64,000 bases of DNA from Vicinamibacterales bacterium (GTDB taxonomy: Bacteria > Acidobacteriota > Vicinamibacteria > Vicinamibacterales > UBA8438), in NCBI GenBank assembly GCA_965202655.1, contig CBDBBK010000002.1:884685-948684 (forward strand). Reading direction: 5' to 3'. The translations under genes were made by a program, and so were the position numbers. The notes below the pieces were generated by a model, which saw only the letters and a list, made by a program, of their open reading frames with translations, made no database searches and was not told the origin of the DNA. Below are positions 1 to 64,000 of this stretch, piece after piece. Positions within the stretch are counted from its first letter, which is position 1; each line of letters starts with the position of its first letter.

Positions 1-316
1 TCGCTTCGCTGGCCGGGATCCCGTCGAACGGCCGGCGCTGCACGAGCTCCGTGATGTGGGCGGCTTCGCGCCAGACGGCGTCGTCGAGCCGCCCGTCGAT
101 TACCGGCGGCTGCGACAGCCGCGGCGGACGGACGGTCGGGCGGCCGGTCAGCACGCCAGCGTCGACCGCCCCGGTCGCCCCGCCCCCGGGTTGCTGTCCG
201 GGAGCCTGTCCGGCCTGGAGCGCGGCCGGGCTGCCCGCGCCGGCCACAACGACGAGGATGGCCAGGAGCCCCGCCCTGGCCAGCCTCGCGCCCGGTGAAA
301 TCCCCGTTACCGCCAC
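1..316 (-). CDS. Partial (5' part) secreted DUF5916/CBM9-like domain protein; runs off the window start
   Basis: Manual minus-strand translation (not in the ORF track): hydrophobic signal peptide, then ...RPTVRPPRLSQPPVIDGRLDDAVWREAAHITELVQRRP, the 'PVIDGxLDDxVW' start typical of CBM9-like/DUF5916 proteins. GTG start at 316 is a best guess. Confidence 0.6.
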   Translation of the reverse strand, partial: MAVTGISPGARLARAGLLAILVVVAGAGSPAALQAGQAPGQQPGGGATGAVDAGVLTGRPTVRPPRLSQPPVIDGRLDDAVWREAAHITELVQRRPFDGIPASEA

Positions 317-392
317 CGCCCGTTCATTCTGCCGCCTTCATGCGGTAAGCTGCGGCTCAGCCGCGGTCGATTCTCGATCAAAGGAGTTCCTG

Positions 393-1670
393 ATGCGCGT
401 TCAGACTGCCCGTGACGCCGCCCGCCTCGTTGCCCGCGTGTCGTCGATGCTCGTATTCGTTGCCCTGCTCGGGGCCGTCCCCGCCGGAGCCCAGGTGCCC
501 GCCGGGACGCCGGAGGAGGTGGGGTTGTCGGCGGAGCGTCTCGATCGGATCGACGAGATGATCCAGCGCGCCATCGACGCGAAACAGATCTCCGGGGCCG
601 TCACCGTCGTCGCGCGTCGCGGACGGGTCGCCCACTTCGAGGCGCACGGCCTGATGGACATCGAAGCGAAGGCGCCGATGCGCAAGGACGCGATCTTCCG
701 GATCGCCTCGATGACGAAGCCGGTGACCGCCGTCGCCATCCTGATGCTGGTCGAAGAGGGCAAGGTCCGCCTGTCGGATCCGGTGTCCCGCTTCATCCCG
801 GAGTTCAAGGATACGAAGGTGGCGATGCCGCGATCGGACTCCGCGGGCGAGGAAGACGACATCTACACCGTGCCGGCGAACCGCGAGGTCACGGTGCAGG
901 ATCTGATCACCCACACCTCGGGTCTCGGTAGCGGTGGCGCGGCAGGCGAGGCGACGTCGCGCATCGCGCCTCGCAACCTGACCGGCACCGTCGCGGACTG
1001 GGCGGCTGCGCTCGGAGCGGCCCCCCTCGACTTCCAGCCCGGCGCCCGCTGGTCGTACAGCGGGCTGGCGGGAATCGACACGCTGGGGCGCATCGTCGAG
1101 GTCGCCTCGGGACTGACGTTCGACGAGTTCCTGCGGCAGCGGATCTTCGAGCCCCTGGGAATGAAGGACACCGCCTTCAACGTGCCCGAGGACAAGAAGC
1201 CGCGCGTCGTTACGCTCTACGGCCGCACCCCGGAAGGCCTTGAAGTTCGCCCGGCGCCGGAATGGGTGGCCACGACGACCTTGCATGGGGGCGGCGGCGG
1301 TCTCTCGTCGACGGCCGAGGACTACCTGCAGTTCGCCCAGATGCTGGTCAACAACGGTGAATTGAACGGAACGCGGCTGCTGGGCTCCCGGACCGTCGAA
1401 CTGATGGCGTCGAATCACGTCGGCGACCTGTACGAGAAGGCAGGGGCCGTTGGACTGGGATTCGGACTGACCGTGGACGTCGTGCTCGACAGCGTCGCGG
1501 CCCGTGGCGACCACCGGTCCACCGGCAGCTTCGGCTGGCTTGGCGCATTCGGCACTGCCTACTGGGTCGATCCCAGGGAAGAGCTGACGGCGATTCTGAT
1601 GGTGCAGACGCCGGGCGGTCCGCTCCGGGCGGACTTCCAGAACGCCGTCATGCAGGCCATCGTCGACTGA
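393..1670 (+). CDS. Secreted serine hydrolase, beta-lactamase/class C family
   Basis: SxxK (SMTK), W-S-Y-S-G and FGWLGAFGT motifs; signal peptide; AAGGAG RBS before ATG 393. Confidence 0.9.
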   Translation: MRVQTARDAARLVARVSSMLVFVALLGAVPAGAQVPAGTPEEVGLSAERLDRIDEMIQRAIDAKQISGAVTVVARRGRVAHFEAHGLMDIEAKAPMRKDAIFRIASMTKPVTAVAILMLVEEGKVRLSDPVSRFIPEFKDTKVAMPRSDSAGEEDDIYTVPANREVTVQDLITHTSGLGSGGAAGEATSRIAPRNLTGTVADWAAALGAAPLDFQPGARWSYSGLAGIDTLGRIVEVASGLTFDEFLRQRIFEPLGMKDTAFNVPEDKKPRVVTLYGRTPEGLEVRPAPEWVATTTLHGGGGGLSSTAEDYLQFAQMLVNNGELNGTRLLGSRTVELMASNHVGDLYEKAGAVGLGFGLTVDVVLDSVAARGDHRSTGSFGWLGAFGTAYWVDPREELTAILMVQTPGGPLRADFQNAVMQAIVD

Positions 1671-1705
1671 CGGCGCTTTTCCGGGCGCTTTCACTGGGAA
1701 CTGCC

Positions 1706-2401
1706 GTGCGGAGGATCTGGACGCTAGGGATCCTGGCCGCTGTGCTGGGCGGTTGCGACAGCCAGCAGCAGGCGCCGCCCGAAGTCATCGTCGTCGATAC
1801 TCCGGGCGCCGTGTCTATCCGGGGCGAGGTCTGGGCCGACAACTGGTTCGCCTTCTACCTGGGCGAACGCCTGATCATCGAGGACTCGACGCCGATCACG
1901 ACGGAGCGGTCGTTCAACGCCGAGGCGTTCGTCTTCAACGCCGACTACCCCCTGCAATTGAACTTCGTCGCCAGGGACTTCAAGCAGGACGACACGGGTC
2001 TGGAGTACATCGGCCGCAGCAACCAGCAGATGGGCGACGGCGGACTCATCGCACAGTTCACCGACGTCACCACGGGAGCGACGGTCGCGGTCACGGATTC
2101 CGCCTGGCGATGCCTGGTGATCCACGACGCCCCGCTCGACCGCGCTTGCGAAGACGAGGCCGAGCCGGTGCCGGGCGTCGGCCCGTGCGGATTCGCGGTG
2201 CTGGCGGAGCCTGATGGCTGGCGCACACCCGGATTCGACGATGCCCGATGGCCGTCAGCGGTGGAGCACAGCGAAGCCGACGTCAGACCCCGAGGCGGCT
2301 ACGACGCGATTGGGTGGCGGGACGGGGCGCAGTTGATCTGGACCGCTGACCTCGAAACGCACAACACGCTGTTGTGTCGCCTCACCGTGGAGCAACCCTG
2401 A
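1706..2401 (+). CDS. Putative lipoprotein of unknown function
   Basis: Lipobox-like LGGC; coherent 231-aa ORF (WADNWF, EDSTPITTERSFN). Confidence 0.65.
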   Translation: MRRIWTLGILAAVLGGCDSQQQAPPEVIVVDTPGAVSIRGEVWADNWFAFYLGERLIIEDSTPITTERSFNAEAFVFNADYPLQLNFVARDFKQDDTGLEYIGRSNQQMGDGGLIAQFTDVTTGATVAVTDSAWRCLVIHDAPLDRACEDEAEPVPGVGPCGFAVLAEPDGWRTPGFDDARWPSAVEHSEADVRPRGGYDAIGWRDGAQLIWTADLETHNTLLCRLTVEQP

Positions 2402-2819
2402 GGCGTTGTGAGCGCGCCGGGCTCCGTCGAAAGACGAACCGGTCGTTCGCAATGAAGTTCAGCACCGAGCAGGACGCAATCGCCATCAGGTTGGCGAGCG
2501 CGTAGTGGATGCCGAGCGCTTCGGCGTAGAGCCCGGTGAACACGACATTGGCGGAGATCGACAACGTGCCGGTCACCAGGTTGAACCGGAGCAGGCGCGC
2601 TGCCCACCCAAGCCTGCCGAAGCCCCGGTCCCGCCACGTCCAGCGCTCGTGCCAGACGAAATTGTGCAGGATGGCGGATTCCACCGCCAGCCCGGTGGCA
2701 ACCAGGTAGTCGAGACCCGCCACCTCGGTCAGGGTGACCAGCACCACCAGTTGCACGGCCACTCCCATCGAGCCGACGACGTTGAACACGAGCCATCTCC
2801 GCAGCCCCTCCACGGTCAT
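2382..2819 (-). CDS. GtrA family membrane protein
   Basis: RWLVFNVVG...NFVWHERWTW...LRFN...NFIANDRFVF GtrA pattern; ATG overlaps the stop of the upstream gene (ATGA coupling). Confidence 0.85.
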   Translation of the reverse strand: MTVEGLRRWLVFNVVGSMGVAVQLVVLVTLTEVAGLDYLVATGLAVESAILHNFVWHERWTWRDRGFGRLGWAARLLRFNLVTGTLSISANVVFTGLYAEALGIHYALANLMAIASCSVLNFIANDRFVFRRSPARSQRLRVAPR

Positions 2820-3523
2820 CGCGGGAGGGGCTCCGCCCGGTAGAGCGCCAGCCCGTTGCGCACGGCGGAAAACGCCAGCGCCCCGAACAGGCCGGCGGCG
2901 CCGATGACCCCGCCCACGTCGAACAGCCGCCAGGTCGCGCCCAAGAGCTCGACCTCCGACCCGCTCACGAGCAGCCGGACGGCGCCGGCCGCGAGCAGGA
3001 TGCGGAGCTCGGTCGGACCGACTTTCAGCAGCGATATCCGGAACACGCCGCACGCGTGCGTCGCGAGATAGGCCTCGGCGCAGAGCATCAGGTAGGCGGC
3101 CAGCAGCACCATCGCCACGACCGGGCTCATGTGCGGCGACAGCGCCAGACCGGCGCAGAGCAGCAACATGCTCGTGATGTCGACCACGTGGTCGACGTAG
3201 AAGCCATAGCGCGGCCGCTCGTGCTTCCGGACACGGGCGACCGTTCCGTCGAGGCTGTCGCCGAACCAGTTGAGCGCGAGGCCGACGACGACGACGACCA
3301 GCGCCAGATCGCTCCAGTGCGAGGCCCAGAACGCCGCCCCCACCCCGGCCATGGCCACCAGCCCGAGCGCCGTCAGATGATCCGCGTTGATCCCGGCGGG
3401 CAACCGAGCCGCCATCCAGACCAGCGCTCTCTTTTCCAACTCCGCCAGCAGGCTGCCGTTCTCCCGCGTGTGGCGGGCAGCCGGCGGCGCCGCACGTCCG
3501 GTTGCCGTTCGTGTCGCCGTCAT
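2816..3523 (-). CDS. CDP-alcohol phosphatidyltransferase family protein
   Basis: D-x2-DG-x2-AR-x7-8-G-x3-D-x3-D motif (GDSLDGTVARVRKHERPRYGFYVDHVVD); GGAGGAG RBS. Confidence 0.9.
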   Translation of the reverse strand: MTATRTATGRAAPPAARHTRENGSLLAELEKRALVWMAARLPAGINADHLTALGLVAMAGVGAAFWASHWSDLALVVVVVGLALNWFGDSLDGTVARVRKHERPRYGFYVDHVVDITSMLLLCAGLALSPHMSPVVAMVLLAAYLMLCAEAYLATHACGVFRISLLKVGPTELRILLAAGAVRLLVSGSEVELLGATWRLFDVGGVIGAAGLFGALAFSAVRNGLALYRAEPLPR

Positions 3524-3686
3524 GATCTCCTCCATCGAGTGCCTCCCTTGTCCTTGCGCGTGGCGCCATGCCGCCACGGGCTATCCGGGAGTGCGCAGCC
3601 GGCAGGGAAACCGGCTCACGGCACGGAGCAGGAGCCCGCCGGCCCTACGGCATCCGGAGCGGCCGCCTCTGATCCCGGGCAAGGGG

Positions 3687-3715
3687 TTGCGGGACGCGCC
3701 AGCAGGTTGCACAAT
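3687..3715 (+). promoter_or_regulatory. Putative sigma70-type promoter of the 3803 gene
   Basis: TTGCGG (3687-3692), 17-nt spacer, CACAAT (3710-3715). Confidence 0.4.
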
Positions 3716-3723
3716 GGCGCTAG

Positions 3724-3777
3724 CAGTCCGTAGAAGTTTCGCGCCGGCGAAACTTCCAACGCGCCCGGCAGGGCGCG
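3724..3777 (+). repeat. GTRG-tagged double-hairpin REP-like repeat, copy A
   Basis: CCGTAG-AAGTTTCGC-GCCG-GCGAAACTT-CCAA-CGCGCCC-GGCA-GGGCGCG; flanked by CTAG and CCAG. Confidence 0.8.
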
Positions 3778-3802
3778 CCAGCGGCGACAGGGAGGGCACG
3801 AC

Positions 3803-5998
3803 ATGACCACGAGCCGGCAAGTAATCGGTGGCTGCGCGGCGGCGGCGTTCCTGGCGGCGGGCCTCGCGCTACTGGGTCCGCCCGTTGCGGCCCAGGACGA
3901 GGACATCAGCGGCGTCGTGACCAGCGCGGCCGGCCCCGAGGCCGGCGTCTGGGTGATCGCCGAGACGGACGACTTCGAGACCGGCTTCCGGAAGATCGTC
4001 GTGACCGACGACGACGGACGGTTCCTCGTGCCGGACCTCCCCGCGGCCGACTACGAGGTATGGGTCCGCGGGTACGGGCTGGCCGATTCCGACAGGACGC
4101 CCGCGCGGCCCGGCGACGATGTCGCCCTGACCGCGACGGCGGCGGCCTCGCCGGCCGCGGCGGCGGAGATCTATCCCGCCAACTACTGGTACTCGCTGCT
4201 CGAGGTGCCGCCGGCGAGCGACTTCCCGGGCACGGGGCCGCGCGGCAACGGCATCGGCGCCACCATGCATACCCAGGCCGACTGGGTTGACCGGCTGAAG
4301 GACGGCTGCCAGCTCTGCCACCAGCTCGGCAACAAGGCGACACGCGAGATGCCGATGCTCGATCTCGACGAGTTCGACTCGTCGGTCGACGCGTGGGAGC
4401 ACCGCCTCCTGGCCGGCGGCGCCGGGCCGGCGATGTCGGTGGAGCTCAACCGCATGGGCCGGCCGCGCGCGCTTGAGCTGTACGCCGAGTGGAGCGACCG
4501 GATCGCCGCCGGCGAGTTGCCGCCCGCCCCGCCCCGCCCGCAGGGGCGCGAACGCAACATCGTGCTCAGCATGTGGGAATGGGGTCACCCGCGCGGCATG
4601 GTCCACGACGAGATCACGACCGACAAGCGCAACCCGACGCTCAACGCGAACGGCCCGATATACGGGGTCGGCGGCGCCGGGCTCGTGATCACCGATCCGC
4701 GCACCCACGAGTCGGTCCGCATGGATCTGCCGACGCGCATCGAGCGGCCCAGGCGGCCCGTCTCGTATCAGGGGTCGTCGACCCGGATTCCGTCGCTCTA
4801 CTGGGGCGACGAACCGGTCAACCTCCAGAGCCGGAGCGCCCACAACCCGATGCTGGACGACAAGAACCGCCTTTGGATCACGCAGGCGGTGCGGCCGAAC
4901 GACGTGCCGGACTGGTGCCTGGAAGGTTCGGACAACCGGTTCGCACAGTACTACCCGATTCAGCATCGCGACGAGACCCGGCAGGTCTCCTACTACGACC
5001 CCGAGACGGGTGAGTTCGAGCTGATCGACACCTGCTACTTCACGCACCACCTGCAGTTCGCGGACGACGCGGACGACACGCTGTGGTTGAGCGGCTCGAC
5101 CGAAGCGATCGGCTGGCTGAACACGCGCCTCTACGACGAGACGGGCGACGAGCAGGTGTCGCAGGGCTGGTGCCCGACGGTCATCGACACCAATGGCGAC
5201 GGGCAGATCACGAAGCCGTGGAACGAGCCGGACTGGAACGGCGATGTCGAGATCGATCCGGCGCGGGATACACGGGTCGGGAGCCTCGACAAGTTCAAGC
5301 GCGCCTACGGCGTCATCCCCCACCCCGACGGGTCGGTCTGGATCACGCGGCGCTTCCCCGTGCCGGGCAAGCTGATCCGGCTGGACCTCGGGGACAATCC
5401 GCCGGAGACCTGCATCTCCGAGGTCTACGAGCCGCCGTACGATCCGGCCGGCGACGCGAACGACTGGGGCTACGGTCCCCGCGGCATCGACGTCGACCGC
5501 AACGGCGTGATCTGGACCGCGCTCGGCGGCAGCGGACACATGGCCAGCTTCGACCGCAGCAAGTGCGCGGTGCTCAACGGGCCGACCGCCACCGGCCAGC
5601 ACTGCCGCGAAGGATGGACCCTCTATCCGACTCCGGGGCCGAAGCTGCGGGGCGTCGAGGGCTCGGCGAACGCCGACTACCACTACTACAACTGGGTGGA
5701 CCAGTTCGACACGCTCGGCCTCGGCGCGAACACGCCGATCGCGACCGGCACCACGTCGGACGCGCTGCTCGCGCTCGATCCGGACAGCGGCGAATGGGTG
5801 ATCATGCGCGTCCCGTACCCGCTCGGCTTCTACAGCCGCGGGCTGGACGGGCGGATCGACGATCCGGACACCGGCTGGAAGGGGCGCGGCGTCTGGTCCA
5901 GCTTCAACACGGGGTCGCCGCATCACCTCGAGGGCGGTAAGGGAGCGACGAGCGAGATCATCCGCTTCCAGATACGGCCGCATCCGCTGGCGAACTAG
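3803..5998 (+). CDS. Secreted protein: carboxypeptidase regulatory-like domain, single CxxCH haem motif and Vgb/NHL-like beta-propeller
   Basis: Signal peptide; ISGVVTS...GPEAGVWVIA...TDDDGRFLVPDLP; CQLCH; propeller-type repeats; GGGAGG RBS. Confidence 0.7.
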   Translation: MTTSRQVIGGCAAAAFLAAGLALLGPPVAAQDEDISGVVTSAAGPEAGVWVIAETDDFETGFRKIVVTDDDGRFLVPDLPAADYEVWVRGYGLADSDRTPARPGDDVALTATAAASPAAAAEIYPANYWYSLLEVPPASDFPGTGPRGNGIGATMHTQADWVDRLKDGCQLCHQLGNKATREMPMLDLDEFDSSVDAWEHRLLAGGAGPAMSVELNRMGRPRALELYAEWSDRIAAGELPPAPPRPQGRERNIVLSMWEWGHPRGMVHDEITTDKRNPTLNANGPIYGVGGAGLVITDPRTHESVRMDLPTRIERPRRPVSYQGSSTRIPSLYWGDEPVNLQSRSAHNPMLDDKNRLWITQAVRPNDVPDWCLEGSDNRFAQYYPIQHRDETRQVSYYDPETGEFELIDTCYFTHHLQFADDADDTLWLSGSTEAIGWLNTRLYDETGDEQVSQGWCPTVIDTNGDGQITKPWNEPDWNGDVEIDPARDTRVGSLDKFKRAYGVIPHPDGSVWITRRFPVPGKLIRLDLGDNPPETCISEVYEPPYDPAGDANDWGYGPRGIDVDRNGVIWTALGGSGHMASFDRSKCAVLNGPTATGQHCREGWTLYPTPGPKLRGVEGSANADYHYYNWVDQFDTLGLGANTPIATGTTSDALLALDPDSGEWVIMRVPYPLGFYSRGLDGRIDDPDTGWKGRGVWSSFNTGSPHHLEGGKGATSEIIRFQIRPHPLAN

Positions 5999-6077
5999 GA
6001 CTGCTTTGCGGAGGGGCGAACGCAAGCGCGCGGACCGGACACCGCCGGCCGCCGCAAGACGGAGCGGCGGAGGGTAG

Positions 6078-6704
6078 ATGCGCAAGGCGGTAATCGCGCT
6101 CGCGGCGCTCGCCGTGCTCGGCGGGCTGTTCTGGTGGACGGTGCAGAGCAGCCTGGCCGAGCCGTACGTCGTCGACGCCGGCCTCGTCTCCGAGTGGAAC
6201 GTCGCGCTGCGCGGACCGGGGCGGGGCGCCGGCCTGCTCGTGCTGGAGACTTCGGACCAGCTTCGCGCCGAGTTGTTCCAGCAGATCTTCACCCGCACGA
6301 TGGAGTCGATGGTGTCGCCGCCGACGGCGGCGGTGCCGCTGGTGCTCGCCTCGGAGTACCGCCAGTCGCTGGGGAGCGCGCTTTCGCCGGAGGACCTGCT
6401 CCGGGTGGCGGAGGAATCCGGGTTGCCGGACGCCGTTCCCGCGCCGGTCTGCATCGGCGTGGTCCGGGGCGAAGGCGCCGCCAGCACGCGGCAGCTCTAC
6501 TACGCGATCTTCGAGGCGCCCGAAGCCGGCCGCTTCCGTGACGCGCTGGCGCGCCGCTACGGCGAGGCCGGCGGGACGGGGGCGTTCCAGCCGGACAGCT
6601 TCCCGCTGGTCATGCCGCTCGCCGCCTCCGACAACGATTTCGCGAGCTGGTGGCCGCTGGACGTCAGCCCCGCCGACTGCCTGGCGCCGCTCGTCACGCA
6701 GTAG
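6078..6704 (+). CDS. Hypothetical membrane-anchored protein
   Basis: N-terminal TM helix, host-like codon usage, GGAGG RBS. Confidence 0.7.
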   Translation: MRKAVIALAALAVLGGLFWWTVQSSLAEPYVVDAGLVSEWNVALRGPGRGAGLLVLETSDQLRAELFQQIFTRTMESMVSPPTAAVPLVLASEYRQSLGSALSPEDLLRVAEESGLPDAVPAPVCIGVVRGEGAASTRQLYYAIFEAPEAGRFRDALARRYGEAGGTGAFQPDSFPLVMPLAASDNDFASWWPLDVSPADCLAPLVTQ

Positions 6705-7130
6705 TCGGGCACGCCAGAGAGGGTGACACTCTCTCCCCTTCGCTGAGAGAGAGGCATGCCCCGAAGGGAGTGTCGCGTCCTGGGCGAACGTCTTCCCTTC
6801 GTTGTCCGGCGCCTGCACGGCGAGAAGATGGCCGGTCTCTGCCGGGAGTTCGGTATCCGGCAAGACCGGCTACAGGGTTCGCACGCTACAAGGACTGCGG
6901 TCTGGAGAGGCTGATCGACCGGAGCCGACGACCGTATCGGCACGCTAACCGGTCGCAGATTGAGACCCTGATCGTGCGTCTCAAGCGCGAGTATCCCGGC
7001 TGCGGTGCTCCGAGGATCCGCGAGCGTTTGCGGCGACGGTATCCAGCGCTGCTGTATCCGGCCATCAGCACTGTGCACGCGGTGCTGGACCGCCACAGGT
7101 TCGTCAAGCGCGGGAAGCGCCGCCACTGTC
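6696..7130 (+). mobile_element. Degenerate IS481-family transposase 5' remnant (copy 1)
   Basis: ATG 6756 MPRRECRVLGERLPFVVRRLHGEKMAGLCREFGI, then after frameshifts TGY...GLERLIDRSRRPYRHANR...IVRLKREYPGCGAPRIRERL...PAISTVHAVLDRH; no integrase core. Confidence 0.75.
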
Positions 7131-7164
7131 GGGCGTGTGGCATCGAGCGGCGAGCGGGTGTGCG

Positions 7165-7458
7165 CTACGCGTTGGGTTCGGCTGGATCGGTCGGTTCCGG
7201 CCTGATCTGGTCGAACAGGGGCAAGAGTCGCTCCAGGATTTCCTGCCCCTGCCGCCGTTCTTCAAGCAGCATCCACGCCGCGAAGACGGTCCACGCCATA
7301 AACAGCACGCCTACGAAAATGACTAGGTAGTTCCAAGCTGTGCGGCCAAGGTGATTCCTCAGCGCCTCGGACACCCGGATCACCATCGGCAACAGCACGA
7401 CCACTGCAGCCATCGTGCCTAGGATCATGTAGGCCACCGTCAGCCACTGCGCCCACAT
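7165..7458 (-). CDS. Small hypothetical membrane protein (2 TM)
   Basis: MWAQWLTVAYMILG... two hydrophobic segments; start inferred at ATG 7458. Confidence 0.5.
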   Translation of the reverse strand: MWAQWLTVAYMILGTMAAVVVLLPMVIRVSEALRNHLGRTAWNYLVIFVGVLFMAWTVFAAWMLLEERRQGQEILERLLPLFDQIRPEPTDPAEPNA

Positions 7459-7528
7459 GCTCTCTAGCACGGCGGTGAGTTTACCACCCCCCTCTGTCCG
7501 TCTATAGTTGGCGCTGGGAAGGAGCACC

Positions 7529-7771
7529 ATGACTGTCGCAGAGTTGATCGAGCGTTTACAGGAGTTGCCGCAGAACCTAGATGTTGTTATCCCGGATCTG
7601 GACTCGCACCTAGAACGAGCGACACATTTGTCCTGCGCCACGGCGTCAGTGAAGGCGGCTCGCGGTCATGGTGGCATCGGCGGATGGGATCTGGACGGCG
7701 TCAACGGAAGGACGCTGGTATGGCAGCCAGATGACGAGCCGGTCTCTGTCGTGGTGCTGGCTGCGGATTAG
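7529..7771 (+). CDS. Small hypothetical, phage-like protein
   Basis: MTVAELIERLQELPQNLDVVI, an N-terminus common in small phage/MGE proteins; AAGGAG RBS. Confidence 0.55.
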   Translation: MTVAELIERLQELPQNLDVVIPDLDSHLERATHLSCATASVKAARGHGGIGGWDLDGVNGRTLVWQPDDEPVSVVVLAAD

Positions 7772-8051
7772 CTGTGGTATGTGGGATTCAAACTAATTCG
7801 CCATGAATCCAAGCCCATCGGCTTCAAGCTTCTTCGTGTACTCGGCGAAGGCGAGAACCGCACTTAGCGGCTCGACTTGCGAGTCGTCGCCGCCACCGCC
7901 AATCGCGCGAGGATGGTAGGATTCTCGGGGTTGTTGGTGCTGATCGAGGCGACGGGGATTGGTCGACGCGCTGACCCTCGGTTCGAGACTCAGGTGCCGC
8001 GGGAGCCCTGAATGAACAGCCTGTCGAAGCTCCGCCGATCGCTGGCTGGGC

Positions 8052-8465
8052 TCACCTTCGCCCCAAGAACTCGCGGACGCGCTCGGCGACGCCCTCTCGG
8101 GTTACTTCGCACTCCCAAATCACGAGCACGTCCCAGCCTAGCTCGGTCAGCCGGGCACGGTGCTCGATGTCGCGCTCCTGGTTGCGGCGGAGCTTCGGTT
8201 CCCAGTACTCAAGATTCGATCTCGGTCGGTGGGCAAGCTTGCAGTTCGGATCCGGATGTTGGTGCCAGAAGCACCCGTGCACGAAGATTACTTGGCGCCG
8301 ACCGGGAAAGACGAGATCGGGACGCCCAGGGAGATCATGCCGGTGTAGGCGGTAGCGGTAGCCCATGGCGTGCACTAGGCGGCGTATCGCCAGCTCGGGC
8401 TTCATCCCCTTGCTGCGAATCGCGCGCATGGTGGCGCTGCGCACCTCAGGACTCACTCGATCCAA
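8052..8465 (-). CDS. vsr: Very short patch repair endonuclease
   Basis: MDRVSPEVRSATMRAIRSK..KPE...DLPGRPDLVF...IFVHGCFWHQH...DVLVIWECE; TTG start with GGAGG RBS. Confidence 0.95.
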   Translation of the reverse strand: MDRVSPEVRSATMRAIRSKGMKPELAIRRLVHAMGYRYRLHRHDLPGRPDLVFPGRRQVIFVHGCFWHQHPDPNCKLAHRPRSNLEYWEPKLRRNQERDIEHRARLTELGWDVLVIWECEVTREGVAERVREFLGRR

Positions 8466-8505
8466 GGCTACTGCCTCCGCTTGTAGCTCAATAAGAGGTT
8501 ACCGC

Positions 8506-9420
8506 ATGGCATTGCAGATAAAGGAGTTCTTCGGATATGCCCCTCGAGACCCGGCTGCCGCCGACGACGTGGCGGAGCAGCGCTGCCCCTTCGTGGAGAG
8601 CGACTGCATCAAGCCTAATCATGGGGCGTGTTCGGTGCAGCAAGTGACCGCGCCGGAGCCAGTTATCTGCTGCCCGAACCGAATGTACGCCGACGACTTT
8701 CAGATTCTGAAGGAGATTGCGGTTGAGGCTTTCGGGCCCGATGCTGAGCTCATCCGACCGGCCGACGTAGAGGGGCGTGCCGCGGTCGGCGGCATGACCG
8801 GGCGTGACGTCGCTGTGTTCGGTCGCTATTGGGGCCAGGAACTGCCCCTGCCACGTCCTCAAGGCCAAGGTGCGGCGGCGTACTACGTGGACTGGATTCT
8901 GGCCAAGCTCGATGCCCATGGCGCACTGGACGAACTGACAGCGGTTGAGGTCCAGACGATCGATACGACGGGAAACTACAGCGACCAGGCGCGGCGCTTT
9001 TTCGCGGGCCGGGCGTTCAGAGACCCGCAGGGTCGGAACCCCGGCTACAGCGATGCCGGCATGAACTGGGAGAACGTCAACAAGCGCATTCTCCCGCAGA
9101 TCATTTACAAGGGGCACGTACTCCGACTCGAAGAGAGATGCACGAAGGGGCTCTATTTCGTCTGCCCCCAGCAGGTCTATAGCCGGATTCGGGAGCGGCT
9201 GGGCGGCAATCTGCACAACATCCACCCAAGCCCGGGGGCGATAACGTTCCGGAGCTACGAGTTGGGGCCGGAGGTGCCGGCAGGCCGGCGACGCGCCATG
9301 ACGCTCTCGGAGCAGTTCACGACGACGGTGGACCAAGTTGCTTTGGCATTTACGGCCCCGATGAATCTCCCGGAGCGAAACGTGTATGCGGCGGCGATCA
9401 ACACGGCTCTCGGGAGGTAG
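8506..9420 (+). CDS. NotI-family restriction endonuclease (paralog A)
   Basis: Cys4 motif CPF-x4-C...CS...CCPNR; VDWIL...VEVQTIDTTG; NWENVNKRILPQIIYKG. Confidence 0.8.
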   Translation: MALQIKEFFGYAPRDPAAADDVAEQRCPFVESDCIKPNHGACSVQQVTAPEPVICCPNRMYADDFQILKEIAVEAFGPDAELIRPADVEGRAAVGGMTGRDVAVFGRYWGQELPLPRPQGQGAAAYYVDWILAKLDAHGALDELTAVEVQTIDTTGNYSDQARRFFAGRAFRDPQGRNPGYSDAGMNWENVNKRILPQIIYKGHVLRLEERCTKGLYFVCPQQVYSRIRERLGGNLHNIHPSPGAITFRSYELGPEVPAGRRRAMTLSEQFTTTVDQVALAFTAPMNLPERNVYAAAINTALGR

Positions 9421-9422
9421 CG

Positions 9423-10601
9423 TCACAACGCTACAGCAGCGTCCGCTTTGGCAGGCTCGACTTCCAAGCGGGACGTGTAGCGCGGTGCCCATCTGGAGCC
9501 GGCCTCAATGAGCGCCAACCCAATCTGCTTCGCGAGAAGTGGCGGAACGGCGTTTCCGACCTGCACGTACTGTTCCGTGCGTGGACCAGCAAACAGGAAC
9601 CAGTCGAAGAAGGACTGGAGGCGGGCAGCTTCGCGGACACTCAGAGTACGATCCTGTTCGGGGTGAATGTAGGCTCCCCAATGCAGGTCACACTTGGTGA
9701 GAATCGTAGAAGCAAGCCCGTCTCTGCGAAGTCTACCGTAGCGCTTCGTGTGGTCACATCGGCGGGCGCGTTTCATCCCAGCGGGCAACAGCTCATACGG
9801 TACGTCGCGCCAGCTCCCGCCCTCGGGAATGTGCTGCATCCGGCGAAGGTTAATTGGCGCAAGGCAGGGGGCGGCATGGTTTGCGACGCGCACGGAGTCG
9901 CCACGAAGGTACGCTTGGTAATCAGTCCTCGGCGCCGTGCGGTAGCGTATCGGACCCTCGGGAACCTCGCCGTTCGCGAGCGGCGGAAGATCCCCGATGG
10001 CGTCCCACACCGTGACAAAGGGGCGGAGTCCAGGGCCGTGGGTCGGTGCCGGCCAGCGGATCGGGAGGCCCAGCCTGTTGCCCAGAAAAAAGATGCGGCG
10101 GCGCTCCTGCGGTACACCGTATTCCTCCGCTCGGAGAATCCGCGTCTCGACGGTGTACCCAAGGTCTCCAAGGCCGGCGAGGATGTTCTCGACGGCTTGA
10201 CCGTCACCGGTCGACGTGATGCCGGTGACGTTCTCCATGACGACCCATCTGGGCATCAGTCCCCTGACGACGCGTAGGTACTCACGGAACAAGCCACTCC
10301 GCTTGTCGTGCATTCCGCGCTGGTGGTTGTAGACGCTGAACGCTTGGCATGGCGGGCCACCGATGAGACAGTCCAACTCCCGTTTCTTAATCCCTGCGGC
10401 TCTCAGGAAATCGCGGGCAGAAATGTCTTCGATGGCACCCGGCAGAAACTGCGCTTCGCGATGGCTCGCCACGTACGTATCGGCGGCGAAGGGGTCGAGA
10501 TCGTTGCCCGCAAGGACGCGGAATCCTGCTTGGCGGAAGCCCTCGGAGAGGCCGCCCGCGCCACAGAATAGGTCGATGGCTGTCCATGGGCGATCGGTCA
10601 T
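9423..10601 (-). CDS. DNA (cytosine-5) methyltransferase
   Basis: Motif I DLFCGAGG, IV GGPPCQ, VI ENV, VIII QERRR, IX REAARLQSF, X GNAVPP. Confidence 0.97.
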   Translation of the reverse strand: MTDRPWTAIDLFCGAGGLSEGFRQAGFRVLAGNDLDPFAADTYVASHREAQFLPGAIEDISARDFLRAAGIKKRELDCLIGGPPCQAFSVYNHQRGMHDKRSGLFREYLRVVRGLMPRWVVMENVTGITSTGDGQAVENILAGLGDLGYTVETRILRAEEYGVPQERRRIFFLGNRLGLPIRWPAPTHGPGLRPFVTVWDAIGDLPPLANGEVPEGPIRYRTAPRTDYQAYLRGDSVRVANHAAPCLAPINLRRMQHIPEGGSWRDVPYELLPAGMKRARRCDHTKRYGRLRRDGLASTILTKCDLHWGAYIHPEQDRTLSVREAARLQSFFDWFLFAGPRTEQYVQVGNAVPPLLAKQIGLALIEAGSRWAPRYTSRLEVEPAKADAAVAL

Positions 10602-10792
10602 CGTCTGGGCGGTCTCCCGGACGACATCGTGAGTGGAAGCTGAAGTTCATCGCTCCGGTATCGCTCCAGAAACTCGACAACGGCTTGCCGACCGAGCCAA
10701 GCGAGAGAGATGCGATGTTTTTCGGCGAGAGCCGAGAGTTCGCTGTACTCTTGCTCAGACAGGCCCACGGAGATTCGCGGTTTTGCGACCAT
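10598..10792 (-). CDS. Ribbon-helix-helix (CopG-like) regulator; putative RM controller coupled to the MTase
   Basis: MVAKPRISVGLSEQEYSELSALAEKHRISLAWLGRQAVVEFLE beta-alpha-alpha pattern; its stop overlaps the MTase ATG. Confidence 0.8.
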   Translation of the reverse strand: MVAKPRISVGLSEQEYSELSALAEKHRISLAWLGRQAVVEFLERYRSDELQLPLTMSSGRPPRR

Positions 10793-10811
10793 CGTATCTA
10801 GCCCATAATGC

Positions 10812-10862
10812 AGCGTCCTGCCACACGATGCAGCAAACGTGAGCATTGTGAGGCAGGATGCT
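10812..10862. promoter_or_regulatory. Imperfect 20-bp inverted repeat upstream of the RHH-MTase operon (candidate operator)
   Basis: AGCGTCCTGCCACACGATGC (10812-10831) vs reverse complement of 10843-10862, AGCATCCTGCCTCACAATGC: 17/20 match, 11-nt spacer. Confidence 0.55.
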
Positions 10863-11251
10863 CAGCGAGTCAAGCTGTTTCTGAGCTGGTCCCTAGCGCC
10901 CGTTCCCTGCGGCGCTCCCGCTAGCGGTAGGCTGCCACGACGGCGGGTTGAGGCCGACGGTGTGGTTATCCGGCGTCGGGCTCTCGGAACGATCAGCGAA
11001 CCGCCGTCGGATTTCTGCAGAGGGCGATCTGCACCGGTCTCCGCCGATCGGTGGACCAGAGGATTGCAGCAGGGAGACGGCGACGCGCGAGACCCTTCCT
11101 GAGAGTCTGTGTTTCCAGTGTTCCGCTTTGGCTTGCTTTCGAGCCGCGAACCTGGAGGTAGCGAGCAAAGTCCAGCGGCAGCTTCAGCGCCACGACGACA
11201 CGGGAGACGCGAGGCTGGTCGCGCGGACCAGTGGTTGAAATGCCGCCTGGC

Positions 11252-12088
11252 TCAACTATCCTGAGGGCGGTCAAGCGAACGTCTAATCCGCTCACAGAAG
11301 GCGGCACGTGATGGTGCTTCCTTGTAGAGAACTGCCTGCTGGAGGTTAGCGTGGCTGGTGCCTTCCACAGTGTCGAGGACGAGTCTCGGTGTTCCAGCGT
11401 TGTCGCGGTCGTCTTCGTAGCGGTAAGCCATGAAGATGATATTGACCGTGTTGTTCTTCACGTCGTCGGTACGCATGAATTCGGCCCAGTCGCAGATGTA
11501 GTCGTAGACGACATCCTGCATTACGGCGACGATCTTGGTTCCCCAATGGTGGTGAAAATAGCCTTTGCGTATGAGCTGGGTGATATAGCGCTTGTAAACA
11601 TTGCCCCAGTTCAGTCCGTACTTGGGACGCCGGTCTAAATCTCTGTCGGCCAGTAGTGCCTTGTAGGCGGGCATTACGGTGCCGGAAATGTCCATGGCCT
11701 GCAGTTCGACAGAGAGGAAGTCAGAGATTGTTCCGCCTTGTCTGATGTCAGCGATGACGAAATCCACATTGCCGAACTCCGCCATCTGGACTTCACGGGC
11801 GATTTGAGGGTTGGCGGGCGGATCGCCGGGCCAGCAATTGGCGACGATGTCCGGCAGAAAATCAACGGCATAGAATCGCTTCGGGCAAACGCAGATCCGG
11901 TTCGGTTGGCCGGCAATAGTGCGTCGGATCGAGCAGACGGGATATGGCACGTCGCCGAGAGAAGTGCTGCGCTTACTGCATCTGGTGCCGAGGAAGGGGC
12001 ACCGATAATCACGCGCTGCCGGATCGAACCCTCTGACAGCGGGTTGTCCGAGCACCTCGCAGAGGATCTCTGTGGGATCACACGGCAA
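11252..12088 (-). CDS. NotI-family restriction endonuclease (paralog B)
   Basis: Cys4 motif CPF-x4-CSK...CS...CVCPKR; GNVDFVI...SVELQAMDISG; NWGNVYKRYITQLIRKG. Confidence 0.8.
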   Translation of the reverse strand: MPCDPTEILCEVLGQPAVRGFDPAARDYRCPFLGTRCSKRSTSLGDVPYPVCSIRRTIAGQPNRICVCPKRFYAVDFLPDIVANCWPGDPPANPQIAREVQMAEFGNVDFVIADIRQGGTISDFLSVELQAMDISGTVMPAYKALLADRDLDRRPKYGLNWGNVYKRYITQLIRKGYFHHHWGTKIVAVMQDVVYDYICDWAEFMRTDDVKNNTVNIIFMAYRYEDDRDNAGTPRLVLDTVEGTSHANLQQAVLYKEAPSRAAFCERIRRSLDRPQDS

Positions 12089-12427
12089 AGGCGGTTTCCT
12101 TGGCTAGCTCGACGCGCCAAATGTGTACCTCAGACATCGGGCAGTAAGTATTGTAGCGTCAATGACGTCACGAACACGTGGGAGGTCCGGCTGGCGCGTT
12201 CGTGCGGCGACACCGCGCCAGCGCGTGTCCTGTGCAGCGGATGGAAGCAGCAAACCATGGCCGCACCGCAGTGGTCGATCGCCGGACGGTATCGCACGCC
12301 AGAAACCAGTCGCGGACAAGACGACGGCGGAGGGACGGAGGGAAGCTGCGTTGTGTGGCAGCTAGTGGTCCGTCACGTGTCAACCTTAGGACTATCGGGA
12401 AGCTGGTTTCGAGCCGAAACAGCTTTC

Positions 12428-12874
12428 ATGCCGGAGAAAAAGTACATCGTTCGACTCAGCGCCCAGGAACGCGAGATCTGTCGACAGACGGTCCGCAAGC
12501 TCAAGGGTAGCAGCGAGAAGGTGCGGCGCGCTCAGATTCTCTTGCAGGCGGATGTGGACGGACCGGGGTGGACCGACCAGCAGATCGCCGACGCCTTGTC
12601 GTGCCGCACGAAGACCGTCGAGAACATTCGCCAACGCTGCGTTCAAGCGGGTTTCGAGCGGGCCCTGGAACGCAAACGGCGGGTGTTGCCCCCCGGTCTG
12701 AAGCTGCTCGACGGCGAACAGGAGGCGCAGGTCATCGCCCTGCGCCTGGGGTCGCCGCCGCAGGGCTACGCGAACTGGTCGTTGCGGCTGTTGGCGCGCC
12801 GTGTCGTCGAGTTGGGGGTGGTCGAGTCGGTCAGCCATGAAACGATCCGGCGGACGCTCAAAAAAACGCGATGA
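12428..12874 (+). CDS. IS630 transposase OrfA (HTH part)
   Basis: KKYIVRLSAQER...RRAQILLQAD...W.DQQIA..L...WSLRLLA...SHETIRRTLKK; ends just after an A7 slippery run. Confidence 0.9.
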   Translation: MPEKKYIVRLSAQEREICRQTVRKLKGSSEKVRRAQILLQADVDGPGWTDQQIADALSCRTKTVENIRQRCVQAGFERALERKRRVLPPGLKLLDGEQEAQVIALRLGSPPQGYANWSLRLLARRVVELGVVESVSHETIRRTLKKTR

Positions 12875-13566
12875 CCCGGCGGAAGCTCGAGTACTGGGTG
12901 ATCCCGCCGCAGGCCGATGCCGAATTCGTGGCGCACATGGAACAGGTCTTGGACCTGTATCAGCAACCCTACGACCCGGCCAGCCCCGTCGTGTGCATGG
13001 ATGAGCAGCCGGTGCAGCTGGTCCAGGAGACGCGCCCGCCGGTGGCCGCCACGAAGACACGCCCGCGTCGCGTCGACTACGAATACGAACGGGCCGGCAC
13101 GGCCTCGGTGTTCCTGTTCAGCGAGCCGCTGGCGGGTTGGCGCCAGGCGACGGCCCGAGCCCGGCGTACGAAGGCGGACTGGGCGGTCGAGGTCGCCGCG
13201 CTGCTGGAAGGCCGCTACGCCGACTGCCCGCGGGTCACCCTCGTGTGCGACAACCTCAATACGCACACGAAGGGCGCCTTCTACGAAGTGTTCGAGCCGG
13301 TGCGGGCACGAGAACTGGTTCGTCGCCTCGCGTTCTGCTACACGCCCAAACACGGGAGCTGGCTGAACATCGCGGAGAACGAGCTCAGCGCCATGACGCG
13401 CCAATGCCTGCGCGGACGCCGCATCGGCGACCTCGAGACGTTGCACGACGAAGTGTCGGCGTGGTCCAGCGACGTCAACCACACCCAACGCGGCGTCGAC
13501 TGGCAGATGAAGGTCGACGATGCTCGCTATAAACTCAAGTCCGTCTATCCGAATATTGTGATGTGA
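12871..13566 (+). CDS. IS630 transposase OrfB (DDE domain), probably fused to OrfA by -1 frameshifting
   Basis: VVCMDE, LVCDNLNTH, YTPKHGSWLNIAENE DDE_3 motifs. Confidence 0.9.
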   Translation: MTRRKLEYWVIPPQADAEFVAHMEQVLDLYQQPYDPASPVVCMDEQPVQLVQETRPPVAATKTRPRRVDYEYERAGTASVFLFSEPLAGWRQATARARRTKADWAVEVAALLEGRYADCPRVTLVCDNLNTHTKGAFYEVFEPVRARELVRRLAFCYTPKHGSWLNIAENELSAMTRQCLRGRRIGDLETLHDEVSAWSSDVNHTQRGVDWQMKVDDARYKLKSVYPNIVM

Positions 13567-13766
13567 CGGACCACTAGGCGCCGTGGGACAATTCGTTCTC
13601 CGCACTGCGGACGTGCCGGGAACGAAGCCCCGGGAGCGCCTTCTGGGGAAGGTGTCGCGGTCACGGGCCGACATGAACTTCGGGATATCGGAGGGCGGAT
13701 CGACCGGCGTCCTCGCTTTTTTGTCCGGCCTCTCGACCTGCCTACGTCACGAAGGAGCAGATCATT

Positions 13767-15953
13767 GTGAAGGGAATCCACGACTGGGCGCCTTGGTTCC
13801 AAGAACTCGCGCGGGCCGTTCTGGGGGCAGGAGAAGCCGGATTGATCACCCAGGTCAACCAAGTGGACTGGGGGGGGGACGGCAGACCCGAGTTGCTCAG
13901 GAATGGTGATCCGGGAATCGATCCGTTCTCGTTCTTCTACTCTTTGGCTCAGAAGAACACCAAGAACCAGCGGCCGAGGGTCTATCCCAGTGTCGCGAAG
14001 TACTTCGGGCTAGCGCCTCCGCCGGATCCGGAGAATGCGGATCTCTACACGTTTCCCAGCCCGATTCCAAGCGCTCCCGCCGTTTTCAACGACAGACGTG
14101 AATTCAGGCCCGATCTACTGTGGCGTCTGTTCCGGCAGGCAGTCGAGGACGAGCCGCAAATCGATCCGGAGCTGTTTCGGGAGGTTCTGGGAATCAGGTT
14201 TGTAGCGATAAAGAAGCTGACGCATACGCTGTGCCTGATCAACCCGAACTACTTCGTGCCTGCCGATGCGCTGAAACATCTGCCAGCGAACCGCGGCATG
14301 GACCTAGAGCGCTGTGGTCATGCAGAGTACGTGTCGGCCATGGACAAGGCCAAGCGGACCTTCCCAGAATGCCTTGCGTACGAGATCAACACGTTCGTGT
14401 TCTTCCAGTACATGTCGGGATCTCCGCTGATCACGGTCGAGTCCCGGTACTTCCAGGTCGGCACACAAGCCTATGGGGAGGACCGTTGGACCGACTTCGC
14501 CGGGAGCAACGCTGTGTACACGGACGCATCCAGACCAGGAGGCCGCGCTGGTTCATGGAGTGAGGAGACGACTGAGGGCGACCCTCCGCGCACCCCGTAT
14601 CCTCTCGCGGAGCCCAGGCGGGGAGACGTCATCCTGGTCCGCGCCGGGTTCGAAGGGCGCGCGATAGGCGTCGTTCACAGCAACGACTACACCGAGCGCG
14701 ACGGACTGAAACTGAATAAACGCAGCAGACTCCACGTGTACTGGATCAACAAGGCCTCGGCCAGCTTGGCCCAGACGGACCAGAGGGCCTTCGCGGGCGT
14801 CCCGCGGGACAGCGCCACGTACAGGGCGTTTGCGACGGCGGTTGCGTACAAACCGACGTTTGCACTGCTCCACGAAGAGCTACGGAGGAACGGGATAGAA
14901 GTGAAGCCCCACCCCCTGAATCTGATCCTCTATGGGCCACCCGGCACTGGAAAGACGTGGCGCACGGTCACCCAGTCGGTAGCGATTGTCGGGGGCCGGA
15001 GCGTCCACGAAGTGTCAGAAGAGGAGCGGGAAGACCGCGCCGCCATCAAGCGCCGGTTTGACGAATACCGGGACGCGGGCCTGATCAAGATGGTCACCTT
15101 CCACCAGAACACCACTTACGAGGACTTCGTTGAGGGCATCCGGCCCGTGCTGGTGGGCGATGTGAGCGACGCGGACATCTCAGCCGAACCACAGAGCGTC
15201 GGAGATGTCCGGTACCAGTTGTCTCGCGGCGTTTTTCGGCGGATCGCTGAGCGCGCGGAGCAGGATCCGGACCGGCGTTACGTACTCGTCATCGACGAGA
15301 TCAACCGCGGCAACATCGCCGCGATCTTCGGCGAACTGATCACCCTGATCGAGGACTCGAAACGGATCGGTCGGGACGACGAGGCACGCGTGACACTGCC
15401 TGGCTCTAAGGCGGTCTTCGGCGTGCCGCCGAATTTGCATGTCCTCGGGACAATGAATACCGCGGACCGATCCATCGCCCTGCTGGACACGGCGCTACGA
15501 CGCCGGTTCGTTTTCGAGGAAATGATGCCGGATCCGCTCCATCCCGGCGTCGGTACGGACGTAGGTGGCGTGGATTGCCGAGCGCTCCTTGCCGCGATGA
15601 ATCGTCGAATCGCCGTCCTGCTCGACCGGGAGCACCAGATCGGCCACACGTACTTCCTGGGAGTAGACACACTGGAGTTGCTCGCGAGCACCTTCCGGAC
15701 CCGAATCATGCCGCTGCTGCAAGAGTACTTCTACGACGACTGGGAGAAGATCCGCGCCGTTCTGAACGACAACGGCTTCGTCCGGGAGTCGGACCCGCCG
15801 GAGGAACTGGTCGGATCGGGTCTTGTGGATGCCAGCCGGGCCGTGTACGAGTTGGCGCCTGCCGACGGCCTGTGGACCGCCGTTTCCGCGTACCAACGGA
15901 TCTACAAGGGTGAGACAGCGGCGGAAGGAGACAGCGCGACACAGGATGGCTGA
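13767..15953 (+). CDS. mcrB: McrB-family AAA+ GTPase with long N-terminal specificity region
   Basis: Walker A GPPGTGKT, VTFHQNTTYEDFVEG, Walker B VIDEINRGN, McrB signature MNTADRS, LRRRF, IGHTYF, PLLQEYFYDDWEKI. Confidence 0.9.
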   Translation: MKGIHDWAPWFQELARAVLGAGEAGLITQVNQVDWGGDGRPELLRNGDPGIDPFSFFYSLAQKNTKNQRPRVYPSVAKYFGLAPPPDPENADLYTFPSPIPSAPAVFNDRREFRPDLLWRLFRQAVEDEPQIDPELFREVLGIRFVAIKKLTHTLCLINPNYFVPADALKHLPANRGMDLERCGHAEYVSAMDKAKRTFPECLAYEINTFVFFQYMSGSPLITVESRYFQVGTQAYGEDRWTDFAGSNAVYTDASRPGGRAGSWSEETTEGDPPRTPYPLAEPRRGDVILVRAGFEGRAIGVVHSNDYTERDGLKLNKRSRLHVYWINKASASLAQTDQRAFAGVPRDSATYRAFATAVAYKPTFALLHEELRRNGIEVKPHPLNLILYGPPGTGKTWRTVTQSVAIVGGRSVHEVSEEEREDRAAIKRRFDEYRDAGLIKMVTFHQNTTYEDFVEGIRPVLVGDVSDADISAEPQSVGDVRYQLSRGVFRRIAERAEQDPDRRYVLVIDEINRGNIAAIFGELITLIEDSKRIGRDDEARVTLPGSKAVFGVPPNLHVLGTMNTADRSIALLDTALRRRFVFEEMMPDPLHPGVGTDVGGVDCRALLAAMNRRIAVLLDREHQIGHTYFLGVDTLELLASTFRTRIMPLLQEYFYDDWEKIRAVLNDNGFVRESDPPEELVGSGLVDASRAVYELAPADGLWTAVSAYQRIYKGETAAEGDSATQDG

Positions 15954-15955
15954 CC

Positions 15956-17410
15956 ATGCAGACCGTGGGCGCTCATGACCAAAGCGGGCTGGCCTCCGTG
16001 ACCCGAGCGGGTGATAACCCACCGGAACGCCAAACGGTGGGGACGAGCACACGCGCCTCCGTCTCGGACGCGCCGACGGCGCGTCCGAGACGCACGACGC
16101 CGCGTTTACTGGTTCTTCGAGAGTACGAGCCGCTGACTGGATTGCGTGAGGACGAGTTGCGCGATCTGGAGAGATTCGCGCATTCCCAGCCGACCGATGC
16201 GGAGGGCCGGCACCGACCGGTCCTCGCGTTCCAGCACGGTCGCCTCCACGCACGGAACTACGTCGGCGTGATTGAGACGCGCCAAGGAACGACGATTGAA
16301 ATACTGCCGAAGATCGACCTTGCGAACGTCGGGAACGAGTCGAGAAGGCCCAACAGGCACGGTGGCGACCAGACGGACGGCCCCGCCGATTCCTCAGGGA
16401 GCCTGCACGAATGCACCCGGAGGGTCTTCCTGGCCATGTTGCGAGACTGGCGCGGTCTCGGGCAAGCGCAGCTTGACGCGGCCAGTATCCGCGAGGTTCG
16501 CCGCTTCGACATGCTTGAAGCCTTCGTCCACCTGTTCCTGACGAACGTCATCGTGCTGACCCGGCGAGGCCTCGCTCGGGCGTACCGGACTCGGGAGGCG
16601 AATCTGCCATGTCTGCGCGGGCGGATTCTGTTCCCGCCGCATGTGCGCGAGAATCTGGTGGACCGCTCGCGCTTCTACGTGGGCTACGATGAGTTCACTG
16701 CGGACCGACCCGCGAACCGGCTGATCCACCTCGCGTTGCGGCGGCTCACGCGTGTCGTGCGCCATCCGGCCAACCGACAGCGGGTCCACCAGTTGCGCAT
16801 CGTCTTCTCCAACGTGCCACCTTCGACGAACCCAGACGACGATTGGGAGCGGCATCGTGTGGACCGCTCAATGCGGCACTACGACGCCGTGATGCCATGG
16901 GTTGGGTTGTTCCTGTTCGGCCACGGTCTCGCCACGTTCGGCGGATCGCACGTCAACCGTGCGCTGCTGTTTCCGATGGAGGAAGTGTTCGAGGACTTCG
17001 TCACTGCCGCCCTCCGTCGTCACCAGCGGCGGTTCATCGTGCGCGCCCAGGGCCCCATGCGACCTCTGGCGACGGACAGCGCCGGCGCGGCAGCCTTTCG
17101 GCTGAAACCGGATGTAGTCCTGATGGAGCACGGGCAGTGCCGATTCGTTCTGGACGCGAAGTGGAAGCATCTCGACACCGCCGCGCCCAACCATGGCGTC
17201 AGTCAGGGCGACGCGTACCAACTCTTCGCGTACGGGAAGCGCTACGGCTGCCGACGCGTCGCCCTGATCTATCCGACGACCACGGCGTTTCGCGAACCAC
17301 GGATGTTCCGATTTGTTGATGAGGGCGCTCTGGAGATGGCCTGTTTTCCGTTCGACGCGACCGACTCCGAAGCGGCGATACGCGTGATGATGCACGAACT
17401 GCTACGCTGA
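15956..17410 (+). CDS. mcrC: McrC-family PD-(D/E)XK nuclease subunit
   Basis: YVGVI...IEILPK; DEFTADRPANRLI; LFPMEEVFEDFV; LKPDVV...VLDAKWK...DAYQLFAYGKRY; 2 bp after mcrB. Confidence 0.9.
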   Translation: MQTVGAHDQSGLASVTRAGDNPPERQTVGTSTRASVSDAPTARPRRTTPRLLVLREYEPLTGLREDELRDLERFAHSQPTDAEGRHRPVLAFQHGRLHARNYVGVIETRQGTTIEILPKIDLANVGNESRRPNRHGGDQTDGPADSSGSLHECTRRVFLAMLRDWRGLGQAQLDAASIREVRRFDMLEAFVHLFLTNVIVLTRRGLARAYRTREANLPCLRGRILFPPHVRENLVDRSRFYVGYDEFTADRPANRLIHLALRRLTRVVRHPANRQRVHQLRIVFSNVPPSTNPDDDWERHRVDRSMRHYDAVMPWVGLFLFGHGLATFGGSHVNRALLFPMEEVFEDFVTAALRRHQRRFIVRAQGPMRPLATDSAGAAAFRLKPDVVLMEHGQCRFVLDAKWKHLDTAAPNHGVSQGDAYQLFAYGKRYGCRRVALIYPTTTAFREPRMFRFVDEGALEMACFPFDATDSEAAIRVMMHELLR

Positions 17411-17496
17411 CAGACCTGGATGTTGGCACTCCTGCGCCGCGTCGCGCCAGCCTTCGAGTTGGCCCACAACAGCGCCCCGCAGGACGATGTCCCGCT

Positions 17497-17898
17497 CTAG
17501 CTCGCCCGAAACACAAGGGCGCCTACTGCCAATAGGGCGCCAACGGCGAACGTCCCCAGTTGCCAGTAGAGCAGTGTCCACGTTCGCTTGCTACGCTTCC
17601 GGTTCTTGCGGCGCCGCTCCCTCAGCTCCATGATGCCCATTCTGCGCCGCGCTAGCTGTGCAGACTCTCGAAAATCCTCGAGTCGGTTCACTGCGCACCA
17701 GAGGGCAAGGCCGGCGGAAGAGACGAGACACACGATCCCGATCACCAAGAGACACGACTGCCAGCCACTCAACTCCCGAGAGACGGCGAAACCGATGGAT
17801 GCCGTAGTCAAAGCAAGCACGGTGTTGTTAACGAAACCCAGTTGGGCAACCGAGTGACCTTGCCATCGAACAACCCGCGAATGTCGGTCAGCTCCCAT
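17497..17898 (-). CDS. Small multi-TM hypothetical protein
   Basis: 133 aa, about three hydrophobic segments separated by a basic cytoplasmic stretch (NRLEDFRESAQLARRR...RKNRKRSKRTW). Confidence 0.6.
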   Translation of the reverse strand: MGADRHSRVVRWQGHSVAQLGFVNNTVLALTTASIGFAVSRELSGWQSCLLVIGIVCLVSSAGLALWCAVNRLEDFRESAQLARRRMGIMELRERRRKNRKRSKRTWTLLYWQLGTFAVGALLAVGALVFRAS

Positions 17899-18373
17899 CG
17901 CAGGCGAGCATACAGCACCACGACGCGACGGACGGGTGCGGTCGCGGCGGGGGAACGACCTACCGGAACTGTCCCTTGGCGTATCGCCAGTCGTCGTGCC
18001 GGTGCGTTTGGGTGGGCGTGGTCGCTGGTGCTAGCGCTGAGACCGCGTTGCGCTGGCGGCGGCGTGGATGGCGCATGAACGACAGCGCGAGCTGGCGGTC
18101 GGCATGGTTTCAACGCCGTCGTTCTTCGGTCGCCGGTTGTCATCGACGGGGGCACGCTCGACGTGTCAACCGTCGCCCTTCCGGTCGTTGACACCGATGC
18201 CTGCGTGGTCGCTCCGCGGGTCTTCCTCGTGATCGGCGCCGACGGTGTGCTGCTCGCCGCCAAGCACATCAAGCTGTTGAGGTGGACGGTGCTGGGCCTG
18301 CTGCGGCGGGTGTCGACGTCGGTCAGCCGGGACGCGGATACAATCGCCGGCGAGATGAGGAGGGCGGCGCACG

Positions 18374-19162
18374 GTGGACGCTGACCGCGGCATTCCCAGG
18401 GAGACGGATTGTCTCGCCGTCGGCACCATCCACAAGGGCAATCGCCCTTTGACCACTATGGACCAGTGGAGGTTGCGGTGTTTCGGTGGTGCGAAGCGAG
18501 GCCATTGGAAGGACGAGCGCAGCGCCAAAGAGAACGCCCGTGCCTGGCTCGATGCCGCGCCTCGCCTACAGCCGGACATCGCACAAGTCCTTGCCGCCTG
18601 TCGCGACATCGGGCCCCTGCGCCGGTGGTGCGCCGAGCCGGAAGCCCGCATCACGATAGACGGCTTCCGGGGACCAGCGAACATCGATCTCCTCGTCGTC
18701 GCCGAGGACGGCCACGGACCCGTAGTGATCGCTATCGAAGCCAAGGCAGACGAGACCTTTGGCCACGAACTTGCCGATCAGTACCAGCGTGCGCGCGCCG
18801 CACGCGAGTCGAATCCTCGTTCGATGGCAGTCGACCGGATCGAAGCCCTGCTCGACCGATTCGCCCTGCATATCGATGAACCCCACGTCCGGCGGGTGCG
18901 TTATCAACTTCTCACGGCAACTGCGGCCGTGCTTGCGGAGGCCAGCCGTCGGAATGCAGTGCGGGCCGTGCTTATTGTCCACGAATTCGTAACTCCCTCA
19001 ACGCGTCGGAAGAGACGCGAACGCAACGCCGCAGACCTCGACCGCTTCCTCGCCACGGCCCTCGATCATCAAGACCACGTCGGCCCAGGAGAAATCGTCG
19101 GTCCTGCTCACGTGTATGGAACTCCGAACCTCTATGTCGGCAAGGCGCGAACCGTGGTCTAG
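18374..19162 (+). CDS. Orphan PD-(D/E)XK nuclease-like protein (DUF6946-like)
   Basis: HWKDERSAKENARAW; EPEARITID.FRGPANIDLLVV...IAIEAKADETFG; RYQLLTA; VLIVHEF. Confidence 0.7.
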   Translation: MDADRGIPRETDCLAVGTIHKGNRPLTTMDQWRLRCFGGAKRGHWKDERSAKENARAWLDAAPRLQPDIAQVLAACRDIGPLRRWCAEPEARITIDGFRGPANIDLLVVAEDGHGPVVIAIEAKADETFGHELADQYQRARAARESNPRSMAVDRIEALLDRFALHIDEPHVRRVRYQLLTATAAVLAEASRRNAVRAVLIVHEFVTPSTRRKRRERNAADLDRFLATALDHQDHVGPGEIVGPAHVYGTPNLYVGKARTVV

Positions 19163-19163
19163 C

Positions 19164-19440
19164 TGTGATCTCTCGGTAGGTTGTTCATGCGGGCCCGATG
19201 CCCGAAGCTAATGGGTAACACCAAACCGTTAGCCAGGGAGAGGAACCCGCATGAACATCCACAAGTATGCCCGACTCACCCCGCACGGCCGCGAGGTCGT
19301 GGTACGCCGCATCCTGGAGGAAGGACTTCGCGTAGCGGAGGCGGCCCACGCCTCCGGAGTGAGTGTGCGCACCGCCTACAAGTGGCTCGCCCGCTACCGC
19401 GCGGAAGGCCCTCAAGGACTCACCGACCGCTCCTCGCGGG
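19164..19440 (+). mobile_element. IS481 (sensu stricto) left end and truncated transposase
   Basis: Left end TGTGATCTCTCGGTAGGTTGT preceded by TCTAGC (NCTAGN-type target); ATG 19251 MNIHKYARLTPHGR...GVSVRTAYKWLARYRAEG..GLTDRSSR, after which similarity ends. Confidence 0.8.
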
Positions 19441-19510
19441 TGAACATCGCTGCCATCCTCCCGAGCGAGAACGGACCCAGCGCCTGTCGCGCCCTCCTCG
19501 CCGCGCTGCG

Positions 19511-19692
19511 ACGCAGTAGTGCACTTCCGGAGAGCTGCGTGACAGTATTTACCGTTTGAATGGGAGAAAACGCATGCCCTTGAAGGGGGCGTCGCGTCGT
19601 GCACGAACGACTCGGCATCTCCCGAAGACCGGCTACAAGGTCAAGGATTATGGTCTGGAGGGCGATCGACAGCCGTCGGCGACCGTATCGGT
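19511..19692 (+). mobile_element. Second, more eroded remnant of the IS481-family element found at 6696
   Basis: Same ACGCAGTAGT...GTGACA...GCATGCCC start; AAGACCGGCTACA, GGTCTGGAG and CGACCGTATCGG blocks are shared with 6860-6940. Confidence 0.65.
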
Positions 19693-19763
19693 GGGCTGGA
19701 ATTACGGTCAAGGGCGACTTGAATCTACTTCGCCAAATCAAGTCGACGTCGAAAACGCGAAGG

Positions 19764-22343
19764 CTACTTCCCGGAAACTCTCGGTAGCGTGTGGAGCCTC
19801 GTTGCGGTTAAAGCCTCACCGATCTCCCTCGGCATGAGTCCGCTCTGCGCGTACGCACTGCTAATCTCCGCGACTGCTCGCGACGCCTCCGCCGTAGCAC
19901 CGAGACGAGAACGGAGTTCCCGTAGAGTGGCACGGACCTTAGCTCCTATCTCCCGCAGTCGATCCAACGGAACATACCGAAGATCTTCGGCCAGATCTGC
20001 AGCTGCGGAGTCTACACTGCTTCGCGGAGACGCGACGACCACAATTACGTCCAAACTGCCTGCTCGAATCCCGTCGTTCTTCACCCTTGTGCCGTGTGTC
20101 AGTGCCTGTCGAACGGTTTTTATCGACACTCCTCCTTCGGGCTTCTCGTCGCTCTTTGCTTCGAACGCAATCGCCAGTCTGTCACTCAGAGCCCAAACAC
20201 TATCCGGCTGGCCATCCCCCTGGGGTCTCCAAGCATTCCAGCCTAACAGCTGCCCCAGTAACGAGAGCGCTGGCTCAAACGTCTTGGCCGCAGTAGATTC
20301 TAAATTTGATTCAAACGCACTCATCTCCTTCTCGAAGTGCGGGCCTACGAATCCAAACTTCTCAAGCTGGCCATAAACGGCCTCCGCCACTCGCCCGTGC
20401 TCGACATCGTCGGGAAGTGGTGCGGACGACAAGCTACCTAGCTCGGCAAACCACGGTATAGATTTCGAGGCTCTTGCTGCCCGTTTGAATAGATCCCTCG
20501 CTCGTGATGCCAATTCGCACTGCTCGTCCCCCTTCGCCGCGAGCCAGGCCGCAATACCGGCATTGTAATACCAGAATGCGCGATACCCTTCTAGGTACGG
20601 CCCGCCAAGATCATCGGTGACTGCAGTAGCGCGCTCGAGGGCGTTGCCATAGTCCTGATTCCAAAGAAAATAAACGTAGTCGATCTCTGCATGCACAACG
20701 GCGGCAAGTTGCTGGGCTATGGGATCGGTAACTCGGTGCTTTGTTTCTCTGCGTGCGTTGATGTCGTCTTCCGCCGCGTCCCATTCGTGACTCTGTTGAT
20801 AGAACTGCCCGAGCAGCTCTAGCACCGCGGCTACCGACAAGTCTTCACTGTTGTCGATGCCGAATTCGAGTTCTGCTTGGAGTTCAGGATGCATGCAGGC
20901 GCGATTCTCCTGCTTCGCGCAGAACTCAAAAAGGCGACTGCCTGTCAGCAGTACGGCGGCATAGTCATTGGGACCACGCGTACATCGACCGACACCTTGG
21001 GTTAAGCGCGTTCTGAGACGGTCGCGTAGAAGAGATGTGGCGCGCAGCCGCGTGAGTAGAAACTGTTCCTGGAGGTTCACTCCACCAGGCAGATCGTCGA
21101 GAATAAGCAAACGGCATGCTTCACCGGGAAGATCGATTCCGTCGTATCGATTAGTGAGTACGAGGGCGGTTCTCTCTGATTGCGCAAAGGAGTCGACCGA
21201 CTCTTCGATATTGGAAGCCGTCATGACTTGGACCTTTGCCTTTCGAAGGCGGGTCGTGATTCTCTTTGCAACAAACGAAGTGGGGGTTAGTACAGTCGCG
21301 CGGGATGCTTGGGCTACCGTCTTGGTTTGCAGAGTATCGATGCACTCGGCGTCCATTGATCGGTTTGGCAGAATAAAAAACCGGCGGCCGGCGCTATGTC
21401 GCTCCCACTGTTTCGGTACGGGGATACGCGCGATCTTTCGAACTCCCATGATGCGCTCAAGTTCACCACCAGCGCCGAGCGTCGCTGACATATAGACGCG
21501 CTGCGTCGCCTCAGCGAAGGGTGCATGCCGCATTGTCGGTGGGCTTAACGGACGGATAAGAATCTCGCCCCAGCTAATGAACACACTGCACGCTTGGAGG
21601 GCTTCGCGCACCATGCGCCACGGGAACTTTTGGTTGTCCGTGAGCCGTTCTTCGAGCAAGTCTATCAAAGCCGAGAGTTGGCTCAATATTTTGGGAAGTG
21701 GAAGGAGTTCAACCTTGAAACGAACCTCCGGAGGAGGTGACGTCTCGAAAAGGGCGCGGCGGAACCATGGATCGAGATGCGCGCTGAACAAGTCAAGAAT
21801 GGCTCGGTATAAGTTATCGTGGTCGGCGCGCAAAATTCGAGGCGACCAAAGACCAGCTACATAGTTCTCCCCTGCGTGGGCGTCGTCTAACAGAATGGAC
21901 TGTGGATCGTTAAATTTAGGGTTTGTGTTAAACAGAGCACTGTATGTTGTTACGGCGATCACGGTACCTAGATGATAGTCGTTGAGGTCCTGATAGGTTG
22001 GGGGCAAGACGACGCGGGCACGGAGCCCATAGTCGCGAGCATGATCTGCGACTTGATGGACAAGTTGTCTGGTGGGACAAAGGTACAGGACTCTCTCACC
22101 TAGGCGGCGGCGGTATTCGGCGATGAGGAGCCCGACCAGAGTCTTGCCTGCGCCGGTTGGTAGTTCAAGTGCGACGTGTGGAGAGTCGGTGTGCGCAGTG
22201 TGGTAGGAGCGAATCAGATCGGCTTGATGAGCCCAGAGATGTTGAATTGAGTCGTCTCGCGGCTTGAGCTCCTGAAACAGGGCTTCGGCGTCGGGTGCGG
22301 CCACGGGTTGCGGAGTGACGGTCTTGAACTTGCGCTTCGCCAT
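19764..22343 (-). CDS. hna: SF2 helicase with C-terminal PD-(D/E)XK nuclease, Hna-like anti-phage protein
   Basis: Q-motif LWAHQ, PTGAGKT, YLCPTRQL, DDAH, SAT, YDGIDLP, QGVGRCTR; C-terminal QPDSVW...AFEAKS. Confidence 0.65.
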   Translation of the reverse strand: MAKRKFKTVTPQPVAAPDAEALFQELKPRDDSIQHLWAHQADLIRSYHTAHTDSPHVALELPTGAGKTLVGLLIAEYRRRLGERVLYLCPTRQLVHQVADHARDYGLRARVVLPPTYQDLNDYHLGTVIAVTTYSALFNTNPKFNDPQSILLDDAHAGENYVAGLWSPRILRADHDNLYRAILDLFSAHLDPWFRRALFETSPPPEVRFKVELLPLPKILSQLSALIDLLEERLTDNQKFPWRMVREALQACSVFISWGEILIRPLSPPTMRHAPFAEATQRVYMSATLGAGGELERIMGVRKIARIPVPKQWERHSAGRRFFILPNRSMDAECIDTLQTKTVAQASRATVLTPTSFVAKRITTRLRKAKVQVMTASNIEESVDSFAQSERTALVLTNRYDGIDLPGEACRLLILDDLPGGVNLQEQFLLTRLRATSLLRDRLRTRLTQGVGRCTRGPNDYAAVLLTGSRLFEFCAKQENRACMHPELQAELEFGIDNSEDLSVAAVLELLGQFYQQSHEWDAAEDDINARRETKHRVTDPIAQQLAAVVHAEIDYVYFLWNQDYGNALERATAVTDDLGGPYLEGYRAFWYYNAGIAAWLAAKGDEQCELASRARDLFKRAARASKSIPWFAELGSLSSAPLPDDVEHGRVAEAVYGQLEKFGFVGPHFEKEMSAFESNLESTAAKTFEPALSLLGQLLGWNAWRPQGDGQPDSVWALSDRLAIAFEAKSDEKPEGGVSIKTVRQALTHGTRVKNDGIRAGSLDVIVVVASPRSSVDSAAADLAEDLRYVPLDRLREIGAKVRATLRELRSRLGATAEASRAVAEISSAYAQSGLMPREIGEALTATRLHTLPRVSGK

Positions 22344-22401
22344 GTGTATCCAGTTGAATTGCGGGCGCCCAGTCGCTATTTAACGACAAGTCCTCAGGCT
22401 C

Positions 22402-25400
22402 CTACGGGGTCTTGACCGGCGGCGCCGGCCGCTGGGGCAGCGCCTTCGGGTCCTCCCGCATCATCCGCAGCACCTCTTCGACCGCCCGCTCGAGCTGCGG
22501 GTCCTGCCCCGCGATGACCGAGCGCGGGTCGTTCTCGACCTCGATGTCCGGCTCCACGCCGACGTTCTCCACCACCCAACTGCCGTCCGCCGCGTTGGTG
22601 CCGAACTGCGGCACGTTGACCGCGCCGCCGTCGATGAGCGGTCCGTGGCTGGTGATGCCGATGACGCCGCCCCACGAGCGCTTGCCGATCAGCGGCCCGA
22701 GCCCCGCCTCGCGGAAGCGGTAGGGGAAGATGTCGCCGTCGGAGGCGGAGTCCTCGTCGAGGATGCAGACGAGGTGTCCGTGGAACGCCACCGCCGGGTA
22801 GGTGTCGGGCGTGTCGTAGGTCCGGGAGAAACTGGTGCCGAGGACACGCCGGCCGAGGCGCTCGATCAGCATTTGCGAGACGTTTCCGCCGCCGTTGCCC
22901 CGGACGTCGATGACGAGTCCTTCCTTGCGGACCTGGCCGTAGAACCACTTGATGAACTCCTGGATCCCCTGGGCGCCCATGTCCGGCACGTGCAGGTAGC
23001 CGACCCGTCCGTCCGTCATCTCGGCCACCTTGCGCTGGTTGGCTTCCACCTCGGTCAGGTAGCGCAGGCTCCGCTCCTGGGTCACCGGCGTGTACGACAC
23101 CTCGCGCGCTCCGTCGAACGTCGGCTCCGCGTTCAGGGTGAGCCGGACGGGCCGATCCGCGCGGTGGCGCAACACCCGGTAGGGATTGTCCGACCCGAGC
23201 AGTTCCTCGCCGTCGATCGCGAGCACGTAGTCGCCGACGCGCGCGTCGATCCCGATCTCGGTGAGCGGCGACCGGTAGCGCGGCTCTTCGTTGTGCCCGG
23301 CGAAGATCTCGGCGATGCGGTAGCGGCCGGACTCGGCGTCGAGCTCGAAGATCGCGCCCGGCAGGGCGACGTCGGGACGGTCGGGCGCTTCCCAGTCGCC
23401 GCCCGCGATGTAGGCGTGGCTGACGTTGAGCTCCGCCACCATCTCGCCGATGACGTAGTTCAGGTCCGACCGGTGCCCGACATGCTCCAGCATCGGGCGG
23501 TACCGCTCGCGCAGCGCGTCCCAGTCGTAGCCGTGCATGTTCTCGACGTAGAAGAAGTCGCGGAACCGGCGCCAGACTTCGTCGAAGATCTGCTCCCACT
23601 CCTCGGCCGGCACCCGGTCCACCATCAGGCCGTTCGTCGAGACCCGCGTCGCGTCGCCGCCGCCCGCCGGATAGACGTTCCAGGCGCCTCCCTCGCGCAC
23701 CAGCACCTTCTCGCCGTCGCGCGAGACGGCGTAGCCGCCGATGCCGTCGGCGATCGTCTCCGTGTTCCGATTCGCGAAGGTGAACCGCCGGAGCGCCGGC
23801 TGAACGCTGCCGCCGCGCCCGTAGTACTGCGGACCGCCGCGGATGAAGAAGACGCCGTCGTTGGCGCCGCTCAGGCCGACGTAGTTGTCGAACGGAACCG
23901 GCAGCCGGACGACGCGCTGGGCGAGGCCGTCGAAGTCGATGGCGATGGGTGCGTCCTCGTCGTCCCCGTCGTTGTCCCCGCCTTCGTGCTCGTCGCCGGG
24001 CTCGTCCCCGTCCTCGTCGTGGCCGGCGTCGGAGTCCTCGTCCCCGTCGTCCGGCTCGTCCGCCTCATCGCCGTCGTCATCCGCGTCGTCGCCGGTCAGC
24101 TCCACCTCGTCGCTCTCCGGCGGCAGCGGGTGCTCCACGTCGCGGCGGAGCGCCAGGGCGTAGATGCCGGTCTCGCGATCGACGAGGTAGTTCCACTCGA
24201 ACGAGCCGAGTTGCGGCGCGAACTGCCGGTCGGACAGGTAGTAGAGGTAGTTCCCCTCGGGATCCCACGCCGGGTTCCATTCGTGGAAGTACTCGCCGGT
24301 GACCCGATGCAGCTCCCGATCCGCCAGGGTCCAGACGTAGATGGAGCTGAACCCGGTCGCGTCGGTCATCGAGAACGCGAGGTGTCCGCCGCGCGGCGAC
24401 CAGACGTAGTCGCGCAGCAGCCCGCGGGCTTCGTCGGCCACGTCGATCACGGCCTGTGTCTCGACGTCGATGACGTACAGCTTGCCGTCCTTGTCGCTGA
24501 ACGCGATGTGATCGCCGGTCGGCGACCACTCCGGCGTATAGCGCATCGCCTGGCCGCCGGTCGTGAGCTGCTCGGGCTCGCCGGAGCCATCCTGGGCGAC
24601 GAGGTAGATCTCGTCCTCGCCGGTCGCGTCCGAGACGTAGGCGATGCGCCGCCCGTCGGGCGACCAGCGCGCCCACTTGTCGTGCGCCGACGAGCTGCGC
24701 GTCAGGTTGCGGGTCGGGCCGTTCTCGATCGGCGCCGTGAAGACGTCGCCGCGCGCCACGAAGAGCGCGCGCTCGCCCTTCGGGCTGAGTTCCGCGTCCT
24801 CGATCAGGTTCGCCGCGGCGATGCGCGACGGCCGCCTGGCGAGGCCGTCGTCCGGCACGGTGATGGCGATGGGTCGCGACGTCCCCTCGTCGATGGTGTA
24901 GATCTCCAGCTCGCCGTTCAGCTCGTAGACGATGCGGTTGGCGCCGTCGTCGCCCGGCCAGCGGACGTCCCAGGTGTCGCTCTCCGTCAGTTGCGTCGTC
25001 TCGCGCGACCCGACGTCATACCGGTAGAGGTTGAGCGTGCCGTCCCGGTCCGACGTGAAGTAGATGGCGTTGCCGATCCACATCGGGTCGCGGTCGGCCC
25101 GCCGGTGCGTCGTCACCCGCTCGACCACATGGGTCTCGCGGTCGAAGATATAGAGTTCCTGCGCCCAGCCGCCCTCGTAGCGCTTCCACGTGCGGAAGTC
25201 CCGGAACAGCGGGGAGTAGACCACGCGGGTGCCGTCCGGCGACAGGTCGCCCGCGCCCGACTCGGGCATCTCCAGCGGGATCGGCAGCCCCCCGTTGGCC
25301 GACGCCAGGAACAGCCGGCTATCGGACAGGTCGGTGCTGTAGCGCAGTGACCGGAAGAGCACCGCCTGCCCGTCCGGCGACCAGTCGTAGACCTGGTTGT

Positions 25401-25764
25401 CGTAGCCCCAGCGCGGCGCGAGCGGACCGCGGGCGGGGTAGTAGGTGAGTTGCTGCGGCACGCCCCCGGTGGCCGGGATGACGTAGACCTGCTCGTCGCC
25501 GTCGTACTGCCCGGTGAACGCGATGCGGGATCCGTCCGGCGAGAACCGCGCGAAGAGCTCCAGCCCGGGATGGGCCGTCAATCGGGTCGCCTGGCCGCCG
25601 TCGGTCGGCGCCAGCCAGAGATCGCCGGCGTAGGTGAAGACCACGCGGTCGCCGTGGATGTCGGGGAAACGGAGCAGCTTCGTCTGGGCGGCGGCGGGAA
25701 CGACTGTCGCCGCCACCACGCCGACGACGCAGAGTGCCATCAGAAACCGGACTCGTGGGAGCAT
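22402..25764 (-). CDS. Tricorn protease homolog (S41 peptidase, PD40 propellers, PDZ)
   Basis: LLRFPDIHGDRVVFTYAGDLW; HVPDMG; IDVRGNGGGNVSQ; SASDGDIF; GKRSWGGVIGI; GVEPDIEV. Confidence 0.95.
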   Translation of the reverse strand: MLPRVRFLMALCVVGVVAATVVPAAAQTKLLRFPDIHGDRVVFTYAGDLWLAPTDGGQATRLTAHPGLELFARFSPDGSRIAFTGQYDGDEQVYVIPATGGVPQQLTYYPARGPLAPRWGYDNQVYDWSPDGQAVLFRSLRYSTDLSDSRLFLASANGGLPIPLEMPESGAGDLSPDGTRVVYSPLFRDFRTWKRYEGGWAQELYIFDRETHVVERVTTHRRADRDPMWIGNAIYFTSDRDGTLNLYRYDVGSRETTQLTESDTWDVRWPGDDGANRIVYELNGELEIYTIDEGTSRPIAITVPDDGLARRPSRIAAANLIEDAELSPKGERALFVARGDVFTAPIENGPTRNLTRSSSAHDKWARWSPDGRRIAYVSDATGEDEIYLVAQDGSGEPEQLTTGGQAMRYTPEWSPTGDHIAFSDKDGKLYVIDVETQAVIDVADEARGLLRDYVWSPRGGHLAFSMTDATGFSSIYVWTLADRELHRVTGEYFHEWNPAWDPEGNYLYYLSDRQFAPQLGSFEWNYLVDRETGIYALALRRDVEHPLPPESDEVELTGDDADDDGDEADEPDDGDEDSDAGHDEDGDEPGDEHEGGDNDGDDEDAPIAIDFDGLAQRVVRLPVPFDNYVGLSGANDGVFFIRGGPQYYGRGGSVQPALRRFTFANRNTETIADGIGGYAVSRDGEKVLVREGGAWNVYPAGGGDATRVSTNGLMVDRVPAEEWEQIFDEVWRRFRDFFYVENMHGYDWDALRERYRPMLEHVGHRSDLNYVIGEMVAELNVSHAYIAGGDWEAPDRPDVALPGAIFELDAESGRYRIAEIFAGHNEEPRYRSPLTEIGIDARVGDYVLAIDGEELLGSDNPYRVLRHRADRPVRLTLNAEPTFDGAREVSYTPVTQERSLRYLTEVEANQRKVAEMTDGRVGYLHVPDMGAQGIQEFIKWFYGQVRKEGLVIDVRGNGGGNVSQMLIERLGRRVLGTSFSRTYDTPDTYPAVAFHGHLVCILDEDSASDGDIFPYRFREAGLGPLIGKRSWGGVIGITSHGPLIDGGAVNVPQFGTNAADGSWVVENVGVEPDIEVENDPRSVIAGQDPQLERAVEEVLRMMREDPKALPQRPAPPVKTP

Positions 25765-25893
25765 CTTGCCTCCTGGTCACTGCGGGACTCGACCCTGCGC
25801 GTCCCGCGATCTTGAGACGATTACGTCAAGAGTTCAGACGATACGTCAAGCGGGATAGTTTCAGCACGCGCGGTGCTATGATGGCCGGCCAGC

Positions 25894-27165
25894 GTGCCTG
25901 GCGATTCTTCCCCTGTCGGCCGGCGCCGCTTCCTGCAGGTGATGGGCGCCAGCGCCGCGCTCGCCGCGAGCGGCGCGGGACGCGTCCACGCCGTGCGGCC
26001 GCAGGCCTCGCCCGACGTGGTGGTCGTCGGGGCGGGGACGTTCGGGATGTGGACGGCGCTGCACCTGCAGCGTCTCGGCGCCCGCGTGACGGTGGTCGAC
26101 GCCTACGGCGCGGGGAATTCCCGGCAGACTTCCGGCGGCGAGACCCGCGGGGTCCGGACGTCCTACGGCGACCGGCCCCACGGGCGGCACTGGACCGGCT
26201 GGGCGCAGAAGTCGATCGGCCGCTGGCTCGCCTGGGACGAGGAACACCGCTCCCGGCTGTTGCCGCGTCTCTTCTTCCAGACCGGGGACCTGATTCTGCG
26301 TGAGGAGACCAACCAGTACTTCGCGGAGACGCGCGGACACTGGGACGCGCTGGGCACCCCCTACGAAGTGCTCGCGCCGGACGAGGTGGTATACCGGTGG
26401 CCCTGGATCCGGTTCGACAATCTCGGCGTCGCCCTCTACGAACCGGGCGCCGGCGTGGTGCGGGCGCGGCGCGCCATCGAGTCGGCGGCGCGCGTCTTCG
26501 AGGACGAAGGCGGGACGATCCGGATAGACCGCGCCGAGTTCGGCGCGCGGAAAGGCCGCACGCTCGCTGCGCTGCGGCTCGCCTCGGGCGAGACCCTGTC
26601 GGCGGGGACGGTCGTCCTCGCGTGCGGCCCCTGGTTCCCGAAGGTCCTGCCCGAGCTGATGGGGCGGCGGATCCGCATCGCCATGGGGCACGTCTTCTAT
26701 TTCGCGGTGCCGCAGGCCGACACGCGTTTCTCCTATCCCTACATGCCAAGCTACGGCGTGCCGGGCTGCACCGGCTGGCCGGCCCTGCCGCCCGACCATC
26801 GGGGATTCCGCGTGCGCACCGGCGGCCGCCCGCCGGAGGATCCCGACTTTTCCGAGCGGTGGATAGCCCCCGAGTACCACGACCGTCCGCGCGAGATCCT
26901 GGAGCGTCACTTCCCGGACCTGGTGGGTGCGCCCATCAACGAGACGCGGGCCTGCCACTACGAGAGCAGCGTCGATCAGAACTTCATCATCGATCTCCAC
27001 CCGGATCTGGACAACGTCTGGCTGGCCGGCGGCGGATCCGCGGAGGCGTTCAAGTTCGGGCCGGTGCTCGGCGACTACATCGCGCACCGCGTCCTCGACG
27101 ATGATCGGGAGCCGGAACTGGCGGACGGCTTCCGCCTCAAGGAAGAGCAGTTCGAGTCCGGATAG
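25894..27165 (+). CDS. Tat-exported FAD-dependent oxidoreductase (sarcosine oxidase/DAO family)
   Basis: RRRFLQ twin-arginine leader; VVVVGAGTFG; GGGSAEAFKFGPVLG. Confidence 0.85.
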   Translation: MPGDSSPVGRRRFLQVMGASAALAASGAGRVHAVRPQASPDVVVVGAGTFGMWTALHLQRLGARVTVVDAYGAGNSRQTSGGETRGVRTSYGDRPHGRHWTGWAQKSIGRWLAWDEEHRSRLLPRLFFQTGDLILREETNQYFAETRGHWDALGTPYEVLAPDEVVYRWPWIRFDNLGVALYEPGAGVVRARRAIESAARVFEDEGGTIRIDRAEFGARKGRTLAALRLASGETLSAGTVVLACGPWFPKVLPELMGRRIRIAMGHVFYFAVPQADTRFSYPYMPSYGVPGCTGWPALPPDHRGFRVRTGGRPPEDPDFSERWIAPEYHDRPREILERHFPDLVGAPINETRACHYESSVDQNFIIDLHPDLDNVWLAGGGSAEAFKFGPVLGDYIAHRVLDDDREPELADGFRLKEEQFESG

Positions 27166-27202
27166 CTTGCTATCATGCGGCTGATTCACGGTCGCCTGAC
27201 CG

Positions 27203-28063
27203 ATGCCGCAAGACGCTGCGCCCCGCTGGCTGCGTGATCCCCTGCTGTTGGCCTTCGTGCTGCTGGGGGCGGCGGTGTTCGCCGTCGATTACTGGGTGGG
27301 CGACCGCGCGGACGAGCGCCCGGTCGTCGAAGTCACCCCGGATCAGGTAGAGCAGCTTCGCGCGCGCTGGACGGCGCAGTGGGGCAGGCCGCCGAACCCC
27401 ACGGAGCTGCGCGAGCTGGTGGACGAGGCGGTCGAAGAGGAAATCCTCTATCGCGAGGCGCAACGGCTGGGCCTCGGCCGGGACGATGCCATCGTGCGCC
27501 GCCGCCTCGCCCAGAAGCTCACGTTCCTCCTTGAGGACGCCGGCGATGCGGGGCCGCCGTCCGAGGACGAGATCGCGGAGTACTACGCGCGGGAGGCCGA
27601 GCGTTACCGGCGGCCGGCGCGGACGAGCTTCGACCATGTGTTTCTCTCCGGTGACCGCCGGGCCGACGCGGGGCGCGACGCCGTGGCCCTGCTCGACCAG
27701 GTGGGCGGTGACGGCGGCGACGACTGGGAACGGCTGGGCGACCCTTTCATGCTCGCCCGGTCCTACGCGGATCGGACGGATCAGGAGATCGCCGGACTCT
27801 TCGGAGCGGAGTTCGCACACGCCGTGTCCGAACTGCCGCCGGGCGACTGGCAGGGGCCGGTGGCGTCGACCTACGGCGAACACCTGGTGCGCGTGAATGG
27901 CCGGACGGCTTCCCGGGCGCCGGCGCTTGCCGAGGTGCGGGACCGCGTCGTCGCGGACCTGCGCCAGGAGCGCCGCCGCGACCGGAGCCAGGCCGGCTAC
28001 CGGGCCCTGCGGGAGAGCTACGAAGTACGACTGCCGGCGGAGAGCGCCGGCGAACCGAAATGA
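27203..28063 (+). CDS. PpiC-type peptidyl-prolyl cis-trans isomerase family protein
   Basis: RDPLLLAFVLLGAAVF; EEILYREAQRLGL..DDAIVRRRLAQKL; FDHVF; W.GPVASTYGEHLV. Confidence 0.85.
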   Translation: MPQDAAPRWLRDPLLLAFVLLGAAVFAVDYWVGDRADERPVVEVTPDQVEQLRARWTAQWGRPPNPTELRELVDEAVEEEILYREAQRLGLGRDDAIVRRRLAQKLTFLLEDAGDAGPPSEDEIAEYYAREAERYRRPARTSFDHVFLSGDRRADAGRDAVALLDQVGGDGGDDWERLGDPFMLARSYADRTDQEIAGLFGAEFAHAVSELPPGDWQGPVASTYGEHLVRVNGRTASRAPALAEVRDRVVADLRQERRRDRSQAGYRALRESYEVRLPAESAGEPK

Positions 28064-28100
28064 AACAGACGCGTCCCGGATGCGCGTGGGAGAGCCTGGA

Positions 28101-30107
28101 ATGACGGCACGACTCGCAGCCTGTTTGATGATTGTGGCCATGCTCGCCTGCGGGCAGGCGGAGGCGCCTCCCGAGGAGACCGCGTCGCCCGCGGCGGCCC
28201 AGGGCCGTCCCGTGGTGGAGTGGAGCCCCCCGAGCGCGCCCGCGCAACCGGCCGATCTGGCGCCGAGGGAGCCGTGCGCGCATCACGATCCGCTCCGGCA
28301 GGCGTTCTTCGGGGATCTGCACACGCACACCGCGTTCTCGATCGATGCCCTGGGACGCGGCGGCTTCCAGACGCCCGACGATGCCTACCGGTTCGCCCGC
28401 GGCGAGGAGATCGGCCTCAGTCCCGTCGACGCCGACGGCCGGCCGACCCGGACGGCGCGGCTCGCCCGCCCTCTCGATTTCGCGGCGGTCACGGACCATT
28501 CCGAGTGGCTCGGCGAGGTCGCGGTCTGCACCGATCCCTCCTCGCCCGTCTATGACTCGGCCGCCTGCCGCGGCCTGCGGCCGGGAGGCGCGCCGGAGGA
28601 ACGCGCCGCGTGGCAGGCGGAACGGGCGGCCGGCCGGAGCCCGCTGGTCTGCGGCGAGGACGGCCGCGAGTGCCGCGACGGCCTGCTTACCGCCTGGGAG
28701 GCGACCCAGGAGGCGGCCGAGCGCTACTACGATCGCTCGAGCGACTGCTCGTTCACGGCGTTCCACGCCTGGGAGTACACCCGGGCTCCGGGCCGCTCCA
28801 AGGTGCACCGCAACGTCATCCTGCGCAACGAGATCGCGCCGGAGCTGCCGATCTCCTGGATAGACGCCGACCAGCCGCGCGACCTCTGGACCCGCCTCAA
28901 GGCGCGGTGCAACGACACCGGCACCGGCTGCGAGGCGCTCACCATTCCGCACAACCCGAACATCTCCAACGGCCAGATGTTCACCCTCGACTGGGGCGGC
29001 CTGCCGATCGACGAGCAGCGGGAGCGGGCCGCGCTGCGCAGCGAGATGGAGCCGCTGGTGGAGATGATGCAGGCCAAGGGCGAGTCCGAGTGCCGGCGCG
29101 GGATGTGGGATGTGGTCGGCGGCGAGGACGAGCTGTGCGACTTCGAGAAGGTCCGCTATATCGACGGCCAGCGGCCGCCCGACTGCGAGGACGGGACCGG
29201 GGAAGGCGGGTTGCGCGGCGAGGGCTGCCAGTCGCGCCTCGACTTCGTGCGCTACGCCCTCATCGAGGGCATCGCCCGGGAGGAACGCATCGGGATCAAC
29301 CCGATCCAGCTTGGCCTGATCGCCAGCACCGACGGCCACAACGGCCTGCCGGGCGACACTGACGAGTACGACTACCAGGGCCACAACTCGAACGTCGATT
29401 CGGACCTCGAGAAGCGCCTCACGACCGATGCCTACGCCCCGCATCCACTGCGCAACCCGGGTGGGCTGGTCGGCGTCTGGGCGGAGGAGAACTCCCGCGA
29501 CGCGCTGTTCGACGCGATGCAGCGGAAGGAGACGTTCGGCACGAGTGGCGTCCGGATCCAGGCGCGGATGTTCGGCGGCTGGGACCTGCCCGACCTGTGC
29601 ACGAGCAACGACATGATCGCCGAGGCGTACGAGACCGGCGTGCCGATGGGCAGCGTGCTGCCGGATCGCGAGGGGTCGGAAGCCCCCAGCTTCTTCGTCA
29701 CGGCGCTGGCCGATCCGGGGACCGAGGCGTATCCGGGGACCCCGCTGCAGCGCATCCAGATCATCAAGGGCTGGGTGGGCGACGACGGCCGGTTCCACGA
29801 GGCGATCTACGACGTTGCCGGCGACCCTGACAACGGCGCTGACGTATCGCGGGAGACCTGCGCGCTGAGCGGGGAGGGCGCGTCCTCGCTCTGCACGGTC
29901 TGGACGGATCCGGATTTCGATCCCTCCCGGTCCGCCGTCTACTACGCGCGGGTCGTCGAGAATCCGAGCTGCCGCTGGAACGGGTATCAATGCGCCGCCC
30001 TGTCTCCGGAGGACCGTCCCGCGGCATGCTCCAGTCCCGACCTGCCGTGGAGTATCCAGGAGCGGGCGTGGACCTCTCCCGTTTGGTACCGGGCCAGCGA
30101 TCAGTGA
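28101..30107 (+). CDS. DUF3604 domain-containing lipoprotein (PHP-like metallohydrolase)
   Basis: FFGDLHTHTAFSID; LDFAAVTDHSE; HRNVI; IPHNPNISNG; IASTDGHNG; VWAEENSRDALFDAMQRKETFGTSG; IQERAWTSPVWY. Confidence 0.9.
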   Translation: MTARLAACLMIVAMLACGQAEAPPEETASPAAAQGRPVVEWSPPSAPAQPADLAPREPCAHHDPLRQAFFGDLHTHTAFSIDALGRGGFQTPDDAYRFARGEEIGLSPVDADGRPTRTARLARPLDFAAVTDHSEWLGEVAVCTDPSSPVYDSAACRGLRPGGAPEERAAWQAERAAGRSPLVCGEDGRECRDGLLTAWEATQEAAERYYDRSSDCSFTAFHAWEYTRAPGRSKVHRNVILRNEIAPELPISWIDADQPRDLWTRLKARCNDTGTGCEALTIPHNPNISNGQMFTLDWGGLPIDEQRERAALRSEMEPLVEMMQAKGESECRRGMWDVVGGEDELCDFEKVRYIDGQRPPDCEDGTGEGGLRGEGCQSRLDFVRYALIEGIAREERIGINPIQLGLIASTDGHNGLPGDTDEYDYQGHNSNVDSDLEKRLTTDAYAPHPLRNPGGLVGVWAEENSRDALFDAMQRKETFGTSGVRIQARMFGGWDLPDLCTSNDMIAEAYETGVPMGSVLPDREGSEAPSFFVTALADPGTEAYPGTPLQRIQIIKGWVGDDGRFHEAIYDVAGDPDNGADVSRETCALSGEGASSLCTVWTDPDFDPSRSAVYYARVVENPSCRWNGYQCAALSPEDRPAACSSPDLPWSIQERAWTSPVWYRASDQ

Positions 30108-30142
30108 TGCCGCACGCTCCCGGGCTTTGCTAAGCTCGCCGA

Positions 30143-32179
30143 ATGGCTGACTTCTTCCGTCGGATCCACCTGGCGGTCGTTTCTCTCTGTCTGCTGCCGT
30201 TCCTTCTGACGGGCATCGCTGGCGCCCAGAACGAAGACTGGCGCGGCTACCCGGCCGACGAGTGGCCGCTCGCGGGCGGTCACTTCGGCCAGACGCGGCA
30301 TTCGTCGCTGACGCAGATCACGCCCGACAACATCGAGCAGCTCGGCGGCGCCTGGGTGACCGAGCTGGGCGGCGGCGAGGTGTCACGCTCCACCGTCGTG
30401 GTGCGCAACGGGCTGATGTTCCTGAACACCGGAAACAGCATTCGGGCGCTCGACGCTACCACTGGCGAGGAACGCTGGCGGGTGAACGCGCCGGTCGGCC
30501 GGATGAACAAGGGCGTGGCCCTCGGATCCGGGCTGGTGTTCGCAGGGCTCAGCGACTCGCGGCTGATCGCGCTCGACCAGCAGACCGGCGAGCAGGTCTG
30601 GGAGCACCTGGTGGGCGTGGAAGGGCAGTTCGGCCAGTGGATTTCGTCCCCGTCGACGTACGCCAACGGCCTCGTGATTACCGGCATGGCCAACGGCGAC
30701 AGCTATCTGCGCGGGCGGATCGTGGCCGTCGACGCGCGCACCGGTGAACGGCGCTGGCTCTTCGACGTGATTCCGGAGCCGGGCGTCCTCGGTTCGGAAA
30801 CCTGGCCGGTGGACAGCGACGTCTGGCGCTTCGGCGGCGGCGGCGTCTGGATGACTCCCACCGTCGACGTCGACCTCGGCCTGTTCTTCGTCGGCACCGG
30901 CAATGCGGTCCCGATGTGGGGCGGCGAACTGCGGCCGGGCGACAACCTGTTCACGTCGTCGGTGGTGGCGCTCGACCTCTATACCGGTGAGTACCGCTGG
31001 CACCGGCAGCTCGTGCATCACGAGCTGTGGGAGCACGACCTGGCGACGCCGCTCATCGTCTACGACGCCGAGGTGGAAGGGGAGACCCGCAAGGCGCTGG
31101 CCGCGATGCGTACCGACGGGTATCTCTTCCTGCTCGATGCCGCGACCGGCGAGCCGGTATTCCCGATCGAGGAACGGCCGGTGCCGCAGAACGAATTCCT
31201 GCGGACCTCGCCGACGCAGCCCTTCCCGGTCGGCGCGGACCGGGTCGGTTCCGACTGCGTCGATCCGGACATGATTCCCCCCGGCTTCGAGGCGGGCTGC
31301 TACTACGACCCGATCGGGCCCGACCTGCCGAACAAGTTCATCCCCTACATGACGATGCGGTTCGCGCCGATGTCCTACAGCCCGGTCAACGGGTACTTCT
31401 TCGGTATGGCGTGCGTCTATCCGCGCTGGATCAAGCGCCCCGAGAACGGATGGTTCTTCACCGGCACCACCGTCCGGGCGCCGGGTCTGAAGCAGCACGG
31501 CCTCCACGTGGCGCTCGACAGCCGCACCAACAGGATCGTCTGGCAGCACGAGGTGCCGTGGTCGGACTGCAACAGCAGCGGCGCCCTGACGACCGCAAGC
31601 GGCCTGATGTTCCACACCGAGGCCGACGGCAACCTCGGAGCCTTCGATCAGCGGACGGGCGAGGTGCTGTGGCAGTTCCAGACCGGCCAGATCGGCCTGT
31701 TCGGCTCGAACGGCTTTGGGGGCGGCCCGGTGGTGACCTACGCGATCGACGGCGAGCAGTACGTGGCCCTGACGATGGGACGCCTGGTCTGGGCGTTCAA
31801 GCTCGGCGGGACCGTCCCGCCGCGGCCCGCGCCGGAGCCGCCACCGACCGTGCTGCCGTTCGAGGGACCGGTCGCCGGCACCGACACCATCGAGCTCAAG
31901 CGTGTGATCACTCAAAGCAACGAGAACACCGGGCGCAACGACGAATGGCACGACGATTACGGATTGACCCCGACGCGCGCGTCGGTCGCCGCGGGCACGC
32001 GGGTGACCTGGACCAATCCGACGGGGCTGAGCCACACCCTCTCGGCGCGTGACGGCTCGTGGACCACCGGCCCCATCGGGCCGGGCGATTCCGGTTCGGT
32101 GGTCCTCGACGCGGCGGGCGAGCACGAGTACATCTGCACCGAGCATCCGTGGACGATTGGACAGATCGTCGTCGAGTAG
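30143..32179 (+). CDS. PQQ-dependent dehydrogenase with C-terminal cupredoxin domain
   Basis: W..AGG...TRHSSLTQITPDN; GGGVWMTPTVD; VGTGN; HHELWEHD; C-terminal VTWTN...HTL...YICTEHPW. Confidence 0.85.
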   Translation: MADFFRRIHLAVVSLCLLPFLLTGIAGAQNEDWRGYPADEWPLAGGHFGQTRHSSLTQITPDNIEQLGGAWVTELGGGEVSRSTVVVRNGLMFLNTGNSIRALDATTGEERWRVNAPVGRMNKGVALGSGLVFAGLSDSRLIALDQQTGEQVWEHLVGVEGQFGQWISSPSTYANGLVITGMANGDSYLRGRIVAVDARTGERRWLFDVIPEPGVLGSETWPVDSDVWRFGGGGVWMTPTVDVDLGLFFVGTGNAVPMWGGELRPGDNLFTSSVVALDLYTGEYRWHRQLVHHELWEHDLATPLIVYDAEVEGETRKALAAMRTDGYLFLLDAATGEPVFPIEERPVPQNEFLRTSPTQPFPVGADRVGSDCVDPDMIPPGFEAGCYYDPIGPDLPNKFIPYMTMRFAPMSYSPVNGYFFGMACVYPRWIKRPENGWFFTGTTVRAPGLKQHGLHVALDSRTNRIVWQHEVPWSDCNSSGALTTASGLMFHTEADGNLGAFDQRTGEVLWQFQTGQIGLFGSNGFGGGPVVTYAIDGEQYVALTMGRLVWAFKLGGTVPPRPAPEPPPTVLPFEGPVAGTDTIELKRVITQSNENTGRNDEWHDDYGLTPTRASVAAGTRVTWTNPTGLSHTLSARDGSWTTGPIGPGDSGSVVLDAAGEHEYICTEHPWTIGQIVVE

Positions 32180-32204
32180 CCCATGGCAGGTGTGTCCCGC
32201 ACGA

Positions 32205-32239
32205 GGAACGGTTCGTTCCGACGCGCCCGTCAGGGCGCG
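32205..32239 (+). repeat. Degenerate double-hairpin repeat, copy E (overlaps the ligD stop)
   Basis: GGAACG-GTT-CGTTCC-GA-CGCGCCC-GTCA-GGGCGCG. Confidence 0.55.
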
Positions 32240-34353
32240 CTGACGGCCGCTTCCAGCCGGGCCAGGGCGTCTTCGAGATTGGCCGGCGCCACCGTCCGGG
32301 TCCCGGCCCACAGGTCGCCCACCTCGTCCAGCCGCGCGTGGATGGAGCGCATCGTGAAGTCGCGCGGCTGGAGGCCGGACCGCGGGCCGTCATGCACCTC
32401 GGCCCAGGTGAGCGGCGCGGAGACGCCGGCGAACGGGCTGGCCCGCGCGCTGTAGGCGCAGGCGAGCGTCTTGCCGTAGATGTTCTGCAGGGTATCGATG
32501 TAGACCGCGTCGTCGGGGCGGCGCCGGACGGTGCGCTCGACGGTGGCCGCTTCCGGATGGCGCGCGGCGACGACCGTGGCGACGATCTGGCAGAAGATCA
32601 TCCCCGCCTGGTACGGTGTGCCGGCCGGTAGCGGAATGAAGATGTGCAGGCCCTCGGAGCCGGAGGTCTTGGCGAACGACGGCACGCCGAGCCGCTCCAG
32701 TTCGTCGTGGAGCCAGCGGGCGACGTCGAGCACGCGCGTGAACGGCGCCCGGGGCATCGGGTCAAGGTCCAGCGCCGCCATGTCGGCCTCCGTGATCCGG
32801 TCGAGCGTCGAGAACCACGGATCCTGCGAGATGACGGCGAGCTGCGCCATGTAGAGCAGCGTCTGCGGTTGCCCGCCGATCAGGTACGGCACTTCGGAGT
32901 CGGCCGATCGCTCCGCGCCGTCGCCCAGCTTCTCCGCCACGAGCGCGACCCGGGTTCCCTCCGGGATGGGGTCCGGCGCGCGGTGTTGATAGAACGACTT
33001 GCCGTCCACGCCGTTCGGGAACCGCTTCATGACGAGCGGCCGGCCGGCCACCACGGGCAGCACATAGGGCGCGGCGCGCAGGTAGTAGCGCAGCAGGTCG
33101 CCCTTCGTGAGCCCGGGTTCCGGCCAGAACACCTTGTGCAGGTTGCCGACCGGCACGCGCGCGCCATCGGCGAGGACGAGCGTGCCCTGGCGCCGGCTCG
33201 CTTCCAGCGTGTCCACCTCCGCGAGCAGGTGGTCGGCCGCCGGCGGCTCGGGCCGCGGTTCCGGGGCGGCACGCCCGCGCCCGCTTCTTCGGGCCGGCTG
33301 CGGAGCGGCGGCCGGCCGCCTGTTCTCGTGGCGGACTGCGGCGGGCCGAATGTCGTCGCGCAGCCCGTGGTAGACCGGGTTCCGGAGGATTCCCTCGCGT
33401 GTCCACTGCGTGAACGTGACGCGCGCCACCAGCTTCGGCTTCACCCAGTTGCGCGTCTCGGGCCGGTACGGCGCCGGCACTTCGGCGAAGGGCGCCGTAT
33501 CCGTGACGAGCGGCGCGAGCCATTCGGCCATCCGATCGAGTTCGGTGTCGGTAAAGCCGGATCCCACCTGGCCGGCGAAGATGAGCGGCGTTGTGCGAGT
33601 CACGCGCCCGCCGGCGGGGTAGTAGCCGAGGAGCAGGGCGCCGATGTGCCGGCGCGAACCGCGCGGCGCCGTCCAGCCGCCGACCACGAAATCCTCGGAC
33701 TGCGTGAACTTCAGCTTCTGCCACTGCGCGCTCCGGCGTCCGGAGGCGTAACGGCTTGCCGGCTGCTTGACGATGACGCCTTCCCAGCCGTGCGCCCGGC
33801 CGTCGGCGGCCAGCGCCACACCATCTCCGACCTGGCTGTCGGCGAGGCGGATCAGTTGGACGTCGCGCCGCCGCCCGCGCAACAGGCCCTCGAGCCGCTG
33901 CCGCCGTTCGTGGCAGGGGAGTGGCCGCAGGTCTTCGTCGCCCTCGCGCAGGAGGTCGAAGAGGACCAGGGCGACCGGCGCCTTGCGCGCCGCCGCTTCC
34001 GCCGCCGCGCCGGTGCGTTGCAGCCGATCCTGCAGGAACTGGAACGCCCGCGGGCTCCCGTCGTCCGCCGTCGCCACCACTTCGCCGTCGAGCAGCACCG
34101 GGCGGCGCAGTCGGCGCGCGAGGCGCCGGAGCGGATCGACGAGATCGGGGAACTCGGCGATCTTGTTGCGTCCCAGCCGCGCGTAAATCGCGGGTGGAGC
34201 CGGGCCGTCGAGCGCGACCAGGGCGCGGATGCCGTCCAGCTTGGGCTCGAAGATGAGCCGCTCGTTCCGCAATAGCCGGGCGTGGGTTTCAGGTGGCGCC
34301 AGTTCCGCCAGCATGGGACGGACGTCGCGCGGGTCGTCGCGCCAGAGGGTCAC
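32230..34353 (-). CDS. ligD: DNA ligase D (ATP-dependent ligase plus primase-polymerase domain)
   Basis: EPKLDGIR, LLDGEVV, FDLL, EGVIVK, WQKLK, VVGGWT; PolDom NLHKVFWP, KRFPNG, DLDP, KTSGSEGLH, YIDTLQN. Confidence 0.95.
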   Translation of the reverse strand: MTLWRDDPRDVRPMLAELAPPETHARLLRNERLIFEPKLDGIRALVALDGPAPPAIYARLGRNKIAEFPDLVDPLRRLARRLRRPVLLDGEVVATADDGSPRAFQFLQDRLQRTGAAAEAAARKAPVALVLFDLLREGDEDLRPLPCHERRQRLEGLLRGRRRDVQLIRLADSQVGDGVALAADGRAHGWEGVIVKQPASRYASGRRSAQWQKLKFTQSEDFVVGGWTAPRGSRRHIGALLLGYYPAGGRVTRTTPLIFAGQVGSGFTDTELDRMAEWLAPLVTDTAPFAEVPAPYRPETRNWVKPKLVARVTFTQWTREGILRNPVYHGLRDDIRPAAVRHENRRPAAAPQPARRSGRGRAAPEPRPEPPAADHLLAEVDTLEASRRQGTLVLADGARVPVGNLHKVFWPEPGLTKGDLLRYYLRAAPYVLPVVAGRPLVMKRFPNGVDGKSFYQHRAPDPIPEGTRVALVAEKLGDGAERSADSEVPYLIGGQPQTLLYMAQLAVISQDPWFSTLDRITEADMAALDLDPMPRAPFTRVLDVARWLHDELERLGVPSFAKTSGSEGLHIFIPLPAGTPYQAGMIFCQIVATVVAARHPEAATVERTVRRRPDDAVYIDTLQNIYGKTLACAYSARASPFAGVSAPLTWAEVHDGPRSGLQPRDFTMRSIHARLDEVGDLWAGTRTVAPANLEDALARLEAAVSAP

Positions 34354-34427
34354 GGCCGATCAGCATATGGCAGCCGGGGGGTCGTGCCGATAGACTGGGA
34401 GCGGATTCACGAGGCAGAAGAGAAATA

Positions 34428-35330
34428 ATGGCTGCACGTCCGACATGGAAGGGCTACCTGAAGGTGAGCCTGGTGACGGTTCCGGTGCGTGTCTTCCCGG
34501 CGACCAATACCACCGGCCAGGTCCGCTTCAACCAGTTGTGCGGCGAGTGCCAGACCCGTATCCAGCAGAAGCGATGGTGCTCGTCGTGTGACCGCGAGAT
34601 CGACAAGACGGAGATCGTCAAGGGATTCGAGTTCGAAAAGGGCCGCTATGTCGTGATGGACGAGGATGACATCGCCAAGGCGCGGCCCGAATCTACCCGC
34701 ATCATCAACCTGCTCCGGTTCGCCGACGTGGACACGATCGATCCGATGTACGTCGAGAGGCCGTTCTATCTCGCCCCCGACGGAAAAGTGGCGGCGAGCG
34801 CCTTCGCCGTGCTGCGCGAGGCGCTGGTGGGGAAGGCCGGGATCGGCAAGCTGGCCCTGCTCGGACGGGAATACCTGGTGGCCGTCCAGCCGAAGGAGAA
34901 CGGGCTGATGATGTTCACGCTCCGTCAGGCCAGGGAGCTGCGGCGGATGTCGGCGATCGAGGAGCTGGATGATCTGCCGGAGGCCGTGAACGAGGACGAG
35001 GTCAAGCTGGCCCGGCAGGTGATCGGCAACTTTGCCGGCGACCTCGACCTGTCGGAGTTCACCGACGACTACCAGGCGGAACTGCGGCGGATCATCGATG
35101 CGAAGATCGCCGGCGAGGAAGTCGTCGTCCAGGAACTGGAGACGCCCGCCAAGGTGGTCAACCTGATGGACGCGCTGCGCAAGAGCCTCGAGCAGGTGAG
35201 CGCCGGCAAGAAGAAGCCGGCCAAGGCGGCGGCGAAGTCCGCCGGGGCGCGGACATCAACCCGCCGGGGTACGCGCGCGGCAACCGGGGCCGGGCGAACG
35301 GCTACCGCGCGCCGCCGGAAGCGCGCCTAG
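34428..35330 (+). CDS. ku: NHEJ DNA end-binding protein Ku
   Basis: ARPTWKGYLKVSLVTVPV; IVKGFEFEKGRYVV; IDPMYVERPFYLAPD; VVNLMDALRKSL; basic tail. Confidence 0.97.
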   Translation: MAARPTWKGYLKVSLVTVPVRVFPATNTTGQVRFNQLCGECQTRIQQKRWCSSCDREIDKTEIVKGFEFEKGRYVVMDEDDIAKARPESTRIINLLRFADVDTIDPMYVERPFYLAPDGKVAASAFAVLREALVGKAGIGKLALLGREYLVAVQPKENGLMMFTLRQARELRRMSAIEELDDLPEAVNEDEVKLARQVIGNFAGDLDLSEFTDDYQAELRRIIDAKIAGEEVVVQELETPAKVVNLMDALRKSLEQVSAGKKKPAKAAAKSAGARTSTRRGTRAATGAGRTATARRRKRA

Positions 35331-35349
35331 GTCCGCGCTGCGGGCGGCT

Positions 35350-35793
35350 CTACGGCGCCGCTTTCTCCTGCAGGCAGGCGAAGAAACGGTCCATCATCAT
35401 CTTGGAAACGCCGCCCAGCAGGCGCTGGCCGACGCGGGCGATGGTGCCTCCCACCTGCGCTTTTCCAATGACATCGACCCGTGTGGTGGCGCCGCCGTCA
35501 GATTCCGCGAGGTTGACGGTGGCCGACCCGTTGACGAAGCCGGGCCCGCCCTTTCCCTGGACCAGCAGCGTGTAGCTGGCGGGCGCGTCCTTTTCGCTCA
35601 TTCGGACGGTGCCCTCGTACTCTCCCGTGACCGCGGAGATGCCCATGGTGAGCTTCGCGCGGTAAGTATCCTCCGCGGTCTGTTCCATCGCTTCGCACCC
35701 GGGCAGGCACGAGGCAATCACCGAAGGGTCGACGAGTAGATCCCAGACCCGCTGTCGCGGGGCGTCGAAGGTGTAACTGGCGGAAACTTCCAG
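35350..35793 (-). CDS. coxG: CoxG/SRPBCC family protein (probable CTG start)
   Basis: (L)EVSASYTFDAPRQRVWDLLVDPSVIASCLPGCE; AQVGGTIARVGQRL; GGAGG 7 nt before CTG 35793. Confidence 0.85.
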   Translation of the reverse strand: MEVSASYTFDAPRQRVWDLLVDPSVIASCLPGCEAMEQTAEDTYRAKLTMGISAVTGEYEGTVRMSEKDAPASYTLLVQGKGGPGFVNGSATVNLAESDGGATTRVDVIGKAQVGGTIARVGQRLLGGVSKMMMDRFFACLQEKAAP

Positions 35794-36750
35794 CTACCGG
35801 CCTCCCTCATCGGCGCGCGCGCCGGTGAGCATCGTCTCCATCGAGTAGTTCCCCTCGTGGCAGGCATACTCGAAGAGCGGCAGGTCGTTCTTGACCATCG
35901 GCAGGTTCACCGTCCAGGGACGGACCCAGGTCAGGGGGTCGTTGACGGTGTACTCGTACTCGAGAGTCTCTTCGTCGACGCGCGTGAACCGTTCCACCAG
36001 CCGCATGGTGGCGCTGGTGCCGCGCCAGTTGCGGTCCTCGTCGAAGTTGGTCGTCTCGACCACCAGCGTGTCGCCGTCCCAATAGCCGCGCGAGACGCCG
36101 GACCACTGCGCGAGCCGGTCGTCATGAATGGCCGGGCGTACGTCGTCGATCGGGATGACGCGTACGGTGTGAACCATTTCGGTCAGCAGGACGACTTCGT
36201 TGGGAGTCTGGAAGATCTGCACGTTCTGGTTGTAGCCGCCGGGCGTGATCGGCGGGCCGGCGTTGAAGCCCATCATGCAGCGGTCCGCGTTGCTCAGCGC
36301 GGTGTACGACGCCGGGATGTAGGCGCCGAAGGAACCGCGGCCCATGGCGTTGCGCGCCTGTCCCCGCTCGGTGGCAATGGGCAGGCGGCCGTTCGGCGGG
36401 TCGATGATGAGCGAGGTCCGCCGCGTGCCGACGTCGCGCGTGCCGCGATCCATCCAGAAGTTGTTGTAACCGCCGACGCTGCCGCCGGCTTCGGTACGCT
36501 GGGCGTCGCGTTCCCACAGCTCGAGGTCGCGCTGAACCGCCCGCGCCTCGCGCTCGGCCGCCTCTTCTTCGGTCAGGAACTCCTTGTCGCCCAGGTCTGA
36601 CGGACGCTGCAGCGGCGTGATGGTCCGGAAGTCCCAGACCCCCTGAAGGTCGGGCGCACCCCATGCGGTGCTCTGCGCCAGAGCCGTCGCCGGCAGGACC
36701 AGCAGGCTGGCCAACGCGATGATCAACAGTCCCGAATACTTACGCCCCAT
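35794..36750 (-). CDS. Secreted protein of unknown function ('WGxPDLQGVW...YACHEGN' family), paralog 1
   Basis: Signal peptide; WGAPDLQGVWDFRTITPLQRP; DRC; YNQNVQIFQ; GYWDGDTLVVETTNF; FEYACHEGNY. Confidence 0.85.
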   Translation of the reverse strand: MGRKYSGLLIIALASLLVLPATALAQSTAWGAPDLQGVWDFRTITPLQRPSDLGDKEFLTEEEAAEREARAVQRDLELWERDAQRTEAGGSVGGYNNFWMDRGTRDVGTRRTSLIIDPPNGRLPIATERGQARNAMGRGSFGAYIPASYTALSNADRCMMGFNAGPPITPGGYNQNVQIFQTPNEVVLLTEMVHTVRVIPIDDVRPAIHDDRLAQWSGVSRGYWDGDTLVVETTNFDEDRNWRGTSATMRLVERFTRVDEETLEYEYTVNDPLTWVRPWTVNLPMVKNDLPLFEYACHEGNYSMETMLTGARADEGGR

Positions 36751-36833
36751 TGCACTTCTCCCTCAACTGCTCGACTGCACGAATTGACGAAACGAACCGA
36801 AACCGCGGCCAGCGCCTGCGGACCTTCTTCCCG

Positions 36834-37804
36834 CTACCGGTTCTCCTCATCGGCGCGCGCGCCGGTGAGCATCGTCTCCATCGAGTAGTTCCCCTCGTGG
36901 CAGGCATACTCGAAGAGCGGCAGGTCGTTCTTGACCATCGGCAGGTTCACCGTCCAGGGACGGACCCAGGTCAACGGGTCGTTGACGGTGTACTCGTACT
37001 CGAGAGTCCCTTCGTCGACGCGCGTGAACCGTTCCACCAGCCGCATGGTGGCGCTGGTGCCGCGCCAGTTGCGGTCCTCGTCGAAGTTGGTCGTCTCGAC
37101 CACCAGCGTGTCGCCGTCCCAATAGCCGCGCGAGACGCCGGACCACTGCGCGAGCCGGTCGTCATGAATGGCCGGGCGTACGTCGTCGATCGGGATGACG
37201 CGTACGGTGTGAACCATTTCGGTCAGCAGGACGACTTCGTTGGGAGTCTGGAAGATCTGCACGTTCTGGTTGTAGCCGCCGGGCGTGATCGGCGGGCCGG
37301 CGTTGAAGCCCATCATGCAGCGGTCCGCGTTGCTCAGCGCGGTGTACGACGCCGGGATGTAGGCGCCGAAGGAACCGCGGCCCATGGCGTTGCGCGCCTG
37401 TCCCCGCTCGGTGGCAATGGGCAGGCGGCCGTTCGGCGGGTCGACGATGAGCGAGGTCCGCCGCGTGCCGACGTCGCGCGTGCCGCGGTCATCCAGAAGT
37501 TGTTGTAGGCGCCGATGCTGCCGCCCGCTTCGGTCCGCTGGGCGTCGCGCTCCAGCAGTTCCTGGTCCCGCTGAACCGCCCGCGCCTCGCGCTCGGCCGC
37601 CTCTTCTTCGGTCAGGAACTCCTTGTCGCCCAGGTCTGACGGACGCTGGAGCGGCGTAATGGTCCGGAAGTCCCAGACCCCCTGAAGGTCGGGCGCCCCC
37701 CATGCGGTCTCGGGCGCTTCCTGCGCGACCGCGAGCACGGGCAGGGCCAGCAATCCGGCCACGGCGATGGTCAAGAACCTTGTTGTTGAGCGTTCACCTG
37801 TCAT
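36834..37804 (-). pseudogene. Tandem near-identical copy (paralog 2) with a 1-bp deletion frameshift near 37490
   Basis: ATG 37804 with GGAGG RBS; reads TTCTGGATGACCGC where paralog 1 has TTCTGGATGGATCGC; the ORF track splits it into 37334..38419 and 36834..37703. Confidence 0.8.
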
Positions 37805-37858
37805 CTCATGACCTCCAGTGACACACCGTACGGAAGGATTCCCGTAGCATACCATGCC

Positions 37859-38797
37859 GTGACACCCGATCTCCCCCTGGGCGAGGCGACGCTCGCGGTC
37901 ACCGGCGCCAACAGCGCCGTCGGTCGCGAACTGCTGGCGCGGGTCGCGGCCGACGAAACGCTGCACTGCTCCGCGGCGGTGCGGCGGCCGGAGGCGGTGG
38001 ACGTCCTGCCGCGGTCGCCCCGCATCACGCCGCACGTCATCCACTACGGCGACCCGGCCAGCCTGCAGACGGCCTTCGACGGCGCCGGCTGCGTCGTCCA
38101 CCTTGCCGGCATCCTGTTCGAGGGGCGGACGTCCGACTACCGTCGGGGCAACGTCGAGTCGACGCGCGCCGTCGTCGGGGCGGCACTCGCGGCCGGCGTA
38201 CGGCACGTCTTCTTCGTCAGTTCGGTGGGCGCCGATCCCGCCTCGCCCAACGGGTACCTCCGATCGAAGGGCGAGGCCGAACGCCTCGTCGCCGAGTCGG
38301 GCATCGGCGCGACTATCGTCCGCACGCCACTGCTGCTCGGTGCCCGCACGGCGGGCGGCCAGGCGCTGCTCCGCGATGCATCCGGCGCGTCGGTCCGGCT
38401 GCTGGGCGGTGGGAAGCATCGCCTGCGTCCGCTGGACGTCGACGATCTGTGCCAGGCGATTCTGCGCTGCTGCCGGCAGCCGGAGAGCGGCGTGCGGACC
38501 TGCGAGCTGGTCGGGCTGACAACCGTCACCTATCGCGATCTCGTGCGGCAGACGGCGCGGCGCCTGGGACGTGACGTCTCGATTGGATCGACGCCGACCT
38601 GGCTGGTGAGGCTCGGCGCGCGCGTCGCGGGCCTGATCCGCACCGGAGGCCTGACGCCGGACGTGATCGAAGTGATCACCTCCGATGAGGCGGTCGACCG
38701 GAATGCCGACGGCGAGCTGGGCGTGACGCTGACGCCGCTGGCCGAATCGATCGACCGCCTGTGCGAGGCCGGCGGATCACGGGAGGGCTCCGCATGA
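37859..38797 (+). CDS. NAD(P)-dependent epimerase/dehydratase (atypical SDR)
   Basis: AVTGANSAVG; VVHLAG; FFVSSVGA; YLRSKGEAE; start inferred at GTG 37859. Confidence 0.85.
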   Translation: MTPDLPLGEATLAVTGANSAVGRELLARVAADETLHCSAAVRRPEAVDVLPRSPRITPHVIHYGDPASLQTAFDGAGCVVHLAGILFEGRTSDYRRGNVESTRAVVGAALAAGVRHVFFVSSVGADPASPNGYLRSKGEAERLVAESGIGATIVRTPLLLGARTAGGQALLRDASGASVRLLGGGKHRLRPLDVDDLCQAILRCCRQPESGVRTCELVGLTTVTYRDLVRQTARRLGRDVSIGSTPTWLVRLGARVAGLIRTGGLTPDVIEVITSDEAVDRNADGELGVTLTPLAESIDRLCEAGGSREGSA

Positions 38798-39780
38798 GCG
38801 CACCCGCCGCCGAACCAGCGGCTTCGACCGAGTCGCCGCCCCCCGGCCGACCCACCGGGGGGCGCGCCGGCCGCGCCGTGTTCCTGCTGCTGAGCCTCGC
38901 GTGTTTCGCCTATCTCTACGTCCGGCTGAACGGCGCCGCGGCGCGCGAGGGGCTGACCCTCGTCGATTACATGACGCGCGTCTTCAGTGGGGTGGACTGG
39001 GTCTCGTGGATCGTGTTGATGATGGCCTACTCCGGCTTCTATTTCCTCATCGACACGCTGGTCGTGTCCCGCGCGCTCAACTGGTTCGTCACGTCCATCC
39101 GTTACCGCGACCTCCTGCCCGTCCGGGCGAGCGCCTACATCATCTCCATCTTCAACGAGCAGATCGGCAAGGGCGCGATGGCCTACTACCTCCACCGGCG
39201 CCACCAGGTGCCGGGCTGGGAGGTGGGCTCCGTGATGCTCTTCATCATGTATTGCGAGGTCTTCTACCTGCTGTTCTGGGCGACGGTGGGTTATGCCGCA
39301 AGCGGCGGCGAGCTGCCCGCGGCGTTCGCCCTGATGCCGTGGCTTGCCGCCGCCGCGGTGCCGGTCTTCGCGGTGTGGCTGCTCTATTTCCGCGGCGCCA
39401 TCCTGCCCGGCAACGCGTTGCGGAACAAACGGATCCTCCACGCGTTCCGTTCCGCCAGCCTGCGGCACTACCTCCTCTTCCTCGCGCTCCGGTCGCCGGC
39501 GCTACTGGCGGCCGTGATCGTCTACACGATCGCGCTCCGGCTGTTCGGCGTGGACGCGTCGTTCCTGTCGCTGCTCGGTTATCTCCCGGTCGTCTTCTTC
39601 GCGGCCGCCGTGCCCACGCCGATGCGCGCCGCCGCGATCACCTTCTGGGTCATCCTGTTCCCCGAAAACGAAGGCCAGATGGCCGCGTTCGGCTTCGTGC
39701 AGCACAACTTCTTCATTCTCTTCAACGCCCTCATCGGCGTTGCGTTCTGGCCCCGTGCCCAGCGGGATCTGTTCGGCTAG
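38794..39780 (+). CDS. Integral membrane protein, LPG-synthase TM/flippase-like
   Basis: About 8 hydrophobic segments; RASAYIISIFNEQIGKGAMAYYL; ATGA-coupled to the upstream gene. Confidence 0.6.
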   Translation: MSAPAAEPAASTESPPPGRPTGGRAGRAVFLLLSLACFAYLYVRLNGAAAREGLTLVDYMTRVFSGVDWVSWIVLMMAYSGFYFLIDTLVVSRALNWFVTSIRYRDLLPVRASAYIISIFNEQIGKGAMAYYLHRRHQVPGWEVGSVMLFIMYCEVFYLLFWATVGYAASGGELPAAFALMPWLAAAAVPVFAVWLLYFRGAILPGNALRNKRILHAFRSASLRHYLLFLALRSPALLAAVIVYTIALRLFGVDASFLSLLGYLPVVFFAAAVPTPMRAAAITFWVILFPENEGQMAAFGFVQHNFFILFNALIGVAFWPRAQRDLFG

Positions 39781-39937
39781 CAGCCCGTGGCGAAACCCCG
39801 CGTGACACTGAGAGCGGCGAGGCGCCCGGCTGACAAGGCGCGACGAGGGAGCCTATTGGCCATAGGCGACCGAGGAGCAACGCCGTTCAGCCGGGATGCA
39901 GCGCCGCTCGAATGTAGCGGGGTTTCACCACGGGCTG
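39781..39937. mobile_element. 157-bp MITE/REPIN-like element (full copy)
   Basis: 21-bp TIRs CAGCCCGTGG(C/T)GAAACCCCGC (20/21 match); flanked by CTAG and CCAG; internal hairpin GCCTAT-TGGCC-ATAGGC; no ORF. Confidence 0.8.
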
Positions 39938-39950
39938 CCAGGGGCTTGCG

Positions 39951-40000
39951 CCGTAGAAGTTCCGCGCCGGCGGAACTTCCAACGCGCCCGCCAGGGCGCG
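39951..40000 (+). repeat. GTRG-tagged double-hairpin REP-like repeat, copy B
   Basis: CCGTAG-AAGTTCCGC-GCCG-GCGGAACTT-CCAA-CGCGCCC-GCCA-GGGCGCG. Confidence 0.8.
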
Positions 40001-40019
40001 CTAATCGCAAGGCTCCCCG

Positions 40020-40544
40020 GTGACCGCGCACCTGCTGACCGCGCTGCGCCTCGGGCTGACGTTTCCGCTCGCCGCCGCCTTCGCGCGTCCGGCCTTCCTC
40101 GATGCCCGCTTGGCCGCGCTCCTGCTGGCCGTGGCGCTCGCCAGCGACTACTTCGACGGCCTGGCGGCGCGCCGGCAGGGCACCGCCTCACCCCGCGGTC
40201 AACTCTTCGATCACGCGACGGACTGCTTCTTCGTTACCGTCTGCCTGTCCGGCGCGGCGGTCGCGGGTCACGTCCCGTGGCTGCTGCCGGTCCTGATTGC
40301 CGCCGCCTTCACGCAGTACGTCGTCGATTCGTACTGGATTCAGCGCCGGGCGCGTCTCCGCATGAGCCGGATCGGCCGGTGGAACGGCGTTGCCTACTTC
40401 GCGCCGCTGGTCATCATCGCCACCGCGCGCCTGGACCTCATTCCCGTCATGACGCCGGCGCTGATATTCCTCGCCAGCGCCGTGGCATGGCTGCTGGTCG
40501 TGTCGACGCTCGTCTCCATCGCCGACCGCGCCACCTCAGGGTGA
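40020..40544 (+). CDS. CDP-alcohol phosphatidyltransferase family protein
   Basis: LTALRL; SDYFDGLAARRQGTASPRGQLFDHATD. Confidence 0.9.
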   Translation: MTAHLLTALRLGLTFPLAAAFARPAFLDARLAALLLAVALASDYFDGLAARRQGTASPRGQLFDHATDCFFVTVCLSGAAVAGHVPWLLPVLIAAAFTQYVVDSYWIQRRARLRMSRIGRWNGVAYFAPLVIIATARLDLIPVMTPALIFLASAVAWLLVVSTLVSIADRATSG

Positions 40545-41729
40545 GACGTTCTCGTACCACTTGAGGTTCGCGGTACGGCCGCCGATGCAGACGAGATCGG
40601 TGTCGGCGTCGGCATCGAGATCCGCGACGACGCAGGCCGAGGGGGACATGTTGGTGTCGAGGGTCTGCCGCGCCCAGGCGGCGCCGCTCGCATCCGTCGA
40701 CGCGTAGAGGTACAGCATCTCGCTGTCTCCGCGGTCGCCGGTGACGATCTCGTCGCGGCCGTCGCCGTCGAAGTCTCCGGTGACGATGGTGTGGCCGCTG
40801 CCGATCGTGTCGATGACCTGGCGCGCCCAGCCGCCGCCGTCCTCGCGGTAGACGACGACCTGGGGGCCGTGCCACGGCTCGATCGTGGTGACGAAGGGGC
40901 GGTCGCCGAGCCGGCCGGTATCGAGGTCGCTGGCGCCGCTCTCGGGCCACGGGGCGGGATCGCCCGGCGTGATCAGTTCCGGGATCCACTCCCCGTCGAT
41001 GTAGCGGTGCACCTGGACGCCGGCGAAGCTCGCGCTGAAGACGGCGTCGCGGCCCGGGTCGTCCCACGGTTTCACCGTCAGGCCGTGCACGACGCCCTGG
41101 CCGGTCTCGGCCAGCGTGCGGCGGGCCCAGTCGTCCGGGCGGTACCAGTAGAGCGGCACGTCGTCGCGGAAGTCGGGCGCCGTCGCGGCCGGGCCGGAGA
41201 GCGGCGCGCTGATCAGGATCGGCCGGCCGCTCCCGTCGATGTCGGCCCAGCGCAGCCGATGGACGGTGGGCGTACGGTCGAGCTCGCGGACGCGCCAGGG
41301 GCGCGTGGGATCTCCCTGATGCGTCAGCAGCGACAGGATTCCGAGGCTGTTGGGGTGCGTGGTCCCGAAGGCGTGGGCGATCGCCAGCTCCGGGATGCCG
41401 TCGCCGTCCAGGTCGCGGGCGGCCAGGTTGATGGATCGGTTCAGGCCGGTCGTGATGACGTGCCGCTGCCAGCCGGGATTCTCGAACCACGCCAGCTCCG
41501 GGAGCCGGGTCGAGAGGCCAATCACGTCCAGCCGCCCGTCGCGGTTCAGGTCCACCACGATCGGCTGGTAGCCGTTGGTCATTTCGGTGGCGATGGTGTG
41601 CGTGACGAACTGATGGGCGGGATCCGCGGCGTCCTGCGTGGCGGACGGAGCGGCGGCGGCAACGAGCAATGCGAGCAGCGTGCCCGCCGGTGCGGCGACC
41701 CGGGCGGATGCCGTCATCTTCGCGGTCAT
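40536..41729 (-). CDS. Secreted FG-GAP/VCBS beta-propeller protein (aldos-2-ulose dehydratase propeller-like)
   Basis: DLNRDGRLD, DLDGDGIPE, DIDGSG, DFDGDGRDE, DLDADADTD repeats; PTVHRLRW; TIEPWHG; GH. Confidence 0.8.
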   Translation of the reverse strand: MTAKMTASARVAAPAGTLLALLVAAAAPSATQDAADPAHQFVTHTIATEMTNGYQPIVVDLNRDGRLDVIGLSTRLPELAWFENPGWQRHVITTGLNRSINLAARDLDGDGIPELAIAHAFGTTHPNSLGILSLLTHQGDPTRPWRVRELDRTPTVHRLRWADIDGSGRPILISAPLSGPAATAPDFRDDVPLYWYRPDDWARRTLAETGQGVVHGLTVKPWDDPGRDAVFSASFAGVQVHRYIDGEWIPELITPGDPAPWPESGASDLDTGRLGDRPFVTTIEPWHGPQVVVYREDGGGWARQVIDTIGSGHTIVTGDFDGDGRDEIVTGDRGDSEMLYLYASTDASGAAWARQTLDTNMSPSACVVADLDADADTDLVCIGGRTANLKWYENVSP

Positions 41730-42910
41730 GCGCGCGGGATCCACTCCCCTCCGTGGATCGTGCCGGCGGGGAAGAGCCGCTGGGGGCCGGTGCGGAGGTT
41801 CTCGTAGTTGTCGACGAATTCGAAAGTGCCCACCCGAAGCTCGAGCAGCGTCACGTCGGCGCGCGCACCGACGTGGAGCGTGCCCAGGTCGTTCAGGTGA
41901 GGGAACACCCGCGACGCGTTCACCGTGGCGCAGGCGACCACCTGTTCGAGCGTCATTCCCAGGTTCAGGAACTTGGACATGACGTTCGGCAGATCGACGA
42001 CGCCGGGCACGCTGCGGCTGGTGGTGTTGCCGTCGGTCGAGATGGTGTCGGGCCAGAAGCCGGCCGCCATGATCTGCTCGACGGTGTCCCACCGCACGTG
42101 TCCGGTCCGGCCGTTGGCGACGTCGAACCAGATGCCGCGGCGCCGGGCCGCGAGCACGGCCGGAAAGACCCGGCCGTCGCCGTCGACGATGGCGTTCGGC
42201 GGCGGCGCCAGCATGTGGGTGACGATGTCGCCCGGCTTGAGCTGCTCGAGGAGGGTCACCATCGGCGAGGCGGTCTGCCCCATGTGGATCATCACCGGGA
42301 GATCGAAGAACGACGCGACCTCCTGCGTCCGGCGCAGCACCTCCACGTCATCGGCGGCGACGCCCTCGGTAAGCCGCGCCTTGACGCCCACCACGACGTC
42401 GCGGTTGCGGCCGACCGCCTCCCTGGCGGCGTTCACGTCGGCCAGCGCGAGGTCCATGGTGTCGCCCTCGCGCAGGATCCCGGCCCGCCCGATGTTGATG
42501 AGGAGGCGCCCCTGCTGCGGCGACGAGCGCGTGATGGCAGCCAGTTCGTCTATGGCGTCGGCGCCGGCCGAGCCGGCGTCCACCCACGCGGTGACACCGT
42601 CCTCGAGGCAGATCCGCTGGCCCTCGGCGTCTCTCGCGTAGTGCGTGTGGACGTCGAGCAGGCCGGGGACCACGAACCGTCCCCGCGCATCGATCACCTG
42701 CGCGCCGTTGGCCGGGATAATCGGTTCCACCGCCGCGATGCGACCCGCGGAGATCGCCACGTCATGGATCGCATCGAGGTGCTGCGACGGATCGAGAACT
42801 CGTCCGCCCTTGACGATAAGGTCGTGGCCCTGGGCGGCGAGGTCCGCCGGCCGCGTCCCCAGCGCGGCGGCCGCGGCGGCGCAGACGAACTGTCGTCGCG
42901 TGATCGCCAT
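41726..42910 (-). CDS. Tat-exported amidohydrolase (dihydroorotase/deacetylase-like)
   Basis: ITRRQFV leader; PGLLDVHTH; VDAGSAG; GVKARL; MIHMG; DIVTHM; PDTISTD; GTLHVGARADV. Confidence 0.85.
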   Translation of the reverse strand: MAITRRQFVCAAAAAALGTRPADLAAQGHDLIVKGGRVLDPSQHLDAIHDVAISAGRIAAVEPIIPANGAQVIDARGRFVVPGLLDVHTHYARDAEGQRICLEDGVTAWVDAGSAGADAIDELAAITRSSPQQGRLLINIGRAGILREGDTMDLALADVNAAREAVGRNRDVVVGVKARLTEGVAADDVEVLRRTQEVASFFDLPVMIHMGQTASPMVTLLEQLKPGDIVTHMLAPPPNAIVDGDGRVFPAVLAARRRGIWFDVANGRTGHVRWDTVEQIMAAGFWPDTISTDGNTTSRSVPGVVDLPNVMSKFLNLGMTLEQVVACATVNASRVFPHLNDLGTLHVGARADVTLLELRVGTFEFVDNYENLRTGPQRLFPAGTIHGGEWIPRA

Positions 42911-42964
42911 CGTGTACCTCCTCCGGAAGCGCGTGCGGTCCGGCCGCCAGGGCGGCGCAAGCTC

Positions 42965-43483
42965 CTAGCTGCGCGAAACGACGCGGAAACTCCACCAGCC
43001 GTCGGGGCGCGGCGAGCCGAGCGGCGCCGGCGGGTTGGCGGGCTCTTCCAGGCTGTGCAGCTTGTCGAGCCGCGCTACCCACGCCTGATCGAGTTCCGCC
43101 GGGTCGAGCACGCGGGTCAGCGTCACCGGAAAGACAGTGCCGTCGAGCCGCAGCCGCGCCCACCCGTCGTTCACCGCGTAGCCGGACCAGCGCTTGCCGT
43201 CGCAGTTCGAGCAGCTCAGGTAGAGGTGGCCGTCCCGGTTGGCGAAACAGTTCAGGTTGATCGCGTGCGGGAGCAACCCGGTGCGAATCTGAATCTGGCA
43301 GAGCGTCACCTGGTTGGCGAAAGTCCAGTCGGCCACCGGGTCGTTGTTCGCCGTGCCGAAGAGCCAGCCGCCCGGCGTCCGTTCGCACGGACAGGTGGCC
43401 GACCATCCCACGAACCCGGCGCCCACTACGATCACGACAACGGCGACCGCGATGAGCGCATTACGCTGCGTCAAGTTCGACAT
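42965..43483 (-). CDS. Membrane-anchored hypothetical protein, probable split-barrel (DUF2255/DDN-like) fold
   Basis: N-terminal TM; WSATCPCERTPGG; LYLSCSNC; KRW...ARLRLDGTVFPVTLTRVLDPAELDQAW; AGGAGG RBS. Confidence 0.6.
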   Translation of the reverse strand: MSNLTQRNALIAVAVVVIVVGAGFVGWSATCPCERTPGGWLFGTANNDPVADWTFANQVTLCQIQIRTGLLPHAINLNCFANRDGHLYLSCSNCDGKRWSGYAVNDGWARLRLDGTVFPVTLTRVLDPAELDQAWVARLDKLHSLEEPANPPAPLGSPRPDGWWSFRVVSRS

Positions 43484-46044
43484 CGACTTGCCTCCTGTCC
43501 AGGTATTGAAGCTCTCGCCGTGGAAGTTTCGCGCGAGCGAAACTCCCAACGCGCCGCCCCGCGGCGCGCATGTTCCGCCACGGTCTCGGCCATGTCCGTT
43601 TCCAGGCCCGGTCGGACCAGCGCCTCGCGCGAACCGCGGTGCGCCCATCCCGGCGCCGGCGTCTGCGCGACGGGCGCCAGGCCCGGCGCGTCGTAAGAAC
43701 GAGTCGACTGTTCCGCGGGGACAATTCCGTACGCGGTGGTCCGCTGCCGCGGAGTCCGTCCCGCCTCGAGGATCAGCGGTTCCATCCGTTCCGGCGGCAG
43801 TTCCTGGCCGAAACCGGCGCCCGCGGCGCGCGTGATGCTTTCGTTCATCAGGGTGCCGCCCAGATCGTTTACGCCGGCATTGAGCAGGGCATGGACGCCG
43901 CGCGGGCCCATCTTGACCCAGGACGCCTGGATGTTCGTCAAGACCGGATGCAGCGCCAGCCGCGCGACGGCGTGCATCAGTACCGACTCGCGGAAGGTCG
44001 GTCCGCGCCGGGCGCGTCCCTGGAGGTAGATCGGCGCCTCCATATGGACGAAGGGGAGGGGCACGAACTCCGTGAAGCCGCCGGTCCGCGCCTGAAGTTC
44101 GCGAACCGCGGCCAGATGCTTCGCCCAGTGATGCGGGCGGTCGATGTGCCCGTACATGATCGTTGCGGTGGTTCGGAACCCGACCCGGTGCGCGGTCTCC
44201 ATCACCTCGAGCCACTGCCCGGAGGTCAGCTTGTCGGGGCAGAGCTCCTGCCGCACTTCGTCGTGGAGCACTTCGGCGGCGGTGCCCGGAAGCGTGCCGA
44301 GCCCGGCGTCGCGCAGTTGCCGGAGGAACGACTCCAGCGGCAGGCCGAGGGTCGCCGCTCCCTGCCACACCTCGAGAGGCGAGAACGCGTGGACGTGGAT
44401 CCCGGGAACGGCTTCCTTCACGGCCCGGCAGATGGCCAGGTAGGTCGCGCCGGTGTAGTCGGGATGAATGCCGCCCTGCATGCACACTTCGGTCGCGCCG
44501 CGCTCCCAGGCTTCGCGGGTGCGGCGGGCGATTTCGTCGAGGTCGAGGTCGTACGGCGCGCCGCGCAGGTTCTCGCTCAGCTTCCCCTTGGAGAAGGCGC
44601 AGAAGCGGCACTTGAAGTAGCAGACGTTCGTGTAGTTGATGTTGCGGTTGACGACGTAGGTCACCGTGTCGCCGTTCATCTCCCGGCGGAGGGCGTCGGC
44701 GATGCGCACCACGGTCGTCAGGTCGTCGCCCCGGGCGGTGAACAGGTGCGCGATCTCCGTCTCGTCCAGGCCGTCGCCACGCGCCGCTCTCGCGCAGATC
44801 GCCGCGGTGGCCGACGCTGGGAGCCGCGCAGGCGCGGCCGGTCGCTCGGCGAGGCGATCGAGCAGCGCCGCCGGCAGCACGGCCTCCGGATCTCCCGGCG
44901 ACCATTGGCTGTCGCGCGCGAACCCCTCCGCGTCGGACCCCTGCACGATCGCGGTTCTCAGCGGTTCCGCCACCCAGGTGTCGAGCGCCCGCACATACGC
45001 CGGATAGACCGTCAGTCGCTCGGTGAGCGCCTTTCCCCCGCGTTCGGTTTCGCGGGCGAGGCGATCCAGATGCGGCCAGGGCGCTTCCGGGTTGACATGA
45101 TCCGGCGTGACGGGAGAAACGCCGCCGCAGTCGTTGATGCCGGCCCGGATCAGGGCGCCGAACGTGTCCGGCGACAGATTGGGCGGCGCCTGAATCGCCA
45201 TCCCGGGACCAAAGAGGATCCTGGCGCAGGCAATCGTCCACTGCAGGTCCTTGAGCGACGGTTCGGGCGCATCGACCATGCGCGTCCCCGGCTTCGCCCG
45301 GAAGTTCTGCACGATGATCTCCTGCAGGTGCCCGTAGGCGTCGTGCAGATCGCGCAGCGCGAGCAGCGAGTCGATCCGTTCCTGCCGCGTCTCGCCGATG
45401 CCGATGAGGATGCCGGACGTGAACGGGATGGCCAGTTCGCCCGCGAGGCGAATTGTCTCGAGCCGCGCGTCCGGGTCCTTGTCCGGCGATCCATGATGCG
45501 CCGCGCCGCGCTCGAGTAGCCGCCGCGAGACGCTTTCGAGCATCAGCCCCTGCGACGGACAGACCTCGCGCAGCGCGAGCAGTTCGTCCCGGGTCATCAC
45601 GCCCGGATTGGCGTGCGGCAACAGGCCGGTCGCCTCGAACACCGCGCGCGCGGCGGCCACCAGGTACGCGACCGTCGTCGGGTAGCCGAGCGCGGCCAGT
45701 TCCTCGCGCGCCTGCGGATAGCGCTGCTCCGGCTTGTCGCCCAGCGTGAACAGGGCTTCCCGGCAACCCGCCGCGGCGCCGCGGCGGGCGATGTCGACCG
45801 CCTCGTCGATCGTCAGATAGGCGCGCTCGCCCGGCCGTGGCGGTTGCGCGAACGTGCAGTAGTGGCAGACGTCGCGGCAGAGCTTCGTGAGCGGGATGAA
45901 GACCTTGCGCGAGTAGCTGACGGGGCGTCCGAAGCCGGCATCCCGTAGCGCCGCGGCCCGCCGCATCAGTGCCGGCAGATCGGTTGTCCGCGCCAGTTCG
46001 GTGGCGTCTTCTCGCGAGGGCGGGGCGTAGGCGCGGGCATCCAT
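43471..46044 (-). CDS. fbiC: Bifunctional FO synthase (CofG+CofH fusion)
   Basis: YSRKVFIPLTKLCRDVCHYC and NRNINYTNVCYFKCRFC radical-SAM motifs; HGSPDKDP; QAPPNL; GINDCGGVSP; PGTAAE; NIQASWVKMG; GGTLMNESITRAAG. Confidence 0.95.
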   Translation of the reverse strand: MDARAYAPPSREDATELARTTDLPALMRRAAALRDAGFGRPVSYSRKVFIPLTKLCRDVCHYCTFAQPPRPGERAYLTIDEAVDIARRGAAAGCREALFTLGDKPEQRYPQAREELAALGYPTTVAYLVAAARAVFEATGLLPHANPGVMTRDELLALREVCPSQGLMLESVSRRLLERGAAHHGSPDKDPDARLETIRLAGELAIPFTSGILIGIGETRQERIDSLLALRDLHDAYGHLQEIIVQNFRAKPGTRMVDAPEPSLKDLQWTIACARILFGPGMAIQAPPNLSPDTFGALIRAGINDCGGVSPVTPDHVNPEAPWPHLDRLARETERGGKALTERLTVYPAYVRALDTWVAEPLRTAIVQGSDAEGFARDSQWSPGDPEAVLPAALLDRLAERPAAPARLPASATAAICARAARGDGLDETEIAHLFTARGDDLTTVVRIADALRREMNGDTVTYVVNRNINYTNVCYFKCRFCAFSKGKLSENLRGAPYDLDLDEIARRTREAWERGATEVCMQGGIHPDYTGATYLAICRAVKEAVPGIHVHAFSPLEVWQGAATLGLPLESFLRQLRDAGLGTLPGTAAEVLHDEVRQELCPDKLTSGQWLEVMETAHRVGFRTTATIMYGHIDRPHHWAKHLAAVRELQARTGGFTEFVPLPFVHMEAPIYLQGRARRGPTFRESVLMHAVARLALHPVLTNIQASWVKMGPRGVHALLNAGVNDLGGTLMNESITRAAGAGFGQELPPERMEPLILEAGRTPRQRTTAYGIVPAEQSTRSYDAPGLAPVAQTPAPGWAHRGSREALVRPGLETDMAETVAEHARRGAARWEFRSRETSTARASIPGQEASRCRT
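43518..43568 (+). repeat. GTRG-tagged double-hairpin repeat, copy C (inside the fbiC 3' end)
   Basis: CCGTGG-AAGTTTCGC-GCGA-GCGAAACTC-CCAA-CGCGCCGC-CCC-GCGGCGCG. Confidence 0.75.
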
Positions 46045-46239
46045 GGCGACTTGCGGGCCGGCGGCGCCGGGCGCCGCACGACGCTTATAGCATGCCGCGC
46101 GCCAGTCTGCGACTCCGACGCCGGCCGCACGCCGCGATTCCAGCTACCGGCAGCTCCGGTGTCAGGCGTATACTGGGAGCCTGATCGCCCTTGTGAAGGA
46201 CACGTGCGACGATGCCTGGAGCGATACGGGAGGTGTGAG

Positions 46240-47259
46240 ATGACTCGGCCAAATTTTGCCACGCTGGCGGGCGTGCTTGCCCTCGTGCTGCTGCTGCCGG
46301 CCGGTGTGGCGGCGCAGGACGGTCCCCGGACCCCCTGGGGCGACCCTGATCTGCAGGGGACCTACACCAACAAGACGATCACGCCGCTCGAGCGCCCCGA
46401 TTCCGTGGGTGATAAGGCGTTCCTGACCGACGAGGAGATTGCGGAGCAGGAGGCGGCGCGCGTGCAGCGCAACCAGGACCTGCTGGTAGCCCCGCCGCAG
46501 CGGACCGTCGCCGGTGGGAATGTCGGCGGCTACAACAACTTCTGGCTGGACGGAGGCACGCGGCCGACGAACCGGACGTCGCTCATCAGCAATCCGTCCA
46601 ACGGCAGGCTGCCGGCCCGCACGGCGGACGCGGCGGACCGCAAGGTGGCGCACGACGCCGCCTTCCCGGTCGAAGGGCCGTTCGACAGTTGGGTGGACCT
46701 GGAACTGAACGACCGCTGCCTGGTCTGGTCGGCGGGTCCGCCGATGTTCCCGAGCGCCTACAACAACAACTTCATCATCCTGCAGACGCCGACCCACGTC
46801 GTCATCTACGCGGAGATGATCCACGACACGCGGATCATTCCGCTCGACGGGCGCGACCATCTGCCGGAGAACGTTCGCCAGTGGCATGGCGACGCCCGCG
46901 GCCGGTGGGAAGGTGACACCCTGGTCGTCGAGACGACCAACATCCGCCGGACCGAGGCGAACGCCGGCGCGGTCGGTGGCGACCCGGTGCTGCTCCGGAT
47001 GGCGAATGGCCGGACGGACGACACGATTACGGTGACCGAACGGTTCACGCGCGTCGATGCCGACACCGTGAACTACGAGTTCGCCGTCGAGGATCCGACG
47101 CACTGGACCCAGCCCTTCTCGGGCGAGTTCCCGTTCGTCACGTTCCCTTCCGACGAGCTGCCGTACCTGTTCGAGTACGCCTGCCACGAGGGGAACTACA
47201 GCATGACGAATATCCTCGCGGGTGAGCGCGCGAGGGAGCAGGCGACCGATCAGCCGTAG
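46240..47259 (+). CDS. Secreted 'WGxPDLQG...YACHEGN' family protein, paralog 3
   Basis: Signal peptide; TPWGDPDLQGTYTNKTITPLERP; DRC; YNNNFIILQ; GRWEGDTLVVETTN; FEYACHEGNY; GGGAGG RBS. Confidence 0.85.
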   Translation: MTRPNFATLAGVLALVLLLPAGVAAQDGPRTPWGDPDLQGTYTNKTITPLERPDSVGDKAFLTDEEIAEQEAARVQRNQDLLVAPPQRTVAGGNVGGYNNFWLDGGTRPTNRTSLISNPSNGRLPARTADAADRKVAHDAAFPVEGPFDSWVDLELNDRCLVWSAGPPMFPSAYNNNFIILQTPTHVVIYAEMIHDTRIIPLDGRDHLPENVRQWHGDARGRWEGDTLVVETTNIRRTEANAGAVGGDPVLLRMANGRTDDTITVTERFTRVDADTVNYEFAVEDPTHWTQPFSGEFPFVTFPSDELPYLFEYACHEGNYSMTNILAGERAREQATDQP

Positions 47260-47269
47260 CCGCCCGTTC

Positions 47270-48997
47270 ATGGCTCGGTGCGCCGGCGGTCATGCCGGTA
47301 GTCCACACCGCCGTCGTGTGACGCTGGGCGCCGGCGTCGGGATCCTGGCTTTCGGCATCGCGGCGTGTGCGCCGGAGATGCCGCTGGCCACGGTCGGCGA
47401 GATTGCCGCAGCCCCCGGCGACCCGGGAATCGCCAGCGCAGCCGGCACGTCGCGCGACGGGCAGCCGATCCGGACGCTCGAGCATGGCGCGCCCTTCGAT
47501 CCTGCACGCTCCGAACCGCGCCTCGTGCTCGTCGGCGGACTCGACGGCAACGCCGACAGTGCCCGCATCGTGAGCGACGCCGTCTACTGGTTCAAGCGCG
47601 AGGCGTCCGACGCCATGCGCTCCGCCTGGCTGGTGAGCGCCCTTCCGCTGGCCGCGCCCTCGAACGACGGATCGCTACGGTCGCCCGACGCCTTCCCGCC
47701 GGTTGACGGCTACTTCGATCACGCCGACCGGCCCGATACGCGCTACGTCTGGCGATGGGTCGCGTATCAGGCGCCGGATCTGGTGGTCGAGGTGCGCGCC
47801 GGCGACAGCCTGCAGATCCGTTCGAGCACGGACGATGACGCTCTGCCAGCGGCGTCACTCGCCGCCGCGCTGGCCGATCCGTCCAGCCAGCCGGGCCTCG
47901 GCCCGGTGGCGACGATGCTGGTCACCGCGCCCGCTTCGGACGGCCCGGAGGTCATGCGGGCGGTGCTCGACCACGCGGCGGAGGGTCGCTCGCCGCTGCG
48001 CGCCACCATCCTCGACCGGATTGCGCGCGAGCCGCTCGACGTCGCGCGCCTGATGGCGCGGCGCTATCCCGGCACGCCCAGCATTAGCTACATCCCGGCG
48101 CTCGCCTGGGTGCATGCACTGCGGGTCGCCGAGATGGACGGCGACGCGTCGTTGCGCGACAAGGTGATGACCGAAGTCCAGCCGTGGCTTTCGGGCGAGC
48201 AGGCGCTGTTCGGCGACCGCGTGTCCTACGCCGCCATCGCCGGCACGATGGTCTTCTCGGAGATCGCCCGCCGGTCGGACGACGCGGCCGAGCGCGAGTC
48301 GGCGCTGGGCCTCGCGGCGGAAGGCGTGGCGCTCGCGGCGGCCGAGACATCGCCGGGCGAGGGGGAGCATGCGTCGGGCTGGAGCGACGACTTCTTTCTG
48401 GGCACGATCGCCGCGGTGCGGGCCGGCGACGCAGACGGTCTGGCTGCCGCGGTTCGGCTCGTCCTGGCCACCGCGGCCCGCCTGCAACAGCCCGATGGAC
48501 TGTTCCATCATGACGTGGAGGCGCCGGTCGCCTGGGGCCGGGGCAATGGTTTCGGCGCCCTCGGCCTCGCGGAACTGCTGACGGTCCTGCCCGACGACCA
48601 TCCGGACCGGGCGGAGATCCTCGACATTCACCGCCGGCATATGGACGGAATGCGCGCGCAGCAGGCTCCGGACGGGATGTGGCGGCAGATCGTGGACGTG
48701 CATGGCAGCTATCGGGAAACCAGCGTCACCGCGATGACGCTGACGGCCATGGCGCGCGGCATCCGCCTCGGCTGGCTCGACGATTCCTACCGCCCGACGG
48801 TCGACCGGGCCTGGCGCGCGCTACTGGCGCACGTGGCGGAGGACGGCACACTGGTCGACGTCTGTTTCAGCACCGGCGCCGGGCCGACGGAGCGCTACTA
48901 CCTGGATCGGCCGGCTGTCAACGGGGCCGACGACCGTGGTGGCGCGATGGTCCTCGGCGCCGCCCTGGAGTACCACGATCTGACCCAGGCTCCCTAG
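47270..48997 (+). CDS. Lipoprotein: M14 carboxypeptidase-like domain fused to GH88/GH105-type (alpha/alpha)6 domain
   Basis: RLVLVGGLDG...TRYVWRWV...PDLVVEV; WSDDFF, WGRGNGF, GMWRQIVD, ETSVTAM, RGIRLGWLD. Confidence 0.7.
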   Translation: MARCAGGHAGSPHRRRVTLGAGVGILAFGIAACAPEMPLATVGEIAAAPGDPGIASAAGTSRDGQPIRTLEHGAPFDPARSEPRLVLVGGLDGNADSARIVSDAVYWFKREASDAMRSAWLVSALPLAAPSNDGSLRSPDAFPPVDGYFDHADRPDTRYVWRWVAYQAPDLVVEVRAGDSLQIRSSTDDDALPAASLAAALADPSSQPGLGPVATMLVTAPASDGPEVMRAVLDHAAEGRSPLRATILDRIAREPLDVARLMARRYPGTPSISYIPALAWVHALRVAEMDGDASLRDKVMTEVQPWLSGEQALFGDRVSYAAIAGTMVFSEIARRSDDAAERESALGLAAEGVALAAAETSPGEGEHASGWSDDFFLGTIAAVRAGDADGLAAAVRLVLATAARLQQPDGLFHHDVEAPVAWGRGNGFGALGLAELLTVLPDDHPDRAEILDIHRRHMDGMRAQQAPDGMWRQIVDVHGSYRETSVTAMTLTAMARGIRLGWLDDSYRPTVDRAWRALLAHVAEDGTLVDVCFSTGAGPTERYYLDRPAVNGADDRGGAMVLGAALEYHDLTQAP

Positions 48998-49046
48998 GAG
49001 CCCGTGGTGAAACCCCCGTTACATTCGAGCGGTGATGCATCCCGGC
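48998..49046 (-). repeat. Partial copy (one end) of the 157-bp MITE family
   Basis: GAGCCCGTGGTGAAACCCCCGTTACATTCGAGCGGTGATGCATCCCGG matches the reverse complement of 39891-39937; follows CTAG containing the upstream stop. Confidence 0.75.
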
Positions 49047-49048
49047 CC

Positions 49049-49588
49049 CTAACCGGGTCGGGTCGCGCCGGCCTCTTCCCGCAGGATGGAGTAGAGCAGT
49101 TGATCCTGCACGACACCGTCCTTGATGGCGCTCCGGCGCAGGCGGCCCTCGAGCTGGTAGCCCACCTTTTCCAGCACGCGGCAGGAAGCCGTGTTCGAGG
49201 CGAAGGGCAGGGCGTACAACCGCTCCAGTTCATAGGCGGCGAAAGCAAAGCGCGTTAACGCCGCCAGCGCGCGCGTGGCGATGCCGCGACCCCAGTACTC
49301 CTCCCCGAGCCAGTACCCGATCTCGGCCGAGCAACGCTCCACGTCGTCGCGCAGGACCACACCGATGACGCCTGCCGGTCGGTCATCCACGGTGATCGCG
49401 AACGCCGTCTCCCGATCCTGCCCGCGCATGAACCCGATAAACCGATGCGCATCGTCGATCGTGTAGGGATGCGGAAACTGGTCCCGCAGTTGCTGCCAGA
49501 CCTTGTGGTTGTTGGCGTGCCGGGCGATCTCCGCGGCGTCGGCGTCGTGAAGCGACCGAACGCCGCAGTGCCCGAGGTCGAGCTGCAT
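49049..49588 (-). CDS. RimJ/RimL-type GNAT acetyltransferase
   Basis: DQFPHPYT; AEIGYWLGEEYWGRGIAT; NTASCRVLEKVGYQLEGRLRRSAIKDG. Confidence 0.92.
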   Translation of the reverse strand: MQLDLGHCGVRSLHDADAAEIARHANNHKVWQQLRDQFPHPYTIDDAHRFIGFMRGQDRETAFAITVDDRPAGVIGVVLRDDVERCSAEIGYWLGEEYWGRGIATRALAALTRFAFAAYELERLYALPFASNTASCRVLEKVGYQLEGRLRRSAIKDGVVQDQLLYSILREEAGATRPG

Positions 49589-49594
49589 GGCTCG

Positions 49595-50575
49595 CTACGA
49601 CCCGAAGCGCGGCGAAACGGGCGAGTCATCGTCGATCGGATAGCCGATCTGCAGTACGCGCAGTCCGTCGGACGCGGAAACGGTGACGTGCTTCACGATC
49701 GGACCATCCGCCTTCGTCGGCGTCGGATGGTCGACCGAGCGCGTCTCTCCGCCAAGCCGCTCGAGGTCTTCGGCGTGCGCCAGATCGGACAGGCGCCGCC
49801 CCGCTGGATCGCTGGAGTATGCGCCGTCGCCACTCCGCGCGGCAGCGTGAATCTCCACCAGCGGCGTCGAGCGCACCATCCGCCGCAACCGGTCGTTGAT
49901 GTCGTCCGCCGGCCAACCCGACGCCTCGGCGCTCGCCACAAACCGCTCCGCGAGGGAAGCCTGCACGATCATGTGCTGGCCGAGGATTCCATCGAAGACG
50001 TTGCGGATTTCCTCGTACGCGCTCGTGTTCCGGAACTCCAGCAGGTCCGGCTCGTCGAACGCGGCCGTCACCGCCGTCATCACGGGCGACACGTAGGTAT
50101 CGCCGATCGCCGCCTGCTCCTCGAACGCGAGCGCGTTGCCTACCTGCACGATGCGGGGACGGTCGACGCCGGAAACCCCGACGTACTTGAAGATCTCGTT
50201 GTCGATCTCGCGGACGCGCGCCTCCTGGGCGACGACGTCGTCGCTCTCCACGCCCGAAGACAGCAGCCGGTAGAAGGCTGACGCCTGCGGCTGCACGGCC
50301 GGATCGGGATCAAAACGGAATGTCTTCGGCGCGCCCGTTTCGTCGCGAACGGTCGTGATGTAAACCACTCCGTCGCTGTCGCTGACCCAGCATTCATCGA
50401 GCACGGTCGCCGCCGCCACCCCGTCGAGCGCGGCGATGACGTCCCCGGCATCCTGCCCGGCCGCATCGGCCGCCGCCACGAGGTGCGCCAGCATGCGCGC
50501 CTGCGCCGTCATGACGCCGTCCAGCATCCCGTCCAGCGCCCGCGCCACTGTAGCCAGCGAAACCTCGTGCGCCAT
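49595..50575 (-). CDS. Stand-alone tandem Cache/PAS-like sensor-domain protein
   Basis: DECWVSDSDG...FRFDPDPAVQPQASAFYRLL...REIDNEIFKYVGVSGVDRPRIVQVG resembles MCP/cyclase sensor modules; internal duplication; no TM or output domain. Confidence 0.55.
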   Translation of the reverse strand: MAHEVSLATVARALDGMLDGVMTAQARMLAHLVAAADAAGQDAGDVIAALDGVAAATVLDECWVSDSDGVVYITTVRDETGAPKTFRFDPDPAVQPQASAFYRLLSSGVESDDVVAQEARVREIDNEIFKYVGVSGVDRPRIVQVGNALAFEEQAAIGDTYVSPVMTAVTAAFDEPDLLEFRNTSAYEEIRNVFDGILGQHMIVQASLAERFVASAEASGWPADDINDRLRRMVRSTPLVEIHAAARSGDGAYSSDPAGRRLSDLAHAEDLERLGGETRSVDHPTPTKADGPIVKHVTVSASDGLRVLQIGYPIDDDSPVSPRFGS

Positions 50576-50639
50576 AAGGACAGGATACAGTCCTTTGGCC
50601 GCGGCCGCGTGTCGATCAGCGCCGGCCCGAAGCACTGTT

Positions 50640-51575
50640 GTGGTTCAGACCAACTGGAGTCGCGCCTGTGTAGCGCTGGCCTTGCGGGAGCTGAGGTTGC
50701 GGCCCCGGAGCGTGGTGGCAGCCCTGGGCGCCGCGCGCTTGCCCGGCGACCGCGGGGAGTTCGCCGACTACTGGCGCGCGGACCGTCTCGATCTCGCCGG
50801 GCCGGATCCGGGCATCGCGTGGGACCGCGCGGAGCGGATCCTGGAGCGCTGCGCGGAACTGGCAATCATCGTCATTGCCTACGGTGACCCGCGCTATCCG
50901 GCGCGGTTGGCGACGCTCCAGGCGCCCGGGCGCCGCCGCGCCGCGACCGGCGGCTACGCTCCGTTTCTGTACTGCAGGGGATCTTTCGCGGGGCTCAACG
51001 ACGGCCGGTCGGTCGCCGTCATCGGCACGCGTCACCCGTCGCCGTTCGGTCGCCGGCAGGCGCGGGTATTCGGTCACGATCTGGCCGCGGAAGGACTCGT
51101 CATCGTCAGCGGGCTTGCGCGGGGATGCGACACGGAGGCTCATTGGGGCTGCCTCGATGCAGGCGGGACCACGGTTGCGGTGCTGGCGCACGGGCTGGAT
51201 TCGGTCTATCCGCCGGAGAACGCGGACCTCGCGGAGCGGCTGACCGCCGCCGGCGGCTGTCTCGTGTCGGAGTACCCGCCCGGCACTCCGCCGCGCCGCC
51301 GGGCTTTCGGTCAACGCGACCGAATCCAGTCCGCCCTGGCGGAGCTGCTCGTCGTTATCGAAACACCGGGGGACGACGGGACGATGATCACCGTCGACCA
51401 CGCGCGGAGGCAACGGCGGCCTGTCGGCTGCCTTGTTCATCCACCGGAACACGCGGGCGCCGAGGCCGCCGCGGGGAATATCCGGCTGTTCTCCGGCGAC
51501 CCCCGCGCGATTCCGCTGCGGACGCCCCGGGATGCGCTGGCGGCGTTGGGCCCTTCCGGGCAGGCCGGGTGTTGA
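50640..51575 (+). CDS. dprA: DprA/Smf (SLOG) family protein, non-canonical
   Basis: YGDPRYPARL; VAVIGTR; IVSGLARGCDTEAH; TVAVLAHGLDSVYPPEN; LVSEYPPG; QRDRIQS; start GTG 50640 inferred. Confidence 0.85.
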   Translation: MVQTNWSRACVALALRELRLRPRSVVAALGAARLPGDRGEFADYWRADRLDLAGPDPGIAWDRAERILERCAELAIIVIAYGDPRYPARLATLQAPGRRRAATGGYAPFLYCRGSFAGLNDGRSVAVIGTRHPSPFGRRQARVFGHDLAAEGLVIVSGLARGCDTEAHWGCLDAGGTTVAVLAHGLDSVYPPENADLAERLTAAGGCLVSEYPPGTPPRRRAFGQRDRIQSALAELLVVIETPGDDGTMITVDHARRQRRPVGCLVHPPEHAGAEAAAGNIRLFSGDPRAIPLRTPRDALAALGPSGQAGC

Positions 51576-51595
51576 CTTCGCGGGCCGGGAAATCG

Positions 51596-53041
51596 CTACG
51601 GCGACAGGTCGAAGGCGGCCATCTGCCGGGTGTTGCGGACGAGGATGCGTCCGTCCGCCATGGCGGGAACGTTCCAGGTCTTTCCGTCGATGGCTTCGAA
51701 TCCGGCCACTTCCTCGTGGCCGTCCGGTGTGGCCCGCACCAGCACCAGTTCGCCATGCTCGGTGAGCACTACCAGATGATCGCCGGCGGCCAGGAGCTGG
51801 CCGTAGCCGTAGCGGCCGCCCTTCCACATCAACTCGCCGGTGGCGGCGTCGATGCAGGCGAGGATCGATTCGTCGAGACCGTAGATGTAGCCGTCGATCA
51901 GGACGGAACTGGCGAACTTGTTCTTCATCCGGTTCGTTTCCCAGACCGTCGCCGCCTGGAAGCGATCGCCGTCCGGGGTCAGCTCGACGAGCGCCGCGCC
52001 CTTTCCGTAACTGGCCGAGAGGAAGAGCCGCGTGTCATTGACGACGAGCGGCTGGGCCATGTTCGGCACGACGGGCACGGACCAGGGGTACTCCCACAGC
52101 AGGCTCCCGTCTTCCGGCCGCAGTCCGGCGGCCCGCTCGGCCGTCACCACGACAATCTGCCGTACGCCGCCCAACGTCGCCAGCATCGGTGACGTGTAAC
52201 TCTGCACGTCGTCCAGCCCGTGCCAGACGACGGCGCCGGTCAGGCGGTCATAGGCGGCGATCGACCAGCCGCGCGTGCCTCCCGGCTGCACCACGACCAG
52301 ATCGTCGACGACGAGCGGCGCGCCGGACATTGCCCAGGGGAGGTTGGAGGCGCCCGCGTCGGCGAGGATGTCCCGTTCCCACACGACCTCGCCGGTGGCG
52401 GCGTCGAGGCTGACGAACCGGCCGGTCGCCCCCAGGGCGTAGAGCCGGCCGTCGTGCCAGGTCGGCGTCGCCCGCGGTCCCGGGCCGCCCATCGTTTCCC
52501 GGAAGTGCGCGGACCAGGTGTGGGTCCAGACCTCGATCCCCGTGTCGACGTCGTAGGCCGCGACCACCTCTTCGTCCCGGCGCTGCTCGATGGTGAACGC
52601 CCGTCCGCCGGCGATGACGAACGACGCGTAGCCACCCCCTACGGGCTGGTTCCAGAGCGGCTCCAGTCCCGTGCCGGGCCAGTCGGTGCGTATGGCGGTC
52701 TCCGTGTAGAGCCCGTCGCGGTGCGGGCCGCGGAAGTCCGTCCAGTAAGCGCCGGATCCCGCGCGATCCGCGCTGGACGGGGCGGCCGTCGCGGGCGGTG
52801 CGGCATCCTCGCCGCGCCCCGGCGCGTCCGCGGGCGGCGTGGTCGGGTCGCGGCTGCCGCGATCGGCCTCCAGGGCGGCGAAGTGCGCGTCCGGCGTGCC
52901 GAAGGAGAAGATTGGCCGCATGCCGCTGCCGGCGAACTCGATCTGCATGTCGAAAGCGACCACCAGCAGGACCAGGACTCCGGCGGCGAACGCCGCGAGG
53001 ACGATGATGGCCGCCAGGGCTCGCGACAGCAGTCTTCCCAT
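51596..53041 (-). CDS. PQQ-like beta-propeller (BamB-like) membrane-anchored protein
   Basis: WTDFRGPHRDG; GGGYASFVI; GPRATPT; SYTSPM; GGRYGYGQ; KTWNVPA. Confidence 0.85.
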   Translation of the reverse strand: MGRLLSRALAAIIVLAAFAAGVLVLLVVAFDMQIEFAGSGMRPIFSFGTPDAHFAALEADRGSRDPTTPPADAPGRGEDAAPPATAAPSSADRAGSGAYWTDFRGPHRDGLYTETAIRTDWPGTGLEPLWNQPVGGGYASFVIAGGRAFTIEQRRDEEVVAAYDVDTGIEVWTHTWSAHFRETMGGPGPRATPTWHDGRLYALGATGRFVSLDAATGEVVWERDILADAGASNLPWAMSGAPLVVDDLVVVQPGGTRGWSIAAYDRLTGAVVWHGLDDVQSYTSPMLATLGGVRQIVVVTAERAAGLRPEDGSLLWEYPWSVPVVPNMAQPLVVNDTRLFLSASYGKGAALVELTPDGDRFQAATVWETNRMKNKFASSVLIDGYIYGLDESILACIDAATGELMWKGGRYGYGQLLAAGDHLVVLTEHGELVLVRATPDGHEEVAGFEAIDGKTWNVPAMADGRILVRNTRQMAAFDLSP

Positions 53042-53042
53042 G

Positions 53043-54242
53043 TCACGAGCATACCGCGCCGCGCGCATGATGCCGGGGTGGCTGGTGCGCCGGCAGGCGG
53101 TTCAGGTGGTGGGCCAGCGCCTCGAGGCTGGCGAGGTTGTGGACGGGCAGGAAGTCGTCGATCTCCGGCAGCGCGGCCTGCATGCCGCGAGTGAGCGGCA
53201 GGTAGTCCGGCGATCCGAGGAGCGGATTGAGCCAGATCAGGCGATGGCACGACCGGTGCAGGCGCGCCATCTCGGTGCGGAGGCTTTCCGGCTCGCCGCG
53301 GTCCCAGCCGTCGGATATCAACAGCACGATCGGGCCCTGACCGCGCACGCGCCGCGCCCACTCGGTGTTGAAGGTGTGCAGCGAGTCGCCGATGCGGGTG
53401 CCGCCGCCGAAGTCGCCGATCGTCCGGGGAAGCGACGGGACCACCGCCGTGGCGGCACGGCGCGCCGTCAACTGGCGCGTGATACGGGTCAGCCGGGTGG
53501 CGAAGACGAACGACTCCACGCGCCCCAGGCGCCCGCCGCCGGATAGCGCATGCACGAAATGGAGCAGCATGCGGCTGTAGCGCTCCATCGATCCGCTCAC
53601 GTCGCACAGCAGGATCAACGGGCGCCGCTTCGTCTTCCGCCGGCGCGACGGCAGGTCAATCAACTCCCCGCCGTGCCGCATGTTCCGGCGAACGGCGCGC
53701 CGCAGGTCAAGGGCCGGCCCCTTGCCCGGCATCCACCGCCTGGAGCGCCGCTCGCCCAGCTCCCAGTCGAGCGCCGCCATCATCCGTTCGGCTTCCGCCA
53801 CCTCGGCTTCGGTGAACTGCTCGAAGTCCTTTGCCCAGAGTCCGTCGCGATCGCTGTAGCTGAGCGCCGCCATCCGTTCCACGTGGTACCGCGGCGGCGC
53901 TTCTTCGGCCCCTTCGCCGCCGGGCGACGCATCCGGCGGCAGTTCCGATTCGTATTCCGGCTTTCCCGACCGCCGTTTCTCGCCCATCGCCCGGAGATCG
54001 GATTCCGTCCAGTCCCCGTGCGGCCGGCGCCAGAACACGCGGAACGCCTCGTCGAACAACGGAAGGTCGTCGACGCGGTGAATCAGCAGGCAGCGGAGCG
54101 CGTGGTAGAACTCCGACCGCTGTCCGATGTCGATGTGGCGCAGGGCCACGGCCACGTTCCGCGCGCGGCCGGCCTGCACGTCGAGCCCCAGTCGATGGAG
54201 CAGCCGCGTGAAGTGCAGGAGGTTCCGCAGGAGGGAGGACAT
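53043..54242 (-). CDS. coxE: VWA-domain CoxE-like protein
   Basis: LLCDVSGSMERYSR; FVFATRLTRIT; GGGTRIGDSL; ISDGWDRG; LIWLNPLLG; RGMQAALP. Confidence 0.93.
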   Translation of the reverse strand: MSSLLRNLLHFTRLLHRLGLDVQAGRARNVAVALRHIDIGQRSEFYHALRCLLIHRVDDLPLFDEAFRVFWRRPHGDWTESDLRAMGEKRRSGKPEYESELPPDASPGGEGAEEAPPRYHVERMAALSYSDRDGLWAKDFEQFTEAEVAEAERMMAALDWELGERRSRRWMPGKGPALDLRRAVRRNMRHGGELIDLPSRRRKTKRRPLILLCDVSGSMERYSRMLLHFVHALSGGGRLGRVESFVFATRLTRITRQLTARRAATAVVPSLPRTIGDFGGGTRIGDSLHTFNTEWARRVRGQGPIVLLISDGWDRGEPESLRTEMARLHRSCHRLIWLNPLLGSPDYLPLTRGMQAALPEIDDFLPVHNLASLEALAHHLNRLPAHQPPRHHARGAVCS

Positions 54243-54257
54243 GCGGCGCGGAGGCGG

Positions 54258-55223
54258 TCAGTTGGCCAGCGTGCCGGGAGCCTTGGCCCGGTTGAGCATC
54301 TGCTGAATCCGTTCGCCGCGGATGGACTGCATGTCTTCCTGGGTCTTGAGGACCATGCCGAGCGTCCGGTCGATGGTCTCGGCGTCCAGCTCCTGCCGGT
54401 CGAGGGCGACGAGGGCGGCGACCCAGTCGAGCGTCTCCGAGACGCCGGTCACCTTGTACAGGTCGGCCTCTCGCAGTTCCTGGACGAATCGGGTGACCTG
54501 CTCGGCCAGCGTCTCGGGCGCGTCCGGCAGCTTCGTGGTGATGATCCGCAGCTCCTTCTCGAAGCTTGGATAGTCGATCCAGGCATAGACGCAGCGGCGC
54601 TTCAGGGCGTCGTGCAGCTCGCGGGTCCGGTTGGACGTGATCACGACGACCGGCGGGGCCTCCGCCCGGATGGCGCCCAGTTCCGGAATGGTGATCTGAA
54701 AGTCGGAGAGCAGTTCCAGCAGGTAGCCTTCGAACTCCTCGTCGGCCCGGTCGAGTTCGTCGATCAGCAGCACGGGCGGACGTGCGCGGCCTCCGCGCAG
54801 CGCCTGCAGCAGCGGCCGTTCGATCAGGAAGTCGGGGCCGAACAGGTCACGGGCGCGCAGCGACTCCCGCTCCGGCTTCGCTTTCTTCTTCCCGCCGTCG
54901 GCCTTCGCGCCGGCCTTCATCCCGTCCGAGGCCTCCGCCAGGCGTATCCCGATGAGCTGGCGCGCGTAGTTCCACTCGTAGACCGCGTGCGTGACGTCCA
55001 GGCCTTCGTAGCATTGGAGGCGGATTAACTCGGAGCCCAGCCCGCCCGCGAGCACCTTCGCCACCTCCGTCTTGCCCACGCCGGCCTCGCCCTCCAGCAG
55101 CAGGGGACGCCGCAGCTTGAGCGCGAGATAGATGGAGGTGGCGAGACCGTCGTCGGCGACGTACAACTGCTCCGTCAGGAGCCGCTGCAGTTCGTCGATG
55201 GAGTTGGGCGTCGTTGGGGGCAT
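54258..55223 (-). CDS. coxD: MoxR-type AAA+ ATPase, CoxD-like
   Basis: LLLEGEAGVGKTE; RLQCYEGLD; LLIDELDRAD; TSNRTRELHDALKRRC; GVSETLDW. Confidence 0.93.
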   Translation of the reverse strand: MPPTTPNSIDELQRLLTEQLYVADDGLATSIYLALKLRRPLLLEGEAGVGKTEVAKVLAGGLGSELIRLQCYEGLDVTHAVYEWNYARQLIGIRLAEASDGMKAGAKADGGKKKAKPERESLRARDLFGPDFLIERPLLQALRGGRARPPVLLIDELDRADEEFEGYLLELLSDFQITIPELGAIRAEAPPVVVITSNRTRELHDALKRRCVYAWIDYPSFEKELRIITTKLPDAPETLAEQVTRFVQELREADLYKVTGVSETLDWVAALVALDRQELDAETIDRTLGMVLKTQEDMQSIRGERIQQMLNRAKAPGTLAN

Positions 55224-55243
55224 TCCGGACGAGGCGTCGAGGC

Positions 55244-56110
55244 CTACCCGGCCCGTTCCGCGGCGGCGGTGAGCGCGCGGCGAACGTAGACGGAAGCAAC
55301 GGCCTTGCGGTAGTCGGCCGAGGCGAACACGTCGCCAATCAGATCGTCGCCCACGTCACCCGCAACCGCCTCGGCGGCGGCCGCGATCGTGTCCGCCGTC
55401 AGGGCTTGGCCGGAGAGCGCGCCTTCCACCCCGGCGCAGCGCACGGGCGCCGGCGTCAGGCCGCCGACGGCCACCGACGCGCCCGAGCAGCTCCCGTTGC
55501 TGGCCGTCACGCAGGCCGCCGCACCCACCACGGCGTAACGCGACGCCGGATGCGGGAACTTGGCGTAGGCGCTGCCGCTGCCGGCGCCGCCGGACGGAAC
55601 GGTGATCGCGGTGAGCACCTCGTTCTCGCCGAGCGCCGTCATCATCAGTCCCTGGAAGAAACCGTCCGCCGCCACGGACCGCTCGCCGCCGGAGCCGACA
55701 ACGCTCAGCGTCGCGCCGAGCGCAGCCAGGACCGTCGGCAGGTCGGACGCGGGGTCGGCGTGGGCCAGGTTGCCGCCGATGGTGCCGCGGTTGCGCACCG
55801 CCGGGTCTCCAATCTGGCCCGCCGCCTCGGCCAGGGCGGCGGCGTGCTGCTGCACGTCGGACGATGCGGCGATCTCGGCGTGCGTCGTCAGCGCGCCGAT
55901 CCGCAGTCCGTCGCTGCCCGCCGAGATGCCGCGCAGCTCGGCGACGCGGCCGATGTCGATTACCGCGGACGGCGCCGCAAGGCGCAGCTTCAGCAGCGGA
56001 ATCAGGCTGTGGCCGCCCGCCAGCAGCTTCGCCCCCGGATGCTCTGCGAGCAGCCGGCCGGCATCGGCGACCGAACTGGCGCGGTAATAGTCGAAATTGG
56101 CAGCAAACAT
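55244..56110 (-). CDS. coxM: Mo-hydroxylase FAD-binding medium subunit
   Basis: AGGHSLIPLLKLRLA; IGALTTH; IGDPAVRNRGTIGGNLAHADPASD; YAKF. Confidence 0.92.
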   Translation of the reverse strand: MFAANFDYYRASSVADAGRLLAEHPGAKLLAGGHSLIPLLKLRLAAPSAVIDIGRVAELRGISAGSDGLRIGALTTHAEIAASSDVQQHAAALAEAAGQIGDPAVRNRGTIGGNLAHADPASDLPTVLAALGATLSVVGSGGERSVAADGFFQGLMMTALGENEVLTAITVPSGGAGSGSAYAKFPHPASRYAVVGAAACVTASNGSCSGASVAVGGLTPAPVRCAGVEGALSGQALTADTIAAAAEAVAGDVGDDLIGDVFASADYRKAVASVYVRRALTAAAERAG

Positions 56111-56112
56111 GG

Positions 56113-58476
56113 TCAGTTCCCTTTCGCGTCCTGAATCGCCTGCCAGACCCGCTCCGGCGTGAACGGCATGTCGATGCGCTTGACGCCGAGCGGCCTGAGC
56201 GCATCCAGCACCGCGTTGTAGACGGCGGCCGTCGAGGCGATGGTGCCCGCTTCGCCGATCCCCTTGACGCCGAGCGGATGGTGCGGCGACGGGGTTACCG
56301 TCGAGATGACGTCGATGTCGGGAAGGAGGTCGGCGCGCGGCAACGCGTAGTCGAGCATCGAGCCCGTCGCCAACTGTCCGTTCTCGTCGTACGCCGCCCC
56401 TTCCCAGAGCGCCTGGCCGACGCCTTGGACGACGCCGCCGTGCACCTGACCCTCCACGATCGTCGGGTTGATCTGCGGCCCGCAGTCATCGAGCGCCGTG
56501 TAGCCGGTCAGATCCACCTGACCCGTGCTGGCGTCCACCTCGACCACCGCGAGGTGCGCGCCGTACGGGAAGACGAAGTTGGGCGGGTCGTAGAAGGTGG
56601 TCGCCTCGAGTCCGCCTTCCATGCCCTCCGGCAGATCCCACGCGACATTGGCCATCAGCGCGATGTCCTGGATCGTCTTCGCCTTGTCGGGCGACCCCTT
56701 CACGAAGAACTTGCCGTCCTCGTATTCCATGTCGTCGACCGACGCTTCGAGCAGATGCGCGGCGAGGACCTTCGCCTTCTCGCGGATCTTGCGAACCGCG
56801 AGGGCGAGCGCCGCGCCGCCGACCGCCGTGGTCCGGCTGCCGTAGGTGCCCCAGCCCATCGGCGTCGCATCGGTGTCGCCGTGGACGACCTTCACGTCGC
56901 CCGCGTCCACGCCAATCTCGCTCGCGACGATCTGGGCGAAGGTTGTCTCCTCACCCTGGCCGTGCGGCGAGGCGCCGATGAAGACGTGCACCTTGCCGGT
57001 GGGGTGGAACCGGACGATCGCGCTCTCCCACAAGCCGCCCTGGAAGCCGATCGCGCCGGCCACCTGCGACGGCCCGAGGCCGCAGATCTCGACGTAGGTC
57101 GAAAGCCCCAGGCCGAGGTACTTGCCGTTCGACGGCCCGGCCTGCTGCTTCGCCCGCAAGTCGGCGTAGCCGGTGTGATCGAGCAGTTTCTCGAGGGCGC
57201 CGGGGTAGTCGCCGCTGTCGTAGGCGAGGGTGGTGACCACCGTGTGGCCGTCGTCGAACTTCGGTATGAAGTTCCTGCGGCGGACCTCGGCCGGGTCCAT
57301 GCCGAGCTCGCCGGCCAGGATGTCGACCATGCGCTCCAGCATGAACGTCGCTTCGGGCCGCCCCGCGCCGCGGTACGCCTCCACCGGTACGCCGTTCGTG
57401 TAGACGCCGTAGACATCCTCCTTGATGGCGGGAATGTCGTAGACGCCGGACAGCATCAACCCGTGGAGAATCGTCGGGATGCCGGGCGCCGCCGTCGACA
57501 GGTACGCGCCCATGCCGGCATGCACGGTGCAACGGAGGCCGGTGATCTTGCCGTCGTTCGTCGCCGCCAGCTCCACGTCCTGCACGTGGTCGCGGCCGTG
57601 CGTCGTCGCCTGGTAGTTCTCGCTCCGGGTCTCGGTCCACTTCACCGGCCGGCCCAGTGTCTTCGAGCAGAACACGGTGATGAAGTCGGCCGGGTAGGCG
57701 GCAATCTTCGAGCCGAAGCCGCCGCCCACCTCCGGCGCGATGACCCGCAGCTTGTCCTCCGGCACGCCGGTGACGACGGAGCAGAGGAACCGGACGATGT
57801 GCGGGTTCTGCGTCGTGTTCCAGAGCGTCAACTCGCCCGTCGCCTGGTTGTACTGCGCGAGGGCGGCGCGCGTCTCCATGGCGTTGGGGATGAGGCGCTG
57901 CTGGATGATCCGCTCCTTCAGCACGACGCCGTTCGCTTCCGCTTCCGCGAACGCCGCGTCGACGTCGCCGCCGCCAGCCAGCGGCCAGTGGAACGCCTGG
58001 TTATGCTCGATGTCGTCGTGCAGTTGCGGGGCGCCGTCGTCGTGCGCCGCCTCGGGATCGATCACGACCTCGAGCGGTTCGTAATCCACCTCGATCAACG
58101 CGAGGGCGTCGTGCGCCTGGTAGGGCGTTTCCGCCACCACCGTCGCAACGATGTCGCCGGTGTAGCGGACCACGTCCTTCGCGATGCAGGGGTACGCCGC
58201 AATTTTCAGGTCGGAGTCGGGAAGGAGCCAGGCGCACGGCATCGGGGCGAGCCCGCCTTCGATGTCGGCGCCGGTGTAGACGGCGATGACACCGGGTGCG
58301 CCGGCGGCCCGGCTGGTGTCGATCCGGGTGATCTTCGCGTGCGCGTGGTCGCTCCGGAGCATGGCCGCGTGGACCATTCCGGGGAGCGTGATGTCGTCGG
58401 TGTAGGTGGCGCTTCCGGTTATCAGCCGCGGGTCTTCCCGGCGGCGGATACCGGAGCCGAAGATTCTGGTGCTCAT
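56113..58476 (-). CDS. coxL: Mo-hydroxylase large subunit, form II CoxL-like
   Basis: RREDPRLITG; VGGGFGSK; AYRGAGRPEA (form II signature); PHGQGEET; GTYGSRT; VEGQVHGG; KGIGEAG. Confidence 0.92.
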   Translation of the reverse strand: MSTRIFGSGIRRREDPRLITGSATYTDDITLPGMVHAAMLRSDHAHAKITRIDTSRAAGAPGVIAVYTGADIEGGLAPMPCAWLLPDSDLKIAAYPCIAKDVVRYTGDIVATVVAETPYQAHDALALIEVDYEPLEVVIDPEAAHDDGAPQLHDDIEHNQAFHWPLAGGGDVDAAFAEAEANGVVLKERIIQQRLIPNAMETRAALAQYNQATGELTLWNTTQNPHIVRFLCSVVTGVPEDKLRVIAPEVGGGFGSKIAAYPADFITVFCSKTLGRPVKWTETRSENYQATTHGRDHVQDVELAATNDGKITGLRCTVHAGMGAYLSTAAPGIPTILHGLMLSGVYDIPAIKEDVYGVYTNGVPVEAYRGAGRPEATFMLERMVDILAGELGMDPAEVRRRNFIPKFDDGHTVVTTLAYDSGDYPGALEKLLDHTGYADLRAKQQAGPSNGKYLGLGLSTYVEICGLGPSQVAGAIGFQGGLWESAIVRFHPTGKVHVFIGASPHGQGEETTFAQIVASEIGVDAGDVKVVHGDTDATPMGWGTYGSRTTAVGGAALALAVRKIREKAKVLAAHLLEASVDDMEYEDGKFFVKGSPDKAKTIQDIALMANVAWDLPEGMEGGLEATTFYDPPNFVFPYGAHLAVVEVDASTGQVDLTGYTALDDCGPQINPTIVEGQVHGGVVQGVGQALWEGAAYDENGQLATGSMLDYALPRADLLPDIDVISTVTPSPHHPLGVKGIGEAGTIASTAAVYNAVLDALRPLGVKRIDMPFTPERVWQAIQDAKGN

Positions 58477-58498
58477 CGTTTTCCTCCGCGTGACCGGG

Positions 58499-58972
<474 letters not shown>

Positions 58973-59027
58973 GCGTCACCTCCTGACAAGAGCCGGCGCC
59001 CTGTCGCCCGCCCGGTGCACGATAACG

Positions 59028-59882
59028 TCATTGGTAGCGTTTGGCTAGTGCCTGGCGATCGCCCGCGCCAATCAGGTCATTGAAGCGCTCGAACGTGGTC
59101 AGCCGGTCCTCGCAGGCGGCCGTGTGGCCGTCGGCGCGCATCCGGCCATAGACCGTGTCGAGGGCTCGCGCGGCTGCGTAGAGGCCGGTCAGAGGGTAGA
59201 GGACGAGATTGAAGCCCAGCTCCGCCAGCTCCTCCCGCGGCAGCAGGGGAGTCCGGCCCTGTTCGATCATGTTGGCGACGGTCGGTTTGGGCGCGCGGCG
59301 GCCCACCTCGGCGAGCGCGTCCATCGAGGGCGGCGCCTCGATGAACGTCGCGTCCGCGCCCGCGGCCCGCGCCGCTTCCGCCCGGGCGACGGCCTCATCG
59401 AGGCCGCCGTCGGCGATCGCGTCGGTGCGGGCGACCAGGAAGAAGTCGGCGTCGCCCTTCGTGTCGACGGCGGCGCGGACCTTGCCGAGGTACTCGTCGC
59501 GCGGGATCACCTTCTTGCCCTGCATGTGGCCGCAGCGCTTCGGCCACTGCTGGTCCTCCAGGAAACAGCCTGCGGCTCCCGCGTCGATCAGTTCGCGCAC
59601 GGTCCGCGCGACGTTCAGCGCGTTGCCGTAGCCGGTGTCGGCATCGACGATGATCGGGATGTCGACGCTGCGGCAGATCCGGCGCGCCGCGTCGGTCACT
59701 TCGCTTCCCGTCAGCAGGCCGATGTCCGGTTCGCCGATGGCGGTGGCGGAAACGGCGTAGCCGGAGATGAACGCCAGTTCGAAACCGACGCGTTCGGCCA
59801 TCCGGGCCGACAGCGTGTCGTAGACGCCGGGGAAAACGAGGCTGCCGTTGCGCGCGAGCAGCGTGCCGATCCGTGTGGCCAT
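59028..59882 (-). CDS. Isocitrate lyase/PEP mutase superfamily C-C lyase (PrpB/2,3-dimethylmalate lyase/oxaloacetate decarboxylase-like)
   Basis: ISGYAVSA; DADTGYG; LEDQ.WPKRCGH; ARTDA; ANMIEQGRTP. Confidence 0.9.
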   Translation of the reverse strand: MATRIGTLLARNGSLVFPGVYDTLSARMAERVGFELAFISGYAVSATAIGEPDIGLLTGSEVTDAARRICRSVDIPIIVDADTGYGNALNVARTVRELIDAGAAGCFLEDQQWPKRCGHMQGKKVIPRDEYLGKVRAAVDTKGDADFFLVARTDAIADGGLDEAVARAEAARAAGADATFIEAPPSMDALAEVGRRAPKPTVANMIEQGRTPLLPREELAELGFNLVLYPLTGLYAAARALDTVYGRMRADGHTAACEDRLTTFERFNDLIGAGDRQALAKRYQ

Positions 59883-59905
59883 TCTAATCCTCCGATCTCC
59901 TGGCA

Positions 59906-59951
59906 GGGATGCATCGCCGCTCGAATGTAGCAGGGGTCTTACTACGGGCCG
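59906..59951 (+). repeat. Partial copy (one end) of the 157-bp MITE family
   Basis: GGGATGCATCGCCGCTCGAATGTAGCAGGGGTCTTACTACGGGCCG matches 39893-39937; abuts the TAG stop of the 59952 gene. Confidence 0.7.
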
Positions 59952-61274
59952 CTACGGCTGCGGCGCAGCCCGGAGCGCGGTGCGGAACGGCGCCACCGAT
60001 CCGGCGACGTCCTCCGCGGGGGTCAGGCCGAGCAGGTGGGCGATCAACGGATAGACGTCGACCGCCTCGATGGGGGACAACGTCACCCCTTCCGCGATGC
60101 CGGGGCCGGCGGCGAAGAAGATCCCGTGCATCACTGGCAGCCACGGATCCCAGCCGTGCATCCCGCTGGGCGGCGAGCGGCTGCCGGGCAGTCGCACGAT
60201 GCCCGTTTCTTCCGGAATCACGATGACGTCACCGAGGCTCCGGTTGTCGCGCGCGTTCAGATGCTCCGGCAGTTCCTCGCGAAGCCAGGCGCGAGCGTGC
60301 GTCAACTCGGCATTCAGCGCGTCGCGCAGCGCGCGGCTCCGCACGTCGTCGCCTGTGTGCAGACTGATTGACGGTCCCGCCGGCACGACCCGAACGCCTT
60401 CCAGATCCAGCGACTCGGGCAGCGTCTCGGTGCGTTCGGGATCCGGCGCCGCCATCCCGTGATCCGAGAGCACGACCAGCGCGACCCGGTCGGCGTGGGG
60501 CAGCGCATCGATCCCCTCCATCAGATCGCCCAGCAGCCGGTCGGCCGTCTCGACGCTGTCCCGCATGCCGGGATGATCCGGTCCCAGCCGGTGGCCGTTG
60601 CTGTCGACCAGCGAGAAGTAGAGCGTAATCAGGTGCGGGCGGCGCTCCGGCGGCAGTTCCAGCCAGTCGAGAGTCTGCGCCACACGCATCCGGTTCGGCA
60701 CGCTCCCGTCGTACGGGAAGTAGTGACTGGGGCGGATGCCGCCGATTGCCGCCTCGGTGCCGGGGAAGAAGAACGCCGCCGCCACCATCCCCTGTTTCTC
60801 GGCCGTGACCCAGATCGGTTCGCCCCGCCACCACGAACCGTCCCTGGGGTCGTCCGGTTCGCGGTAATTGAACTCGTCGCCCCGCACCGGATCCCAGAAG
60901 CGGTTGCCGGCGATGCCGTGCGCGCCGGGATAGAGGCCGGTGGCAATCGAATAGTGGGCCGGGAAGGTGAGCGATGGAAAGACCGGCACGAGCCCCTCGG
61001 CCGTCATGCCGCGCCCCGCAAAACGATCGAAGTTGGGCGTTTCGAAGCGGTCGAGGTAGATCGGGCGGAAGCCGTCGAACGACACCAGCACGACGTACGG
61101 CCGGTCGCGGACCGACGGATCGTTCGTGCCACCCGTGCCGCCCTGCGTGCCCGGGCCGGATGCGGGCTGGACCGGTTCGGCCGCCGCGCAGGCGACGGCA
61201 GCCACGAACCAGATACCGCCGAGGGCGGCGGCGAACCTGCGGCGAGCGTTGGGGACCGGGATATCGACGGTCAC
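59952..61274 (-). CDS. Secreted nucleotide pyrophosphatase/phosphodiesterase (alkaline phosphatase superfamily)
   Basis: VSFDGFR; PSLTFPAHYSIATGLYPGAHGI; GEPIWVT; VDSNGH; SDHGM; GMHGWD. Confidence 0.92.
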   Translation of the reverse strand: MTVDIPVPNARRRFAAALGGIWFVAAVACAAAEPVQPASGPGTQGGTGGTNDPSVRDRPYVVLVSFDGFRPIYLDRFETPNFDRFAGRGMTAEGLVPVFPSLTFPAHYSIATGLYPGAHGIAGNRFWDPVRGDEFNYREPDDPRDGSWWRGEPIWVTAEKQGMVAAAFFFPGTEAAIGGIRPSHYFPYDGSVPNRMRVAQTLDWLELPPERRPHLITLYFSLVDSNGHRLGPDHPGMRDSVETADRLLGDLMEGIDALPHADRVALVVLSDHGMAAPDPERTETLPESLDLEGVRVVPAGPSISLHTGDDVRSRALRDALNAELTHARAWLREELPEHLNARDNRSLGDVIVIPEETGIVRLPGSRSPPSGMHGWDPWLPVMHGIFFAAGPGIAEGVTLSPIEAVDVYPLIAHLLGLTPAEDVAGSVAPFRTALRAAPQP

Positions 61275-61305
61275 AGCGGCGGCCGCAAGCGAAAGGGAAC
61301 GGTAG

Positions 61306-61381
61306 TGGGGTGAGTGACGGGGATCGAACCCGCAACATCCGGAGCCACAGTCCGGTGCTCTACCATTGAGCTACACTCACC
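61306..61381 (-). tRNA. tRNA-His: tRNA-His (GTG), with encoded G-1 and CCA
   Basis: GGTGAGTGTAGCTCAATGGTAGAGCACCGGACTGTGGCTCCGGATGTTGCGGGTTCGATCCCCGTCACTCACCCCA: acceptor stem GTGAGTG/CACTCAC, anticodon arm CCGGA-CTGTGGC-TCCGG, TTCGA T-loop. Confidence 0.97.
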
Positions 61382-61412
61382 ACGGAGCCTGCCCGCAGTG
61401 CGGGCAAACCCG

Positions 61413-61440
61413 CATTGTAGCAGTCCCGCCCGCTACAATG
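61413..61440. promoter_or_regulatory. Palindromic back-to-back TACAAT -10 boxes (divergent tRNA-His / phosphatase promoter)
   Basis: CATTGTAGC-N10-GCTACAATG. Confidence 0.5.
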
Positions 61441-61446
61441 AGACCG

Positions 61447-62755
61447 ATGGCTCCCGAGACCGCAGACCGGCGCGACGCTCGGCCGACCGCCAGAATCGAC
61501 GGTGGCGCGATCAACTCCGCCCGGGTGATGGTCGAGGCGTTCCGGCTGGCCAGCGATGCCACTGATGCGCCGCGCATTCTGAACGGTATTCTCGACGGCC
61601 TGGTGTCGCTTGTCGATCACGATGCGGCAGGCGTCTACGTCGTCGACGCGCTAGGCGAACGGATTTTCCCACAGCCTCGCGCGCGGCTGCATCAATCCCG
61701 CGCCGGTCGACATGCGCGCGCCGTTCGATGACCAAGGCGTCGTCGGCCGGGTTCTCGCCGGTAGCGGCCCGCTGTCGTTGCACGATCAGGCGGGTGTCTG
61801 CGAGGGGCGCGACGTCGCCCGCTCCCGTCTCGTTGTCCCGCTCATCGGCGCCGGCGGCCGGATCCGGGGAGCGCTGGACCTGTGGTCCGACCGCTCGAAC
61901 GGCTACGACGACGCGGCGCTGGAAGTGGTCGAGTTGTACGCCATGGCGGTCGCGGTCGTGATCGAGAACGCCCGGTTGATCGAGGAAGTGCACAGCCGGC
62001 GTCGCCTCGACGGCGAGTTGCAGTTGGCGCGCGACGTGATGGAGGAGCTGCTCCCGCGCGACATTCCCTCCCTGGAGGGTTTCGACATTGCCGGCGTGCA
62101 CGAGTCGTCGCGCGCGGTCGGAGGGGACTACTACGAGTTCATGCCGCTTCCCGAGGACCGGTGGGGTGTCGTGATCGCCGATGTCGTCGGCAAGGGCATC
62201 GCGGCGGCGCTGATGGCGGCGGCCACGCGCGCGTCGATGTCCTCCCTGGTGGGGCACGAGCTGGCGGTCCGCGCCGTGATGCGCCGCGCCAACCGGTTCT
62301 TCCATCAGTCGATGGAGGAGGGACGCTACGTCACGCTCTGTTACATGGTGCTCGACGTGCAGGCGCAGCGCCTGCTGTACGTGAACGCCGGGCATGTCCC
62401 GCCGCTGCTGCTGCAGGCGGATGGCGGCGTGAAGCTGTTCACCGAGGGGGGCGTACCCCTCGGGCTGTTCGAATCACCCCGCTACTTCGAAGGCCATGCG
62501 GCGTTCGAGCCGGGTGATGTCCTCGTTCTCTACACGGACGGGATTGTCGAACAGACGAACGCGGAGGGCGAGGAGTTCGGCCGCGCCCGGCTGATCGAGA
62601 CTATCCGTCAGTCGGCGGACGCCGGCGCGACCGAGATGTGCAGCCGTGTGATGCAGCGCGTGCACCGCTTCGGCGGCGGCGCGCAGGCCGACGATCGGAC
62701 GCTGGTCATCCTGAAGTCGACCGCGCCCGCCGACCCGCACCCGCTACCGTCGTAG
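61447..62755 (+). pseudogene. GAF + PP2C/SpoIIE (RsbU-like) phosphatase split by an apparent 1-bp insertion at 61664-61670
   Basis: C-part: AVGGDYYEF, IADVVGKG, LYVNAGH, YTDGIVE, DDRTLV; N-terminal GAF part is in another frame; removing one T from ATTTTCCC joins the frames. Confidence 0.7.
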
Positions 62756-62789
62756 CACGCCGTCGTGGGCGCGACGGCCGTCCGGCCGC

Positions 62790-62823
62790 CGCGCGAAACT
62801 CCAACGCGCCTTCCCGGGCGCGC
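62790..62823 (+). repeat. Truncated double-hairpin repeat, copy D (abuts the DUF3500 stop)
   Basis: CGCGCGAAACTCCAACGCGCCTTCCCGGGCGCG followed by CTAG. Confidence 0.6.
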
Positions 62824-63878
62824 TAGTTCGCGTAGCGCAGTTGCGTGCCGTGCGGGTACTGCTCGTAGTGCTCCGCCAGCAGGTCGCGTCCGAAGTCCCC
62901 GTCGAAGTCGCGCCAGACCGAGTGCACGTGATTCGCCTCGTTCTGAACGTTGTCGTACTCGATCAGGAACGTCGGTCCCTGCACGCGGTAGTAGTGCGGC
63001 TCGCCTTCCATGACGCTTCCCATCCAGGCGAACTTGATGTTGTCGAGGCCGGCGGCGCGTACCTTCGACAGGCGCTCCGCGGCGACGGGGGCCGGCTGCA
63101 CCGCGGCGTATTCCTCGATCAGCGCCCAGAGGGTCGCCTGCTGGTCGCCGCTGAGCGCCGAATAGGCAACCCCGACATCGTCCTGCATCGCGGCTTCACG
63201 ATCCGACGTCGTCAGGATGTCGTCCGGCGCCTCGTCGGCGATGATCGCATCGGCAACCTGCTCGGCGGACAGCGAGCCGAGCAGCGTTCTCGCCAGGTAG
63301 TCCTCCGCGTTCAGCACCCGCTCGCCCGTGCTCGAGCCCTGGCGGACGTAGGCGGGGTTGGTGCCGAAGAACTGCGGCGTGGTCGAGCTGAGCGTGCCGT
63401 TGATGACCGTCCAGCTGTGCGAGATGTGATGCCCTTCGTAGCGCCAGCCCCAGGTCCCGGTGTCCGATGGCTCGCCGAAGACCATGAAGAAATAGAGTTC
63501 GGTGTCGCGGATGTCGCGTCCCTCGCGCTCGAAGAGGATCTGTTCGAGCTGGCGGATCCGTTCCGCCTTGTCGTAGCCCTCGGCGCTCAGGCTGGCCTGC
63601 ACCAGCGCCAGGCCGGCCGCCTGCTGCTCCTCGCTCATCGTCTTGAGCGACACCCCCTTGCGTTCGCGCGGGATGAAGTGCCAGTCGAGGCGGTCCTCGC
63701 CGTTGAACGGGAACATGACGGCGGTCTTCTGCTCCGCTGTCAGCGTTTCGAGGAACGCCTCGGCGGCCTTCGCCATGGCGGCGGTCTGGCCGGCGTTGTC
63801 CTGCATGGTGACCGCGCCGAGCGTGGAGATGCCGAACGCGAAGACGATGATCGGAATGAAACGGGCCGAAACCTTCAT
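62823..63878 (-). CDS. Secreted DUF3500 domain-containing protein
   Basis: WHFIP..RKG; WGWRYEGHHIS; TPQFFGTNP; YYRVQGPTFLIEYDNVQNEANHVHSVWRD..GDFG. Confidence 0.9.
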   Translation of the reverse strand: MKVSARFIPIIVFAFGISTLGAVTMQDNAGQTAAMAKAAEAFLETLTAEQKTAVMFPFNGEDRLDWHFIPRERKGVSLKTMSEEQQAAGLALVQASLSAEGYDKAERIRQLEQILFEREGRDIRDTELYFFMVFGEPSDTGTWGWRYEGHHISHSWTVINGTLSSTTPQFFGTNPAYVRQGSSTGERVLNAEDYLARTLLGSLSAEQVADAIIADEAPDDILTTSDREAAMQDDVGVAYSALSGDQQATLWALIEEYAAVQPAPVAAERLSKVRAAGLDNIKFAWMGSVMEGEPHYYRVQGPTFLIEYDNVQNEANHVHSVWRDFDGDFGRDLLAEHYEQYPHGTQLRYAN

Positions 63879-64000
63879 AGGTCCCCTCCTCTGAGCGCTC
63901 GTCAGCGAGACTACAACCGCCCGGAATCAGCGTCAAGGAGCGGGCCGCTGGTCCGGATAGCGCGAATATGGGACGATCCGTGGCTGTTCACCACCATGGT

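Follow-up and report, generated by a model that had tools for sequence, protein, structure and literature searches.

Small hairpin repeats of bacterial genomes, such as REPs, are usually attributed to a resident RAYT and regarded as vertically inherited. The window analysed here, a stretch of 64,000 nucleotides from a sponge-associated acidobacterium of the Vicinamibacteraceae (genome of 4.16 Mb, 68% G+C), carries a dispersed double-hairpin repeat and raises the question of what this repeat is and what could have moved it. The first-pass annotation had reported five copies, and all five were present (Table 1), far above chance. The 15-mer AACTTCCAACGCGCC, searched with no more than two mismatches, had four matches in the window in comparison to 0.14 expected, a number reached by none of 100 shuffles.

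Table 1. Copies of the double-hairpin repeat and neighbouring elements in the window (CM, covariance model)
Feature	Position	Strand	Anatomy	Score
copy A	3720..3781	+	full copy; CTAG, shortened 5' arm (CAGTCC), GTAG, hairpin 1 (3733-3742 / 3747-3756), CAA, hairpin 2 (3760-3766 / 3771-3777), then C-CAG	CM 76.1 bits
copy B	32203..32240	+	diverged; short, different hairpin 1 (GGAACG/CGTTCC), GA, canonical hairpin 2 (CGCGCCC GTCA GGGCGCG)	CM 32.7 bits, E=2.8e-5
157-bp MITE	39777..39941		terminal inverted repeats CAGCCCGTGGCGAAACCCC ... GGGGTTTCACCACGGGCTG	
copy C	39938..40004	+	full length; CCAG, GGGCTTGCGCC, GTAG, hairpin 1 (39956-39965 / 39970-39979), CAA, hairpin 2 (39983-39989 / 39994-40000), then C-TAA	CM 79.7 bits
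solitary 5' arm	42951..42968	-	minus-strand reading CTAG-GAGCTTGCGCCGCC	
copy D	43505..43574	+	full length; G-C/C-G variant of hairpin 2	CM 59.7 bits
copy E	62793..62826	+	5'-truncated (model positions 36-72); hairpin 1 3' half, CAA, hairpin 2, CTAG retained	nhmmer E=3.6e-4

The settings of the copies involve gene ends in most cases. Copy B occupies the whole 50-nt gap between convergent genes, and the loop of its hairpin 2 contains the TGA stop (32230-32232) of the minus-strand gene. Copy D sits within the ORF 43471-46044 of the minus strand, in its final ~30 codons; in congeners (empty sites L060 and L061), the orthologues of this ORF end at TAG and lack the element. For the minus-strand ORF 62823-63878, the TAG stop corresponds to the CTA at 62823-62825, in copy E, and the TAG of the solitary 5' arm is the stop codon of ORF 42965-43483. 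The junctions of copy C were spanned by metagenome contigs, and its left CCAG doubles as the right flank of the directly adjoining 157-bp MITE, which uses the TAG stop of gene 38878-39780 as its insertion point. This MITE, present in dozens of copies in congeners, is a family separate from the double-hairpin repeat with a common docking site. Copy A lies between divergent genes, 20 nt upstream of the ATG at 3803; at the orthologous site of the congener G015 (L069) only a hairpin-2-like palindrome was found.

A genome-wide search, in which nhmmer and the CM agreed, assigned the window copies to a family of approximately 50 copies. The full unit of ~63 nt consists of YAG, the 5' arm GAGCTTGCGCC, G(T/C)AG, a 10-bp hairpin, CCAA, a 7-bp hairpin, C and YAG. 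With its conserved 5' arm, C(C/T)AG-GAGCTTGCGCC, and a 3' end that usually reads GCGCGC-TAG-C, it is longer than the first-pass annotation had indicated. The CCGTAG/CCGTGG starts and the hairpin swaps quoted in the first-pass annotation (AAGTTTCGC/GCGAAACTT versus AAGTTCCGC/GCGGAACTT, and CGCGCCC..GGGCGCG versus CGCGCCGC..GCGGCGCG in hairpin 2) were confirmed. GC-rich palindromes are common at 68% G+C, with some 155 occurrences of CGCGCC..GGCGCG alone on each strand of this genome, which would favour unrelated terminator hairpins that are alike by chance or convergence, the case that the annotation had held against its own proposal. That explanation is refuted by an identity of ~90% over 60-70 aligned nt, which extends to the unpaired linker, loops and 5' arm, by the excess of 15-mer matches over expectation in the window and by CM scores of up to 80 bits.

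Both stems are maintained by compensatory changes, within the genome as well as across genera and phyla. Within the genome, 91.9% of cells paired (e.g., CG16/UA14/UG7 at pair 14-26); across lineages the value was 98.1% (AU32/GC24/CG7 at pair 5-45 and CG56/AU14 at pair 54-70), and neither pairing score was reached by any of 500 shuffles. The conserved feature is the two hairpins rather than their sequence. The GTRG tag proposed as a marker of the hairpin foot proved to be a majority state only, with T in 28 of 45 copies of this genome and GCAG, GCCG or CTTG in other genera and gammaproteobacteria. A short variant at two loci comprises the 5' arm and hairpin 2 without hairpin 1, and the element termini matter more than hairpin 1. 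These ends carry subterminal hairpins and no terminal inverted repeats (left end, GAGCTTGCGCC; reverse complement of the right end, GCGCGCCCTGG).

The compensatory changes, together with the location of 45 of the 50 copies at gene 3' ends and a consensus that folds better than shuffles on either strand (z about −3), could also point to a mainly functional RNA, i.e., 3'-end hairpins stopping transcription or protecting mRNAs and selected as RNA. We regard this as improbable. G.T and C.A intermediates were equally frequent (28 versus 27), which favours no RNA strand, and hairpin 2 is not followed by a T-run, the consensus there being C-TAG-C-G/T. The copies face either way relative to the adjacent gene, some lie inside ORFs, and orthologous sites of congeners lack them. 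In Rfam 15, only a tRNA matched at the gathering score, and at E values up to 10 there were only chance-level matches, over copy C. The earlier suggestion of an undescribed REP or structured-RNA family holds as far as a real, undescribed dispersed hairpin-repeat family is concerned, its RNA part being improbable.

The plus-strand orientation of all five window copies, correctly observed in the annotation, was only a local run, since five of five is expected by chance in 1 of 16 cases (two-sided) and the genome contains 27 plus and 23 minus copies. The suggested replication-strand bias was not detected either, the split relative to the leading strand being 19:31 (p=0.12). The copies were arranged as singletons or direct tandems (e.g., C1:80638/80703 and C1:187108/187171), and no inverted dimers (REPIN-like pairs) were found among the copies of this genome. 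Regarding gene context, 21 copies were located between convergent genes, 24 between tandem genes, two between divergent genes and three inside a predicted ORF, in comparison to 15% convergent, 70% tandem and 15% divergent for the intergenic spacers of the genome. Copy A does lie in a 5' region, as had been stated, but it is exceptional in this respect. Roughly 30 of the 50 copies carried the TAG stop of a gene, at model positions 5, 20 or 67, and an in-frame 63-nt insertion was demonstrated for two of the three ORF-internal copies. CTAG is 11-fold depleted in this genome (1075 observed versus 12318 expected), and one third of its occurrences are at predicted stops.

Exact 63-nt presence/absence differences were observed at orthologous sites among congeners. 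L021 and L100 were filled while C2:60.4k of this genome was empty; L098 was filled in G015 and empty in the counterpart of this genome; C1:294115 of this genome was filled and empty in G015; and C2:80934 and C2:796680 of this genome were filled, with three or four congeners empty. The sponge metagenome populations that were examined showed no insertion polymorphism. We conclude that the repeat probably is, or was, mobile. Its distribution is patchy: copy numbers ranged between 1 and 51 in the genus and between 20 and 61 in two other genera of Vicinamibacteraceae, and all 24 genomes sampled outside this family within the order lacked the element. It also crosses phyla: a nearly identical core was present in sponge gammaproteobacterial MAGs, with 16 to at least 147 matches per genome, where it occurred solo, in tandem, or within IS1380-type MITEs flanked by CTAG.

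The flanks of the element bear on its mode of insertion. TAG was single in the empty site L067 and in the L098 counterpart of this genome, whereas it flanked both sides of the filled L098 and C1:294115, the empty sites of which have it once. The flanking YAG...YAG could fit either a target duplication of 2-3 nt or a target-mimicking terminal triplet; across the eight informative sites, each of these models needs some five additional T/C changes. The duplication model would be expected for a MITE moved by a CTAG-targeting DDE transposase (IS630-, IS5- or IS1380-like), with the YAGs as a short TA or TAG duplication. IS630 targets CTAG and duplicates TA, IS481 targets NCTAGN, and IS1380 makes 4-bp repeats. 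In this genome, the IS630-, IS481- and IS1380-family elements were all flanked by CTAG, the TIR-bearing 157-bp MITE uses the same sites, and the gammaproteobacterial module can lie inside a CTAG-flanked IS1380-type MITE. However, the ends of the repeat are not mutual inverted repeats and matched no IS end in the genome, those of its IS630, IS481 and IS1380 being unrelated. At L098 and C1:294115, the left side reads GTAG and the right side CTAG, which excludes a duplication of 4 or 6 bp. The repeat flanking the element does not exceed 3 nt. Of 32 copies, 19 had CAG as the left triplet, the youngest copy among them, and this is not expected from a fresh TAG duplication (the right triplet was mostly TAG). 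In the other genera and as solo gammaproteobacterial copies, the core spreads with neither TAG nor CTAG at its flanks. Taken together, we consider such a MITE rather unlikely.

The mobiliser originally put forward was a RAYT (Y1 HUH transposase) acting on a classical GTAG REP or REPIN. Most copies here have GTAG at the 5' foot of hairpin 1, inverted repeats are lacking, four congeners possess RAYT-like genes, and TAG stops are supplied and genes entered in frame as for GTAG REPs (PMC3733652). Nevertheless, no Y1/RAYT gene (Y1_Tnp, PF01797) was detected in this genome, although control genomes did match, nor in four relatives with 20-61 copies (G025, G027, G040 and G041; 98-100% complete). None of nine RAYT-like genes had the element within 1.5 kb. 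Those of G007/G013 were flanked by GGTCCGCCGGCCTCCAGGCCGGCA arrays, and the gammaproteobacterial loci by another double-hairpin REPIN. Given also the singletons and direct tandems in place of inverted dimers and a tag that varies across lineages, this proposal is largely refuted and very improbable. A TnpB-type domain (PF07282) was likewise absent from this genome, and no candidate enzyme emerged; in the Y2 search, the control itself gave no match.

In line with previous descriptions of GTAG REPs and REPINs with RAYTs (Bertels and Rainey 2011, PMC3116915; Di Nocera et al. 2013, PMC3733652), the present repeat is short, GC-rich and hairpin-forming, with copies numbering from tens to hundreds, GTAG at the hairpin foot in most copies here, a position after genes where the TAG of the tag is often the stop, occasional in-frame genic copies and lineage-specific variants that preserve the stem. 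In contrast, its unit combines two different hairpins with a 5' arm, its high-copy genomes have no RAYT while the RAYTs of relatives accompany other repeats, inverted dimers are missing and the tag varies between lineages. One report describes REPINs as vertically inherited (bioRxiv 10.1101/2022.05.22.493013), unlike a near-identical core common to two phyla. Orphan REPs without a dedicated transposase, namely CGTC REPs and Rickettsia RPEs (PMC3733652), are also dispersed palindromic repeats without a linked transposase and with some in-frame ORF copies; they differ in tag and sequence, and the present repeat adds exact insertion polymorphism among congeners and TAG/CTAG docking. IS200/IS605-derived PATEs share asymmetric ends, a hairpin near each end, the lack of inverted repeats and insertion next to a fixed short target resembling the other end of the element, but this genome has neither TnpA nor TnpB, hairpin 2 lies directly at the element end, and the replication-strand bias of active IS200/IS605 elements is not seen. 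CTAG-targeting IS and their MITEs share docking sites with the repeat, which lacks terminal inverted repeats. BIMEs, the E. coli mosaics of REPs and other motifs, resemble it in their modular arrays of partial and whole tandem units and in the other hairpin modules interleaved in the gammaproteobacterial MITE, whereas the present arrays are direct repeats of non-alternating orientation. The repeat is a new family within a familiar class of small bacterial repeats, neither strand-biased nor RAYT-driven.

On balance, we favour, with moderate confidence, the reading of this family as an orphan, REP-like, small non-autonomous mobile DNA element. We infer the direction of events and the kind of enzyme, as well as any RNA effect of the transcribed hairpins. 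In this reading, the unit moved in the genus is 60-63 nt long (GAGCTTGCGCC, G(T/C)AG, the 10-bp hairpin, CCAA, the 7-bp GC hairpin and a final C), is bracketed by YAG (the left one usually being CAG and the right one TAG) and inserts at or beside (C)TAG. As CTAG survives mainly as stop codons in this 68% G+C genome, insertions would fall at the 3' ends of genes without harm, in many cases leaving a TAG stop in place or supplying one, and would occasionally enter genes in frame. The two hairpins may be the structure recognised by a trans-acting enzyme, most likely an HUH-like one reading hairpins on single-stranded DNA, and because this genome has no such gene, the copies are probably fossil or served by an unrecognised enzyme. 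Provided that the repeat is mobile, a hairpin/ssDNA-type enzyme is a tentative candidate for the mover and a DDE transposase acting at CTAG a slightly less probable one, the rest of the probability falling to other kinds. Tandem partial units may be secondary, arising at the repeated CGCGCC.

Small hairpin repeats with clear structural constraint and insertion polymorphism and yet no RAYT, as found here, would, if the cross-phylum near-identity holds, provide a tractable case for what else moves such repeats, and would open the question of non-coding mobile DNA passing within a host-bound (sponge) community. It is conceivable, though speculative, that a hairpin-defined, RAYT-independent mobile element has been exchanged between sponge-sharing Acidobacteriota and Gammaproteobacteria, partly in IS1380-type MITEs, and moved by a class of enzyme with which such repeats have so far not been associated, with TAG docking as a harmless niche in high-GC genomes. 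A smaller point concerns annotation: in these genomes, the element creates or changes several gene ends by contributing TAG stops, QELAP tails or in-frame inserts of 21 codons.

All five repeat copies reported in the first-pass annotation were found where it had placed them, and both the compensatory swaps that it quoted and the CCGTAG or CCGTGG starts proved correct when the window sequence was re-read. A 15-mer from the linker region occurred four times in the window, as against 0.14 occurrences expected by chance. The studied genome comprises 4.16 Mb (68% G+C) in three contigs, referred to as C1, C2 and C3; the window spans C2:884685-948684, and the DNA flanking it matched a Vicinamibacteraceae MAG at 95% identity and a complete Vicinamibacterales chromosome at 85-87%. 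The genome-wide search that the annotation had proposed yielded approximately 50 copies by profile search (E<1e-3) and 50 by R1, a covariance model of the element. Alignment of these matches revealed a unit longer than first recognised, with the consensus C(C/T)AG-GAGCTTGCGCC-G(T/C)AG-AAGTTTCGC-GCCA-GCGAAACTT-CCAA-CGCGCCC-GCCA-GGGCGCG-C-TAG-C, i.e., a 5' arm followed by two hairpins. At four loci a second, partial unit followed in direct tandem, and the junction (...GGCGCGC/TTTCGCG...) was identical in gammaproteobacterial copies. A short variant, in which the 5' arm was fused straight to hairpin 2 without hairpin 1, was present at C1:1487048 and C3:609171.

Coordinates of the repeat copies and associated features
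Feature	Location	Strand	Remarks
Element, copy A	window 3720-3781		complete
Element, copy B	window 32203-32240		diverged
Element, copy C	window 39938-40004		complete
Element, copy D	window 43505-43574		complete
Element, copy E	window 62793-62826		5' half lost
157-bp MITE	window 39777-39941		inverted repeats of ~20 nt, GAGCCCGTGGTGAAACC...; flanks CTAG/CCAG
IS630-family IS	window 12362-13577		DDE_3 domain; inverted repeat TGGTCCGTCAC...; inserted in a CTAG
IS481- and IS1380-family IS	C1:1340399-1341440; C2:1361367-1364791; C3:186524-188232; C2:992667-994375		all CTAG-flanked
Vsr mismatch endonuclease gene	window 8052-8465	minus	
334-aa ORF	window 8488-9492	minus	unassigned
C5 cytosine DNA methylase gene	window 9423-10601	minus	
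tRNA gene	window 61309-61380	minus	sole Rfam match in the window
RAYT-like locus L041 (relatives G007/G013)	1058-2007		classical REPtron; inverted arrays of GGTCCGCCGGCCTCCAGGCCGGCA
Gammaproteobacterial RAYT-like loci L044, L046	about 2025-2171		different double-hairpin REPIN: perfect inverted pair of 45-47 nt, two other hairpins
Modular gammaproteobacterial MITE	loci L002, L004, L005, L015, L020, L022, L025, L026, L029-L032, L040		sponge MAGs

The hairpins were retained by compensatory change. Counting sequences rather than events, 91.9% of cells were paired among 41 copies from the studied genome, where seven pairs showed double changes and one stem pair was split between CG (16), UA (14) and UG (7), and 98.1% were paired in an alignment, fitted to the model, that spanned this genus, two further genera and gammaproteobacteria, with one position divided among AU (32), GC (24) and CG (7) and another between CG (56) and AU (14). 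The own-genome pairing scores were reached by none of the 500 shuffles, and slid controls fell to 16-50% paired. The covariation within the genome and across lineages can be read as about five lineage-level compensatory events. The wobble counts gave no signal as to an RNA strand: G.T and C.A stem intermediates were equally frequent (28 versus 27), and thus neither strand of the element is marked as RNA. No T-run was present 3' of hairpin 2. The suggestion that the family is an undescribed one stood, as the element had no Rfam match and no description of this double-hairpin family was found in the literature searched.

The double-hairpin family behaves as non-autonomous mobile DNA docking on TAG. 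Orthologous element sites differed by exactly 63 nt. A copy in a relative (L021, also locus L100 of the congener G015) corresponded to the empty site AATCCGC-TAG-CGCC in the studied genome, the own copy at C1:294115 to the empty GGTATCG-TAG-CCGC in G015, and the G015 copy L098 to the empty own site ACACCG-TAG-CC. The own copies at C2:80934 (missing in each of the four congeners examined) and C2:796680 (missing in three) were 21-codon in-frame insertions in ORFs, the latter within a signal peptide, while copy D of the window took the place of a TAG stop, so that the upstream ORF now runs on through the element. Some sites, e.g., C2:966072 and C2:1253426, were common to G015 and the studied genome, and those insertions are therefore older. 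Only the filled state was seen for copy C and C2:80934 in Logan contigs of sponge metagenome, which were short and broken at repeats; the public runs containing the window were labelled sponge or marine metagenomes, and the locus was found in none of the runs known to be RNA. Copy numbers within the genus were 50, 8, 17, 51, 5, 1 and 3. A diverged variant was present at 20-61 copies in two other genera of the family, and no copy was found in any of the 24 genomes sampled from other families of the order.

The empty sites contained TAG (n=5), CAG (n=2) or diverged triplets (n=2). The filled sites had YAG on both sides, the left triplet being CAG in 19 and TAG in 6 of the copies and the right one TAG in 15, plus scattered variants. 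The flanking YAG may be either a 2-3-nt duplication or a terminal triplet of the element mimicking the target. Four models were compared over eight informative sites: duplication of TAG, duplication of AG, insertion 5' of TAG by an element carrying CAG, and insertion 3' of YAG by one carrying TAG. Each needed about five extra changes. A target duplication of 4 or 6 bp was excluded by L098 and C1:294115, in which the left flank reads GTAG and the right one CTAG. Genes for Vsr and a C5-methylase both lie in the window; Vsr-type T-to-C repair as the source of the left CAG excess was not supported, CTAGG not being depleted beyond CTAG (O/E 1.09). No terminal inverted repeats could be claimed in the several registers examined, and the similarity between the 5' arm (GAGCTTGCGC) and the end of a separate 157-bp MITE (GAGCCCGTGG) was too weak to claim.

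According to our own codon-usage-model heuristic, which is crude and makes some wrong calls, convergent genes flanked 21 of the 50 copies, tandem genes 24 and divergent genes 2, and the other 3 fell within predicted ORFs, in comparison to 15% convergent, 70% tandem and 15% divergent among intergenic spacers genome-wide (chi-square ~33, 2 d.f., computed by hand). In the tandem arrangement, the 24 copies adjoined the upstream gene at its 3' end. About 30 copies supplied the TAG with which a predicted gene ended, through the left YAG (same strand), GTAG or the right CTAG (opposite strand); use of GTAG gave the protein a QELAP tail in four cases. CTAG was 11-fold under-represented in the genome (1075 observed versus 12318 expected), and one third of all genomic CTAGs were predicted stop codons. 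TAG accounted for 37% of stops in our gene calls. TAG stops derived from REP tags and in-frame intragenic REPs have already been described (PMC3733652).

The first-pass annotation had linked the common strand of the window copies to replication, which was not borne out genome-wide. The cumulative GC skew fell monotonically along C1 (all negative), rose monotonically along C2 (all positive) and switched once on C3, at 640 kb, indicating that the contigs form one chromosome and that the whole of C2 is one replichore. Copies on C2 point in both directions. Genome-wide, 27 copies were on the plus and 23 on the minus strand, and the + strand of the element fell on the leading strand in 19 cases and on the lagging strand in 31 (p=0.12); a replication-strand bias was therefore rejected. 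The orientation shared by the five window copies reflects a local run.

Mobilisation by a RAYT, a Y1 HUH transposase, fared no better. A domain search of the studied genome detected no Y1_Tnp, and no TnpB-type domain was found; a Y2 search gave no match, but its control was silent too. Over 61 relatives, RAYT presence showed no correlation with copy number, and five high-copy genomes were without a RAYT-like gene. Where such genes were present, repeats other than the element accompanied them. RAYT-like genes do not track the element. The CTAG-flanked IS630-, IS481- and IS1380-family insertion sequences of the genome had ends unrelated to it. Recognition is presumably directed at the hairpins, since these are what is conserved; we infer an enzyme that would move the element, as well as the exact chemistry at its ends.

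An exact-pattern scan for the element core, with one genome per species, matched records of two kinds alone, namely MAGs of Vicinamibacterales and of Gammaproteobacteria/Pseudomonadales. The gammaproteobacterial genomes, whose copies were ascertained by exact pattern, contained from 16 to at least 147 R1 matches each when no more than 150 candidates were scored, and one of them was also found in sponge metagenome runs, including a study containing the window. In several, the double hairpin was one module within a MITE of ~300-400 bp, which had IS1380-like inverted repeats and CTAG flanks at its ends (CTAG followed by CCCGGATTATTCATG...) and an interior in which short hairpin modules, among them GCACGTCCGCGTGCCAGGAG units in tandem and the double hairpin, follow one another in varying number. 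The double hairpin also occurred singly and as tandem copies, in both cases with unrelated flanks, and one gammaproteobacterial copy (L035) carried the acidobacterial 5' arm.

The element works as REPs do, yet on the membership tests it fell outside the REP-RAYT system, the MITEs (it is without inverted repeats) and IS200/IS605 (it is without transposase and strand bias). Among described cases, an orphan REP family comes closest. What is new here is a unit composed of two hairpins and a 5' arm, documented insertion polymorphism in the absence of any RAYT, and a core common to two phyla in sponges.

Other mobile elements shared these sites. The 157-bp MITE of the window was docked on the TAG stop of the gene at 38878-39780 and abutted copy C, and at two orthologous sites it stood in place of the element. 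Fragments of it lay near 48994-49050 and 59900-59950 of the window, and dozens of copies (90-94% identity) were present in the congeners G014, G016 and G017; the sponge metagenome depth on this MITE was ~100 times that of its flanks. In two cases an IS1380-family copy occupied the element's right-hand CTAG. The IS1380-family IS (1.7 kb) had about 7 copies, including one tandem pair, the IS630-family IS had three, and the IS481-family IS measured 1.03 kb. The cluster of Vsr, the 334-aa ORF and the C5-methylase (8052-10601) is probably a restriction-modification unit, and the surrounding 7-22 kb of the window may be acquired DNA, because it scored poorly under the genome's codon model. The element copy at C2:623890 adjoined a tRNA-like sequence.

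Follow-up and report, generated by a model that had tools for sequence, protein, structure and literature searches.

A restriction–modification locus with two NotI-family nucleases and one C5 methyltransferase, probably formed by the merger of two compatible cassettes

NotI (PDB 3BVQ/3C25; PF12183) is a Type IIP homodimer. It carries an Fe-Cys4 motif and a Q variant of the PD-(D/E)XK site, and heterodimeric restriction endonucleases recognize asymmetric sites and are usually accompanied by two methyltransferases (PMC4081073). In the heterodimeric systems BbvCI and Bpu10I, two paralogous nuclease genes are present per restriction-modification (RM) locus and the subunits are obligatorily co-inherited. 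According to published theory, RM systems whose targets are identical or inclusive constitute an incompatibility group, of which one member can be lost without killing of the cell (PMC3874152); the systems in that work, EcoRII, SsoII and Dcm, were separate and complete, and mostly located on plasmids. In the C-protein systems (PvuII, AhdI, Esp1396I, Kpn2I) a small DNA-binding protein heads the RM operon, and the promoter of its gene contains a palindromic operator. The locus considered here, which bears a likeness to each of these, lies in a window of 64,000 nucleotides (the whole stretch of DNA analysed) from a Vicinamibacterales bacterium.

An earlier note on this DNA had placed two nucleases, A and B, a single C5 methyltransferase (M), an RHH regulator and a Vsr protein in one locus. 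Gene calls and Pfam bear this out, and all five genes are found at the coordinates that it gave (Table 1), with the refinement that the RHH open reading frame spans 10598-10846 and its true start is likely at 10792. M converges tail-to-tail on A with 2 bp between their stop codons, as had been described, the starts of Vsr and A are 40 bp apart on opposite strands, and the RHH stop and M start overlap by 4 bp. In an independent public run, one contig covers 7000-12390 with no differences. Profile scans of the whole genome reveal that A and B are its only NotI-family genes and M its only C5 methyltransferase, and M was found in none of 60 relatives; this indicates that the whole unit was acquired horizontally.

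Table 1. Features of the RM locus and its surroundings, in window coordinates.
Feature	Position	Strand	Basis
Vsr, very-short-patch T:G mismatch endonuclease, 137 aa	8052..8465	-	PF03852
Nuclease A, NotI-family subtype A, predicted Type II restriction endonuclease, 304 aa	8506..9420	+	PF12183
M, C5 cytosine DNA methyltransferase, 392 aa	9423..10601	-	PF00145
RHH (CopG-type) regulator, 64 aa from ATG at 10792	10598..10792	-	ortholog profile
Promoter-like site and candidate RHH operator	10820..10873	-	promoter scan, alignment of cassette upstream regions
Spacer of 387 bp, unique, separating B from the RHH-M-A-Vsr block	10865..11251	.	collinearity with L004 ends at 10864
Nuclease B, NotI-family subtype B, predicted Type II restriction endonuclease, 278 aa, TTG start	11252..12088	-	PF12183
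About 15 bp upstream of B, homologous to the M 3' end of B-type cassettes	12089..12103	-	blastn
IS630-like insertion sequence, 1222 bp	12361..13582	+	inverted repeats, 3 genome copies

The nucleases had been described from the sequence as divergent paralogs that share a four-cysteine motif, a D...ExQ pattern and an NW.NV.KR...Q.I.KG block, and each of these elements proves invariant in the alignments of both families. The cysteines are C27, C34, C42 and C56 in A and C30, C37, C52 and C68 in B, invariant with the window proteins included, and the D...ExQ residues are D129, E148 and Q150 in A and D109, E128 and Q130 in B. The open reading frame of B is full length and keeps 64/64 family-invariant residues, including the cysteines and D/E/Q. 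Membership of the NotI family, which the earlier note had left to a profile search, is upheld for both, with scores of 34.2 bits (A) and 31.6 bits (B) against a Pfam cut-off of 22. The two share 28% identity across ~200 residues (E 8e-15), and a profile-profile comparison (hhalign) matches them over their full length with 99.6% probability (E 8e-24), aligning the cysteines and the D...ExQ residues of one with those of the other and placing an insertion of ~40 aa in A. Homologs numbered 1933 for A; for B there were 568, full length at 99% coverage.

AF2 models of A (pLDDT 90.5) and B (pLDDT 89.3) match NotI 3C25 in Foldseek searches of the PDB, with E 5e-16 and TM 0.75 for A and E 7.5e-9 and TM 0.63 for B, and this is the sole significant PDB match for either, in line with a fold made up of an N-terminal metal-binding domain and a PD-(D/E)XK core. 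By motifs and modelled fold, A and B are intact NotI-family nucleases, their function being predicted. The likeness to NotI comprises Pfam family, full-length fold, four cysteines and D...ExQ; the difference is that identity to NotI is only 18-23% in structural alignment, and phmmer gave no match. Both are 80-105 residues shorter than NotI.

M covers positions 3-322 of the 324 in the PF00145 profile (E 1.8e-65), contains the PCQ and ENV motifs (as GGPPCQ and MENV), and aligns to the structures of M.HaeIII and DNMT1. Its orthologs share 62-90% identity with it and are linked to nucleases of subtypes A to D. Identity in the target-recognition domain (TRD, residues 191-285) of M is 65% for A-linked orthologs and 67% for B-linked ones, the same degree of conservation as in the catalytic core, and M is presumed to be the protector against both A and B. 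The Vsr protein is clearly assigned (PF03852, E 1.4e-28, 99 bits against a cut-off of 27) and in many related cassettes is placed after the nuclease slot; it would repair the T:G mismatches that arise from deamination of 5mC.

As a single sequence the RHH protein scores below the Pfam RHH_1/RHH_3 cut-off (16.5 vs 20.5), and Pfam gave no HTH family match for it. A profile of 16 orthologs matches RHH structures (CopG, PutA), among them CopG-family 6IYA (E 6e-6) and 7ETR (E 4e-5). An assignment to the Xre-type HTH C proteins (C.PvuII/C.AhdI family) was therefore rejected, there being no HTH match and an RHH fold instead. The gene is conserved upstream of M in A-type and B-type cassettes alike. 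A promoter scan located a promoter-like TTGACT-17-CACAAT at 10873-10845, followed at 10834-10820 by a candidate operator, a degenerate copy of the palindrome GCTGCA-N3-TGCAGC; TTGACA, the -10 region and the palindrome are all conserved across 16 aligned cassette upstream regions. Within the RM locus the palindrome is matched only before RHH, with no copy upstream of A or B. The RHH protein would bind this operator and through it probably represses its own RHH-M promoter. As in the C-protein systems, a small DNA-binding protein, here presumably autoregulatory, stands at the head of the operon, whose promoter includes a palindromic operator; in contrast to them, the fold is RHH (CopG-like) rather than Xre-type HTH, and the regulator gene comes before M and is coupled to it, not to the nuclease gene. 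RHH may work in a controller-like manner without belonging to the C-protein family. A full-text literature search found no paper on an RHH-type RM controller.

Comparison with ~160 related loci reveals that a second nuclease is the exception. Orthologs of M typically adjoin one NotI-family nuclease, of subtype A, B, C or D, and loci with two nucleases are rare. Among 80 genome loci with M orthologs the partner is B in 35, A in 19 (with 2 further distant A-like), C in 9 and D in 14, so that the A-only count is at least 19 loci and the B-only count at least 35 genome loci; subtypes C and D match the Pfam NotI profile with E-values of 1e-39 to 1e-59. The convergent A/M pair recurs without a second nuclease in L004, in L005 and in no fewer than 17 further loci, and in metagenomes an M ortholog lies directly before B in 66/66 loci that show DNA upstream of B. 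All 15 single-nuclease genomes that were checked contain one NotI-family gene genome-wide. As judged from these sequences, the divergent NotI-family subtypes number at least four (A-D), each the sole nuclease partner of M orthologs elsewhere, and A and B represent two of them. The earlier note had allowed that each paralog might be complete on its own, and in substance this is what the single-nuclease loci indicate. It had also raised the prospect that B has its own methyltransferase elsewhere or is never linked to A: this genome holds no such methyltransferase, and a few other genomes do carry B linked to A.

Two nucleases occur together in the window, L007, L008, L014, L041 and L167, about 4-6% of loci. 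This is far above the random co-occurrence of rare cassettes and could mean selection for two nucleases, beyond homology-guided integration. The recurrence of the arrangement in other genomes, raised in the earlier note, holds in part: A and B are found together in L007, L008 and L014, but the gene orders differ and most related loci have a single nuclease. In L041 the pair is D and A beside a single M, so the stacking of nucleases is not confined to A and B. Across the M tree the partner type changes at least 13 times, and the four A+B loci occupy four places, each with a single-nuclease sister (the window with L004, L014 with L009, L007 with L013); the A and B trees likewise set the dual loci apart. 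The phylogenies thus show the dual loci to be polyphyletic, with at least four independent origins. The extra nucleases are intact in L007, L008, L014 and L041. In L171, which has 86% nucleotide identity to the dual L008, the 5' two-thirds of B is gone and a remnant of 53 aa is left (E 1.6e-17), with A, M, RHH and Vsr still intact. No intermediate with two orthologous copies of M was present among the ~160 loci.

The surroundings of B suggest how the window acquired its second nuclease. The 2.8 kb from 8060 to 10864 (Vsr-A-M-RHH) runs collinear with L004, an A-only locus to which it has 82% nucleotide identity; B is not part of this block. The spacer that separates them contains no remnant of Vsr or M by tblastn and no detectable coding remnant, and has no blastn match in any of the fetched loci. 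B is here detached from any methyltransferase gene of its own. Homology (blastn) between the window and the loci L009 and L014 passes the start of B, to 12103 and 12100 respectively, and in both loci the sequence corresponding to 12089-12103 is the 3' end of M; these few bases would be the scar of a lost M-B junction. An IS630-like element begins 272 bp upstream of B, bounded by inverted repeats at 12357-12391 and 13548-13582. It has three near-identical copies in the genome, word depth across it is 130-2500 vs ~7 in its flanks, and contigs break at 12361/12390 and 13548. It may have played a part when B lost its own RHH-M. L014 provides the mirror case of the window, being the RHH-M-B-Vsr block of L009 with A on the outside.

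We consider that the locus holds two nucleases that are independent of each other and are blocked by one and the same methylation, left behind when a pair of compatible cassettes merged and the methylase that had become redundant was lost, and give this a probability of about 0.72. It would be an ordinary Type IIP cassette of the order RHH, M, nuclease slot and Vsr, in which A holds the slot and B was gained from a second, methylation-compatible cassette. Each nuclease would act alone, most likely as a NotI-like homodimer, on unmethylated copies of the M site, and the sites of A and B would be identical or one nested in the other. That two nucleases of the same or nested specificity share one methyltransferase had been offered in the earlier note as a second option, and this reading fits all the evidence; the specificity itself is argued from co-residence logic and TRD conservation, and an analysis of k-mer avoidance in the host genome offered no pointer to the recognition site. 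If both nucleases are blocked by M, an A-type cell could take in a B-type cassette (RHH-M-B-Vsr) harmlessly, or the reverse. The order of events, reconstructed from the end products, would then be merger followed by harmless loss of the redundant RHH-M and Vsr, possibly through an IS630-like-associated deletion, leaving two nucleases and one methyltransferase. The EcoRII/SsoII/Dcm incompatibility predicts loci of this kind as well as the decayed B of L171, although here the loci are fused and chromosomal, with both nucleases and one methyltransferase, and have arisen repeatedly in nature.

Whether B is at work in this locus bears on the first alternative, that it is a silent or inactive passenger, the stranded relic of a broken B-type cassette that is tolerated under the protection of M and is decaying. 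B has lost its usual translationally coupled place behind M, of which only the 15-bp junction scar is left; the IS630-like element is close by, a promoter scan found no consensus promoter for B, and the remnant in L171 is proof that extra nucleases do get deleted. Against this, B is full length with every family-invariant residue kept, and its TTG start is preceded by a plausible AGGA ribosome-binding site. It is also co-directional with RHH-M, and transcription of B could read into RHH-M because no terminator is predicted between them. The intact extra nucleases of other dual loci point the same way. B would seem to be expressed but may be silent, and on balance we regard the passenger explanation as unlikely.

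It is quite unlikely that the merged state, with two nucleases and one methylase, is itself a selected configuration in which A and B (and D and A in L041) differ in exact site, in cleavage geometry or in susceptibility to anti-restriction factors of phages or to modified bases, or also form mixed dimers. If true, one methyltransferase would license a broader or sturdier restriction repertoire, and RHH-M-[R]-Vsr would be a platform for stacking and exchanging NotI-family nucleases. A narrower form, in which the spectrum is broadened because A and B recognize different sequences that share the M-methylated core, or because anti-restriction proteins of phages or base modifications affect them differently, is very unlikely. 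It draws on dual loci in at least 5 independent lineages, above chance for elements present in ~0.3% of species, and on the integrity of all extra nucleases except that of L171; the ~40 aa insertion in A also means that the DNA-binding surfaces of A and B may differ. However, each dual locus is closely paired with a single-nuclease sister and dual clades have not lasted, one loss (B in L171) is clear, and the enrichment can be explained by shared M/RHH/Vsr homology and the lack of a restriction barrier between iso-methylating hosts.

The two independent nucleases of the preferred reading replace the R1/R2 heterodimer with possible nickase subunits that the earlier note had proposed. That A and B are subunits of one Type IIT-like enzyme, each cutting one strand and protected by a single methyltransferase, would agree with divergent paralogs adjoining one methyltransferase, with catalytic residues kept in both and with the recurrence of the A+B pairing, yet it is scarcely credible given the dozens of loci in which A or B stands alone with an orthologous methyltransferase, the 15 genomes lacking a second NotI-family gene, the independent origins and varying gene orders of the dual loci, the survival of A, M, RHH and Vsr after B decayed in L171, the D+A pair, and the one methyltransferase where heterodimeric enzymes usually have two and asymmetric sites. 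Assignment to Type IIT was rejected on the same grounds: the A-only, B-only and 66 metagenome M-B loci and the polyphyly of the dual loci do not agree with obligate co-inheritance, and in place of two methyltransferases or methyltransferase domains the genome has one single-domain enzyme. The locus resembles BbvCI and Bpu10I in its two paralogous nuclease genes, but differs in that each paralog is self-sufficient elsewhere and their pairing is sporadic and independently derived, with one methyltransferase.

Both nucleases of the window, A and B, score above the 22-bit cut-off of the NotI-family profile PF12183 (Table), and they can be assigned to this family by profile, predicted fold and motifs. 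They are divergent from one another (28% identity, E 8e-15), yet the profile of the A subfamily can be aligned with that of the B subfamily from end to end (probability 99.6%, E 8e-24). Within each subfamily four cysteines, the catalytic D...E-x-Q pattern and the block NW.NV.KR...Q.I.KG are invariant, and all of these align between the A and B subfamilies. The AlphaFold2 models of A (pLDDT 90.5) and B (pLDDT 89.3) have the NotI crystal structure as their sole match in the PDB, with E 5e-16 and TM 0.75 for A and E 7.5e-9 and TM 0.63 for B. A phmmer search of PDB sequences returned no NotI match for A, B or representatives of C and D, two further nuclease groups found adjoining orthologs of the methyltransferase M, so the link of these nucleases to NotI comes from Pfam and the fold search only.

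Features of the window locus and of related loci in other genomes or metagenomes (window genes from a six-frame ORF list and Pfam; layouts of other two-nuclease loci given in the orientation of M)
Feature	Coordinates	Strand	Assignment or layout
Window, Vsr	8052-8465	-	PF03852, E 1e-28
Window, nuclease A (304 aa)	8506-9420	+	PF12183 NotI, 34.2 bits
Window, C5 methyltransferase M	9423-10601	-	PF00145, E 2e-65
Window, small protein RHH	10598-10846	-	six-frame ORF; true start 10792 by orthologs
Window, degenerate palindrome copy	10834-10820		candidate RHH operator
Window, promoter-like site of RHH	10873-10845		promoter scan
Window, nuclease B (278 aa)	11252-12088	-	PF12183, 31.6 bits
Window, IS630-like element (1222 bp)	12361-13582		272 bp upstream of B; ~30-bp terminal inverted repeats
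Window, McrBC-like genes	13767-17410		McrB-like GTPase, 728 aa; McrC-like, 484 aa
L007, two-nuclease locus			<-A, RHH-> M-> B->
L007, M and B	6839-8834		B overlaps M stop
L008, two-nuclease locus			B-> Vsr-> A-> <-M <-RHH
L014, two-nuclease locus			A-> RHH-> M-> B-> Vsr->
L167, short contig			A fragment, Vsr, B-like gene
L041, two-nuclease locus	4617-7766		Vsr<- M-> <-D <-A; one MTase; D intact; A frame open, cut by contig end
L171, subtype-B remnant (53 aa, C-terminal)	6021-6179		E 1.6e-17; directly upstream of Vsr
L013, apparently disrupted subtype A	7185-9894		M intact
L011, apparently disrupted subtype A	7181-8103		M intact
L064, apparently disrupted subtype A	7158-8079		M intact

The arrangement described in the earlier note, two NotI-family nucleases flanking one C5 methyltransferase with RHH and Vsr, is thus upheld by Pfam, fold and motifs, as well as by a contig from a public run that shows zero differences from the window over 7000-12390 and so excludes an assembly artefact. 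Three public runs, none of them identified as RNA, were available for comparison; contigs from two carry the region and bear out the assembly and the IS boundaries, and none of them is a variant without B. A search of the whole host genome found A and B as its only NotI-family genes and M as its only C5 methyltransferase. In a public protein collection B is present only as the 177-aa product P0177 (64% coverage), the start of which is presumably an internal call that leaves out the Cys4 domain; judged by its homologs, the real B gene is the 278-aa ORF with a TTG start. Taken singly, the components are ordinary: a Type IIP nuclease of the NotI family, together with a C5 methyltransferase and Vsr.

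The lesson of the locus is comparative: one conserved methyltransferase module has a slot for a nuclease, and at least four divergent NotI-family subtypes have occupied it on many occasions. Contexts were compared for close homologs of A and B, for 80 genome loci found through M (the best 80 of at least 556 M-ortholog loci) and for 79 metagenome loci found through B, all scored by tblastn with the five window proteins as queries. Orthologs of M (62-90% identical) lie in a conserved module, RHH -> M -> (nuclease) -> Vsr, where the slot beside M holds a single NotI-family nuclease of subtype A, B, C or D. Subtype B, co-directional with M and often overlapping its stop, occupies 35 of the best 80 genome loci and adjoins M in 66/66 metagenome loci that include upstream DNA. 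Subtype A is convergent with M (19 of these 80 genome loci, plus two with a distant A-like form), while subtypes C (~280 aa; 9 of the best 80) and D (~310-340 aa; 14 of the best 80) match Pfam NotI with E values of 1e-39 to 1e-59. No description of such NotI-family subtypes was found in the literature searched. In M, conservation of the target-recognition region (residues 191-285) comes close to that of the catalytic core and does not differ between A-linked (65% identity) and B-linked (67%) orthologs. The simplest reading is that one methylation specificity is served by interchangeable nucleases.

The earlier note had proposed that A and B may form a heterodimeric enzyme, possibly with nicking subunits, or may be two nucleases with nested specificities. 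Each occurs alone with M elsewhere, and all 15 single-nuclease genomes that were searched whole contain one NotI-family gene apiece, so that A does not need B, nor B need A. Heterodimeric Type IIT enzymes such as BbvCI and Bpu10I are defined by subunits that are always inherited together, by a site that is asymmetric and, in most cases, by a pair of MTases (PMC4081073). A and B, in contrast, are each found singly; the locus does not show the defining features of these enzymes, and a heterodimeric Type IIT enzyme finds no support. The locus provides no evidence for either a new two-subunit or a nicking enzyme. A and B most likely act independently, presumably as NotI-like homodimers. In the literature searched, a Type II system that combines a single MTase with two nucleases of the same specificity has no direct precedent.

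Linkage of A to B recurs in L007, L008 and L014, but the synteny of the window does not, as no two of the two-nuclease loci have the same gene order (Table). A maximum-likelihood tree of 85 M proteins requires at least 13 changes of partner type and places the four A+B loci in four separate positions; to fit its starred branches, the dual state must have changed four times. The window is sister to the A-only L004 (support 99), L014 to the B-only L009 (99) and L007 to the A-only L013 (98), and the trees of A and of B agree in placing the dual loci apart. Window 8060-10864 (Vsr-A-M-RHH) is collinear with L004 at 82% nucleotide identity, and B lies outside this block; L014 is the reverse case, with the RHH-M-B-Vsr block of L009 and A outside. 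Homology of window B to B-type cassettes extends 15 bp beyond the start codon into the 3′ end of their M, a stretch that we read as the scar of a lost M-B junction. Nucleases can also be lost: over the Vsr-A-M-RHH stretch L171 shares 86% identity with the dual locus L008, and it is otherwise an A-only cassette, yet retains a C-terminal remnant of subtype B, ~680 bp corresponding to the 5′ part (first two-thirds) of B having been deleted relative to L008. The differing layouts, scattered tree positions and L171 remnant together indicate that dual loci arise repeatedly, not always from the same partners, and that the extra nuclease can be lost again. In L007 the M groups with A-linked MTases, yet the B gene overlaps the M stop in the manner of B-type cassettes, which points to recombination with its breakpoint inside M or at the 3′ end of the gene.

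For a lone nuclease gene to persist, its sites must be blocked by the resident MTase. An A-type block tolerates B, a B-type block tolerates A and the D locus tolerates A, which argues that one and the same methylation blocks all of these nucleases, be their sites identical or nested. In theory, RM systems with the same or inclusive targets form an incompatibility group, in which a cell can lose the genes of one system and survive (PMC3874152), and on this basis we read the window as a merger followed by loss. A-type and B-type cassettes would have merged in one locus, after which the B-type cassette would have lost its RHH-M and Vsr as redundant, possibly with involvement of the neighboring IS630-like element; this is the order of events that we infer. 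Low-stringency tblastn of the window detected no trace of another M, RHH or Vsr in the vicinity of B. Neither the spacer nor the DNA that lies upstream of B matches any of the fetched loci, and two orthologous copies of M in one locus were not seen among ~160 related loci.

The site itself was sought through O/E ratios, computed under a maximal-order Markov model, of palindromic words of 4, 6 and 8 bases in the host genome (4.16 Mb). Sites of the GGCC, CGGCCG and GCGGCCGC types are not avoided (O/E 0.84-0.93), and the strongly avoided words CAGCTG, AAGCTT and CTAG are unrelated; word avoidance thus points to no specificity, as expected for a recent island. Among PDB structures M best matches DNMT1, M.HaeIII and 3G7U, mostly within the catalytic core, and these matches therefore assign no specificity.

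As a single sequence RHH receives a weak Pfam assignment, and a profile of 16 orthologs identifies CopG-family RHH regulators (6IYA, E 6e-6). Sixteen cassette upstream regions, including those of the window, L009, L014 and L015, share a TTGACA-N17-cat.cTG promoter and, directly after its -10 region, the perfect palindrome GCTGCA-N3-TGCAGC (consensus GCTGCAACATGCAGC), of which the window has a degenerate copy. This shared promoter and palindrome suggest that RHH is probably an autorepressor of the RHH-M operon. In the window no copy of the palindrome was found upstream of A or B, the one at the RHH promoter being the only copy. In B-type cassettes the RHH-M operon also takes in B; in the window B is uncoupled from RHH control. 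It has a plausible ribosome-binding site, no predicted consensus promoter and no predicted terminator between it and RHH-M. To our knowledge, characterised RM controllers are HTH proteins. RHH may work like these C proteins, but its fold differs, and no RHH-type RM controller is described in the literature searched. The locus points to a regulator of the RHH type, for which there is a clear candidate operator.

We regard the locus as of moderate interest: it records how, in nature, nucleases have been exchanged and stacked on a conserved methylase, and the loci with two nucleases resemble natural intermediates in that exchange, or its by-products. It offers field evidence for the view that an incompatibility group is set by a methylation specificity, and that inside such a group nuclease or MTase genes can be acquired and discarded safely. 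For enzymologists, it supplies four divergent nuclease subtypes, probably blocked by the same methylation, a set useful for asking in what different ways a single fold can read a single site.

The GC content falls from ~0.70 to ~0.60 between roughly 7 and 22.5 kb of the window, and 60 relatives, of which 6 belong to the same genus and 30 to the same family, all lack an M ortholog, placing the locus on a horizontally acquired island. The genome contains the IS630-like element in three nearly identical copies (C2 twice, C3 once), and its word depth in the runs from the source metagenome is very high. The McrB- and McrC-like genes lie ~3 kb from the 5mC methyltransferase M on the same low-GC island; if this pair cuts DNA that carries 5mC, then the M motif has to be spared, the alternative being that the pair has another target. 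Subtype-A nucleases are apparently disrupted beside an intact M in three further loci: L013 carries an insertion of ~1.8 kb between codons 207 and 208, and split tblastn matches suggest frameshifts in L011 and L064, a state that would be nuclease decay with M(+Vsr) left as an orphan.
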